From Octopus sinensis (lineage: Eukaryota): a DNA stretch of 64,000 nucleotides. Made by a program: the position numbers and the translations under genes. The notes below the pieces were generated by a model. It ran no database searches, was not told the DNA's origin, and saw nothing but the letters and a program-made list of their open reading frames with translations. The stretch lies in assembly GCF_006345805.1 (NCBI RefSeq), contig NC_043005.1, forward strand, positions 21,142,001 through 21,206,000, read 5' to 3'. Of this stretch, positions 1-64,000 are shown piece by piece; the first letter of the stretch is position 1; each line of letters opens with the position of its first letter.

Positions 1-209
1 AATTTTTGCAGGTTCCCCTACAAAATTCACCGCAGCTAATCACAAGGTATTCCTCTTCTACATTTGGCAGATAAAATTCAGACAGCCTTAACTGCTAGAG
101 TTTGCAGCTAGACATGTTCACTCAATCGTAACAGGTTTAACTAAAGATGTCAAACATATTGTCACATGCATTTTCAACTTCTTTGTGTGTGTATATATAT
201 GTGTGTGTG

Positions 210-278
<69 letters not shown>

Positions 279-727
279 ATGTTTGTGTGCATGTGTGTGT
301 ATAAAAAATTTATTGTTGATAGCAACAAAAATGTATTTCATCCAGTGAGAGATAAATATCATTTAATATACTCAGTATTAAAATTCAAGCTGCTATTACT
401 TTTATAGTGTGAAAACACCATAATCTGGCAAGCTTGTATAACATGTTGTGTGTTTCTAAACAATCTAGCAGGGCTAGTTATTTTTAAAAAAATAAAAAAA
501 GGATGCTGGTCTTTGAGAAAAAAAATTGAAAAGATGCTGGTATTTGGCAAACATGAAAATTATGAAGAGGAAGATGGCAAATTATGTGTGTGTTTTCCAA
601 AAGAACAGCCATCTGCAATTTTGATGAAATTCGAAACGTAGATATTCCCCTTCATTACAGAAAATATAACAGAAAAGTCTAATTATTTAATTGCATGTAA
701 CATGGGCAATGCTGGGTATCTCTGCTA

Positions 728-770
<43 letters not shown>

Positions 771-879
771 AATATATATACACATATGCATATGTAATGT
801 ATACATATGCATTTTTACATATATATATATAATGTATAGTAAATCCCAAAAAAGAAGAACAACAAACACAAGACAACAA

Positions 880-1045
880 CAATGTGAGGATGTGGTACAT
901 GTAAAGTATTAGAAGAGACTCAGGGAAGGAAAGAAAGATGGTTTAACGTTTTGAACAATGTACTTCTTCAGAAACAGAGGAAAGTCCAATAGAAAGGAAG
1001 ATGGAGGAAGAAAATCACCGAATTCACATGTGGTTACATTTTGAA
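880..1045 (-). repeat. Penelope-type tail repeat (family H3) with a decayed hammerhead-like motif
   Basis: Reverse complement of 36565-36750. The minus strand at 941-975 reads gttt-CTGAAGA-...-AAAA-cg-tt-aaac. Confidence 0.5.
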
Positions 1046-1059
1046 CTGTATAATATATA

Positions 1060-1975
1060 TACATAGTTTACATACGTGGAAGATGCACGGGATCCATAAA
1101 ATCTTTAGAGACATGGGAAATTGATTATCTCAAATGCCCAGGTGACACATTAGAGGTAGTAGATAATTTCTACTAACTAGGGGACCAAATTAGTAGTGGG
1201 GGAGGATGCCCGGAGTGTGTGATAGCTAGAATAAGAATAAGATGGAGGAATTTCAGAGAGTTGTTACTTTGCTGGCTATGAAAGATTTCTCTCCCTAAGT
1301 GAAAGGAAAAATTCATGATGCATGCATATAGACAGCAATTCTACATGGGAGTGAAATGTGGGCTCTAAATGCAGAGGTTAGAAAAGAATGAGCTTAATAT
1401 GCTCCACTAGATGTTTGATGTAAGTGTACATTTGACAGAGTGTTAGTGTTCTGAGAGAGAAGTTAGGCATAAGAAGAATTATTTGCTGTGTGCAAGAGAG
1501 AAGACTTCTGTAGATTGATGGATGCTGACAGCTTCATAAAGAAGTGCTGATCTCTCAAAGTGGATGGAACACATGGATGGAACACACACCCAGAAAGACA
1601 TGGGATGAAGTACTGAAGGACAACTTCAGGAAGCTAAACCTTTCAGGTGAGATGACAAAGGATTGAGATGCCTGGCATCTTGCTATACTCACGAAGACCT
1701 GTGCTCCACAGCAAAATTGTTAAGACCAGTTTCTCTGGTGGTGTAAAGCACTTATGGTGGTGCCATGTGAAAGCACCCATGTGGTGTCATGTAAAAGTGC
1801 CTGTGCAAAGTAAGTAAAAGCGCCTGTACAGTACCATGTAAAAGCACCCAGAACATTTTGTAAAATGATTGATATTAGGAGGAGCATCTAGCCATAGAAT
1901 TCATGCCAAATCAGACTGGTGTCTGGGTGCAGCTTGCCAGCATGGAGAATGGACAGGACATTAAATGATAATGAT
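1060..1975 (+). mobile_element. Degenerate RTE-clade LINE 3' fragment with tail
   Basis: Translates with stops to YLGDQISSGGGC..VIARIRI.W..FREL, matching the C-terminus of ORF 45180..45950. Ends in the gcatggagaatggac...attaaatgataatgat tail. Confidence 0.75.
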
Positions 1976-2213
1976 ATATATATATATATATATTATATGT
2001 ATATATAATATATACATACACACATGTGTGTGCATGCACACACACACATATATATGATGATGTGTATGTAGATACATACATACATACATGTGTATAGTTG
2101 TTTACATATTTCTTTTTCAATACATTTTGTTTTAAATTTGTCATTATCTTCCTATTTTCACCTTCCTCCTAACATATACTTGCCTTGATATCAATTTCTC
2201 TTCTCAATTCCAG

Positions 2214-2384
2214 GTCACCCAATTGTTGACTGTGGACCCTTAAGAAACATTCCTGGTATCATGAGGTCTCGCAATACCACCACCTATAAATCTGAAGTAA
2301 CCTATACTTGTCCAGGAGGGGGAATATCAAAATTAAGATGTGAAGAGGACAATAAATGGGTTCCAATAGTGTCTAGCTGCAAAG
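2214..2384 (+). CDS. Sushi/CCP-like exon S1 (HPIVDCGPLRNIPGIMRSRNTTTYKSEVTYTCPGGGISKLRCEEDNKWVPIVSSCK)
   Basis: ttctcaattccag acceptor and G|gtaat donor; 171 nt, phase 1-1. Four Cys in the CCP pattern C-x-P...V-x-Y-x-C...C-x5-W-x6-C. Not in the ORF track because it is too short. Confidence 0.88.
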
Positions 2385-3499
2385 GTAATATAAATAGGTT
2401 CTCATTGTCTCTAACTCAGTAATTTTGTTTTGATTTTGTTAAGTGTCGCAGAGGAAGAATGGCTGACTTCATGTCAGTTTCCACAGTGTTTGTAGTATGT
2501 GAAAGACAGGGATATTCACAAATTCTTGCAAGGGAGTGAACTTCATTTAAAGAACACAAAAGGTCAGGTAATGTTATTAATCTGGTTGCTGGTTTACGTC
2601 TGCCTCACAAGAACAGAAGCTTGTTCTCTCTAAGAGGCTTCCACATTGTTTCCATTCACCAAATTTAATCTACAGAGCTTTATTGTGAACAAGCTATAAC
2701 CATGCAGCTAGAGATCCTCAAAATACTACATTGTTGAGCTTATTACCACTGCTATATCTCAGCTCATCTTGATAGTTTTTCTCTCAATTTCTAACTTGAC
2801 CTTTCTCATCTACACTTTGTGTCTACATCCAAAATTTTGTACAATATATAGCACTGAATCCTTCTTTACTAGAATTCAGCAATCATCTGGAATTGACCCC
2901 TGAAACTCTAGTGATTTTACATTCCACATTCTAAATTATAATAACGCAAATAATTATAGTGGTTTCTGATTTGGATAAAAAGCCAAAAATTTCTAATAGA
3001 CAGTGTTTCGTTAGTATCATCGACTTTAGTACTTGACTGTTATATTATGTTACCATTATATTATGTTATGTTATATTAAGCTACCCCTCTCAAGAATGAA
3101 AAGAAAAATTGACATTGGATGGGTTTCAAGTGAAAGCTTGAATAAATACCATGAAGCATTTCTTCCAGTTCTGTAACAAGTATACATTTGCACATTTAAA
3201 ATAAAGATGAGAACGATGATGCAATCCTCTGGAATGTAAAAGAATCTTTGTCTAGGATTTTTTGAAGAACCGCACAATCAAAGATCACCATGAACTCCAC
3301 AGTCAAGTGTCCCCTCCAATTAGTATTGTCTGACAGGTTTATGCACTGTAGTTTCTATCCTCCTTTGATTTTTTTTGTCACTTTCATGTCATTTTCAAGA
3401 ATGTTCCCTCAGGATAGTATCTTAATTACCATCCGTACCTTGTTTACAACTGAAAATTTAAAACTATGATGACCAAAAAGGCAAGTCTCTGCCATTAGT

Positions 3500-4600
3500 C
3501 CTTATAACCTCTTCCACATCACAACTTCATTTGCTGTTACTATCCAATAGAGAAAAACTGCCTACTCTCTCTGGTTAAAAGAGAATGTGTGGCAATGATC
3601 ATGGTGGGCTTGACTGATAGCCAGATCTGCACCCCAGACAGTAGCTGCTGTTTGACATGCTGTTTGTTTATGTCAACAATACATAAACAATGGACAAGTG
3701 CTTGCAATATGATTTTGTTACCCTGCACATGCCTTGGACAGGATTATCTGATGATACATCCAGGACTGTAGGCTTTATCTTGGTGCAGTAGAGCCCTTTG
3801 GTAGTGCTACTTAGCTTAGGATTTCAGAAACTTGTATATACTCTCTGAACAAAGTTATCCATTCATATTTGTTGATGCCCTGAGCAACCTTTTATAATGT
3901 CAACACCCTATCCTTCCACTAACACTCTATAGATTGCTAGAGGGAAACAGTCCCTAGTGTCATCAACCAAATTAGTTTTGATCTAGCATATATCTCTTGA
4001 AATCCTTAGAATTACATAGGATAATGTAAATTAAACTTTTACAAGATGGTTGCATTTGATTGAAGAAAATTTTATCAATATTCTGAAAATGCTGGCCGTC
4101 CATGTAGTGGATTCCATAGAGGTTGGCCCACAATAAATTTTGAACTTATTGCAAGTTAGATCTGTCACAGCTGTTGAGTTAATTATATAAAATATTTCTT
4201 CCTATCAAAGATCACAACTGAAATAACTGGTATTGTATGTAAGAGCATTACTTCATATCATAATTTATGTTCTTATTCTTCAAATCCCAAATACATTTAC
4301 TAAGATTAGTAGAATTAATATTTCTCTTAAATTTAAACAAAGAAAAATGATTATATTAAAAACAGTGGAAATTGAACCATGGAGTAAGCAAGTAAGATCC
4401 CCAGCTATAACTATATATTGATATATTAAATTCTTTCTTAAACATTGATTTCTTTGAGGACACTTAAGGGTGTTTCTACATTTACAAAGACATTTACTAT
4501 TGCCTGAGTAGTAACTCCAGTTACAAAGATTAGTGTTAACACTACTCACAAAACTAGGATTAAAACAGGATTCTTATTTGTGTTGTTGTCAATAATATTC
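3500..4600 (-). mobile_element. Ancient Tx1/L1-like LINE relic in the intron after S1
   Basis: ORF 3540..3728 (KIILQALVHCLCIVDI..HVKQQLLSGVQIWL) aligns with the zf-RVT-like region of ORF 6869..7738 (KTVLHALVQCPSIAEIWVYVEQLLSRVGRIRL). IVIAGDL (endonuclease-like) occurs in ORF 4280..4549. Confidence 0.6.
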
Positions 4601-5559
4601 CTAGATAGTATTTTACACGTACTATCAGTTGTGTCAAATACAAGTTAAACTATTTTCCCTAGAATAACATCTAAATCCCTATTAATGTGGACATTGCTAC
4701 TGAGATTACTATTACCATTATTACTACCACTATTATTACTATTGTTATAATTATCATTAATTATATAATTATTAGGACCTCTACAATTACTTTTTCAACC
4801 AGGACAATTACCACTGTAGCTAGTCTCAAAATTAACCTTTATTGCTCCCATCAGGGTTTATTGATTTTAAATTAACATGCTTCCTAATTGTGTGCTGCAG
4901 TAATTTCAGCCAAATTTCTAGTGCTGAATTGGCAAATTTAGCTTTATGATGATTAAATAAATTTTCTTACCTACTGGACATTTGGAAATATTCATCAAGT
5001 GCTACAAAGAATTTCTGAGAAATATTACTAACTATTTGAAATCTGAAATGTGCATTACACTAGATAATATTTTTTGATTTTGCCCTTCTTTCAACTACAT
5101 GTACTTTATTTCTAATATTATCATATGCAAAATTGTTACTATTTTCATAACTCTTATTTTTATTAAGAAAATTACTGGTACTCATATTATAATTGTCAGA
5201 GTACTTGTTTTATGTCAGTACTCTTATGATTATTATTATCATTAATATTTATACTGAACATACATTTGCTATTTTCCTTTACTCTCTATTTTACATGTGT
5301 GTGTGTGTATGTATGTATGTATTATCTAATCAGCACACCCTCTACATCCAGAACCATTTCTCCTGCATTTCTTCCAATCTTAGTTACTGTATCAGGTGCA
5401 GTCTTTGCAAACATTATGTTGGCTAGCTGACCAGTTCACGGAACACCTATGGGACATCTATCCATGTAGAAGCACCTTCATCACCCATCATTTTTGCTCA
5501 GCTAGTCACACCACCTCACACTTCTATTTTCATAATCTTAATAAGAGAAATCAGTGACT

Positions 5560-6136
5560 TTATTCTTGTCAGACAAGGGCAGTTTTAAAAGGTCATTTTG
5601 TGTGTTTGGTAGAATTCTGAGGGGTGTTGTACTTTGAGCTTGTTCCAGATGGTCATGCTGTGAATGCTAACCTTTGTACTCAACAACTGCAGTGAGTATA
5701 TGATACTTTGAAAATCTGCTACCCAGCATTGATCAATCAAAAACACACACCATTACAGCATCACAGTATCCCAGCATACATTGCCAATGTAACCAAGCAC
5801 AAAATTGATGAACTTGAGGGTCTGAAAGTGCTGCATCATCCTGCCTACAGTCCAGACATTGCCTCATCAGATTACTACTTTTTCCAAGCCATGACTCATT
5901 TCCTGTGTGAACAGAGGTTCAACAATGTGAACGAAATTGAAAACTGAGGCTGTTTATTTTTTTGCCTCTAAACCAGCCAAATGGATCAGCGTGGAATTGA
6001 GTTTCCAGCACAATGAAAACAACAGATCACAGAATATAATGGAATATATTGTGATGAATAAATGTTTACCACATATAATTTGTTTGAACTAATATCTAAA
6101 ACTTGACATACAAAAAAACTTTTTGACTCAGCCTGG

Positions 6137-6138
<2 letters not shown>
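5560..6138 (+). mobile_element. Mariner (Mos1-like) transposase 3' relic with right TIR
   Basis: KVILCVW..EG..YFEL followed by HPAYSPDIASSDYYFF (YSPDLAPSD motif). Ends in the TIR-like aactttttgactcagcctggta. Confidence 0.85.
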
Positions 6139-6179
<41 letters not shown>

Positions 6180-6595
6180 TCATCATCATCATCGTTTAAC
6201 GTCCGCTTTCTATGCTAGCATGGGTTGGACATATATATATATATGTATTAGAGAAAACCACAATTATGTAATTCAAACAATGCTTGATGTAAATCATACC
6301 ATATAGAAAAAATAAAATATATGATAAAACATTTACCTAGATCACAATAAAGTATAGTAGGCTTTCCAATTAATCCTAGAAACAAAATCTTTAATACTAT
6401 TAATAAGATTCAAAATATATTCTTTCCTAGATGGTATTGGAATATCCTTCAAAGATGAATTCCAAAATAGCAATTCTATCTTACCTGTAAGTTCCATAAC
6501 AAACGAAAATGAGATTTAAATACACTCATTAGCTATCAATACAATATAATAATAATAATGATAATAATGATAATGATAATAATAATAATAATTAA

Positions 6596-7890
6596 TTCTT
6601 TTTTATTGGCCACAAGGGCTGACACGCATGATTTGAAACATGAAGGGACAAGACAGGACGAATGGTTACAAAGGGTTTTGTCCGTTTTTGAAAAACATTG
6701 AGTAAAAACTTTATAACAACAATTATAAAACAATGAAAAACTCTCAAAAGGGGGAGACGTTTCGAAAAGTTCCTGGTGGAAAAAACCCTACAAAAGCCAA
6801 CGGAAGCCTGGTAAAAAAAGGGGTGTAGAGAGTCCCTTTTTTTCTCCTTTTGTATTACCTTTTTGAAATTACAGGCGAAACCTGAGAACTGGTCCATTTA
6901 TACAGGCCAGTCTCGCACAATTCACCCACCTTTCATAAAACTTGCTATCGGATAGCACTTTCCTCTCTAACCTCATCTTCCTTTTCAAGTGAAACTTGAA
7001 AAAGTTGATGAGGCCTTGACCAAAGAGGAAAGTGTCTGTCTTTAGCCCTTTCAAACGAGTCCACCACACCACCTCTTTCGCCACAGCCACTAGGCACAAG
7101 AGAACGGCCTCGCCCTCCTTGTTAAAGGAGGTCGGCGGGGCAATCTTCACTATGGATTCAGCCAATAGTCGGATCCGTCCTACACGTGACAGTAGCTGTT
7201 CGACATAAACCCATATTTCAGCAATACTTGGGCACTGGACGAGTGCGTGCAGAACGGTTTTGTCGTCCTGGCAACACCTCGGGCAGGCCCGGCTGACGGC
7301 ACTTCCGTGCCGGTAGAGTTTATCTCGAACAGGCAGAGCCCCTTGGTAGCACTGCCAGGCGAGCGACCTCTGGAAATTATCCATCGGCCCCGGCCCAAAA
7401 GTCCTCCTGAACAGACCGCTCAGTTCGTCATCTTCAACGCCTAGAGTTTCCCCGAGAACGTCGTCGCATTTTTCCTCCACTAACCCTCTATAGAATGCTA
7501 GAGTGGAGCTGTAACCGATCGCATTGCCCGCCTGGTGGAGGGCAGAGAGGGCTTGACGGCACTCGAGGTGCCAAGCGCCCTTTCTCGGTCTACGTTTGAT
7601 CCAGGTCTGCAGCTCCGTCAAAGAGACGAGCTGCGGAAAATCGCGTCTGACAAAAGACGACCACACCTGTTCACCGTCTAGGAAGTGCTTGAGATGCCGC
7701 AGCCTGAGCGCATGTCTGCGCAACAGCAACCACGGCATTCCAAGGCCTCCGTTCAGCGGTCATTGACAGCAGATGGATCGCCTGACCAGTGGCACCTGAC
7801 CCTTCCACAAAAAGTCGAAGAGCAGGCGTACCAGCTTGGCCAACCAGCAGTCGGGACAAGGGACGACGGTCAAGTGGTAATAGATGACGG
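6596..7890 (-). mobile_element. 5'-truncated Tx1/L1-like LINE (C-terminal ORF2 with zf-RVT-like CPRC...H...C), relatively young
   Basis: 289-aa ORF 6869..7738 extends upstream past one TGA (LFDFLWKGQVPLVRRSICCQ*PLNGGLGMP). GC-rich. The 3' UTR has AATAAA and then an (ATT)n tail. Confidence 0.88.
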
Positions 7891-7891
7891 G

Positions 7892-7927
<36 letters not shown>

Positions 7928-8007
7928 TTAGGGAGTGTAATTCCAAACTTACAGGGAAAAATTCAATTTAGATTAAATCAAATTTCACAATCTCTCTATA
8001 TATATAT

Positions 8008-8312
8008 CACGTGATCACGTGATCGACCAGGCTATCAGATGTTGCTACACATCGCTGGTCAATGCGCTTCACATTATTTTAGCCTTCAAATGATGCCACC
8101 CCGCTGGCTAAGCAAGCAGGCCAACAGAAGAAAGAGTGAGAGAAAGTTGTGGCGAAAGAGTACAGCAGGGATCGCCACCATCCCCTGCCAGAGCCTCATG
8201 GAGCTATAGGTGTTTTTGCTCAATAAACACTCACAATGCCCGATCTGGGAATCGAAACCATGATCCTACGACCGTGAGTCCGCTGCCCTAACCACTGGGC
8301 CATTGTGCCTCC
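8008..8312 (-). mobile_element. tRNA-derived SINE
   Basis: The minus strand starts ggaggcacaaTGGCCCAGTGGttagggc (A box) ... GGTTTCGATTCC (B box), followed by a non-tRNA body. Confidence 0.8.
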
Positions 8313-8499
8313 ACATATATATATAAAATTAGAGAAAAACCACTATTATGTAATTCAAACCTGTGCTTGACCCACTGTCATATTTTAGATTTTCAACATC
8401 TGGCATAAAGCCACTTACCTCAACCTTCTTACAAATACCTCTTAATAGCAAGAAGTTTTTCTTCTCTTTCCTTCTCTGCCCTTTTCTGTCTTGCAAATT

Positions 8500-8740
8500 G
8501 CATGGCGACTTCACTGGTGCTGGTAACACATAAAAAACACTCATTATACTCTGAAAAGTGGTTGGCATTTGGAAGGACATCTAGTCACAGAAAGATGCCA
8601 ATAAGGATATTGGAGCTTGATACAGACTTGCAGCTCACCAGTTCTTCATCAAACCAGCCTATTCATGCCAGCATGGAAAGTGGACATTAAAAATGATGAT
8701 GATGTTGATGATGATGATGATGACGATGATAATAATGATA
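8500..8740 (+). repeat. RTE-type 3' tail / short non-autonomous element ending in (GAT)n
   Basis: gccagcatggaaagtggacattaaaaatgatgatgat is the same terminus seen at 46240, 33230 and (reverse) 6190, 13840, 35470. Confidence 0.65.
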
Positions 8741-8994
8741 TGTATGTATGTACGTATACTCATGTTCATATACATACATACATACATACATACATACATG
8801 CATGTACATATGCATGTACGTACATACAATCATACATATGTACGTACGTATGTATGTGTTTTTATATCAGTGTGTAAATATCTACAATTTGATTATCTTG
8901 ATATTTATCTATGTAGCATTTTCACTTTCTTCTCTTTTCAACCACCTCTTAACATAAAAGCACCATTGGCACCAATTTCTCCTTTTAGTTTCAG

Positions 8995-9165
8995 ATTATG
9001 TAAAAATTAACTGTGGACGTCCAAAAAAAGTTCTTGGTGCATTGAGTTCCTACACAACCACCAACTTTAAATCTGTAGTGAGCTACACTTGCCCAAAGGG
9101 AGAACAACAAAAGTCGACATGTGAATGGAAGAACAAATGGACTCCTGTTGTGGCAACCTGTAGAG
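8995..9165 (+). CDS. Sushi/CCP-like exon S2 (YVKINCGRPKKVLGALSSYTTTNFKSVVSYTCPKGEQQKSTCEWKNKWTPVVATCR)
   Basis: tttcag acceptor and G|gtaat donor; 171 nt; partly within ORF 9042..9344; same four-Cys/Trp pattern as S1. Confidence 0.88.
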
Positions 9166-10149
9166 GTAATATAAATAGCTCCTCTCCTGTTGTCTATGTC
9201 TATGTAATTTGTTTTATTTTTATGCTAAATGTCACAGTCAGAAGAAGATTAACTGATTCCATGACAATTTCCACATTGTTTGAGGCTAGTGTGAGAGAAA
9301 GAGAAAGCTATCCTCAGACCAGAGACTTCCATAAAATGTATTAATACTACGCAGGGACTAATTAATGCTATTAAATTGGGTGATGGATTAAGTCTGCCAA
9401 CCAAGAGCTGGAAGCATAAAAATTTTATCTCATTAGCCGGCTCCCACATAGTTTCCATTAACCATACACAAAGTTTAATTGTGAAGCAAATTCTTAACTA
9501 TGCAGACAAAACTCCTTCCAATACCTTATTGTAAACTTATTATGTCAATAATTATATCTTAGCTCATCTTGATCAATTTTTCTCTTAATTCCTCTGTTGA
9601 TATTTCACACAAATTCCTTGTGTTACCATCCAAACTCTGTGCAATATCCTGAGTCTTCTTTTTCTAAAACTCTGTAATCCTCTGAAGCAGATTTCTAATG
9701 CTCTTGCTATCTTCCAGTCCACTACCCTTAATTATAATGGTACTAATAATAACAAAAATTCCTCATTTATGCACAAAGACAAGTTTTGATGATAATTGTT
9801 AAGTCAATACCATCAACCTTACAATTTAACTTATACTTTATGTCATGGACCCCAATAAGTATGAAAGGCAAAGTTGATTTTGGTTTGATTTGAACTGATA
9901 TCCAAAAGCATTTGTGATTACATATGATAAAGCATGTCTTCCAGTTCTCCATTTAACATGCATGTATGTTGAAAATAAAGATAAGAATGATAATGCAATC
10001 CTCTTGAAAGGAGAAGGATTTATTCAACCACTCAAACTCATTCACTTTGCAACCTCTTTTACTATTACTACCACAAAGAGGAAATCTGCCTTCTCCCTCT
10101 AGATAAAGGAGGTTGCGGGAAAATCACCTCAATGAACTTCTAGACATCC

Positions 10150-10440
10150 AAATCCATTCCCCATGCATCAGCATCTGACATGATACCAGAAGCTTATTAT
10201 GTGTGGACAATGACTGAGTGAATGCAAAATAACTTTCACTTTACTGCAGGCATCTTGGACAGGCTTGTGTGATGGTATTTCCATGAGTATAGATTTTAAC
10301 TTGGACTAGTAGAGTACCTTGGTACCACAACCATGCCAATAATTTAGCATTCCTTCACAAAAAGTCCTCCAAAGCAAACTTGTCAATTCATTTTCATTGA
10401 TGCTCTGAGCCATCCTAAGTAGGTCAGTGCTCTCTTATAC
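10150..10440 (-). mobile_element. Ancient Tx1/L1-like relic, duplicated copy after S2
   Basis: Homologous to 3640-3900, 39440-39700 and 60190-60390 (tgtggacaatgactgagt...catcttggacaggcttgt...ttggactagtag). Confidence 0.55.
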
Positions 10441-11014
10441 TAAAAGAACAACTAGGGAAAATACACTGGATCATTTCCTGCATGGTAAAGAATTAGTAAT
10501 GTGATTAATTATTTAAAATTTCACCTTAAGTGTGTGGTAAACATTCATTATGTTAATGACTTCTTCTGGTCATGAATTCGGGAGAGACAACATCATAAAG
10601 ACAATTACTTTTGATGAATTAACATTTCTTAGCTAGCTACATTAAGTTTTTAGTGTCCACATTTACTGCATGTTTATATTTATTCACTAGAAGCTGGTAG
10701 AAGTGAAATTACTTTTGTTTTCTAGAGCAACACATGATAAAATCAGTAAAGTCTTACCATAACTAGCCATATTTAGTTACACCCATTTATATTATGGTTT
10801 CAAATCACACATGGATTTACTTTGCTTTTCATAATTCTGAGGCTTGTTATGTTCTAGTTCTAAGATTAATTTATTTTCATGAGTCCTCACTGCAGAATAT
10901 GTGGTCTTGTGTTTAAGTGAGGCACAATTAAAATTGATATTGCTACCATGAGCACAACTTATAATTACTCTTGTCTTTAAGGTTGTGAAAATTGAGTATC
11001 AGACTAAATGTGTT

Positions 11015-11110
11015 ATGGTATTTGTTCTTGCTCTTTAACTTCTGGGATCAACTCCTGCTAATGTTCACTTTGCCCTTCCAGGGTCATTAAAATACAATGC
11101 CATTCAAATG
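11015..11110 (+). repeat. Old SINE fragment just upstream of each PB exon (also about 40845-40935 and 61845-61930)
   Basis: gttcttgctctttaacttctgggatcaactcctgct...ctttgccc recurs before PB1, PB2 and PB3 and resembles the younger SINEs at 33771-34200. Confidence 0.55.
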
Positions 11111-11225
11111 TTGAGGATAATTCAATTTACCAATTATGACCTCAAAGTTATGACTGCCTTTCTGTAAATGATTATTATTATTATTGTTGTTGTTTTCATT
11201 GATCTAAATTTTACTTTAACTCTAG

Positions 11226-11462
11226 ACTCTGAGATCCATTTTGTGAAAGTAGAAAAGGCAATTTTGAATGTAACCACGAAAACATTGTTGAAAGCACATG
11301 CAACATTAGAGGCCTGTGCTAAAAAATGTCTGTCAAGCAAAGTTTGTTTATCATTTGAAATGAATAAACAAAAAGGAGAATGTTACTTATCACAGGAAAC
11401 TGCAGCTTTCTCCAAGAAATTAATGCCAAGTACACACACAGATTACTACCAACGAGTAGAAG
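11226..11462 (+). CDS. PAN/Apple-like exon PB1 (SEIHFVKVEKAILNV...CAKKCLSSKVCLSFEMNKQKGECYLS...DYYQRVE)
   Basis: actctag acceptor and G|gtaatt donor; 237 nt; within ORF 11168..11542; PAN core C-x3-C-x5-C-x2-F...C. Confidence 0.88.
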
Positions 11463-12204
11463 GTAATTATTACTTTTGTTTTAGTATTGGACTTACTGTG
11501 CCTTTTTGGTTTTCGAAAATTGATTCTATTTGTACTTTATAGTGTATTGACAACCATTTCTGTAAAGACATTGACAGGTTAACCTATAAAGACAGCAATA
11601 GATTCTTTCCTGAATAAAATAGAAATGCAATATTAGGAAGTGTAGATACTGTTAGGGCATTCTCATAACAGACTATTCTACAAGGATAGGCTGAAAAGTT
11701 CATAGGAAGGAGCAATGCCAGAGCTCTGAAGTCATGCATGCTTTAATTTGAACTGTTATTAATTTCCAGGTAAACTGATTGCTCAAAGTAAGGAATCCTC
11801 TTTACTTAAATTAAGATTCGACCCAGAAAGCCTAACAAGTGAAACAAACACGTTCAAAGAAGTTACAATTAGTATTTCCAAAATATGATACTTCATAGCT
11901 GGAATTACTAAAAGAATATCCAATTCATCCTCAAGAAGACATAGTTTTACCTAGATTTTTTTTTATAGTCCAGCGTGTTTGCTTGGATTGGCATCAGTAA
12001 GAAGTTTGTATAAACCAAGCATCCCTCATACTAGAAGAGAATTAGGGAAATAAAATAACTTGATGAACATAGCTAGGAACATTTTATCCTTCATTAGACA
12101 CCATTTCTCAGACCTACACAAGTATCACATGCTTATGAATGTGCATGGTGTTAGTTCGTTACTCCTGTTTAGATTGCATGATTTCCAGCAATATAAGTTA
12201 CATT

Positions 12205-13350
12205 ATCATCATCATTTAACGTCCATTTCCAATACTAGCATATGTTGGATGATTTGACTTGGAGTGACCAGTTGGAGAGCTGTCAAGACTCCAGTTTTCT
12301 GTTTCCACACAGTTTCTATGGCTGGATGCTCTTCTTAATGCCAGACACTTTACAGAGTGAGCTGGGTGCATTTTACACACCACTGGCATCGGTGTTTTTA
12401 TGCAGCTCTGGCATAAGTACAATTTATGTGGCATCAGCACCTGTGAGTGACTAGCTTGTATGTATGAATGATAGTGATTTTATTTAATGTGACATGTCTT
12501 CTCAAGTGCAGTAAATCATCAGAACTCCTGGTCCCTTGTCATTTCCTCAGTGAGGACCAGCATCTGAAGTTCTTTTCTCAACACTTCATTCCATGTCTTC
12601 CTGGGTTCGCCCCACAATTAGAGCTCAGCTCTTCTTTATGCAGCTGTCCTCATCCATACACATCACATGACCATACTAGTGCAGTCTTCTCACTTGCACA
12701 CAACATGTGATGACTCATACTCAGTTTTCCTCTTAAATCATTTACACTTTGTCATGCATGCACTCTGACATTATCCATCCAGCAGAGCATGCTAACTTCA
12801 TTTCTTTCCAGCATTTACAAGTCTTCTGTAGTCAAAACCAATGTTTCACTGCCATATAGCATAGCTGTACATAAACGGGTATCATACAATCTGCCTTTTA
12901 CTCTGAGGGAGAGACTCTTAGTTACCAATAAAGGTAGTTCTTATTCCAGCAACTACACTTTCAGAACTTCCTCCTCCACTGCTAACTTGGTTGCTTAGAT
13001 AAGAGATGTATGGAGTTTCTACCAACACCCATCTTATAAATCGAACAAGTTATCTCCCTGAAGAGACTTGTGATTTGTCTGTTCTCCTACTTACTAGGAT
13101 TTTGGTTTTTGGGTCTACATTAGGCACACTCTCCTTCTGCTGTGCCTTCAAGAATTTCTCAATGGGTGGTGAAGGTTCATTTTCTTTACATGATAGTATT
13201 TAAATCTTTCCTGGCACCTTATCTATCAAAGGACCCACTCATAAGTACTTTTATCCATCCAGCTTATTCTGCGAATAAGTCAAGTACATTTCCCTTTACC
13301 TTTTATCAATTGTCTTTATAATTCAGTATTCAGCTCCATAAGTGATTGTA
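12205..13350 (-). mobile_element. Degenerate RTE-clade LINE 3' fragment
   Basis: catcatcatttaacgtccatttcc tail, plus RT C-terminal sequence similar to 14600-15000 with deletions. Confidence 0.7.
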
Positions 13351-13770
13351 CTAAGTATCAATGAATTGAGAAGTCATTCTTTTGTACACCAAGAGATGGG
13401 TTCATTCTTCCATATCCTTTTCAGTGATATCATGACATTCTTGGCTATGCTGAGTCTTCTCTTGATTTGCCAGGTATGATTGTAGTCATTGATAAGAGTA
13501 TCAATGTACATATATTCTTTTATATGTTTCCAATATTTTCATTACTTTTGCTTCTAGGGGTTTAGTACATGTGTACTTGCGTTGTTTTGCTCAATAAACT
13601 AAATCCAGTAGTTCTTGCATGTTGCTGGCTATGAGGACTACATCATCTGCATACATCAGATTTGAGATCATCATGATATCAATTTTGTTGCTTCCAACAA
13701 AAGAACGCTAGTTCACACATACAAACATTCACACACTTCCCTTATACATGCCCACACATACATACATATA

Positions 13771-13807
<37 letters not shown>

Positions 13808-13840
<33 letters not shown>

Positions 13841-16800
13841 ACGTCTGCTTTCCATGCTAGCATGGGTTGGACGATTTTGACTGAGGGCTGGTGAACCAGA
13901 TGGCTGCACCAGGCTCCAATCTTGATTTGGCAGAGTTTCTACAGCTGGATACCCTTCCTAACGCCAACCACTCCGAGAGTGTAGTGGGAGCTTTTTATGT
14001 GCCACCGGCATGGAAGCCAGTCAGGCGGTACTGGTAACGAACTCGCTCGAATCTTTTTACAAATGCCACCAGCACAGGTGCCAGTAAGACGACATTGGTA
14101 ACGATCACGCTCGAATGGTGCCCTTTTACGTGCCACCGGTACAGAAGCCAGTTGGCTGCTCTGGCAACGATCACGCAGGATGGTGCTCTTGGCACCCTAC
14201 TAGCATGGGCACAAGTGTCAGTAAGGTGACGCTGGTAATGATCACACTCGTAAGGTGCTCTTTGAACCCCGCTAGTACAGATGCCAGTCATCGAATGTGA
14301 TTTTGATTTCACTTGCCTCAGCAGGTCTTCGCAAGCAGAGTTTAGTGTCCAAGAAAGTAAAAGGTTCATATAAGTGGGCTGGTTACGCTCCTGGCATAGG
14401 CCACAGGTTATGGTTTCATTTGACGTGCCGGGTCTTCTCAAGCACACCATATTTCCAAAAGTCTCGGTCGCTAGTCATTTCCTTAGTGAGGCCTAATGTT
14501 CGAAGGTCATGCTTCACCACTTCATCCCAGGTCTTCCTGGGTCTACCTGTTCCACAGGTTCCCTCAACCGCTAGGGTGTGGTACCTTTTCATACAGCCAT
14601 CCTCCTCCATTCTCACTACATGACCATACCAGCACAGTCGTCTCTCTTGCACACACATCTCATGCTTCTTAGGTCCAGCATTTCTCTCAAAGTACCTACA
14701 CTCTGTCGAGTATGCACACTGACATTACACATCCATCAGATCATACTGGCTTCATTCCTTGCAAGCTTACACATGTCCTCAGCAGTCACAGCCCATGTTT
14801 CACTGTCATGTAGCATGGCTGTTCATACACAAGTGTCATACAATCTACCTTTTACTCTGAGCGAGAGACCCTTTGTCGCCAGCAGAGGTAAGCGCTCTCT
14901 GAACTTTGCCCAAGCTATTCTTATTCAAGCAGCTACACTTTCAGCGCACCCACCTCAGCTACTGGTTTGGTCACCTAGGTAATGGAAGCTATCAACTACT
15001 TCTAGTTTTTCTCCCTGGAATGTGGCAGAAGTTGGTCTCTACGCATTTTCAGTGTTTATTGCTCCCAAGCATCTGCCACATACAAAAACTATCTTCCCAG
15101 TTAGCCTTCCTTTGATATTGCTGCATCTCTTATGTGTCTATAGCTTACACTGGGTACATCTTATAGAGTTTCTACCTACGCCTCTACTACAGATTGAGCA
15201 GGGCCATCTACCTGAAGGGATTTGTGGTTTGTCTGCCTTCCTACATATTAGGACTTTGGTTTTAGCTAGGTTGATTCTAAGGCACTTCGATTCTAATCCT
15301 TGTTTCCACACTTGAAACTTCTCCTCTAGTTCTGATAGTGACTCAGCAATTAGAGCAAGATCATCAGCATAGAGGAGATCCCAGGGGCATCCTGTCTTGA
15401 ATTCCTCCGTTATTGCCTGGAGGATTATGTTAAATAGGAGGAGGCTGAGAACTGAACCTTGGTGGACCCCTACCTCTACCCTGAATTCTTCAGTGTACTC
15501 GTTGCCAACCCTCACCTTACTTACAGCATCCCTGTACATGGCTTGCACAGCTCTCACTAACCATTCATCTATCTCTAGTTTCCTCATTGACCACCAGATA
15601 AGGGATCGGGGGACCCTGTCAAAGGCTTTCTCCATGTCAACAAAAGCCAGGTATAGGGGTTTATCCTCGGCTAGGTATTTCTCCAGCAGCTGTCTTACCA
15701 GAAATATAGCATCAGTGGTGCTTTTCCCTGGCACGAAATCAAACTGCATCTCATCCAAGCTGACTCTCTCCCTAATCAGTTGGGCTATGACCCTCTCTGT
15801 CACCTTCATTACCTGATCCAACAGCTTGATACCTCTGTGATTATTTGTATCTAAAGCATCAGCTTTACCTTTGTAGCAGTTGACTATTATGCTACTACAC
15901 CAGTCATTGTGTATGACTCCTTCGTGTATCACCTGGTTAACTATACGGGTGACTAGGCTCTAGCCGACACTGCCTGATATTTTGAGTATCTCTGCAGTGA
16001 TTCCTGATGGGCCTGGGTCTTTCCCTGTCTTCATGCTTCTAATTGCCTTATCTACCAAGGAAATGTCAACTCAGATAGCTGGTCCATCTGTTGGGTCGAC
16101 ATTTGGCAGACTCTCTTCCATTTATTTTCTTTGTTCAGCAACCGTTCATAGTGGCATTTCCAAACTTCTCTCTTTGCATCCTCATTCAGCACAAGTGAAC
16201 CATCATCTGTGTGAACACATTTCTCTCCTACCACATCACGATTCTCTCTCACACATTGTCTTGCAACACGAAATACCTCAAGTCTTTCATCCTCATGGCA
16301 CAGAACATTGGCAATTTTTTTCTTATCTGCTTCTCCTCTGGCTAAATAAACCTGCCTCCTAGCTTCCCTTCTGGCAGTCTGATACACTTCCCTGCTACCA
16401 CCGTTCTTCCAGTCCTTCCAAACATGTTCCTTTTCTCTAATAGCCCTGTCAACAACATTGTTCCACCACCATGTTATTTTGGGTCGAGAGGGGACTTTGC
16501 ACTATCCACAGATCTGGTCGGTGGCCCTTAGCAGGTTGTCCTGTAGGAACCTCTAGTTGTCTTCTATACCATGTGAAGCTATATCCCCTACTATTTCGTC
16601 AAAGGCTTTGAGTAATATGTCTCTAAATTTCTGTCCATTTGCAGGATCTTTAAGTCTCCAGACCCTTCTTCTCCTTGCTGGTCGTCTTCTGGGCATCCAT
16701 TTAGCCCTGATCCTGAAGTCACTACCTACTAGTCTATGTTGTGGGGTACAATTCTTCACCTGGGAAGGTTTTGGCATTTATAAGCAGCCATCTTTCCCTT

Positions 16801-17490
16801 TTTCTGGTGAGGATGTAGTCGATCTGACTAGTGTGTCTGCCAGAGCTGTAGGTGACTAGATGGCTGGCAGGTTTTCTGAAGTTAGTATTGCAAACCATAG
16901 GATCATTTGTGTCACGGAACTCCAGCAGCCTGGTTCCCCCCTCATTGCGAGAGCCAAAACCGTAGCCTCCATGTATGCCATGGAAGCCCCCGACATGTTG
17001 TCCAACATGTCCATTGAAGTCGCCAGCCACAAAGAGAAGGTCCCTGTCATTCGTCAACGCGGTAGTCTGCAAGAGGGTGTCTTTCTGTCCATCAGGTAGC
17101 CCTGGCTGAGGGACATAGGCCGAGATAATGGTTGCTAACCCATGATGGAGCACTGATCTAATCTTAAGTATTCTGTCGCATACTCTGACTACCTCAATTA
17201 CTTTATCTACCCATTTCTCTGCAAGAAGTATACCAACACCCCCAACCCCGTCAGTGTTCCCTGCCCAGAAAATCTGGTACCTGTGTTCTTTGCCTGTGAG
17301 GAACCTAGCAGAACCTCCTCTCCACCTTACTTCTTGGATGCATCATATATCGACACATCTCCGTTCAAGCATCTCAACAATCTCACCAGACCTACCCTTC
17401 AGTGTGCCAACATTGAGAGTGCCAACCCTGAGGGTGTGGGAAGTATGGGCTCTAGAGATCCTGGGATGGAGGACAGTGGCATCATGTACC
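13808..17490 (-). pseudogene. Near full-length RTE-clade LINE, ORF2 (APE endonuclease + RT) disrupted by stops and frameshifts
   Basis: Endonuclease: TLNVGTLKGR...IQEVRW at about 17480, plus AGDFNGHVG and QIDYIL in 16734..17153. RT: FVDMEKAFD, GVHQGS, LLYADD in 15138..15932. C-terminus in 14416..14658. The 3' UTR has internal tandem repeats and a (GAT)n tail. Confidence 0.92.
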
Positions 17491-18405
17491 TGAAAAGAGA
17501 GCTCTCATTTGGCAGAATTCATAAGCAAACAATAGTCTTAAATTCAACCTGCATATGCTACACTATCATGTTTTGCACTGTATGATCACTACCTTATATA
17601 GTAGGGGTGGGGTAGGTGTAAGGCCTTTAGCAGTGTTCATGGGAGACAAGCAAAGGAAGATGAAATAGGGACTTCCGGTCCAGGTGGAGGGGGTGGGAGG
17701 GCGGGCGAACTGGCAACCATGCGCTAGGAATTAAAAGAGACAGAGTGAAGGCCGATAGATAGATAGATAGGCATATAGTGTAGGAATTAAAAGAGACAGA
17801 GTGAAGGCCGATATATGAGCCAGTGGGGGGGAGGGTCACGACATGTGGGAGGAATGGTTCTGGGATTTGAAGAAAGACAAGATTAGAGACGAAGGACTGT
17901 GTGATCATGTGATAAATTTTCATGAGTGAAAGAATATGTTGCAAATTAAGGAAATGCATGAGCTAGGGTTTAAAACGAAAAGACATCGACAGTAAGATGA
18001 AGCTATAGAACTATATTTACATGATGGCAAGGTGCCAGAATAAGACAGAATAGCGAGAATATAATAATAAGGGTTAATGATGATGATACTTGCAAAAAAT
18101 ACAATGAAAGGTAAGTAACAAGTTGAAGGTTAAAATCTCATATCTGAAATTTTTCATCCTCTGAGACTCGTATTTTACAGCCAGGGTATCGAAGTCAATA
18201 GAAGGGTCAGCAAGTATGCATTAGTTTATATTGGGTGCTTGAAGGTGTGGTGGGAGGAAGTAGGGAGTCTTGCTAGGCAGGTGGTAATCGAAAGAGAGTG
18301 AGATATAGATACGGACAGAGTGACAGCCGATAGAGAGAGAGAGAGATACATAGTGATAAAGAGAGGAGAGACAAGACACGAACTGCAAACTGGCAATATA
18401 TACAT

Positions 18406-18451
<46 letters not shown>

Positions 18452-18566
18452 ATAATAATAATAATAATAATAACAATTTGAGGGAATATTATTCCTAACT
18501 TACAGGGAAAAATTCAATTTAGAAATACTAAATCAAATTTCACAAAATATATAATATTTATATAAA

Positions 18567-18850
18567 AATTAGAAAAAAACCACCTTTTATCAATTCAAAA
18601 GTAACAATTAAATTACACCATCTACAAAATTATATATAATAGAAATATCTAAAATAAAATAACAATGATATACTGATGATTAAGTAAATTGCAAAATAAT
18701 AATAAAAGCGTATATATTTGGTAGAATAACGACACGTGTTTCATGGCTATATTTAAGAAATGATTATAGTAAAAAAATTAAAAGTAGTAGTAAAATCACT
18801 TCAATATAAATATAGCCACTCATCAGGTGAAAAATAAACTACAATAATAA
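18567..18850 (-). repeat. Left arm of an inverted repeat (Penelope-type tail family H1)
   Basis: Reverse complement of about 19985-20262. The family extends left to about 18480 and recurs at 7925-8000/8318-8370. Confidence 0.8.
18727..18830 (-). ncRNA. Type I hammerhead ribozyme-like motif (H1, copy A)
   Basis: tcac-CTGATGA-gtggctatattt...aaatatagccat-GAAA-cacgtg-TC-gtta: intact core, 12-bp stem II, palindromic stem III, GUC site. Confidence 0.6.
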
Positions 18851-18914
18851 AGTAATTGATTAATAAATATACGTAAATAATCTTTTAAAATATAAATATA
18901 TTCTTTAATATATA

Positions 18915-18952
<38 letters not shown>

Positions 18953-19984
18953 TACTAACTATACATTAAGTGAAAACTAAAAACAATACTTAAATTATAC
19001 AATACATTAAAATGAATTAATATACACAATGCTAATTCAAGCCATTAATAATGTAATCAAAATAAGAAATGGTTCAAATATAGACAAACTCATTAAATAA
19101 GCTAACTATATAATTAATATATATGTGTAGTTTCTATTGATTTAATATATCACTCAATAATATAGTTCACTAAATATCAATTGACAATTACACATATGCT
19201 GTTGTCTGAAGTGAATGAAGCTTTCTGCTTTTGCAGATGTTAACAGGATATATTCCGTAGTCTAACAGCATATGATAGCAGCAAGAGAATAGCTTTTACA
19301 TTTGTTCACTTGATCAATTATTATTGCAAACCTAGCAATTTACTCAACATTCATTTGTTTCTCAACTGTTCCATATGATTAGAATTTGAAAATGTCTTTG
19401 GTGAGAAACAACTCCGCTAAGTCTCATATTAATAATATCTTAGGTGACAATTAGGAAACATACTTGAAAGTTCCAATGTAATGGATGAAGTGCATTATTA
19501 GAAATATCCCTGAAAGCCAGATGCTAGACTTAGTTCATGAAGCAAAGAAACGTGGAAATTGCATGATAGAGGTGTAGGGAATTAATTAAAAAAATTAAAT
19601 AAAAGCAGTAATAAAACGCCTTGTATGTAAATAATGTACTTACAAGAGATAGTAAAGTGGGCAGTGATAATATCATGTTTCCAGAATCTATGATTGCCAG
19701 CATGAGAACTTCAATGTGGTTGCTCGATCTGCTAGAAAAAGCAGCCATGTCTAGCTCAAATCACATTCTACTATCTTCAATAAATATATGAGTGTATAAA
19801 TAACCCTAAAATTGTTGACTTGGGGGCTATACATCATCGTCGTTTAACGTCCGTTCTCCATGCTAGCATGGGTTAACAAACAGTATATGATTGTCTTAGA
19901 ATACAGTCTCATCCAACTTTGGAACCATATTGCTGTTTGTTAATGTATTTTAGAAAATAAATAAGTTCCACTATTCTAGTTTAT

Positions 19985-20262
19985 TCTAGTTTATTTTTAA
20001 CCTGATGAGTGGCTATATATATATATATATCAAAGTGATTTTACTGCTACTATTAATTTTTTTTACTATAATCATTTCTTAAATATAGCTATGAAACACG
20101 TGTCATTATTCTACCAAATATATACGTTTTTATTATTATTTTGCAATTTACTTAATCATCGGTATATTATTATTTTATTTTATATATTTCCATTATATGT
20201 AATTTTCTAGATGGTGTAATTTAATTGTTCATTTTGAATTGATAAAAGGTGTTTTTTTAAAT
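19985..20262 (+). repeat. Right arm of the inverted repeat (family H1)
   Basis: Reverse complement of 18567-18850, e.g. ttttgaattgataaaaggt vs accttttatcaattcaaaa and gaaacacgtgtc vs gacacgtgtttc. Confidence 0.8.
19998..20108 (+). ncRNA. Type I hammerhead ribozyme-like motif (H1, copy B)
   Basis: taac-CTGATGA-gtggctatat...atatagctat-GAAA-cacgtg-TC-atta. Confidence 0.58.
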
Positions 20263-20299
20263 TATATATATATATATATATATATATACTTACCTACAT

Positions 20300-20334
<35 letters not shown>

Positions 20335-20367
20335 CATATACATACATACATACATATATATATATAT

Positions 20368-20404
<37 letters not shown>

Positions 20405-20752
20405 TACATACACAGACAAATACATACATGAATTTCTACATTGAATTGCATGGATATACATATATATAGACAACAGATATATTTATATACATTTATAGAT
20501 TCATATAGACATAGCCTCTATACACTTCTTATCATTTTCTCTTCTATTCTACAATATATTTTGTGTTTTGTAGAATGATTCATTAAGGAACTTATTTTAT
20601 GAGTACTACCAGATTACTTGAATCCATATCTTGTGACCTAAATATATATCATCACCATCATTTAACATCTGCTTTCCATGCAGGCATATGTTGCATTGTT
20701 TGACAGGAGCTGGCCAGGTTGAAAACTACTCCAGGCTATATATATATATATT

Positions 20753-20783
<31 letters not shown>

Positions 20784-20799
20784 TATATACATATATAAA

Positions 20800-21345
20800 T
20801 AGATGAGTGAATTTTTACCTTGTTTACAATCAACACGGAAAAAATAAATAAATAGTTACCTGGGTAACAAAAATCTCACAAGTAAAGAGGTTGTAACTCC
20901 TTGTTTATAAAGGTAGAAACTTCGTGTTTACGTGGAATATTTTGAATAATATATGAATAGAGTGAGCATTCAGATGCAAACATTGGCAAAAACACACATT
21001 TAGTGCATATAAGTAGTTTCTATCATTATATATAATTTAAACTTTAATTTCCTTTATATTTAACATTCACTATTAATATCCCTTCTCTTTCTGTAAGCTA
21101 CTTATGACGTTATATCATATAACGTTTTTTTAAGCAATATTAATAGCATTCAGTCCAATGCTATACAAATCCATCATTTTTTGCTAAAATGTCTTATTGA
21201 CGAGTTTCGTTTTTTTCACTTTCCTGAAGAGAAGATTGCATTGTTTATACCATTTATTCTTTTGAATAGTATCAGTAGAATTTTCGAAACGTGTCAAAAG
21301 TAAAAATATTTGATTTACACCTGCGTTAAACAACATTTATTTATT
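20800..21345 (+). mobile_element. Penelope-like element 3' end relic with tail family H2
   Basis: A decayed ..RCKHWQK.. C-terminus-like segment near 20975, then a tail shared with 54440-54640. Confidence 0.5.
21218..21301 (+). ncRNA. Type I hammerhead ribozyme-like motif (H2, copy A)
   Basis: actttc-CTGAAGA-gaagatt...aattttc-GAAA-cgtg-TC-aaaagt. Confidence 0.55.
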
Positions 21346-21742
<397 letters not shown>

Positions 21743-21754
21743 CAGCAGGAGCAA

Positions 21755-23280
21755 CAGCATTTAACATCTGTTTTCCATGCTTGATGGGTTGGCAGGTTTG
21801 GCAGGAGATGACTAGCTGGAGAGCTGCCCAGGCACCAATTTTCTATGCATGTTTTGTATGACTGGATGCTCTTCCTAATGTCAATCATTTTACATGGAAC
21901 TAGTACAGGTGGTTTTATATTGCATCAGCACAAGTGCTTTTTTGTGGTACTGGTATTGGTGCTTTTACATTGCACAGCATGAGTGCTTTTGCATGACACT
22001 GACTTGGGTGTTTTTGCATGGTGCTGATATGAATGTGTTACTTGACATTGACATGGGTCTTTTGCATGGCACTAGCATGTGTACTTTTGCATGGAACTGA
22101 CACAGGTGCTATTTACATCACACCAGCATCCATTAAGCCCACAAGACAAGAATCCCTCAGCTGTAAGAGGGAATGAAGGGTATGGTCATAAAGGACATGC
22201 CTGTATGTATGGATGGTCATAATTTTACTTAGCTTGATGTGTTTTCTCAAGCACAGCAAATCACCAGATGTTTCAGTACCTTGCTACCTCTTTTGCAAGG
22301 TCAAACATCTGAAGATCTATTATCATCACCTCATCCTATGTCTTCTTGGGTCTACTCCTTATAAACATTTCCTCCACAATTAGAGATTAGCACTTCTTTA
22401 AGTGGCTGTCCTCATCCATATGTATCACATGACCATACCAATGCAGTCTTCTCTCTTGCGCACTGCAACTGATGCTTCTTATACCCAGATTTTCTCATGA
22501 ATCATTTATAGACTGTGGCACCTGCACATTGACATTAACTATCCAGTGGAGTGTGCTGGCTTCATTTCTTACAAACCTTTGTGTGTCCTCTGCAGTCACT
22601 GCCCATGTCTCGCTGCCATGTAGAATAGTTGTACATACACAGGCACCATACAATCTGCCTTTCACTCTTAAGTAGAGGCTCTTTGTTACCAACAATGTTA
22701 GTAGCTCTCTGAACTTTGCCTAGCCTGTTCTTATTCTAGCAACTATGCATTCAGGCCTCCCTCTTCCACTGCTGACTTGGTCATCATATGTAATGGAAGT
22801 AATCTACTACTTCTAAGTATCACTCTGGACAGTTGAGAAAGTGCATTCTCTGTATATTTTCTGAGTGTTATTGTACCAACACATCTGCAACACATAAAGA
22901 CTACACTTTCTGTTAATATTCTTGTGATACTGCTGCACCTCTTTATGTGTCCATAACTTGCACTGGGTACACTGTATGGTGTTTCTGCAAAACACCCTTT
23001 CTATTAAGCATGGACATCTCCCAGAAGGGACTTGTGATTGATTTGTTTTCCTACTTACTAGGACTTTGGTCTTTGCTAATTAACTCTAAGGCCCTTGATT
23101 CCAGACCTTGCTTCATACCTGAAATTTTTTCTCTAGCTCTAGTAGTGATTCAGCTATAAGAACAAGGTCATCAGTGTAGAGGAGCTCCTAAGAGCAGCTA
23201 GTCTTCAATTCCTTTGTTATGACCTCGAGGTCTATGATAAACAAGAGTGAGGCTGAGAACCAATTCTTGGTGAACTCTTA
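21755..23280 (-). mobile_element. Degenerate RTE-clade LINE 3' fragment
   Basis: ORF 22495..22695 (LRVKGRLYGACVCTTILHGSETWAVTAED) and 22813..22995 (RNTIQCTQCKLWTHK), plus the tail at about 21760. Confidence 0.8.
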
Positions 23281-23299
23281 CTTATACACCAAATTTGTT

Positions 23300-24110
23300 G
23301 CAATGCTCATTCAGAAATACAGGCTGGTTAAATTGCTTCAGGTCTGGTTCAGTCTAGATCTTCAGATGTAGAACTTGGATGAAGTAATGAGTGGAGTAGC
23401 TAGTTTCACCCAGAAATGGGTTGAAAGAAAGCTGTCTCTGAAAGGTCAGACGGAGGTGGCTAATTCTTGCAAAGCATCCATTGTATATCACAACTTGACC
23501 ATCATGCCTTGCTCCAGCTCATGTCTGGTCAGACACTTACTGTGGAAAGAACACATTCTAATGGTTGTGTGCTCTACTTCCTGTCAACATCCACAGTGGG
23601 GGACTGAGAAAAAATCATGGCTAGTAATACAGATATGCTCAGAGACTGTGACATGTCCATCAGTTCTTTGATGGGGAAAATGTGTGGATACTGATTCTGA
23701 AAATGGTGAGCTGTGGAAAAACTGCACATGTCCTTCAAAAAGCTACTCTTATGGGTCAAATAAAGAACAAATCACAGAACTTTGTATCTGAAACGTCATC
23801 AAGTTCTCACAGTACTCTACCATGGTGGTTGTATGATAAGTAGAAGTTTAATTTTGATATTTTATTGTAGGTTAGTGGATGGGAGTAAGTGCAGTGTTGT
23901 CTTTGAGAAAAATATGGGTGCTGACACAAATGAACTGGTTAGTCTGATCATGAGAATTTGAGGGTTGAGGGCCCTGGGCAATTTTTAGAAATCACTGGCC
24001 TGAAAGTGCACCAGACAGGTCTGTCTGAAATGCATGCAAAGTGATGAAACTGTTCTTGATGCACTTGTCTAGTCCCAAAAATTTCTGACATGTGGATTTA
24101 TGTCAAAGAC
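23300..24110 (+). mobile_element. Degenerate Tx1/L1-like LINE fragment
   Basis: ORF 23375..23671 (WVERKLSLKGQTEVANSCKASIVYHNLTIMPC...HLLWK) matches the family at 6596-7890 (YHLTVVPC...FLWK). A zf-RVT-like remnant lies near 24020. Confidence 0.7.
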
Positions 24111-25298
24111 ATGCTGTCACATATATAATGTATCTAGTTATTATGAAGATCACCATACTGCCTGCATTTCATTGACAAGGACAGACTGTATTTAGTTGTC
24201 TGGTGGCCTTGGTGGTATATTTAGTTGTCTGGTGGCTTTTGGTGGTAGATGCAGTGTGGTGGATGAGGTTGAAGTGAAGACAGGATGTCTCCCTCATTAG
24301 CCAAGTCCTCAGCAACTTTTGAAAAAGAAATTGAGTGTTGATATTGAAGTGCTGTCTTCCAGAAAATTTGTTGACATGCAAAAGAGCATGGCATGCATAC
24401 TCCCAACAAAATGGACAGCTCTGAGCACACATCTGTTGATTGGAGACAGATAACTGGGAGAGGACACTTGTCTTAGTGATCAAGGTAACTCTTGTTTTGT
24501 AGGATTTCTACAATGAACTCTTAGTAGTCTCCTGTGCTTTGGGGAATTTTTCTTCATTTGAGATCTTTGTTTTGTTGTTATTTTATATTTTCAATACTCT
24601 TTTACATGTTGGTAGAAGAAAATACAAAGTAATCCTACTTTGTATCTTCCCAAATTTTCTTGTCTAGCCTTAAGGATTAATAAAGAAAACAATTTATGAT
24701 TGTTCTTGCTATTTTATAAATATTCCAAAAATATTATGTAGAAGTTGCAGTAATTGAAATTTTGTCTAAAATATGAGAAAATCATCTGATTTTATAAATA
24801 GACAATATGTTATTTAAAAAAATAGTCCATCCTCAAAACTATTTTTCAGCATAAGCCAAACTTTTCAGAATGAATCTGAATTTTGCTACATGTTTAGACA
24901 TACATTGAATCTCACCTCATTGTTTAGGTTGTATAGATAATCTATTTGTACATCTCACTTCTGTCAATGTGCCTTTGTCCAAGATTGAATGGTCATAGCA
25001 GCAATCAATACATTGGTTGACCACTTGTTTAAGGGAATATCAATCCTGCAAAAGCACACAATTAAAGGAGAGATGTATAAATGTATTGTCTGCAGCTGAA
25101 GTATTGAGACAAAGTTTCAAATCTGTTGAACATGTTCTATATTTTACATGAATTATGATTAGGCCATCAATCATTTCTAATAAATGGTTCATTTACAAAT
25201 TATGCACCAGATGCTTTGCAATATTTAATAACTGTGTGTGGAAGTGGTGGGGATGATGAGTATAAAATGTATTTCTTGTTTTCTTTTTATTTTGCTAG

Positions 25299-25529
25299 CT
25301 GACAAGCCTTTCAATCTAAGAAGAGTTAACATACCACAGAAGAATACTATTACAACACTTCAGTTTCAGACTGTAAGTAAGTGTGATGAAGCTTGTCGTA
25401 AACATCAAGGATGTAATTCTTATGAGTACAATGAAGAAACTAAATTTTGTATTTTGAGTGATGTGACTCCCTTGACTGGTGAACTTAAACCCAACAAAGC
25501 AAGATGGGATCTATACATGATTTACCCAG
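25299..25529 (+). CDS. PAN/Apple-like exon PA1 (DKPFNLRRVNIPQK...CDEACRKHQGCNSYEYNEETKFCILS...WDLYMIYP)
   Basis: ttttgctag acceptor and G|gtcagt donor; 231 nt; within ORF 25238..25537; PAN core C-x3-C-x5-C-x2-Y-x-Y...C. Confidence 0.88.
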
Positions 25530-25950
25530 GTCAGTAGAGTATTTCCATTTTATTTATTGCATGCATGTCTGTTGCATTTTCACATATGTATGTGTATCAC
25601 TTGACTGTATTGGCCACCAAAGCCATCAATGGACCTGAGAGTAATATATGTATGTATGTGTGTAAGATATGAAAATGATAAACACACATATCACACATAT
25701 ATATATACTCCAGTTTGGCCCTCTCCAAACAACATTTTTAAATCAATCAATAATAGAACAAATGTACGTTTTCATTAGGCTTTGGACTCTTTCAATTTAT
25801 TTCATACTTTATAATTATGACTGTACTCACTTAAGAATCACTTTTGTCAATCCTCAAAATATAATGTGTATATTCTCAAACATGTTAGCATGTATCCTTC
25901 TTCTTTCTCTTCTTCTAAACAAACAGAACAGCACATACACACATACATAT

Positions 25951-25999
<49 letters not shown>

Positions 26000-26899
26000 A
26001 TTTTTTAATCTTAGTATATATATTAACAAGCATGTTGATATGTATATAATGAGAGAAAGGTAGGGAAAAAGAAAGAGATGCTTTGAAAAGCAATGACTAA
26101 ATCAAGAATGACATCATGAATTGTGATTAAATTTCAATGGCTTGGCCACATATATTTCACTTTTCCAATCCTAATAAAGGAAAAGCAGTGAGAAGAGATG
26201 CTTTCAAAATCAGTGACTGAATCAAGAGTAACATCTTGAATTGTAATTAAATTTCAATGGGTTGACCTCATCAATACAATATAATTGAAAAGAAACTTCT
26301 CTCTCTCCCCCTCAAATTTGCTTTCCTTTCTCATTCTTTCTTATCCTGCTCACTATCTTTCTCTCTTTCTTCCTTTCTCAAAAAAAAAAATTTCTCTTTG
26401 ATTCATATAAAAGAGGAAGACACTTTCTGTTTTATTATCTTGGTTTTATCTTAGAGAGTTTAGTTAAATGAATGAAAGCCCTAATAAAGAGTTATCCAAA
26501 ATTCTGACTAGTACCGCTGCCTAGCTTGCCAGCTCTGGTCAAAGTATCCAACCCATGCCAGTGTGGACAGGGGATGTTAAATGATGATGATATATATGTG
26601 TGTATATATATATAAATATATTTGTGTGTGGGTGGGTGTGCATATGTATATATGTGTCTGTATGTGTGTATATCTTATATATATACACACACACACATAT
26701 ACACACATACACATGCACACACTCATACACACCCCACACCCACAACCTCTCACACACATATATATAATGTACTGATCCGTGACAGAAAATTTAGATGTTT
26801 CCCTAGATTTAAACTCCTCCTTATATTAACCTTTTCATAAGCCTAGTGAGAAACTCACATATATACATAAACAGTCTTGTCACCCTCCTGTAGTATTTA

Positions 26900-27790
26900 A
26901 AAATCTGATAACTAATATTACTAACAGAGTGTCCAACATCTTTTCTTCCAAATAAATTTTCTACAAAGCAGCCCCCTATAATAACAGGGCCATAGACAAT
27001 AGTGGCTTCAAAGATAAATTAATATATAATCCCTCTATTAATCAAAATATTAATAATAGATCTAGTAGCATCAAAAGTAAAGTAGTACCTAACATCTCTA
27101 GTATTAATCAAGATAATAGGAAACCAAAAGATAGGCCAGAGAAAATTATTTGATTTGCCTCTCCTTTTCTCTTAATATAAAAACTAATATTGGTAAAAGA
27201 TTCCTAGACTAACACTTTCCAGCTCCTCACAGATACTGGATTATATTCAATAGGCATTCTGTGAAATTATCATATAGCTGCTGCCCAAATATGAAGAATA
27301 TCATTAGATATAATCAACACCAAGAACCAATATCTAGCTGCAACTGTCACAATCCAGGATCCTGTCCACTTGACAAAGAGTGTAAGATTAACTCTATCAT
27401 ATATGAGGCAGAAGTTACTGGAACCCTAAATAATAATACAACTGATAAGAAGACCTATACTGGAGAATTTTAAAATTTCTATGCCAGTCACATAGCCTCC
27501 TTCCAACATAGGGAGAAAAGTAAAGCTGCTAAGTTGGCTAGCTACATATGGACTTTGAAAGATAATGAAACACTGCATGTAATTAAATGGAAAGTAATTG
27601 AGAAATCCTTACCTTATGTTAACAGATTGAATAAATGTAGACTTTGTTTGGTTGAAAGACTGCAGATCTTGTTCAGATCTAAGATCCCTAGCTCTCTATT
27701 GAACTCCTGGTCAGAAATTTCAGTGGTTGCATGCATATGTATAAGTATATTCTAATGAATTGGAAAATTCTGTCTATTCCTGACTGACTT
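26900..27790 (+). mobile_element. Penelope-like element relic (GIY-YIG endonuclease region)
   Basis: KLSYSCCPN...CNCHNPGSCPLDKEC...IIYEAEV...YTG, then LASYIWTLK...IKWKVI...CRLCLVER...LLNSWSE (ORFs 27261..27473 and 27534..27755). Confidence 0.85.
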
Positions 27791-28034
27791 GTTTAAAGCC
27801 TAAGGAGGATAGCACTCTTTAGCTTTTGACACTTGAGTTTTGTTTTCTGTTTACTGTCTGTATTTCTATATGCTGCCTTCTCAGCTTCATTGTGTTTCTT
27901 CTATTTATTCAATTTTTTTAGTGTTATGATATGTGGTTTGCACCTGAAAATATGTTTGAGTTTTTTCAATATATGAAACTATTAGTAGCGCTTTAATACA
28001 TGTATTTTGACCTTTAAATAATAATGATAATAAT

Positions 28035-28143
<109 letters not shown>

Positions 28144-28172
28144 TAGTTAGATATAGATATACAATCATATAT

Positions 28173-29408
28173 ATTGGGTTGTCCGGAATGTTTGTGCCGA
28201 TTTTTAAAGGAAAGAAAAAGGCCAATAAATACTTGCCATTACATTTTTAATCAACCAAATATGAACCATTTTGTTGCACAATGCATCTACATCTTTCCTT
28301 TAACTTGAAAATTACTCTCTTCCCAGAATTGAGGTTGTTCCATGGCAAAGAATTCATCAAAGTATATTTTTACGTCATCCAAGGAATTGAAATTTTTACT
28401 ATTAAGACTATTCTGCAGAGACCTGAATAAGTGGAAATCTGAAGGAGCAATATCTGGGGAATATGGAGGGTGGGGTAAAACATCCCAGCCGAGCTGTAGC
28501 AATTTTTGTCTAGTTCCCAAAGAAATGTGCTGTCTTGCATTATCATGTTGGAAAACAACACCCTTCCTGTTGGCCAATTCTGGATGTTACTCTTGAATTG
28601 CTGCTTTTAACTCATCCAGTTGTGTACAGAATTCCTTTCCAATCCCACCAGACACAAAGCAAGACTTTTTTAGGGTGAAGACCGCTTTTGGGGTGGCTAA
28701 GGGTGGCTCATGTCGCTTACTCCAGGATCGCCTTTTCTGAACATTTTGGTAGAAAATCCATTTCTCATTACCTGTCACAATTTGCTTTAAAAAAGGTGCA
28801 TTTTTATTCTGTTAATAAAGTGAATCACAGATGGAAATGCAATCCAAAAGGTTCTTCTCACTCAACTCATGTGGTACCCAAACATCATAGCAATTTGTGT
28901 ACCCAAGCTTTACCAGGTGTTCATGAATGATGGATTTTGATAGGTTGAGGCTTTCTGCCAATTCTCGGGTTGTGCAATGTGGGTTATTCTTAATTAATGA
29001 CTTCATTTGGTCATCATCTGTAGTGGATGGTCTGCCTGATCGCTCTTTATCAATAAGGCTACAATCTCCAGCTTGGAACCTTGCAAACCACTTCCATACA
29101 GTTCTTTCGAATAAAGAAGCATCACCGTAAACTGTGCATATTTCTTTGGTTGCTTGTGAGGCATTTTTCCCTTTACGGAAAAAGAAAAGCATCAAGTGCC
29201 GAAAATGAACTTTCTTATCTTCCATTTTAAAGGATTACAGAATTAACACAGGTTATAGGAACATAAACCTTCTTCCACGAAAAGATAGCTTAAACTGTGC
29301 TCTAAATTGAATCGTAGTCAAATCCTATTTTATGGATTCAACCATGTTCTAAAATAAGTCGAAAGATAAGCTACTATAAATCAGCATGAACTTTCCGGAC
29401 AACCCAAT
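28173..29408 (-). mobile_element. Near full-length mariner element (about 1235 bp) with both TIRs and a frameshifted transposase
   Basis: TIRs attgggttgtccggaatgtttgtgccgattt and aaatcagcatgaactttccggacaacccaat. ORFs 28812..29225 (HTH, WVPHEL), 28587..28778 (TGNEKW) and 28287..28577 (HDNAR, YSPDIAPSDFHLF). Confidence 0.92.
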
Positions 29409-29429
29409 TTATATATATATAAATATATA

Positions 29430-31900
29430 TCACCATCATTTAATGCCTGTTGTCCACAATGGCATGAGTTGGATGCTTTCCCTAGAGCTAGCAAGGTAAG
29501 GAGCTGTGCCAAACTCTATTCTAATATGGCACGGATTCTACTACTGGATACTCTTCCTAACACCAACCATTTTACAGAGAGTGTTGGGTGCTTTTACATT
29601 GCATTACATGGCACTGCACAGATGCTTTTATATGGCACCATACAGACGCTTTTATGTCACATGGCCATGAGTGCTTTACACCACCAGAGAGATTAGTCTT
29701 AACACTTCTGCTGCAGAGTATGAGTCATCTTGAGTTCAGCAAGATGCCAGACACCTCAGTCTTTTGTCACCTTGCCTGACAGGTTCAGCGTCCTGAGGTC
29801 GTTCTTCAGTACTTCATCATATATCTTCCTGTGTCTCCCTCTTCTATGTATTCCAACTACTTTGAGAGATTGGAATTTCTATTTGAAGTTTTCTGCATCC
29901 TTCCACATCACATGACCAAACCAGCACAATATTTTCTCTTGCACACAGTAACTAATTCCACTTATGCCTAATTTTTCTCTCAAAACACTAGCACTCTGTT
30001 GAACATGTACACTTACATTATATATATCCAGCAGAGCCTGATAGCCTCATTCCTTTCCAACCTTTGAAGTCCTCTGCATTCTACCATGTAGAACTGCTGT
30101 CCATATACATGCATCATAAATTCTTCCTTTCACTCAGAGAGAGAATCCTTTCATGGCCAATAGAGGTAACCTCTCTCAGAATTACTTCCATCCTATCCTT
30201 ATTCTAACTATCACAGTCTCTGTGCATCTTCCCCAACTACTAATTTGGTCTCCTAGGTAGCAGAAATCATTTACTACATCTAATGAGCCACCAGGGTATT
30301 TGAAAGAATCAATTTCCCAAGTCACAATAGTTTTTTTTGATCCTGTGCATCTTGCACATATGAAAACTGTCTTCACTTGATAACATTCCTATTAATCCAG
30401 TGCATTCCTATTAATAACATTCCTATTAATATTGTGTGATCATAGTGTGCACTGGGTTCCTGCCTACACCTTTCCTACAAATTGAACAAGGCTACCTACC
30501 TGAAGTGGGTAGGGGCCTGTCAGTTTTCTTGCTTACTTAGACCTTAGTCTTTGCTAAGTTAACCTTAAGGCTCTTAGATTCCAGGTTTTGCTTCTACACC
30601 TTGAATTTCTCATCTAGCTTGGATGTGGAATCTGTTATGAGGACAGAATCACTAGCTTGTAGTAGTTCCCAAGAGCTGCCAGTTTTGAATTTCTGTGTTA
30701 TGATCTGAAGAAAAATGATGAAAAGGAGGAGACTAAGAGCTGAGCTTTGATGAACCCTGTATACCAAATTCTTCACTGTACTTGAGATTAACTCTCATCT
30801 ACTGACAGCATCTTTGTACATGGTTTATACATCTTTTACCAGCCACTCATCTATTCCTAGCCTCCCCAGAGCCCACCATATCATATAGCGAGGTATTCTT
30901 TCAAAGGCTCACTCTAGATCAATGAATACCAAGTATAATGTTTTATTCTTAGCTAAGTAGTTCACGTGCAGTTGCCTGACTATGAAAATAGTATCAGTAG
31001 TGCTTCTTCCCCAGACAAATTCAAACTGCATTTTGTCTAGCCTAATTCTGCTCCTAATTAATTCAGCTATAACTCTCTCCATAATTTTCATCACCTGGTC
31101 CAGGAGTTTGATGCTTCTATAATTGTTTTTATCTAAAGCATCACCCTTGCCCTTGTAGCAGTTAACAATTATACTGCTATGCCAGTCATATTACACACCT
31201 TCCTAAATGACCTGATTAACTATACGGATGACTAGTCTGTATCCTGCCTTACTAGATATTTTGAGCATCCCAGTGGTGATTCTGGATTGACCAGGGGTTT
31301 TTGTGTTTTTAATTGCCTTATCTACCGTACTTCTGTCCACTAGGGTAGTAGGTCCCTCTGTTTGATTCACATGAGGGAGACTTCTTGTATTCCAGTCATT
31401 CTCTATGTTCAACAGTCTTCTATAGTAACTTTTCCATGTCTCTTTCTTGTCTATATCACTAAGTGCAAGTGCACCATTATCCATCCACACACTCCTCTCT
31501 CCTACAATATCTTGATTCTCACTGACATATGGTCTAGCAATCCGGAACACTTCAAGTCTCTGATCTTCATGCTATAGGACATGGGGTACCTCCTCTTTTC
31601 TGCTTCTACCCTAGCTAGATAGACCTGACATCTAGCCTCCCTTTTAGTCTTCTGATATTATTCTTTTCCTACCACCCCCACTTTACCATTCTTTCCAGAC
31701 TTGTCTTTTCTCTTTCATGGCCCTGTCAATGTCACTGTTTCCCCATCACATTATCTTTGGTCTGGCAAGGACTTTGCTCCAATCACAAATTTGGTCTGTT
31801 GCCCTCAGTAGATTGTCCCATAGGAACTTCCAGTTGTCCTCTACATCATATGTCTCTATCTCTCCTTCCTTCACGTTATAGGCCTCGATGCCTCAATGAG
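29430..31900 (-). mobile_element. Degenerate RTE-clade LINE (RT and flanks)
   Basis: ORFs 30182..30376, 30594..30776, 30909..31094 (DKMQFEFV.GRSTTDTIFIVRQL) and 31203..31550. Confidence 0.85.
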
Positions 31901-33269
31901 GATATCTCTACATCTCTGCTCATTTGAGGGAACCTTGAGCTTCCACAACCTTTTTTACCATATTGTCTTGCACATCTGGATCTTTCTCACCCTAAGTGTG
32001 AAGTCACTAATACACATACATATATCCAAACATACACACACACACTCATATAAGACAATTGTTTCATCTTGTCAGATGATACTTGCCTCACATTCATTAA
32101 TTGTTTTTATTTTCTTTCATCCCTGCATAAGCATGGAAATAACTTTTGAAGCTAGTGTTGTGCATTCATCACCTATGATTTAATGAAATGCAATATATAT
32201 CAACAAATAAAATGACAATGAGACATCTGTATATCACTGAATATAAATAACAAAACCTTATTCAACACATAGTAGGTTACTGTGACAAGCATTGCAAGAT
32301 GACTTGTACTATTTTAACTACAGCTTTTATTTCAGAGTATCTTTCTCCAAGAAGAGTTACCTTACCCACAGAGTCATGAAAAATAATGGGTGAGCTTCTT
32401 CTATCTCTGGAAAATCGATTTAACCCAAAGGATGTTGGGCCTCATGGAGGAAATGACAATTGACTGAGATGTCTGGTGATATGAAGTTCTTGAGAAGATC
32501 CACACACATCAGTTAAACTGAGTTCTTGAAGCTTAAGAAAATTTCTCAAACACTCCACCATAACAGACCAAACTACATCTCTATATCTCTTCTCTTCTTC
32601 ACATTTCTACTTCATGCACTAGGCTTACCTCCCACTCCTCAATCCTGTCCTCTTGCTCCTGTGCCACTGTATCATTGCTATCAACTAGCTTCCAACTTGT
32701 GTGTTTCACTCACGCCCTGCCTCACTGTATCATTGCTTATGCCCGGCACTTTGCCACCATCTCTATCCTGCTGTCTCCCTCACTCTCTTTCTCCTTCTGC
32801 TCTTCCTTCATGTTGAGTAACCTTGTATTTCCTTTGTAGCAGTGCCTGTTTCTGTCTTCATTCCTGATCTCTCTCTTTGGCTAGATAACCTTGTACCTCT
32901 TCTACAGCAAGACATCTGTTTCTGTCTCTCTGCCTTACTATAACCTTTCATCATGCAATGTAAGATCACCTTCTCCAATGCTCCCTCCCCTCTCAAAAGA
33001 GCTTTCTTTTCTTTTTTTTTTTTCTTTTTTTGTCTTGCAAGTACTTGGTGAACCTGTCAGTGCAGGTGCCACTTAAAAGCCTCCAGTCCACTCTGCTGAG
33101 TGATTAGTGTTAGGAAGGGCATCCAGCTGTAAAAATCCTGCCAAAACAGTTACAGAAGTTTGGTGTAGGCTTCTGTCTGGCCAGCTCTTGTCAAACCATC
33201 CCACTCATGCCAGCATGGAAGGCAGACATTAAACAATTATTGTTATTGTTATTATTATTTAGTTTGACT

Positions 33270-33600
33270 CAGGTTTGGTTTTATTTCCAGTAAACTTTAT
33301 GTGGATAGCAGGTTACTACCTGTAACTTCAAGTATCCAGAAGTTTTCAGCAGTCTTTCAAGTACTTAGAACCCTCCTAATAATCTTCACTGTCCCTAAGA
33401 GACAAACTGTTTGCAGGAGTTCTGCAGGGTATTCTATTTCAATTTCCTTCAGCCATTTGTCTATATCTTTGTTTACAGTTCCCAATGCATCAGTTATAGG
33501 TACAGCCTTGACAGGTCTTATACCCCTAATTCTTCTTATTACAAATTTTAAAGGATAGTATTTATTTTGTTTTTCCTCCTCTTTCTTTTCCATCCTGGAA
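33270..33600 (-). mobile_element. C-terminal fragment of an R4/Dong-like (restriction-like endonuclease) non-LTR element
   Basis: ORF 33357..33593: VPITDALGTV...LLQTVCLLGTVKIIRRVL, a terminus typical of REL-type LINEs. Confidence 0.65.
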
Positions 33601-33770
33601 TCAAATTGGCATGATAGGTCAATTAGTAAGCAACTTCACTTTTCCTTACCAATAATTGTTATGTTCAGTCTATTGTCTTCTAACTTTTAAATAGGAAAGT
33701 CCCTCAAAATCTTACATTTTTCTGATTTTCTGGGACTTTCCTATTCAAACAGACAAGAAGTTATTATTAT

Positions 33771-34200
33771 GAGCTGGCAGAATTGTTAGCATACCAGCCA
33801 AAATGCTTAATAATATTTCATCTACCACTACATTCTAATTTTGCCAAGGTTGACTTTGCCTTTCATCCTTTTGGGGTCAGTGATATAAGTACCAGTTGAG
33901 CACTGGGGTCAATGTAATCGACTGTTCCCTTCCCCACAAATTTCAGGCCTGATACCTATAACAGAAAGGGTCATCATCATCATCATCATCATCATCAAGG
34001 CAGAAAGCTGGCAGAGTCGTTGCCACACCAGGCAAAATGTTTAGCAGTATTTCATCCTTACATTCTGAGTTCAAATTCCACTGAAGTTGACTTTCATTTT
34101 TTGGGGATCAATAGAATAAGTACCAGTTGAGCACTAGTGTTGATGTAATTGACTAGCTCCTTCCCCCAACATTTCAGGCCTGTGCCTATAATAGAAAGGA
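33771..34200 (+). mobile_element. Two tandem SINE copies (about 33771-33970 and 33997-34200)
   Basis: Both share gttgactttgcctttcat...ggggtc...aagtaccagttgagcact..g.t.atgtaat.gact and are separated by (CAT)n. Confidence 0.75.
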
Positions 34201-34239
34201 TTATCCTTATGATTATTATTTATTATTTCTTTTCGTTAT

Positions 34240-35990
34240 AATTTTATTTCAGCTGCCTTAGTACCAGGCATCCTCTGGAGGTTAAGAGTAGCAAGGACAC
34301 TTTTGTTTTGCTATGGATGCTAAAATTATCACCACATTTATTCCATGTTAGATGGAGAGTGCTTTCTGTATTATATAGGCTGTATCCATCAAAGTTATCT
34401 TTTGTAGTTCACAGAGATTGGAGTTATCAGGGAGTTGCTTAAGATACTTCTCAGCTCCCTTCTTTATTATTCCCAACGCACCAATTACCACTGGTATTAT
34501 TGAAATACTAAACTGCTAAATTTTTGTGATTTAATTTGCAGATCTTTAAAGTGAGAAAGCTTTTCGTATTCCTTTCTTGAGGCATTTTGATCATGTGGGA
34601 CTGACATATCTATTGACAAGTTCCTCCATTGTAGTCCTTGATCGCAATGTCTGGTTGATTGGAGTCAGTTTTTCTCTCTGTTTGTATTGGGAAGTTCCAA
34701 AGGATGATGATGCCCTCACCATTTACTACATCTTCTGGATGGTGCCTGTACCACTTATCATGGGATTTAATTTTGTAGTATTTACAAGCATTCCTGTGGA
34801 TGTACTGCTCTAGTCTGTCATGTTTTACAAGGTACTCCTTTTCAGCAGGGACTTGGTAACCAGAAACAACATGATCAATTGTCTCTGAATTTTCTGCAAA
34901 TTCCATCTTTAAGGACATTTGCATGGTAGTTTCTCGTAGGTAAGCTCTGACCTTGCACTGCAGTAACAAACCATCTGTTTCCCCTTTCAGACTTCGATAT
35001 TATTCATGCAAGCTTTCTTTGCTTTTCATTTGATGTTTTTTGCATCAATGATAGGTTTGTCACTATTTGGATCTCTTTGGTCTCTGATTGTTCATTTCTA
35101 AATAAGGAGAAGCAATGGTAGGTCTGTTAGTATTTGGGTGTCTTTGATCATTCTTATTGTTAACTTGTAGGCCAAAAGACTTTTTAAATTTTTGACTAAG
35201 CTTCATGACTGACACTTGCTTGGAATCTTCATGTTTCAGTGCAGCTCATAAGAGCACATCACTTGTCATATTAAGGTAAATTTCAAGGCCTATTATTGCT
35301 GATTTGAAGGATTATTCAAACTGTGTCAGGTTCCACCTATTTTTCTTGGGAGATAAGTCCTGTCTACAAATGATTTTGGATGATGCATTCAGTACCTTGT
35401 AAAGATTTTACAGATCTTTCCATCCACATTTTGCATGTCAGTGAGACTCCATTTAACAATCATCATCATCATCCCTTAATGTCCGCTTTCCATGCTAGCA
35501 TGGGTTGGATGATTTGACTGAGGACTGGTGAACCAGATGGCTGTGCCAGGCTCCAATCTGATCTGGCAGAGTTTCTACAGCTGGATGCCCTTCCTAATGC
35601 CAACCACTCCAAAGTTACTGGTATTACCAAAGAAATGGTTGCATTAATTCTGTTAGCAGCATTTAATTCTGAGTTTAGGACTATTCTTACCCTTCAATAG
35701 CATTCCTTGTAGATTTTCTCTTTCATTTTAGAGTGCTGGATACCATCACCTTCATTGGTTCCCAAATATTTGTATACTATGGATTAGTCTAGGTTTTGAA
35801 TAGCTGTGGTTGTATCAAGTTCTATGTTTTCTACCTTTATGAATTTCCCTGACTTGAAAGTAGCCTTTGCACATTTATCAAGTCCGAATTCCATACCTAT
35901 GGCAGAGCTGAATTCTTTGACAAAATTCAAGAGCTCTTCTAATTCCTTGTCGTTTTTGACAAACAGTTTTAGATCATCCATATAGAGTAG
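34240..35990 (-). mobile_element. R4/Dong-like LINE relic (RT, zinc knuckle, REL), with a nested RTE-type tail at about 35458-35612
   Basis: RT: MDDLKLF...IGMEFGLDKCAK (35784..35981). Also ETIDHVVSG...EYLVKHD...KWYRHHP...ILWNFPIQTER...QPDIAIKD (34610..34969). Confidence 0.85.
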
Positions 35991-36026
35991 ATGATTTATT
36001 TTCTGGTCAAAGATCTTATACTCTCT

Positions 36027-36212
36027 CTTCTTCTTCTTCTTCTTCTTCTTCTTCTTCTTCTTCTTCTTCTTCTTCTTCTTCTTCTTCTTCTTCTTCTTCT
36101 TCTTCTTCTTCTTCTTCTTCTTCTTCTTCTTCTTCTTCTTCTTCTTCTTCTTCTTCTTCTTCTTCTTCTTCTTCTTCTTCTTCTTCTTCTTCTTCTTCTT
36201 CTTCTTCTTCTT
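36027..36212. repeat. Perfect (CTT)n trinucleotide repeat, about 62 units
   Basis: Directly visible; source of the spurious poly-L and poly-E ORFs. Confidence 0.97.
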
Positions 36213-36564
36213 CTCTAAAAATTTGCCTGTAGTTTTTCATGGTAAATTTGAGATTAAAAAAAAAAATGTTTTCCATATTCTTAATCTCTGTATTTTTCCA
36301 TGTACATTGAAGAATAGATGGCGAAAAGAGTTTTGTAGCATATTAGGAGGCCAAAAAATAAAATTTTCTTTTCTTAGTGAACATCGTGCAAGTGTTAATC
36401 TAAAAATTTACCAACCTTTTTTCCATTCATTTCTGTTTATGAAATTCTCTGTACGTAATTTTGCTTTCTCGGTGGTCAAAGCAAATTATGACTGGCAAAG
36501 CAACAGTGAGAAAGAGAGACAGGTGTGTGAGTGTGTGTAGATATATATATATATATATATACAT

Positions 36565-36750
36565 ACACCCCACGTGTGTATCGTTGGCAATTTTCTTTCT
36601 CCATCTTCCTTTCCTTGGACCTTTCCTTTTTCTATGTTTCTGATGAAGATCTCCACTCGAAACATTAAATCCTCCTTCTTTTTTTCCTTTCCTGAGCGTC
36701 CAATAACACTATACTTGTTCCATGTTCTCGCATTGTTGTGTTTTCTCTTT
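36565..36750 (+). repeat. Penelope-type tail repeat (family H3) with a decayed hammerhead-like motif at 36636-36670
   Basis: gttt-CTGATGA-agatctccactc-GAAA-ca-tt-aaat; reverse complement of 880-1045. Confidence 0.5.
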
Positions 36751-36919
36751 ATTCATGTTTGGAGTAATTATATTTATTATAATTATATTTATTTTTGGTT
36801 TTTTATGTTTTGGTTTATGTCTATCACTGTTTGAGTTGCCTAATAGTGGTTTTATCTCTAATTTAATTTATATATATATATATATATATATATACACCCA
36901 GGCCTATTCTCCATTTTTT

Positions 36920-37300
36920 TAGGAGTGGGCAGCTACAACAAGACTCACACTGGGTATTCCATTCATTTCCCAGCTCAAAGAGGTGAGCCCCATCCTATTC
37001 TCGGGTCCCAATATCAGCAGTGGGGCCCAACAGCATATGCTGGTTTACCCCCACCGCATCATATTGGTTCCATGCCTCTTTGAGCAATATCAAATTCATT
37101 CATTTGTCCACAAACACTCTCCAAGCTTTCCTATCATTTATAAACTCTCTTGCCTCTTTCTCTCCAATACCTCTAACCATGAAAGCTTCCTTCACTCCAT
37201 TCATCAACACAAACTGAGATCTGCCTTTAGTTCTGCTGCCTACCACTTTTGCTTTCATCACCCTCCTTACCATCCACTCCTCATCCATCCTCTCCATAAT
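36920..37300 (-). mobile_element. RTE-like LINE extreme 3' end
   Basis: ORF 37100..37297: ERMDEEWMVRRVMKAKVVGSRTKGRS...W. Confidence 0.6.
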
Positions 37301-37660
37301 TTAGGTAAAAAACAATATAATCATACTAATAAGGATAATAAAAAAACTCATAAGTACAATTTTGAATAAGTAAAGGACTGATAATTTTCCAGATTCCCAA
37401 AATAAGCCTTTAAGTCTATGTTTACATATTAGAAGGATTTCAGAGTGCTTGTTAGGAATATTAGTATTGCATAATATTATGCCTAGTGTTCCTTCCAAGC
37501 AAAGGTTACACACTTTTGAGTATGCATTACACAGGCATTCATTTTGCATCACTGACCAAGTTGTGCTGTATGTATCTTTTTCTGTTTTCATATTAGGTCA
37601 GCAAGTAAATCCTTTGTATTGTCCTTTGCATTTACTTTATGTTCACTAATGTACCAACCT
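37301..37660 (-). mobile_element. Penelope-like element C-terminal relic
   Basis: ORF 37301..37591: CNLCLEGTLGII...PNKHSEILLICKHR, the same motif as 27534..27755. Confidence 0.65.
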
Positions 37661-37789
37661 CTATACATTTTGGTTCTTTCAATATTTGCATTTTTAAATT
37701 GATTGACTATACTATTGTTAGATGTATATTTACTTTTTCGTTTAGCACCTTACTTACATACTTACAAACATACATATAAATACATATTC

Positions 37790-37824
<35 letters not shown>

Positions 37825-37987
37825 TAAATATGCATGCATGTACATATGTGTGTGTGTGTCTGTATGTAAATTTTTTCAGTTTGATTCATTCAATATCTTT
37901 TATTGTAACATTGTTATTTTCTCCTCATTTCCGTCACCTCTTAACATACAAGGACCCTCTTATGTCAATATATCTTATCAATTTCAG

Positions 37988-38158
37988 TTTTCTCAGTAAT
38001 TAACTGTGGACCTCCAAAAGAAGTTTCTGGTGCAGTGAAATCCTTCAAAACTATCACATTTAAATCTATAGTGATTTATACTTGCCCAAAGGGAGAACAA
38101 CTGAGGTCAATATGTCAAATGAACAGCAGATGGAGTACGGTAGTGTCTAGTTGTAAAG
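37988..38158 (+). CDS. Sushi/CCP-like exon S3 (FSVINCGPPKEVSGAVKSFKTITFKSIVIYTCPKGEQLRSICQMNSRWSTVVSSCK)
   Basis: tttcag acceptor (an in-frame alternative ctcag lies 9 nt downstream) and G|gtaac donor; 171 nt; aligns without gaps to S1, S2, S4 and S5. Confidence 0.88.
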
Positions 38159-39339
38159 GTAACACAAATATTTCTTTCTTGTTGTCTATGTACTTTTGTT
38201 TATTTTTGTGTTAATTGCCTTTGTCAGAAGAAGACTAGTTGTCTTCATGACTTTAGAAGATGTGGCTGCTAGGAAAGAGAGATGAATCCATCATCAGACC
38301 AGAGACGTCCCAAATGCTTTTAACAGAGTGGATCCATTAAGTCAACTCAAGAACAAGGTAATATTGTTAAGTTGAGTGAGCCAAGAGCTGGAAGTGTAAC
38401 AAATTGTTTTCTCCACATGGTTTCCATGTAATTTCTATCCATCAAATTTCATCCACAAGGATGAAACTCCACCTAATACCTCATTTTTTTTTAAAGTAAA
38501 TTCATTATGTCCACAGCTGTACTTCAGCTCATCTTCATCAGTTTTTTCTTAATTTCTAACCTGCATTTTCTCACCCATATTTCTGTCATCATTCAAATCT
38601 CTACAATATAATGCTCTGAGTTCTTTACTAAAACTTATCAAACAGACTTTTGCTGCTCTTGTTCTCTGCATTAGATAATCCTGAATTATAATGCAACTAA
38701 TAATATTACTTCCTGATTTATGCACAAAGACAGCAAATTTTGATTGCCGTTGTCTTGTGAACACCATCAATTTTACAATTTGACACCCACACGTAGGAAA
38801 GGTAACATTGATCCCTACAAGTAAGAACGGCAAGTTTGACTTTGGCTTGATTGGAACTGATATCCAAAAGAGTGTAAATACATAGTATGAAGCATTTCTT
38901 CTAGTTCTCTAAATAGTAGCTGCAGATGATGAAGCATTACTCTTGAAAGCAGAAGGATCTCTATCTGAGACCAGTTGGAGAACCCTTTGAAGATCATCCT
39001 GAACTCCAATGATGAGTCTTCTCTCTGATTATTGTCCTCTGACCTACATGTTTAGTCACTGTTGTTCACATTTACTTTTGCACTTTTTCCCATTTTCACC
39101 TATCTTCCAAAGATTTCTCTTGAGGAAAGTACCTTCCTCTAACTTTTTCTTCATCCTCAACTTCTTTACAACTGGGAAAAGATGAGGGATTGGTCAAAAA
39201 GGAAAGTAACTGTCATCAGATCTTACCACTACTAGGTCTTTCAGGTGGTCATGGCAAATATGGAGGACAACACTTAATCCAACGTTAATATCATCTTACA
39301 ACCACATCTAACACAAACTTTTTCACAATCTCTTTTGCT

Positions 39340-39950
39340 GACACAAAGAGGAAAACTGTTTTCTCTGCCCAATTAAAGGAGAGTGTAAGGCAATCACTTT
39401 AATGGACTTGATTAACCATAATATCTGTTTGACATAAATACACAAGTGAACAATTTGTGGACAATGACTGAGTACATACAAAATGATTTTGCTTTACTGC
39501 TGACATCTTGGGCAGACTTGTCTGATGGCACTTCCATGTCTGCAGGTTTTATCTTGGATCAGTATAGCATTTAGGTACCATGGCCATGCCAACAACTTCA
39601 GAAAATTGTCTATAGTATTCCTTTACAAAATGTCCTCCAAAACAAACTTGCTGCTTCATTTTCATTGATGCTCTGAGCAATCCTAAGTAGGTCAATGCTC
39701 TTTTTATCCACTAATTCTTCATAGATTTTTGGGATGAGACATCAACCATTTCCATTGCCCAAGTCAAGTTTGATCTGTCATACTATACAATCTGAAATCC
39801 TTTGAATTGTATTAGATAATCTAGCCATCTTTTTGGTAAGATAGTGGTTTATAATTGAAGGAGTCTTTGTTTATATTTCTAACATGTTGATGTCCACAAA
39901 TGACCTTCCACAGTAAATTTTCTACTTAATATTGTGAGCTAAGAGATCTG
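39340..39950 (-). mobile_element. Ancient Tx1/L1-like relic, duplicated copy after S3
   Basis: The minus strand reads QDKTCRHGSAIRQVCPRCQQ*SKIILYVLSHCPQI, versus RDKLYRHGSAVSRACPRCCQDDKTVLHALVQCPSI in ORF 6869..7738. Confidence 0.65.
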
Positions 39951-41064
39951 ACAGAGATTTTCCGCTAATAAAAGCTGTTATTAGATTCAGCACCACTACT
40001 AGGTCTTTCAGGTGGTCATGGCAAATATGGAGGACAACACTTGATCCAATGTTAATATCATCATTATTACAACAAACTCGCATTGGTACATAAAAGTTCA
40101 AGCTGGGTATGTACAGCATTAATATCATAAGTGCAGAAGGAAGGTTGATTTCAGAATTTCATGACATAGCTATTTTTGTTATGGATGCCTTATTAAAAAA
40201 TAAAAATTGCAACTCATTGTAATCAGTTATGTATTCATTATTGAGGAACATAACCAAAAATAATTAGAAAAAGCAATGATATTGTGTGATATTTATGTCT
40301 TTCTCAAGGGCATTCAGTAAACTTAGAATGTGAATCAAACCCAGATCATTGACTCATACCATTCTTATACTAAAAGAACAATTAGTTATGTAGCTGATTA
40401 ATTAAAATTTCCCCTTGAGTTGCTGGTAAAAATCATTATTCAGAAGAGGCATCATAAAGATAATTACTTCTGATGAATTAAAATCTTTTAGCTAGTTACA
40501 TAATTTTTGAGTGTCCACATGTACTATATATTTATCTTTATTCAGTAAATGATGATGAAAATGAAATTACTTTTGTAAAATCTGTAAAGTCATGGGCCTT
40601 TTATATTCTCGTTTCTTATCACAACAGGATGTAATTTGCCTTTCATACTTCTGTCATTGATAAAATAAGCACTACTGAAATACTTAGGTTGATCTATTTT
40701 CATGTATTCTCTTCTGCAGGATCTGTGGCTTTGTGTTTAAGTTAGGAACTATTATCATTAATATTGGTAACTTCAAAAATAATTATAATTATTCTTATCT
40801 TTAAGAGAAATGGTTTGTTAGAATCATTCAAAGATCAGACAAAATGTGTCGTCTTTGTTCTGGCTTTTTAACTTCTGAGATCACCTCCTGTTGATATCGA
40901 CTTTGCCCTAACTAGGACATTAAAATACAGTGTCATTCAAATGATAAGGATAAGTCATTTGACCAATTCTTACCTCAGCAATTTGATTTTCTTTCTGTTT
41001 TGGAAATTATTATTGTTCTTATTGTTGTTAATTTTCATTGGTCTAATTTTTACTTTTACTCCAG

Positions 41065-41304
41065 AAACTGAGATTTATTTTGTGAAAGTAAACGATGCAA
41101 CTCTGGATGTACCTGAGAAAACACTGTTGAAGGAGGAGAACATGACAGCAGAAACATGTGCACACAAATGTTTGTTAGACAAGACCTGTTTATCATTTGA
41201 AATAGTTAAAACAGAAGGAAAATGTTACTTATCAAAAACAAGTGCAGCTGTCCACAAGAAATTAAAAACAACAAGACTCAGGGATTACTACCAAAGAGTA
41301 AACC
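41065..41304 (+). CDS. PAN/Apple-like exon PB2 (TEIYFVKVNDATLDV...CAHKCLLDKTCLSFEIVKTEGKCYLS...DYYQRVN)
   Basis: actccag acceptor and C|gtaatt donor; 240 nt; within ORF 40941..41351; paralog of PB1. Confidence 0.88.
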
Positions 41305-43789
41305 GTAATTATTCTTTACATTTTAGTATTGGACTTAAACATATTTTTTGAAATGCTTCATTCCATTTGTACTTCACATTGATAAGTTTACTTATAAAGA
41401 CAGACATTGATTTTTAAAAAATAAAATAGAAATGCAATGCTAGGAAGTATAAATACTGTTAAGGTATTTTCATTCAACATCTGTTCTTATTGAACATTTA
41501 TATGCATGCGTTCAGTTGGTTTTATTTTTAATATGTAAAAAAGGAAATTTGTTTTACTTAAATCTGTAGTAGCAGTAGATGCGGTGGTGGTGATGGTGGT
41601 TAAAGTTACAGCAGCAGCAACAGTGTTAGATTTAATAGCAGTGTCAGCAATACCTGTAACAACTTTTTCTTTATTGTTCTATGTTGGCATAGCTTAGACA
41701 TTGATATTACTGCACAGTGTCTCACTACTAGTTGCTATCCTACATAATCTGACATATGAAATAACAGAAAATTTTATGCTTATCTTGGAAGATTATTTCC
41801 TATATTTTGTTGTTATGGCAGGATGCCCTTCATATCACCAAACTATTATGCTAAATGAAGGGAGTACATTTTCCCATGTCCCTAGAATCAGAGATTTTGT
41901 CTGCTGGGACCAAGTAATCTTCTCTACTTAAAAAAGATTCTCTTCAGAAAGCCTCACTAGGAGAACAGATAATTCCTAGGGATTACAAATAATATTCCTT
42001 AATTACTAAAACAATCTCTAATTTATCCTCAGATAAAAATACATTTAATTGTATTTTTTTAAAGTACAACAATGTGTTAGCTAGGATTGGTTTTTGTCAG
42101 AAGTTAGCATAAACAGAGCATCCTCCAGTTTCACACCTTCAACACAAATGTCTTCTTTACTATAGCTAGGAACTTTTTGTCTTTCATTAAGCACCCTTTC
42201 TCTGACATATAATAAGCTTATGAATCTGCATGGAGTTGAAGTTTATTATTCCTGTCTTGATAACATGACTTCCAGCTTTGTATGTTACAAGAGGAAAAGC
42301 ATACACTTATCCAGCTTTTGTCTGAGACAACCACCTGTAACTGACAAAACAATTCATCTCTCCTCTGATGTGGGTGCTACAACTACATCATCCTGATGTT
42401 GTTACCACAACTATATCTAATCCTGACAACCTGTGTAAAACTGTTACATATTCCTCTACTCTTATTGCACATGACCTCCACTGGGTATACTGTACTGTCA
42501 CATGAAATTACCACACTGAATCCCACTGAGACTGATGCTAACCTACAACTAACAGATCACCAACAGATGGGGTTGTATGCATGTGAGCCCTCCTAATGTC
42601 AGGCTTTGAGATCCTATTCTCTAAGCAGTAATTATGTGTGGAAGAATGTAATCTAGAAGTGCACTGTAGTAACTTGTAATGCCAGTATATACTATACAGG
42701 ATCCACAGCTCACCTAAGAAGAGGATCTTCAGACAATAACCCCAGACTCTGGCTTTCTACAACTTTTAGCTGAGTACATATCTAATCTTAAATCTAAAGG
42801 TGTTGAATATGAAACCAACTGGTTAGTAATTGACATAACACCACCCTACCAACCCATTGGGCACCAGTGCAGATGCTGACTGCATAAAGCCATTGCTATA
42901 TTCACAGCAGATGGCCCTTCCTTGCTCAACAAGTAAATTGAACTCATGAGTAGTTGCAAACATTGTTGAAAATGTCTGTTTAATTCCTATGAGGAGTAGC
43001 CTTGAACTTCATCTTAGCACCATACTCCCTCTCCCTTTAATTCTCACCTTCCATACCATGTTTTCATCCTCCACACTTGCACTGCATGTCAGCTGCTTTT
43101 AACCTATTTATTGTTCCTCTGTTGTGTAAGGCCTGCAATGAGTACATTAACCTGCTTGTTGCGATAAACTTTATTGTGATCATTTCTACCACCATGAGTA
43201 TTTCATTCTATTCCTTCTTTCCTTCCCCTTGACTCTTTGGTCATTGGGGCATTCATTGATGACATCACATCCAGATTTCACTACTTCTCTTGGTCTTCTG
43301 TTGCCTTCTGTATGTCAGTAACCCAGTCGGTGACTGACTTTGTATGGGTTCTGGTCTTGTTGTCAACGTCATGAATGCATCAAGGGCAGGTTAATATGGT
43401 GATGCCCATCCATCTCTAAGCTGTTTGCTACAACTATATGCCTCTACCAGAGACATGCCTTAGACCCAAACACTTGGACATTGACCTTAGCAGGTTTCTC
43501 TTCCTTAACTGGTGACTTTTTGGGAAGTCTTACCTGGAGCCTTCCACCACTGGTATGGTGTTAACGTTATTCCCCCCACTTGATTTAACCCACTAACTGA
43601 AGTTCAAGACGATATTGTGCTCATAAGTATCATCAGGTGAGAGAGTAGGAGCTGAATGAGGACCAATGATGTTTGTCTACCTGACCATCCCTAAAAAGAT
43701 GTAGCTGTCAGACACCAAAGATATTACCACTATTCAGAACCCCCTTACAACCCTTTTATTATTATTATTCACAGAATTCCAGTAGCCTA

Positions 43790-46272
43790 ATCCCCTCATC
43801 GTGAAGGGGTATACGGTGGCCATGGTATTGGCACCCAAAACGACGAGGGGACTAGGCTATTGGAATTCTGTGATGCATGTAACCTTTTAATCTGCAACAC
43901 TAACTTCAGGAAGCCAGACAGTCATCTTATAACTTATCAATCAGGGGACACTGCTAGCCAGATTGATTTCACCCTCACCAGACAGCGGGATGCAGGGTTG
44001 CTCTAAAATACAAAGACCCTCCCAGGTGAAGAATGTATTCCCCAGCATAGGCTAGACATTAGTGACTTTAGGCTCGAGGCCAGAAGGATACCTAGAAGCA
44101 GACCAATCCAGAAAAGAAGGATTTGGAAGCTAAAGAACCCTTCACACGGTCAGAGATTTAGGGACATCCTCATCAAGAAATTTGATGAGAGGGAGGAGGA
44201 GCTACAGACATCGGACATAGAAGGTAGCTGGAAATTCTTTCAGGACAGCTTGCTGAGTGCCACAGACCAAGTTTGCGGATGGAGCAAAGTCCCTTCCAGA
44301 CCCAGAGTTACATGGTGGTGGAATAGAATGGTAGACAAAGCCATTAGGGCAAAGAAACAGGCCTGGAAATCCTGGAAGGATGGTGGTAGCAGAGAATGGT
44401 ACCAGGTAGCCAGAAGGGAGGCTGGGCAGCAGGTATACATAGCCAAGAGTGAAGCAGAAAAGAAGTTTGCCAGTGCCCAGAGACGCGAGGACCAAAGAAC
44501 TGAGGTATTTCAGATTGCAAATCAGTGTGTGAGAGAAAATTGTGATGTCACAGGAGAGAAATGTGTTCGAATGGATGATGGTGCACTTGCTTTTAATGAT
44601 TCTGAAAAGAAAGAGGCTTGGAGAAGCCATTATGAAAGACTGCTGAATGTGGAGAATGAATGGGAGGAGGAGAATGAATGGGAGGAGGGACCAGCTATCC
44701 AAATAGGCAGCTCCCTAGTAGTTAAAGCAATTAACGGTATGAAGCCAGGAAAAGCCCCCGGCCCATCAGGATTCACTGCTGAGATGCTTAAAGCATCTGG
44801 TGGTGTGGGCTATGGCTTAGTCACCCGCATTGTAAATCAGGTAGTACATAACAGAGTCATACCCAATAACTGGTGTAGCAGCACCATAGTTAACTGCCAC
44901 AAGGGTAAAGGTGATGCTCTAGATAGGAATAACTACAGGGGTATTAAACTGCTGGATCAGGGGATGAAGGTCACAGAGAGGGTCATAGTCCATCTCATTA
45001 GGGAGAGAGTCTGCTTAGATGAGATGCAGTTTGGTTTTGTTCCGGGTAGAAGCACCACTGATGCCATATTCCTGGTTCAACAACTGCAGGAGAAATACCT
45101 AGCTAAAGATAAACCCCTCTACTTAGCTTTTGTGGACTTGGAGAAAGCCTATGACAGGTTCCCCTGATTCCTTATCGGGTTGGCAATGTGGAAACTGGAG
45201 CTTGATGAATGGTTAATAAGGGCTGTACAGGCCCTATACAGAGAGGCCGTTAGTAAGGTTAGGATTGGCAACGAGTATAGTGAAGAATTCCATGTAGAAC
45301 TAGGGGTCCACCAAGGTTCAGCTCTTAGCCCTCTTCTATTCATCATATTCCACCAGGCAATAACAGAGGAATTCAAGACGGGTTGCTCCTGGGAGCTCCT
45401 TTATGCTGATGACCTGGCCCTCATAGCAGAATCACAACCGGAACTAGAAAAGAAATTTCGGGTGTGGAAGCTAGGTTTAGAACCAAAGGGCCTTAGAGTA
45501 AATGTAGCAAAGACCAAAGTTATAGTAAGCAGAAAGGCGAACTCATCACACATACCCTTGGGCAGGTGGCCCTGCTCGATCTGTAGAAAAGGTGTAGGTA
45601 GAAACTCCATAAGATGTACCCAGTGTAAGCTATGGTTGCACAAGAGGTGCAGCAACATCAAAAGAAAATTAACTGAGAAGATAGCTTTCATGTGCAGCAG
45701 ATGCACAGGGGCAATACACACCACAGATACTCAGAAAACAGATTCCATCACACTCCAGGGGAAGAAACTAGAGGTAGTTGGCAGTTTCCACTATCTAGGT
45801 GACCAAGTTAGTAGTGGGAGTGGATGCTCAGATAGTGTCACCACTAGAATACAAATAGCCTGGGCAAAGTTTAGAAAGCTCCTACCCCTACTGGTGACAA
45901 AGGGTCTCTCACTCAGAGTGAAAGGTAGTTTGTACGATGTATGTGTGTGAACTGCCATGCTTCACAGTAGTGAAACATGGGCTGTAACTGCAGAGGACAT
46001 GCGTAGACTTGAAAGAAATGGAAATTGTAATTATGATACCTGTGCTGGCGGCACGTAAAAAGCACTATCCGAACGTGACTGCTGCCAGCCTCCCCTGGCA
46101 CGTAAAAAGCACCCACTACACTCATGGAGTGGAAGGGCATCCAGCTGTTGAAACTCTGCCAGATCAGACTGGTGCAGCCTTCTGGCTTCCCAGACCCTGG
46201 TCAAACTGTCCAACCTGTACTAGCACGGAAAACGGATGTTAAACGACGATGATGATGATAATGATGATGATG
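43790..46272 (+). pseudogene. 5'-truncated RTE-clade LINE (partial endonuclease + RT + tail)
   Basis: ORF 44250..45167 (RGIKLLDQ, FVDLEKAYD) and 45180..45950 (GVHQGS, LLYADD, YLGD); the tail ends ggatgttaaacgacgatgatgat. Confidence 0.92.
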
Positions 46273-46279
46273 ATTCGAT

Positions 46280-47930
46280 GAAATCTTGTTGGTGTTCTCT
46301 CTTTACACTTGCACCATTCTTTTTCAGCCCTGCTGGTACTTCTAAGTGCACTAATTACTATTGGTATCACATCTACTCTCTTCATTAGCCACAACTTCCA
46401 TATTTCCTACCTAAAATCATCATAGTTGTTTATTTTTTTCTTCTTCTTTCACATTGCTCCTGTTGTCACTGGAGTATGCTATGTCGATTATCATACACGT
46501 TCTTTCTTTTTTATTCACCACAACTATCTCCAGTTTCCAAAGTCTGGTCAGGTGATCACACTGAATCATTGCATCTCACAGGATTTTGCAATTCTCATTT
46601 TCGGTGACTCCTTCAGGAGTTTGTTCTTACCACATCTTTGCAGGCCATGATTTCCACAGAGTGCCCAATGGATCATTCTGGTCACATTGTTATGGCATCT
46701 TTTATATTTGTATTGTGCCAATTTCTGGCACTCACTAATGATGTGCCATACCATTTTACCCCTCTCACCACATATTCTACATTTGTCACTGTCAATGGTG
46801 TTGTCTATTCTGCACTTCATATAGTTGGTCCTTAAAGTTTGTTCCTGAGCTGTGCATATAAGTACTTCTGTCGCTATCTTCAGATCACTCCTCCTCATCC
46901 ATAGTCACCATAGCATAACATGTCTTGCCTGTCTCTAGATCCCACTTTTCACAGTTTCCAATGTAGCACATTCGCTACCTTATTATGTCACCACAACTTG
47001 TAATGGTTTTGGGTAAGTCTAGGACATTCATTTGTGATATGGGCAGTGGTTTCATCCACTCTATCATGAATATGGCACAGTCAAGACCTTTGCTCATTCC
47101 TAAGGTTGACCCTCCATTTTGTGGTCAAAGCTTTGTCTTGTGCTCTCAGTCTTTCTTCAGTGTTCCTTTCTTTAGCCTATCCCACCTATGTTTCCCAGCA
47201 AATTCACTTGTGGGTGCATGGAATTCATTGTGTACTCCCTTGTTGTGCAATGCTTCTTCATGTCCTTTTTGTACTTCTTATTTTGCTTTTCCCTTTTTCG
47301 CTGCTTCCAATACTCCCTCATTCCTTACAGACACTAGCTAGATTCCTGAGTTTGATACATATACAGTCTTAAACACATATCAGTCCTCTTCCTCTATTTG
47401 CTCTCCTTATGTATAGGCGATCAGTGTTTGCATGTGGATGATGAGCTCCATGCATCGTTAGGAGCTTTCTTGCCTTTCTATCCAACTCCTTTAGCTCTTT
47501 GTCTATCCACCTCAGAATTCCAGCACCATACCAAACTATTGAGATTGCTTGAGAGTTTATTGCCAAAATTACATTTCTGGCATTCAGCTTTGAAACCAAA
47601 ATTTTACTCACTTGCTGCAGTTACTCTTTATTTGTCTTTTCTTTCATATTGTTGTGTTTAATGCCATCTGCCTCAAGTATTCCCAGGTATTTCTAACCAG
47701 ATTCAATTCAATTGCCTTCATCATTTCACCACTTGTCATGCATATGCTTTCTCTCCTGACAAGCTTACCTCATCTCATCATCATAACACATTTTGAGAAT
47801 CCAAGTGCCATCTTGATATCATTCAAGAAAATCTGCACAAACTGAACTAAGCTGTCTAGTTCTGCTCCCATTTTTATGAAGTCATCCATGAACAGCAAGT
47901 GGTTCAGCTTCCCAGATCATATCCCAACTT
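46280..47930 (-). mobile_element. Two adjoining R4/Dong-like LINE relics
   Basis: The zinc-knuckle region appears twice: CRICGERGKMVWHIISEC in 46566..46898, and ETTAHITNECPRL near 47030. ORF 47369..47611 has HPHANTDRLYIRRANRGRGLICV. Confidence 0.75.
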
Positions 47931-48484
47931 TGTCTTCTGTAGTATTTCACTTGAGGGAATTAGTCTACAACATACATGGAATCACAGAAAAACAAATTTC
48001 ACAACTTGTGAAGTAAACACAGTGATGTCATTTGGTTTGCTGCCTCGTGAAGATCACTGCTAGCTCTTGCTACACTCACAATTGTATGTTGCTGTCTGTT
48101 AGCATGCTACAGCACTAGTCCAGGAATTTTTTGATACCCTCATACAAAGGATAAATTCCAGCTGTTTCCTCTTGAAGCATATTTGCTTATTCCTTTATTA
48201 CAATCCAGTATGTAGTTGAGATGTTCAAATAATTATTTGCAATCAACCTAAATGTTGAAACAAGGTTTCTTATAAGTCTGATGATCTACAACTTACATGA
48301 ATTCTTATTAGGATCTCATTTTGTGAATTAATTCTTTTGTTTATATTATGTTGTCCATTTACAAAATTATGCACCATATGTTTTACAATATTTAATATAA
48401 GAGTGTGATGTTTATGTATGTACATATGTATACTTAGGTTAGTGGAAGATTGTAAAATATATTTCTTGGTTTTTCTTTTTTCAG

Positions 48485-48718
48485 CCTCTGATAAACCCGT
48501 GGTAATTAAAAAAGCTAACATACCAGATAAGTATACTTTTGGACGATTTAAGGATAAGACCTTAGAGGAGTGTAGTCAAGCGTGTCAGCAACATCATGGA
48601 TGTAATTCTTATGAGTACAATGAGAAAGATAAAATATGTGCTCTGAGTAATGTCACTCAGACAACTGAAGAACTTAAACCTGACAGTGGAAATTGGGGTA
48701 CATATGTAATAAACTCAG
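48485..48718 (+). CDS. PAN/Apple-like exon PA2 (SDKPVVIKKANIPDK...CSQACQQHHGCNSYEYNEKDKICALS...WGTYVINS)
   Basis: ttttcag acceptor and G|gtcagt donor; 234 nt; within ORF 48418..48726; paralog of PA1 (about 36/76 aa identical, hand count). Confidence 0.88.
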
Positions 48719-49134
48719 GTCAGTAGAGTGTTTCCATTTTATTTATTGTTTGCAAACCAGTGTGTATTTATATTTACACACAAACACACACACACACACA
48801 CACACACATAGGTATGTTGGTACAAACAGAAAAAATAAAATTCAAAAGATTAGTATATATATATTTTTATTAATATTTAGCCGAAGTAACAGAATGACAC
48901 AAGGTCTGAGAGTTTTGTGCATTGGCACTTATCGAAGTTTGATAAGTACCAACAGACAAAACTCTTGGACCTTCAGTCACTCTGTTACTTCTGCTAAATA
49001 TTAATACACACTCACACACACACATAACTAGCTCTCCATTAGTTATGCCTGCAAGTGAAATTCATGTACATAGTTTTCAGGGAGATTCAGGGAAATTCAT
49101 GTACATAGTTTTCAGGGAGATTCAGTATAACATA

Positions 49135-49312
49135 AAATGTGACAAGGCTGGTCCTTTGAATTACAGATACAAATCATTTTTCCTTTGGAGTGAACTAGAG
49201 CAAGATGAAATAAAGTGCCTTGCTTAAAGATACAATGCGCTGCTGGCAATTGAACTCACGACCTTACATCATGAACCAAATACCCAAACACCCAAACCAC
49301 TAAGCCACATGG
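49135..49312 (-). mobile_element. tRNA-derived SINE
   Basis: The minus strand has gtggcttagtgg (A-box-like) and gtgagttcaattgcc (B-box-like), then ttaagcaaggcactttattt. Confidence 0.6.
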
Positions 49313-50389
49313 CAAATATTCGAGGGAAGCAAGGTGTCTAGTTCAGAGGGAGATTACTAAGGTATATAGAAAGGTATGAGAGAAGATAGAGAGGGTAGAA
49401 AGAGTGTGAGAGTGAATTGATAGTTAAGATAGCTGAGGTTAGTGGGATTATGAATGTGGGTTGGTGTTGGAGGAGAATAATGTGGTATGCAGAGGTGTGT
49501 TAAATTGAATAGAGGTGACTGTATAGAGAGAGTGGGGTAGGGTTTGAATAGGTTAGTATTAATTGCTTTTGGCGGAGGATGAGAAATGAGAGGAGACCAC
49601 TTATAAGGATGGGGAGGCTATGAGAGATGTGAGATGTAGTGGGTTAGAGGAATTTGCAAAATGAACAATGAGAGAGGATAGTTTAATAAAGAGAGTAGTA
49701 TTAAGGTAGTAAGTTGCTAGGCTCACGTACCTAAAGGGCAATCTTGTATAAGGATATTCTTAGTTATGGAATTACATAATTAACCCAAACTCATCTAGTA
49801 GCAATAATTCAACCCTCACTAACCCACCCCCTCGTCTAAGTAATACGAGACTCGGGGTATCTTCTCACAATTCTACCCAATTGGCCACATATATTAGCAG
49901 TGATACCCACTCCCAATCCAAAACAGATATACAGATTGTACTTTGGGTTCTCCTTCACTAATAACAGACTAGAGTTTGATGTCCCAAGCAGTAAACTCCA
50001 ACCACAGAGCAGGTAGGAAACCTTGCAATTATCAGATTTCTCAACTATGCCATCTTGGAAGTTTCTGTCTGAGATAGAATCACTCTGGCTGTTATGTTCT
50101 CCCATGTCCCAGTGAAAATGACACATATGCATATGTGTCTGTGTGGATGTGTGTGAAAGAGAGAGAGGCAAGGTGATGCATGTTAGGGCACTGGTGTAGC
50201 TGTGTATGCTTGTTTTTGTGTGTGCACATGTGCATGTGTGGGCATTCATGTATGTGTATATGTGATTGACTATGTGTGTTGGAGTGTGTTTACATATGTG
50301 TATGTGCCTATGAGTGTGTGGTTATGTGCATATGAATGTGTGTGTATATATATGTGCATATGGAAATAAAGAAAGAAAAAATAGAAAAA

Positions 50390-50990
50390 TAAGAAAAAGA
50401 CAAGGAGGGGGACATGTTTAGTCCAAATGGAGTTTGGATTTGGAGAATGAAAATGTAGCACTGTTCAAAGCAAGGTCTGGTGTTGGTGAATCCTTGTTGT
50501 GAGCCCAGGCCAAAGAGAGTAACGTTTGAGGTGGAGTGGCTGGCAAGGGAAAAAAAGATGTAGTGATGGGGGTATTTTTTCACAGATGAATGTCCCCGTA
50601 AGTGTTCTTTGAGGGTTTCATCTAGCACCTCATTACTACCATATTTTCTTCCCAGCTAATCGCACGCCTCCTTATATAGTGCATGGCAGGTATGTACTGT
50701 TCCTATATCAAGACACTTGTATGCATCTCTTAATGATACTCTAATCTAACACCTGGCATAAATCCATCTTCCCTCTCAAATACTCACCCCTCAAACTTAG
50801 ACAAGGGGTATTTTCATTTACACCCATATATCTAATAAAGTCTTCGGAAAGACCCTTTTGGCACTCAATCTGATAGGTTTGAATACAGAAAGTGATGTTA
50901 AGTATAGAGCAAATAGTTAAAGTCAGTTGGGTGTGAAATTGGGGTATTACCAGAGAAGCACTCAACCAGAATACTAGACTATCAACAAGC
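50390..50990 (-). mobile_element. Penelope-like element GIY-YIG C-terminal relic
   Basis: ORF 50308..50628: LKEHLRG...HS...GL...R..FEQ..IF.LQ..TPFGLN. Confidence 0.6.
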
Positions 50991-51525
50991 CAAGGCTGGA
51001 ATACTTCTGGTGTAGAAATGTGCTGAGTCTGCTGAAATGAACAGATAGGTCAACATGTAATTTTTTATTATCTTGCTTTTCCCTGATGATATTTTGGTCA
51101 TAACTTATAAATACAAATTAAATGCATAAATTTGTAATTTATCCAGTGAGCATAAATGGAAACAACTGTTGGAAGAAATGATTGTCAATTTATTAATAAA
51201 TAAATATTAACCACTAACTCACCATTTTCTCTTAATTTATGTGTTCTTTTATTCTTTTACTTCTTTCAGTCATTTGACAGCAGCCATATTGGAGCACCAC
51301 CTTTATGTGTGCGTGTGTGTGTGTTTGTGTATATATATATATATATATATATCAAATGATGTGGCTGTACCTACTGACATACATGAATGTATTTATATCT
51401 GTATGCAAATTTCTTCAGTTTGTTACAGTCAATATCTTTTGTTATAAATTTGCTATTATCTCCCATTTTCACCCTTCTCTTCACATATACTTACCTTTGA
51501 TATGAATTTCTCTTATGAATTCAAG

Positions 51526-51696
51526 TTCGCAGAAAAATTGATTGTGGACCACCGATTGACGTTGCTGGTGCATCAAAGTCTTACACTTCCACCACCTTTA
51601 AATCTAAAGTAACTTATACTTGTCCAAGAAGAGAAAAATTTAAATCAAAATGTAAAAAGAACAGTAAATGGACTCAAGTACCGTCTGTTTGCAAAG
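51526..51696 (+). CDS. Sushi/CCP-like exon S4 (RRKIDCGPPIDVAGASKSYTSTTFKSKVTYTCPRREKFKSKCKKNSKWTQVPSVCK)
   Basis: aattcaag acceptor positioned by alignment with S1/S5 and G|gtaat donor; 171 nt; four Cys plus Trp conserved. Confidence 0.85.
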
Positions 51697-52229
51697 GTAA
51701 TGTAAATATGTTCTCACTTGTTGCCTCTGTCTTTGTAATTTTGTTCTAGTTTTATTAAATGTCTTTCTCAGAGGAAGAATGGTTGACTCCAAAACAATTT
51801 TCTCTGATCAGAGGCATCTTCAAATGCTTGCAAGAGAGTGAACTTTATTCAACATATTCAAGGGCCAGGTAATGTTATTAATCTTGATGATGGTTTAAAT
51901 CTGTCTCACAAGAACAGCAAGTGTGGAAGTTTAGGCAAAAGACACAGATATAGTGTTCAGGCAGATGTTGTGGGCTAACATACTTTTAACTGAAAATTAG
52001 GTGGATAAGGTGACTGGGTGGTTTCCATATGTATATGGAGGCCACAAAGTTGTTTCTTGTGATGAAGAGGGAGTGAGTCTACTGGAATTATGTGATGTAA
52101 ATAACCTAATGATCTGCAGCACCAGATTGTGGAAGCCAGTCATCTGACCATCTATCAATCTGAAGGCCACACTAGCCAGAAAGAGAGATACATGGCTGCT
52201 CAAAATGCAAAAATGAAGAATATACTCCT

Positions 52230-53220
52230 CAACAGAGGTTAGTCATTACTGACTTCGTACTATAGGCTAGGATTCCAAGAAGTTAACTATTCTGAACAAG
52301 AAGGATTTGAAAGCTTAAGGATCCTTTGAATAGTCAGAGATTTAGAGCCATCCTAATTGAGTGTAATTAGAGTCATCCTTATTGAAGTGTTAAGGAGAAG
52401 GATGAAGAAATAGAGACATGCAACGAGGTTTTTACAGGACAACTGGGGATTCCTATAAGGGAACTTACTGAGAGTCATAGTCCAAACCTGTGGCCGGTAT
52501 AAAACCCCATCCAGACCTAGAAGAACAGGAAAGTAGACAGGGCTGTTTGAAGAAAGAAACAAGCCTGGAAGGACTAGAAGGGTAAGGATATTTGTAACAA
52601 GAAGAGAAGCAAGGTGACAGGTATATTTAGCTAGGGAAGAAGCTAGGAAGAAGTTTGCCATTGTTTTGCAACATGCAGACCAGAAGCATGAGATGTTCTG
52701 GATTGTAAGACAATGTGTTAGAGAGAATTGTGATGTTGTATGAAAGAAGTGTGTTTACATGAATGATGTTTCACTTGCACTTGTGATTTTGCAAAGAAAG
52801 AGGCATGGATGGAAATGTCACTATGAAAGGCGGCTAAATGTGGAGAATACATAGAAGGAGAGTTTGCCTGATGTGGATTCAAAAGAGAGACCAGTTATTT
52901 GAGTTGAGGGCAGCATCATAGATAAAGTTAAGGATATGATAACTGGGAAATTCCCTGGTCTATCAAGAATTACTATTGATATCTAGCAGAGTGGGATGGT
53001 TGTCCAAGAAGAAGTCATATCCAACAACTGATGTAGCAACATTACAGTCAACTGACACAAAGGTAAAGGTGATTCCTTAGACAGAAATAATTACTGAAGT
53101 ATCAAATTGACAGAAAAGTCATGAAAGTTACAGAAAAGGCCATAGCTCAACTAATTAAGAAGAGAGTTAACCTATATGAGATGCAGTTTGGTTTTTTGCC
53201 AGTGTAGTAAAGCAACTGTA
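52230..53220 (+). mobile_element. Degenerate RTE-clade LINE fragment
   Basis: Collinear with 44050-45120 (gaagaagtttgcc, gagagaattgtgatgt, gagatgcagtttggttt), with many stops. Confidence 0.75.
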
Positions 53221-53699
53221 GGAGAAGCACTTAGCAAGAATAAACTATACTACTTGGCACCTATCAATGTGCAGGACCGGATTTATGGGGATGCCAAGAG
53301 GGCAATTGCCCTATGCCTCCTTCGATATTTGGGCCCCTTTCTATGAAGGATATGGAGCACTCAATACAGGGAGACCCTCCACTTCCCAACAGTCCTGCAT
53401 GAAGAGCCAGTCTTTCAAATTACAAACATCTCAACTTCTTAAAAAAATGTAATGGATTCATTTAATATTAAATAACCATAGAATTTTCTACTTTAGCAAC
53501 ACCAATTTATTCAATTAAAAAAAAACAACTACACAGTTTGCTATTAGCCCCAACATTGGCAATAGGTTTTTCTACTTTAGTGACATCAGTCTTCATACAA
53601 TTCCCTTCCGGGGACTGTGTCACTGTGACAAAGAAAAAGAATAAAACTACCACTCCTGAAAATGTATGTATCTCATTGTCCAGTTTTATTTCAAAATTT

Positions 53700-54135
53700 C
53701 TTGCCAATAGAGAAAGAACCAGTTTCTGTGTATGCCATTGTTCAGTTTTGTTTCAAGATTTCTTGCCAATAGAGAAAGAGCCAGTTTCTAGCCTAGATTC
53801 AAGGCTCCTTCATTCAAATTTCAACATCAACAACAAGGTATTTTTGTTTGTATGTATATATGTATGTGTGCAGGTTTGTATGTTTTGCTTTATGTATGTA
53901 TTCTCATGCATATAGTTGCATATCTAGACATGCTCATATATATTTAAATGATAAAATTCTGCAAAGTTTTACAGATTTTCAGTTCCAGTAATGGATTGGA
54001 TTTGTAGTCTTCAAATTAGCTTTCTCCTTTCTGTTTCTGAGAAGTCTAATTTTTGTATTTAAGCAGTGTATTACATATCCCAGTGTCTCAATAATTACAG
54101 GTATAAGTCTGAACTTACAGTTCTATATTTAAGAG
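53700..54135 (-). mobile_element. R4/Dong-like LINE 3' end, inverted relative to 58200-58660
   Basis: Reverse complement of 58200-58660 (caagatttcttgccaatagagaaagagcc vs ggctctttctctattggcaaggaatcttg). Confidence 0.75.
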
Positions 54136-54196
54136 ATGAGGAATTATGTACATTATTTACATTCGACGGATATTTGTCCTCATCTTGTTTGTTGTT

Positions 54197-54242
54197 AACA
54201 CAACATTTCAGCTGATATACCCTCCAGCCTTCTTCAGGTGTC
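54197..54242 (-). ncRNA. Minimal type I hammerhead ribozyme-like motif (H4)
   Basis: gacac-CTGAAGA-a-ggctg-gagggtatat-cagct-GAAA-tg-TT-gtgtt. Confidence 0.5.
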
Positions 54243-54344
54243 TTTGGGAAATGTCAAACCTGGGTTCTCATTCCTAAGGTATTTTTTGATGTTGTTATTA
54301 TTATTATTATTGTTGTTGTTGTTGTTGTCGTTGTTGTTATTGTT

Positions 54345-54420
54345 CAGGTCACTGCTTGGAATTGAACTCGGAATGTTGGGGTTAGTAGCCCATACTCTTA
54401 ACCACTACGCCATATGCCTG
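54345..54420 (-). mobile_element. tRNA-derived SINE head
   Basis: The minus strand reads ggcatatggcgtagtggttaagagt (A box) ... gagttcaattcc (B box). Confidence 0.6.
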
Positions 54421-54515
54421 TGGGCTTTCCAAACAATATTAATAGCGTTCAGTAAATCACTATACATATCAATCATTTTTTGCTAAAATGTCTTATTGAC
54501 GAGTCTCACTTTTTC

Positions 54516-54602
54516 ACTTTCCTGAAGAGAAGATTGTATTGTTTTATACCATTTATTCTTTTGAATAATATCAGTGGAATCTACGAAACATGTGTCGAAA
54601 GT
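54516..54602 (+). ncRNA. Type I hammerhead ribozyme-like motif (H2, copy B), within repeat 54440-54640
   Basis: actttc-CTGAAGA-gaagatt...aatctac-GAAA-catgtg-TC-gaaagt; perfect 6-bp stem I. Confidence 0.58.
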
Positions 54603-54637
54603 AAAAGTATTTGATTTATACCTGCGTTAAACTCCAC

Positions 54638-54704
<67 letters not shown>

Positions 54705-54813
54705 GAGAGAGAGAGAGAGAGAGAGAAATATACATATATATATATACACATACACACAAACATATATATATACACACACACATATATACACATGCACACA
54801 CACTTATATGTAT

Positions 54814-54844
<31 letters not shown>

Positions 54845-55569
54845 AAAGACAAAATAGTGTGAAAAAACTACAGAAGACGTGTTATATGGTTAAAGAATAT
54901 ATTTAAATTGTTATGTTAGGAAAAAGATATAAAATGTCGTGTAAAGTGACATTGTTTTTGAAGAAATATCCGGTTTTGTATTTTCTTTTCAAATTTCTCA
55001 ATTATTTTTTACCTATATTGTGTCATCTCTTCGCTATGAAGTGAAGTATGAGAGTTCCAGCCAGGAGAAGGTAATCAGGGATTTTTTTCGTTATAAGGGA
55101 GATAATCAAAAATGTTGGGAATGACTATGTTTTATTAATTTAATATGATTTTGTTTAGAAAGAATAGAATGTTAGAAATGGTTAAGTTTTTCTTTATATT
55201 CTTTTCCCAAAGAAGTAAGTGTCCTTATTTAAAATTGCTAGAAGTGGTTAAGTTTTGGCTTATATTTTTCAATGAAGTAGGTTTCCTTATTTAATCTTAC
55301 TTGTCTTGGTGTACCAATGGCACATTGATATAATGAAAAAATTACAAATGAATATTTCAGTTATATTTAAAATCTCTTTAATAAGATTTGTTTTAACCTG
55401 AGCCCTAAAAGGAACGATTAACCATATTATATTTTTATCTTTTATATTATTATTATCGATATTATTATTATTATTATGATATTTATTTGTAATATTATTA
55501 TATTTATTTGTAATATTATTATATTTATTTGTAATATTATTAAATTTATTATCTTCATTAATTAAATTA

Positions 55570-56530
55570 AATTTTATCTTATTTTATTTTTTATATTTTT
55601 ATTTTTTATTCCAATATTAAATTTATTATTTACATCATCAAAATACCTATTATTATTAGGATGATAAAAATTTAATAAATAAAATTTATCATAATTCAGA
55701 TAATTAGGTGTATCATTAGTAAAATCATTTATATTATACTCCTTCAAATTATAATTATGTTTACAAGGTATTAAAGAATTTAATATTATATCCTGCCTCA
55801 TGCAGGGCTTTATTGTAATAAGGTGCATGTTTATTAAAAATCTCTAAATCATAAGAAAGTAATGATATTCTTTTACCTACATTATTTTTCAATGATTTTT
55901 TAACAGAAGGTGGATGATACTATAAGTATTAATATATCTGAGATTTTCATTAATTTTATGAAATGGTTGGGTTTTACCCATTATTAAATTAAAATTAACA
56001 TCTAAATAATTAACATTATAGTTCTCATTATAAATAGTAATACTTAAACTATATCTTTTAAAGAAATTATAAAGTTTCTTTTTAGATAATTCTAATTTTC
56101 TATTTGTACAATCCCTAGTAAGTAATAAACGGTCATCCCTATATAGACCACCCTCCAAATTAAAATTTCCTAATTGAAGTTCTGATAATAATAAATACCT
56201 ACTAAATAAGTAGCCTGTGCAGAATCTGGTGCCCCCATAGGTATATCAAAATAGTCTCTAGTATACTTCCTAGCCCATAATTTATTATTATATCTAATTA
56301 ATGATTTCCTAACCATTTTAATAACATTAACTTCATCAGAGGTCATTCCTACATTATTCATTGCATGTATTAGGGCTTTATTAAGTACAATCTCATTAAT
56401 AGAAGAAGAAGAAGTATCTATATCTATTTGAATGAATTTATATTTATTTTTATCTTTACTATTATGAAACCATTTTAAAGTATCATTATTACTATTCCAA
56501 AGTTTAAGGTAATTAAATTCATTCATTTTG
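55570..56530 (-). mobile_element. Penelope-like element reverse transcriptase relic
   Basis: FIQIDID...SI, FDIPMGAPDSAQ..YLVG, GLYRDD, VNYLDVNFNL (ORFs 56170..56526 and 55889..56158): Penelope-type RT motifs. Confidence 0.8.
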
Positions 56531-56569
56531 TTCTATGTCTTCCTGGGCTTACCTCTACCACAGGTTCCC

Positions 56570-57570
56570 CCCACAGTTAGAGATCAGCACTTATCTACAT
56601 GGCTGCCCTTGTCCATATGCATCACATGACCATACCAGTACAGTTGTCTCTCTTGCACACCACATCTGATGCCTCTGATGTCCAACTTTTCTGTCAAGAT
56701 GCTTACACTCTGTCGAACATGCACGCTGACATTGCACATCCAGCGAAGCATAGTAGCTTCATTTCTTTTGACCCTACTCATATCCTAGGCTGTCACAGCC
56801 AATGTTTCACTGCCATGTAGTATAGGTTTTCACATATAGGTATCATATAATCTACCTTTCACTCTGAGAGGGAGGACTTTTGTTGCCAGCAGAGGTAGGA
56901 GCTCCCTGAACTTTGACCGGCCTATTCTTATTCTCAGAGATATGTTCTTGGAGCATCCACCTCTGCTACTAACTTGGTCACTAGATAACAGAAGCTATCT
57001 ACTTACCTACCTGGCAGTTGATGGAGTCTATTTTTTGTACATTTTTGTTGTTTATTGTACCAGTGCATCTTCCATACACAAAAGCTGTTTTCCCTGTTAA
57101 CCTTCCTCTGATATTGCTGCATATCTCATGTGCCCAAAGCTTACACTTTTCTACAGTTTGAGAAGGGCTATCTACCTGAAAGGATTTGTGATTTGTCTGC
57201 CTTCCTACTTACTAAGATTAATACTTTAGTTTTTGCGAGGTTAACTCTAAGGCCCTTTGATTTTAGACCTTGCTTCTATACCTGGAACTTCCTCTCTAAT
57301 TCTGATAGTGATTCAACTATAAGAACAAAGTCATCAGCATAGAGGACCTCCTGGGGGCAGCATGTCTTAAATTCCTGTTATTTACTGGAGGACTATGATG
57401 AACAAGAGGGGGCTGAAGACCAATTCTTGGTGAACCCCTACTTGTACTCTGAATTTTTTGCTGTACTCATTGCCAACCCTCACCTTGCTGGTAATCTCCC
57501 TGTACATGACTTGAACTCATCTATCCCTAGTTTCTGCATTGACCACCAAGTAAGGGACTGGGAGACTCTC
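56570..57570 (-). mobile_element. Degenerate RTE-clade LINE fragment
   Basis: ORF 56584..56781 (MLRWMCNVSVH...GVQERQLYWYGHV); RT C-terminal similarity to 14600-15600. Confidence 0.8.
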
Positions 57571-57599
57571 ATTAAAGAATATTACAGTCAAATAAAGAA

Positions 57600-58660
57600 A
57601 ATTTGAACCTTGAAACTCACTGCATTCAATAAAACAGTGACTCACAATGTGTTTGCAGTGCCAGTACTAATACCAACTTTAGGCTGCTTGATTAGTTGTT
57701 TCATGAGATCTGAGTCATTGATGTGAAAACCTGAAAAATACTAACAAGCACACGTAATTTCTACATAAACAGTGATGTAGACCACATCTACCTAAATTAA
57801 AAACAAGGTGGCAGAGGCTAAACATCAATCCAAAATGCCTTTGAATGTCAGCTCACATGCCATCGGCAACATCTTTTAACTACCAAATGTCAAAGTGCAT
57901 CCCTTGACCAAGTTTGAATTCATGAAACTGATAACATCATGAGACTTGGAAGACAGTTTCTTGAGCAGCAGGACAAAGAAATAAGAACCGACAGTATGGT
58001 AGAAGCCATAGCCACTCATAATAAAAAGGAGTATTGGTGGAATGTCCCAGTGAAAACCTCAATAAAATATAAATACAATAGACCTGATGCAATGATTTGG
58101 GATAATGAACAGAAACTGCGTACAGTTGTTGAAATCAGTTGCCCAGCAGATGTTAACATAAAGCTGAAGATCAGTGAAAAAGAGAATACTTATGCTGAAC
58201 TATTGAGAAATCTGCAGTTACTCTATCCAGATTACAAGTTCAACTTTATACCTGTAATTATTGGGGTACTGGGATGTGTAACACACTACCTAAATACCAA
58301 TATTGAGCAATTAGGCTTCTCAAAACTAGAAAGGGGAAAGCTGATTCAAAGACTACAGATCTAAGCTATCACTGGAACTGTAAAAATATATAAAACTTTC
58401 CAGAAGTTTATCGTTTAAGTATATATGAGCATGTCCAGATATGCAAGTATATGTATGAGATGAGAAGACATACATAAAACAATACATACAAATATATAAA
58501 TCTGCACATACACATATGTACATACAAAAATATGTATAGGTACATACATATATACAAAAAATACCTTGTTGATGTTGAAATTCCGGTGAAGAAGCATTGG
58601 ATCTAGTTTAGAAAGTGGCTCTTTCTCTATTGGCAAGGAATCTTGAAATAAAACTGAAAA
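57600..58660 (+). mobile_element. R4/Dong-like LINE 3' fragment (REL domain) with 3' UTR
   Basis: ORF 57939..58364: NRPDAMIWD...VVEISCP...KENTY..L...IPVIIGVLG (PD..D/ExK-type REL domain). Confidence 0.8.
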
Positions 58661-58811
58661 ATAACATACATACACTCATACATGTATGAATTTATAGCTA
58701 TATGCAAATGTCTTCAATTTGTCCAGTCATTATCTTTTATTTTGAATTTGTCATCATCAGCCTCCTCCTAACATAATAATCCTTGATATCAATTTCTCTT
58801 CTCAATTCCAG

Positions 58812-58982
58812 TTTACAGAAACATTAACTGTGGACCACCAAAAGACATTGGTGGTGCATCAAAGTTCTTCAATACCACTACCTATCAGTCTAAAGTGATC
58901 TATATCTGCCCAAAGGGGGATAAATTAAAAGCAACATGTAATAAAAAAAACAAATGGACTGCTGTAGTGTCTGATTGTAAAG
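58812..58982 (+). CDS. Sushi/CCP-like exon S5 (YRNINCGPPKDIGGASKFFNTTTYQSKVIYICPKGDKLKATCNKKNKWTAVVSDCK)
   Basis: ttctcaattccag acceptor and G|gtaat donor; 171 nt; four Cys plus Trp conserved. Confidence 0.88.
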
Positions 58983-60089
58983 GTAATGTGAATAGGTTCT
59001 TTCTTCTTGTCTCTTTCTAGGTAGTTTTAGTAAATGTGGTTCTCAGTGGAAGAATGGTTGTGTCCATGACAATTTCTGTTATGTTTATGGAAGTAAGGAA
59101 GGAATATATCCTCTAACCAGAGACCCCAACAAAGTTTTGCAACAGCGTGAACTTCATTAAAGCTACCCAAGGGCTAGATAATGGTATTAATATGAATGAT
59201 GGTTTAAGTCCTCCACCAAAGAACAGAAAGTGTGGAAACATTCTTGCCAGTGAGCTTCCAACTAATTTCTGTCCACCAAATTCCATTCTCATGTCCACTA
59301 AATACCATATATTATTGTTAAGTAAAACTTATGACCTGCACAGCTATATCACAACTCATCTTGGTCATTTTTCTCTCATTTCTAACTTGACATCTTTCAA
59401 CCATAAATTGTGACATCATCCAAATGTCTGTACAGTATTATATTCTGAATCCTTGTTTACTAGAACTCAGCAATCCTCTAAAACAGACATCTGTTGCTCT
59501 AGTAATCTTCTAGTAAACCATCATAAATTATCATACAAATAAAAATGATAACTGGCTTATGCACAAAGCCAACAAGTTTTGATGGCAGGTGTTGAGTCAG
59601 TAACATCAACCATTGAATTTAACTGGTATATTATATTACCTATCCTTGCAAGTCTAAAAGGCAAAAGGTGAACTTTGCTTCATTCAAACTGATAATGAAT
59701 GAGCCTGAATACTGTAAAACATTTCTTCTAATTCTCTAATTAATATAGATGTAAACATTGAAAATAAAGATGAGGATGATGAGGGATTCGTCCTGAGTGT
59801 AGAAGGATCTCTGTCTGCCACCAGTTGAAGAACCCCATCATCAAAAATCAACACAAACTCAAAGGACAAATGTCTTCTCCAATTATTGTTCTTTCAGTTA
59901 CAAGTTTTTGATCTGAGGTCCTTATCCACTCTTGCCATCTTTGTTTTGCATTCAATAATTTCTCTTGAGGACAGTTCCTTCCTCTCCATTGTCATCTTCT
60001 TTACAATGAAACTTTAAAGGTACAGAAGTGGGATGGATCAAAGAGGAAAGCCCATGTTATCTGATGTTTCAACCTCATTCACTACACAC

Positions 60090-60600
60090 CCTATTTTGCA
60101 ATAGTTACCTTTCAGAAAGTATTGATGGACTTAACTGACAGCCAGATCTCTATCACCCCAACAGCATCTTTTTGATATGACTCCACAAGTCAGCAATGTG
60201 TGGACATTGGCTGAATACATCTTGGACAAGCCTGTCTAATGGCTGTAGATTTTATCTTGGACCAATGGATTCCTTTGATGGCACTGCCAAACCAAAGTTA
60301 TCTATGGTATTCCCTATCCAAAAGTTCTCCCATACAAATTTAAAAGTTTATTTTTACGAATGTACAGCACAACCCTTTAGAACATTAGTGCTCTCTTTTT
60401 TCACTAAATATTTATAGATTGTTATAGCAAAACATAACAACAACACTGCCCAGCTCAGGTTTGATCCAGCATACTATATTTTCTGAAATCTTTTAGATTA
60501 CCTTAAATACTGTGAAGTACCCATTTTGAAGATTGTTGTTTGTCATTGAGGCAGCTCTTGATATTTCTAACATATTTAGCATCCAAGAGCTTTCACAGTA
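60090..60600 (-). mobile_element. Ancient Tx1/L1-like relic, duplicated copy after S5
   Basis: tgtggacattggctga...catcttggacaagcctgtctaatggc...ttttatcttggacc is homologous to the copies after S1, S2 and S3. Confidence 0.55.
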
Positions 60601-62047
60601 AGTGGTAGTCAGTAAATGTTTAACTTTTATATTGAAAGCTACCAGCCCTGACATAGCTTATCCCCTTTGTTATAGTTTGTTAAGTAGTTCAAACTACTCT
60701 CTGATTTTTTAGGTGTCTATGGCAATGGTGATGGACAGTACTTGATCAATGTTGATATATTTCTTACAATGACAAATACACATATTTATACAAACATTCT
60801 CAGGCTAGCATGGACTATAGTAATCACAGAATTGTTGGAAGAAGAGTGGCCCAAGAATCATGAAATAGCTGTTTCTGCTATCATTAGTTTCTTAAAAGAT
60901 AAAAATTCCACCTATTGTAATAACTTATATTCATTGTTTAGGGACACAACCAAGAATAATTAGAGAAATCAATAAGAGTATGTGATATTCATGTCTTTCT
61001 CAAGGGTACTAACTGTCTATGTAAAGTGAAGTGACTTAGAAGAATCAAAGCCAGATCATTAGCTCACACCACGAAGTACGTATTTATACTAAAAGAATGA
61101 CTTCTTGGAATACACTTCGCAACAGGGAAAGCTTCTGAGTCATTTAAAATTAAAATTAACATTGTATGTGTGATTGGTATTTTCTATTTTATTTACTTCT
61201 AACAATAGAGAGATGAAGAGGGAGAGAAATTTAGTGATTAGGAAGATAGAAACTTCCTTGAGTTTAGGTCTTCATTCTGAGAGTCTTCAAAAGATCTTGT
61301 ATTATTTCCCTTTTTTTTTGAACTCCAATGCTTGTTCACCTTGTTTGATAGTTCCTCATGTAGATACATTTTCTATGCTTCTTATATTAAATTTTGAATG
61401 TCCATGTTTACTACATATATATATATTAATTCACTGGATGATGATGAGCGAATAATTATCTTTGTTTTTCTAGGCAAAACATTGCAAAATCAGCAAAGTG
61501 ATGAGTCTTGTGAACCTCATTTGTTGTATTCTTTTACATTCTAGGTTTAAATCCCATGTACTTGAGTTTTCATTCTTATGTGGTTGATAAAACAAGCACT
61601 AGTCAAATACTGTGGATGATTTAGTTTCATGTATTTTCACTGCAAAATATGTGGCCTTGTGCTTAAGTTAGAAACCATTATCATTAATATTGTTGCTATC
61701 AACAATAGCTATAATTATTTTTGTTGTTAAAGGTGATTATTTGGATGGATAATCAGGTAATACAAGAAAGTATCATAGTCAATTCATCGCCAGCAGAATC
61801 ATTGTAAGCTGCTACAAAAATTCAACAGAATTCTTTGAGCATCAGTGGTATATGTTCTGGCTCTTTAACTTCTGAGTTCAAATCCTGCTGATGTAAACTT
61901 CACTTTTCTAGCAACAATAAAATACTAGTCAACTTTAGAAGCCAATTTTATTTATCAATTCTGACCTCAAAGATTTGGACTACTTTCTATGTTAGAAGTT
62001 GTTGTTGTTGTTATTTTTAATTGGTTTAAATTTTACTTCAATTCTAG

Positions 62048-62287
62048 ATATTCCAGCGAATTTTGTAAAAATAAGTAGCTCGTTTTTGGATGTATCTGGG
62101 AAAAGGTTGTGGAATAAGAAAAATGTAACAGTGGAAGCCTGTGCTGACAAATGTTTGTCTTACAAAAACTGTTTATCATTTGAAGTAACTAAAAAAGGTG
62201 GAAAATGTTACTTACTTCAGGGAAGTGCAGTATCCTCCACAGAAATAAAAACATCAAATACTAGAGATTACTACCAACGAGTAAAAC
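62048..62287 (+). CDS. PAN/Apple-like exon PB3 (IPANFVKISSSFLDV...CADKCLSYKNCLSFEVTKKGGKCYLL...DYYQRVK)
   Basis: attctag acceptor and C|gtaatt donor; 240 nt; within ORF 61999..62337; paralog of PB1 and PB2. Confidence 0.88.
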
Positions 62288-63872
62288 GTAATTATTTTTG
62301 CCTTTTATTATTGGATTCACTTTTCCTCTTTTTCTGAAATTAGTGATTCATTTATACTTCAGAGTATATTGACAAATACTTCTGTAAAAATATTGATAGG
62401 CTTCATTATAAGGTTCAACAACAGGTTCAACATTGATATGTTCCTAAAAAAATAGAAAAGAAATGTTAGGGAGTGTAAATATTGTTAGTGCATTCTCACA
62501 GCATTTGTTCATCTTAAACACCATTATGCATGCTTTCAATTGTTTTTTTTAATGTAAAAAAGTAAAGTGTTATTTTTCTTAAACCTGAGAAATAATAGCA
62601 GCAGTAGTATAGTAGTAGTAGTAGTGGCAGCAGCAGTAGTAGCTTTATATTCATTTGTCTTTGTTGGCTTGACTTGTTACAATATGGCTGCTATTAAGTG
62701 TAATAGGATTAATATGCATCTATACTATAATGGAGAAAGCTGCTTATTAATTTGGTATGTAACAATTACTAAAAGTACTAAAAAACGATTGACTTTCTGG
62801 AAATATCTTTATAAATTCATGTTTTAAGAAATTTCTTGTAATTTCAATTTCTCAAGTTTCTTGAATTTTTTAAACTCCAATTACTCACATATATTCATTG
62901 CATTCACTGCATCCAATTCTTCACAAATTTAAATATTCATTGCATTCACTGCAGTGTATTCCATTTTTATTTGCAAAGTCTCACTTTCTCACTTAATGCT
63001 TTCATTTCAAGTTTTAATTCACTATTTGGAAAACCGCCAGTTTATTCTGTTAATCTATACGTAATGTAAAAACATTTATTAAATGAAAATTTTTTAAAAT
63101 ACCTGTATAATTTATGTAAAAATATTTAAAAGTGATTTTGTTGTTATGGTTGTTTGGAATGCTATAGGCCTTACAATAATAACTATCCAGACTGATTTTG
63201 GCCATTTTCCATTTTAACTTAAAATCAAGGGAGGAGCAGTTTCAGTAAAAGAAAGCAAAACAATAAAAAAAATTGTAAATATTTTCAGAAGAAATGGTGA
63301 AAATTCAAAGGAGGTTTCACAGTTGTTTCTAGCACAACTCAAACAATCTTCCCTTTTCACTCTCACATGTTTTGATATTTTTTCAATATTTTTCTCCCAT
63401 TAAACACATTTCATGGAATGATTATGCTGAAGTAACACACACATAGTCCATTGGTGGAAGAAAAACAACAAAATATATTGTCATCTAAATTTTTATCCCC
63501 GCTGTCACTTTGAAGCCGCAACTTCTTCACTGACAAAACTTTGTGTTGCATCAATTTCGTGAAGTTTTGTTAGTGAACAGGTCAAGGTCTCAATGCGAGA
63601 AAAATATTTTGAAACAAATGAAATTTAAATGTTGAAGTGAAACTAACTGTTTTTGTGTTGTCTTAAATGGCTTACAAACATCTTCCATGCTGCAATTGTT
63701 TCTGTTTCAGCACACGATCTCAGATCAAGTCACTTGCTATGCAAGTATATCTCCGTAATTTTTTAAAAATCACTGTGGATAAATGTCAGCAATGACCTAC
63801 TCAGTCTCTTTGGGGGTAGGGAGTTGGGTTGCAAAAATTTCATAATTTCTTAAATATTTCATTTTTATAGCA

Positions 63873-64000
63873 TACTAGCAGAGTTACCCGGCGTTACCCG
63901 AGTTACATGCAATTGAAGAATTAGACTTTTCTGTTATATTTTCTGTAATGAACTGGAATACCTTTGTTTCGAATTTCATCAAAATTGCAGATGAGGGTGA
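63873..64000 (+). mobile_element. Possible 5' end of a non-autonomous Helitron-like repeat
   Basis: tactagcagagttacccggcgttacccgag resembles the ACTAG...CCCGGCGTT.CCCG 5' terminus of non-autonomous Helitrons; the rest lies outside the window. Confidence 0.4.

Follow-up and report, generated by a model that had tools for sequence, protein, structure and literature searches.

The 64,000-nucleotide stretch of Octopus sinensis DNA analysed here (the window) probably belongs to the interior of a very large PAN/Sushi gene region of octopods, which appears to have grown from a coleoid GON protein and to code for a secreted multivalent binder. Ten exons of the window join into 679 codons, which the initial annotation took to be a large modular protein. 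They are not a gene in themselves but a share, about 7%, of an array whose annotated residues exceed 9,600. The locus is already in databases as fragments, but it is unstudied, and in three Octopus genomes it is at present annotated as arbitrary, misleadingly named pieces. Expression, proteomic and evolutionary studies that use these models will therefore misread the locus. Lineage-specific gene expansions are a known hallmark of cephalopod genomes. This region would add another type, an expansion inside a gene, with a small PAN-PAN-CCP-GON protein of squid, cuttlefish and octopus turned into a huge modular array in octopods.

The ten exons of the window

A tblastn search of the window with the three module types of its open reading frame list (Sushi/CCP, S; PAN types A and B, PA and PB) returned exactly ten matches, all on the + strand:

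2214-2384, +: exon S1, Sushi/CCP, 57 codons, phase 1-1, AG/GT, open frame; O. bimaculoides orthologue at L004 11802-11972, with equal length and splice sites
8989-9165 (59 codons) or 8995-9165 (57 codons), +: exon S2, Sushi/CCP, tandem acceptor; orthologue at L004 14052-14228
11226-11462, +: exon PB1, PAN type B, 79 codons, DYYQR motif at its end, PAN_1 44.6 bits alone; orthologue at L004 15398-15634
25299-25529, +: exon PA1, PAN type A, 77 codons, donor gtcagtag, PAN_1 41.0 bits alone; orthologue at L004 15865-16095
37988-38158, +: exon S3, Sushi/CCP, 57 codons, from tblastn, splice sites and frame; orthologue at L004 17830-18000
41065-41304, +: exon PB2, PAN type B, 80 codons, from tblastn, splice sites and frame; orthologue at L004 20958-21194, 1 codon shorter
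48485-48718, +: exon PA2, PAN type A, 78 codons, donor gtcagtag, from tblastn, splice sites and frame; orthologue at L004 24549-24782
51526-51696, +: exon S4, Sushi/CCP, 57 codons, from tblastn, splice sites and frame; orthologue at L004 25920-26090
58812-58982, +: exon S5, Sushi/CCP, 57 codons, Pfam Sushi 22.2 bits alone (cut-off 20.7); orthologue at L004 27444-27614
62048-62287, +: exon PB3, PAN type B, 80 codons, from tblastn, splice sites and frame; orthologue at L004 29344-29583

AG precedes and GT follows all ten exons, each of which is in phase 1-1, and splicing in the order S-S-PB-PA-S-PB-PA-S-S-PB yields 2037 nt with zero stops. The five S exons have 57 codons each and the others 79, 77, 80, 78 and 80, with four cysteines in every module. 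The scattered exons, their canonical splice sites, the stop-free frame and the module lengths and cysteine counts agree with the initial annotation, whose start (2214) and end (62287) were reproduced exactly. The tandem acceptor of S2 (ttttag followed by TTTCAG) is kept in three genomes. Gene models of O. vulgaris and O. bimaculoides take the acceptor at 8989, which adds Val-Ser and gives 59 codons; we favour the start at 8995, as first proposed, because 57 codons fits the other S exons. The intron preceding PA1 measures 13.8 kb in the window and 230 bp in O. bimaculoides, and the PA exon that follows PB3 lies past the window end (at about 81.8 kb of the O. vulgaris sequence L001). No tRNA or Rfam family was detected in the window, and a Pfam search of four intron open reading frames (28287-28577, -; 5708-5947, +; 56170-56526, -; 57939-58364, +) gave no match.

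The exons had been described as hidden, and four of the five Sushi exons as easily missed. They are not unannotated: models with automatic names cover them in O. vulgaris, where an 861-aa model named "SVEP1-like" is 99% identical to the window exons, and in O. bimaculoides (LOC128248840, 83% identical). SVEP1 is a large extracellular protein rich in Sushi/CCP, as is the case here, but identity with it was rejected, the vWA, EGF, pentraxin and HYR domains not being detected at E <= 1. Because these domains are lacking and PAN modules account for over half of the octopus protein, in contrast to SVEP1, the name, which O. sinensis models also received automatically, is a misnomer. The earlier view that the locus corresponds to no recognised named gene holds, as no characterised orthologue exists. 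A full-text literature search found no paper on the gene family, and papers apparently containing 'GON' did not discuss it.

PAN and Sushi modules and their putative product

The Pfam PAN_1 profile (PF00024, gathering cut-off 21.4 bits) matched the spliced protein in five stretches, with 143.1 bits and E = 2.4e-42. Given this value and the orthologues of all ten exons in O. bimaculoides, with order and splice sites kept, the exon set is far beyond chance. In 17 units, both PB and PA show the spacing C-x3-C-x5-C-x11-C without exception. AlphaFold modelled the unit with a pLDDT of 84.5, and a predicted helix spans the first two cysteines of the PAN core. The four core cysteines lie around this helix as expected of PAN domains, with two nested disulfides predicted. 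Foldseek searches with the modelled unit retrieved the apple domains of factor XI and kallikrein, MIC4, SML-2, the N-terminal domain of HGF and the PAN domain of plasminogen. By Pfam, AlphaFold and Foldseek, PB and PA thus have the PAN fold, as a predicted and not a solved structure.

The initial PAN/Apple label stands in its first half, on the Pfam and Foldseek matches. The strict Apple subtype (factor XI and prekallikrein, with six cysteines and a disulfide between the N and C termini) was rejected, as PB and PA modules have only four cysteines each, and from the sequence 'PAN', not 'Apple', is the accurate label. The apple domains of factor XI and plasma prekallikrein have the fold and the core four-cysteine pattern in common with the octopus modules (Foldseek E = 5e-5 for factor XI), which lack their third, terminus-joining disulfide. 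The N-terminal PAN domains of HGF and plasminogen superpose with an rmsd of 2.1-2.5 Å over about 84 residues (Foldseek). Unlike all four of these proteins, the octopus modules come without a protease or kringles. The best PAN matches by both sequence profile and structure are Toxoplasma gondii MIC4 and Sarcocystis muris SML-2, in which tandem PAN/apple domains serve multivalent binding. These apicomplexan adhesins or lectins belong to an unrelated lineage, lack CCP modules and have 2-6 modules, whereas the octopus array has dozens; we do not extend the likeness to galactose binding.

Pfam Sushi (PF00084, cut-off 20.7 bits) scored 35.4 bits on the whole spliced protein. S5 passes this cut-off alone, whereas S2 alone reaches only 15.5 bits; singly, 32 of 34 S modules match at E <= 0.01. 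Across these 34 modules, C8, Y32, C34, C44, W50 and C57 are invariant and conservation of G9, P11 and G37 is 90% or higher, in keeping with the CCP consensus of four cysteines, C-x-x-P, Y-x-C-x-x-G and a tryptophan between the third and fourth cysteines. A 59-residue S model is all-beta (pLDDT 84). In a Foldseek search of the PDB, this isolated model, which is very small for the method, had no significant match (best E = 0.68). A profile of the S modules matched PDB CCPs of DAF, CR1 and CR2 at E values of 7e-8 to 1e-6. By profile and consensus motifs, S modules are assigned to the Sushi/CCP type, as initially claimed. The complement arrays of CR1, CR2, DAF and MCP have the C-x-x-P, Y-x-C-x-x-G and tryptophan motifs in common with them, as well as one module per exon in phase 1-1. 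In octopus, however, CCPs alternate with PAN pairs, and the likeness is one of sequence and exon layout, not of complement regulation.

The spliced protein has a pI of 9.3, a net charge of +49 and six N-glycosylation sequons, and no hydrophobic segment long enough to span a membrane was found in it. Most likely, the domains form a secreted string, rich in disulfides and strongly basic, which may be encoded by a single transcript as one giant protein. An extracellular location is suggested by the signal peptides of relatives and by the module types, and a role in recognition or adhesion may be envisaged. Such a protein would bind glycans, polyanions or proteins multivalently, putatively on surfaces outside cells or within a secretion, for example in saliva or venom, in mucus or in immune agglutination.

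Boundaries of the array models and selection on the window exons

The array carries one module per exon, always in phase 1-1, in a PB-PA-S cycle with an optional second S; its repeat is naturally read as PB-PA-S(-S), a unit probably inherited from the coleoid GON protein, and not as S-S-PB-PA. Models neighbouring the window exons are all of the PAN/Sushi type in O. vulgaris (4470, 857 and 3597 aa) and O. bimaculoides (1865 and 4083 aa). In the latter species, at least 0.57 Mb is taken up by the array, whose 3' model (P0004) closes it with a GON domain and is followed by an unrelated CACHD1-like gene. It is a serious possibility, short of being probable, that a single gene of over 9,600 residues and some 140 exons makes up the entire region, having arisen from a 465-aa secreted protein by duplication of a three-exon block, with a frozen scaffold, surfaces evolving at or above the neutral rate and possibly combinatorial splicing. 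The length of such a gene would be at least 0.57 Mb in O. bimaculoides and, in the O. vulgaris group, probably over 1 Mb. If this is true, and a single transcript exists, it would rank with the largest genes of animals, provide a tractable instance of exon-block amplification and add to the examples of cephalopod innovation through domain arrays.

The annotations instead depict medium-sized genes clustered in tandem (861 aa here), each separate and with its own promoter and terminator. Each of three independent annotation sets divides the region among many genes, and both a start and a stop are present in the 861-aa O. vulgaris model. We nevertheless regard this arrangement as unlikely. The boundaries fall at differing points in the three sets, within or between intact in-phase exons, and the module exons keep their cycle across every one of them and fill the unannotated gaps. 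Model starts are internal methionines of intact module exons; that of the 861-aa model lies in a PA exon (L001 9930-10163), while the O. vulgaris model next to it opens with seven codons (MSTRRFY) and no signal peptide. Terminal coding exons are as short as 8 nt, as in the 861-aa model, or read through into introns, and the exons flanking the O. vulgaris boundaries retain phase-1 AG/GT sites. The O. sinensis model P0007 bridges the boundary between the 857-aa and 3597-aa O. vulgaris models. All models analysed are a pure PB-PA-S(-S) cycle that begins and ends inside modules, one of them, of 2643 aa, containing 36. None of the array models opens with a signal peptide, and upstream of the first model in O. 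bimaculoides, module exons persist. A tblastn search with the GON domain and signal peptide of relatives found neither in the window or in about 175 kb of surrounding O. vulgaris sequence (L001 and L002), giving only PAN cross-matches.

We compared the window with O. bimaculoides as a measure of selection. Overall dN/dS (omega) is 0.82, with a bootstrap 95% interval of 0.58-1.21 that includes 1; substitution divergence of the exons (8.1%) is not below that of the intron flanks (7.1%), and truncated modules occur elsewhere in the O. bimaculoides array. These values are consistent with a decaying, non-functional relic of duplicated exons whose open frame is a leftover, a reading made very improbable by the constraint on that frame. 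All 679 codons are open in three genomes, and 10/10 exons, 20/20 splice sites and 40/40 cysteines are kept in O. bimaculoides. The sole indel, of 3 nt in 2 kb of exon, is in frame, whereas gap columns make up 5.4% of the intron flanks. Among 20,000 neutral simulations, the frame stayed free of stops with P = 6.5e-4 and all cysteines were kept with P = 2e-4, while no run did both. Omega is 0.23 at the paralogue-invariant scaffold codons against 1.29 at variable codons, and the window exons differ from O. vulgaris by 0.20%, against 0.57% for the whole window. From these sequence comparisons, the cysteine scaffold is under purifying selection, while the surfaces evolve at the neutral rate or faster. 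Proteins that encounter prey, pathogens or gametes typically combine a conserved cysteine scaffold with fast-evolving surfaces.

Little credence is given to an exon array spliced combinatorially between a 5' signal-peptide exon and 3' GON exons into many short or medium isoforms that form a recognition repertoire: it is feasible because every exon is symmetric (phase 1-1), and omega above 1 at variable surfaces, small relatives with exactly one unit and the 857-aa O. vulgaris model, which drops two intact exons with its frame unbroken, agree with it, but the long models (2643-4470 aa) take units consecutively and the skipped exons may be mere annotation noise.

Relatives and probable origin in coleoids

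The closest known layout is that of the coleoid GON proteins, which in squid and cuttlefish reads signal peptide-PB-PA-S(-S)-GON. They appear in UniProt as GON-Abd-1 and -2 (Abdopus aculeatus) and GON-SepT-1 and -2 (Sepioteuthis australis), entries that reportedly originate from venom glands (said to be from Ruder et al. 2013). Together with O. bimaculoides LOC106874924, these proteins have the module order PB-PA-S(-S) in common with the array, at 30-52% identity and with the 12 cysteines of the PB-PA-S unit invariant. The short O. bimaculoides GON gene also has one module per exon and the PA donor gtcagtag, as in the array. Coleoid GON proteins, however, are 450-500 aa long and have a signal peptide and a single unit, which the array repeats dozens of times, and the window lacks their signal-peptide and GON exons. 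Their C-terminal GON domain (PF08685) is also that found at the 3' end of the O. bimaculoides array.

When 1.84 billion representative sequences were searched exhaustively with an HMM, the full PB-PA-S unit was detected only in the listed octopod proteins and in sequence P0013; GON proteins of decapodiforms have one copy each. This bears out the claim of a probably lineage-specific protein. This search recovered the 2643-aa O. sinensis protein. In a word-indexed protein search, the long array models (2643 aa in O. sinensis; 4470 and 3597 aa in O. vulgaris) were absent among the matches listed.

Homology between paralogous exons extends 100-600 bp into the introns, in support of the tandem exon duplication proposed at the outset. 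The starting point would have been a small secreted coleoid protein (signal peptide-PB-PA-S(-S)-GON), a paralogue of which probably amplified its PB-PA-S exon block through tandem genomic duplication. The short 465-aa GON gene lies on the same chromosome as the array in both O. bimaculoides and O. vulgaris, and in the former it is about 0.1 Mb from the first array exon within the sequence examined. Between Abdopus and Octopus, the identity of this short gene is 90% or more, whereas that of the window exons between two Octopus species is 83%.

The ten exons and their annotated counterparts

Three conserved kinds of peptide were present on the forward strand in the ORF list of the window: the Sushi/CCP module (S) and two PAN module types (PB and PA). 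When these three peptides were searched against the window with tblastn, exactly ten matches were retrieved (5 S, 3 PB and 2 PA), with nothing else above noise. To set the exon ends, each match was then extended as far as the first in-phase AG on one side and GT on the other.

Module exons in the window (tblastn match plus AG/GT ends, all phase 1-1)
2214-2384, +, S1
8995-9165, +, S2, with a tandem acceptor
11226-11462, +, PB1
25299-25529, +, PA1
37988-38158, +, S3
41065-41304, +, PB2
48485-48718, +, PA2
51526-51696, +, S4
58812-58982, +, S5
62048-62287, +, PB3

All ten exons share phase 1-1, a GT donor and a pyrimidine-rich acceptor, with the donor reading gtaattat at PB exons and gtcagtag at PA exons. 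Spliced together, they amount to 2037 nt (3.2% of the window), that is, 679 codons with no stops. The initial annotation, whose main points are supported here, had proposed a ten-exon, 679-codon stop-free ORF with canonical splice sites and the order S-S-PB-PA-S-PB-PA-S-S-PB, and this is borne out by the tblastn and AG/GT mapping. Only S2 calls for a correction: its tandem acceptor, ttttag/TTTCAG/ (window 8987-8994), offers two sites 6 nt apart and is shared by the window with both O. vulgaris and O. bimaculoides. The upstream site, at 8989, is the one taken by annotated proteins and adds a Val-Ser; the 17-nt spacing between the acceptor and the Cys codon in the other four S exons favours 8995.

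An Octopus vulgaris model of 861 aa matches the spliced protein along its entire length at 99% identity and carries the automatic name ‘von Willebrand factor type A, EGF and pentraxin domain-containing 1-like’, and for LOC128248840 of O. bimaculoides the identity is 83%. Each of the three species O. vulgaris, O. bimaculoides and O. sinensis also has paralogues, at 38-54%. The counterpart of the window lies at ~24.02-24.09 Mb of O. vulgaris OX597823.1, at 98.8% identity (98.77% against L001, the O. vulgaris array DNA that covers it), and ~60 kb farther along the array O. sinensis DNA (L003) is 98.79% identical to a second O. vulgaris stretch (L002). In a protein database search, no model from O. 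sinensis reached 90% identity to the window product. The window is therefore probably O. sinensis DNA or else a divergent haplotype of O. vulgaris, and the exons may be unannotated in O. sinensis. They are already annotated in other octopuses, under a misleading name.

PAN and CCP modules in a basic product

Against Pfam PAN_1 (cut-off 21.4 bits), the spliced protein scores 143 bits over five stretches, and a PB or PA exon alone 41-45 bits. When 17 PB-PA-S units, taken from the window and from its relatives, were aligned, 12 cysteines proved invariant, and the pattern C-x3-C-x5-C-x11-C recurs in PB and PA alike. An AlphaFold model of PB1-PA1-S3 (pLDDT 84.5) matched, in Foldseek, the apple domains of factor XI and prekallikrein, Toxoplasma MIC4, the Sarcocystis lectin SML-2 and the N domains of HGF and plasminogen, the last two with an rmsd of 2.1-2.5 Å over ~84 residues. 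Of the earlier PAN/Apple label, the PAN part is thus upheld by Pfam, the AlphaFold model and Foldseek. The apple part, in its strict six-Cys sense, was rejected, since each module has only four cysteines; PB and PA are therefore PAN domains as judged from profile and predicted fold.

The Sushi/CCP assignment of the S modules, also made in the initial annotation, is supported by profile scores and consensus. The whole spliced protein scores 35.4 bits for Sushi (gathering score 20.7), 32 of 34 S modules match the family when taken singly, and the consensus C-x-x-P, Y-x-C-x-x-G, C, W, C shows little or no variation. A profile of the PB-PA-S unit searched against the PDB recovered CCPs of DAF, CR1, CR2, MASP-2 and MCP, with E down to 7e-8. 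A structure search with an isolated S model (59 residues) was uninformative, the domain being very small for Foldseek.

With a pI of 9.3 and a net charge of +49, the 679-codon product is strongly basic; it has 40 cysteines, six N-glycosylation sequons and no hydrophobic segment of membrane-span length. Given a polycationic chain of disulfide-rich PAN/CCP binding modules without a membrane segment, and relatives that carry signal peptides, the protein would be secreted and would bind its ligands multivalently. Known ligands of PAN domains in the closest structural relatives are galactose for MIC4 and SML-2, heparin for HGF-N and proteins for factor XI, while CCP ligands include proteins and glycosaminoglycans. 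The UniProt names of the relatives reportedly stem from the posterior salivary (venom) gland transcriptomes of Ruder et al. in 2013, which makes saliva or venom a reasonable first place to look.

A giant array and the origin of its unit

The window exons belong to a giant array, of which they form only a small portion and which descends from a coleoid GON-domain gene. The neighbouring models in O. vulgaris, of 4470 aa upstream and of 857 aa and 3597 aa downstream, are all PAN/Sushi, and those in O. bimaculoides measure 1865 aa and 4083 aa. Modules were mapped over ~175 kb of DNA from O. vulgaris and ~130 kb from O. bimaculoides, throughout which the PB-PA-S(-S) cycle runs unbroken over every model boundary and unannotated gap. 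In O. bimaculoides, module exons extend on CM046610.1 from 88.248 Mb or earlier to 88.816 Mb, and the annotated array models total 9,618 residues; the last of them ends in a GON domain (PF08685), followed by an unrelated CACHD1-like gene. One O. sinensis model alone comprises 36 modules (2643 aa).

The annotated model boundaries, which fall at L001 1868 to 9930 and 85706 to 91132 and on L002 between a PB exon at ~77.2 kb and a PA exon at ~85.5 kb, look artificial. All analysed models consist purely of the three-module cycle, with both ends within a module. The 861-aa model starts at a Met within an intact PA exon with a good acceptor (L001 9930-10163) and ends in an 8-nt coding exon giving Glu-Ser and a stop, and the model next to it begins with the seven codons MSTRRFY, without a signal peptide. 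Module exons flanking the boundaries retain phase-1 AG/GT sites, and the O. sinensis array model P0007 splices across the boundary between the 857-aa and 3597-aa O. vulgaris models. The 857-aa model omits two apparently intact exons while keeping the frame, L002 40231-40443 (PA) and 61616-61852 (PB). Either the annotation is noisy here or the two exons are truly skipped, as phase 1-1 throughout would permit. The array may give one transcript or several; a demonstrated single giant transcript, or one spliced combinatorially, would make the locus more interesting.

The relatives that UniProt names GON-Abd-1 (Abdopus) and GON-SepT-1/-2 (Sepioteuthis), together with a protein from cuttlefish, measure 360-500 aa, and those that are full-length have the layout signal peptide-PB-PA-S(-S)-GON. 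Their short Octopus orthologue shares at least 90% identity with the Abdopus protein and is encoded on the same chromosome as the array: O. bimaculoides has it at 88.12-88.13 Mb, with the first array exon of the fetched DNA ~0.1 Mb away, and O. vulgaris at 23.25-23.29 Mb, ~0.73 Mb from the window position. Each exon of this short gene codes for a single module, and its PA donor is gtcagtag, as in the array. Between paralogous window exons, homology continues for 100-600 bp into the introns on both sides (65-71% identity). The amplification therefore went by genomic block duplication, in agreement with the tandem exon duplication first suggested. Same-type paralogues in the window are ~50% identical at the protein level, unlike an S-PB exon pair of the O. 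bimaculoides array (L006 35199-35888) that recurs ~27 kb along the chromosome (L007 28487-31671) with near-identical peptides and points to a recent higher-order segmental duplication.

An exhaustive profile search of 1.84 billion representatives retrieved the complete PB-PA-S unit only in the listed octopod proteins and P0013, an unnamed sequence, in keeping with the probably lineage-specific nature first ascribed to the protein. On its own, the PB-PA pair was matched in annelid PAN arrays and in a few further secreted proteins of cephalopods, and it looks like a cassette that has been reused; the remaining matches were generic CCP or PAN repeat proteins. Cephalopod proteins with a PB-PA pair behind a signal peptide (P0134, P0114, P0041) include a WSC-domain protein of O. 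bimaculoides and O. sinensis and Argonauta hians proteins, one Argonauta PB-PA protein being named ‘zonadhesin-like’.

Exon divergence and intron content

The window exons evolve unusually fast on a fixed scaffold. All ten are present in O. bimaculoides in unchanged order and with equal lengths, except for one in-frame 3-nt deletion in PB2, and 20 of 20 splice sites and 40 of 40 cysteines are kept. When the 163 observed substitutions were placed randomly, the frame stayed open in 0.065% of trials and all cysteines were kept in 0.02%. Gaps occupy 5.4% of intron-flank columns, against the single 3-nt indel in exons, whereas substitution divergence is no lower in exons (8.1%) than in intron flanks (7.1%). 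The overall dN/dS is 0.82 (bootstrap 95% interval 0.58-1.21; dS 0.100, dN 0.082). With codons split by conservation among the window’s own paralogues, omega is 0.23 at invariant and 1.29 at variable codons. The picture is of a constrained scaffold whose surfaces change at least as fast as under neutrality; for proof of positive selection the data are too few.

The exons span 60 kb in the window compared to 17.8 kb in O. bimaculoides, indicating that transposon insertion inflated the O. vulgaris-group locus ~3.4-fold. The PB1-PA1 intron, for instance, measures 13.8 kb (window 11463-25298) against 230 bp (L004, the O. bimaculoides orthologous DNA, 15635-15864). Degraded fragments of retrotransposons and mariner elements lie in the introns, along with long microsatellites; no tRNA or Rfam family was detected within the window.

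Intron features in the window
15138-17153 (-), 44250-45950 (+) and 6869-7738 (-), degraded non-LTR retrotransposon pieces (RVT_1, endonuclease-RT, zf-RVT, RT then PHD finger)
28287-29225, -, mariner/Mos1-type transposase remnant (HTH_48, E = 6e-20)
21347-21742, microsatellite (AT) x201
36026-36214, microsatellite, perfect (TCT) x63, source of poly-Leu and poly-Glu ORFs

A second transposase-like ORF (5708-5947, +) had no Pfam match, nor did the two AT-rich ORFs scanned (56170-56526 and 57939-58364). AT-rich ORFs at 55574-56526 (-) and 57939-58364 (+) encode Asn/Lys/Tyr-rich products of 84-141 aa and may be what is left of an uncharacterised mobile element.
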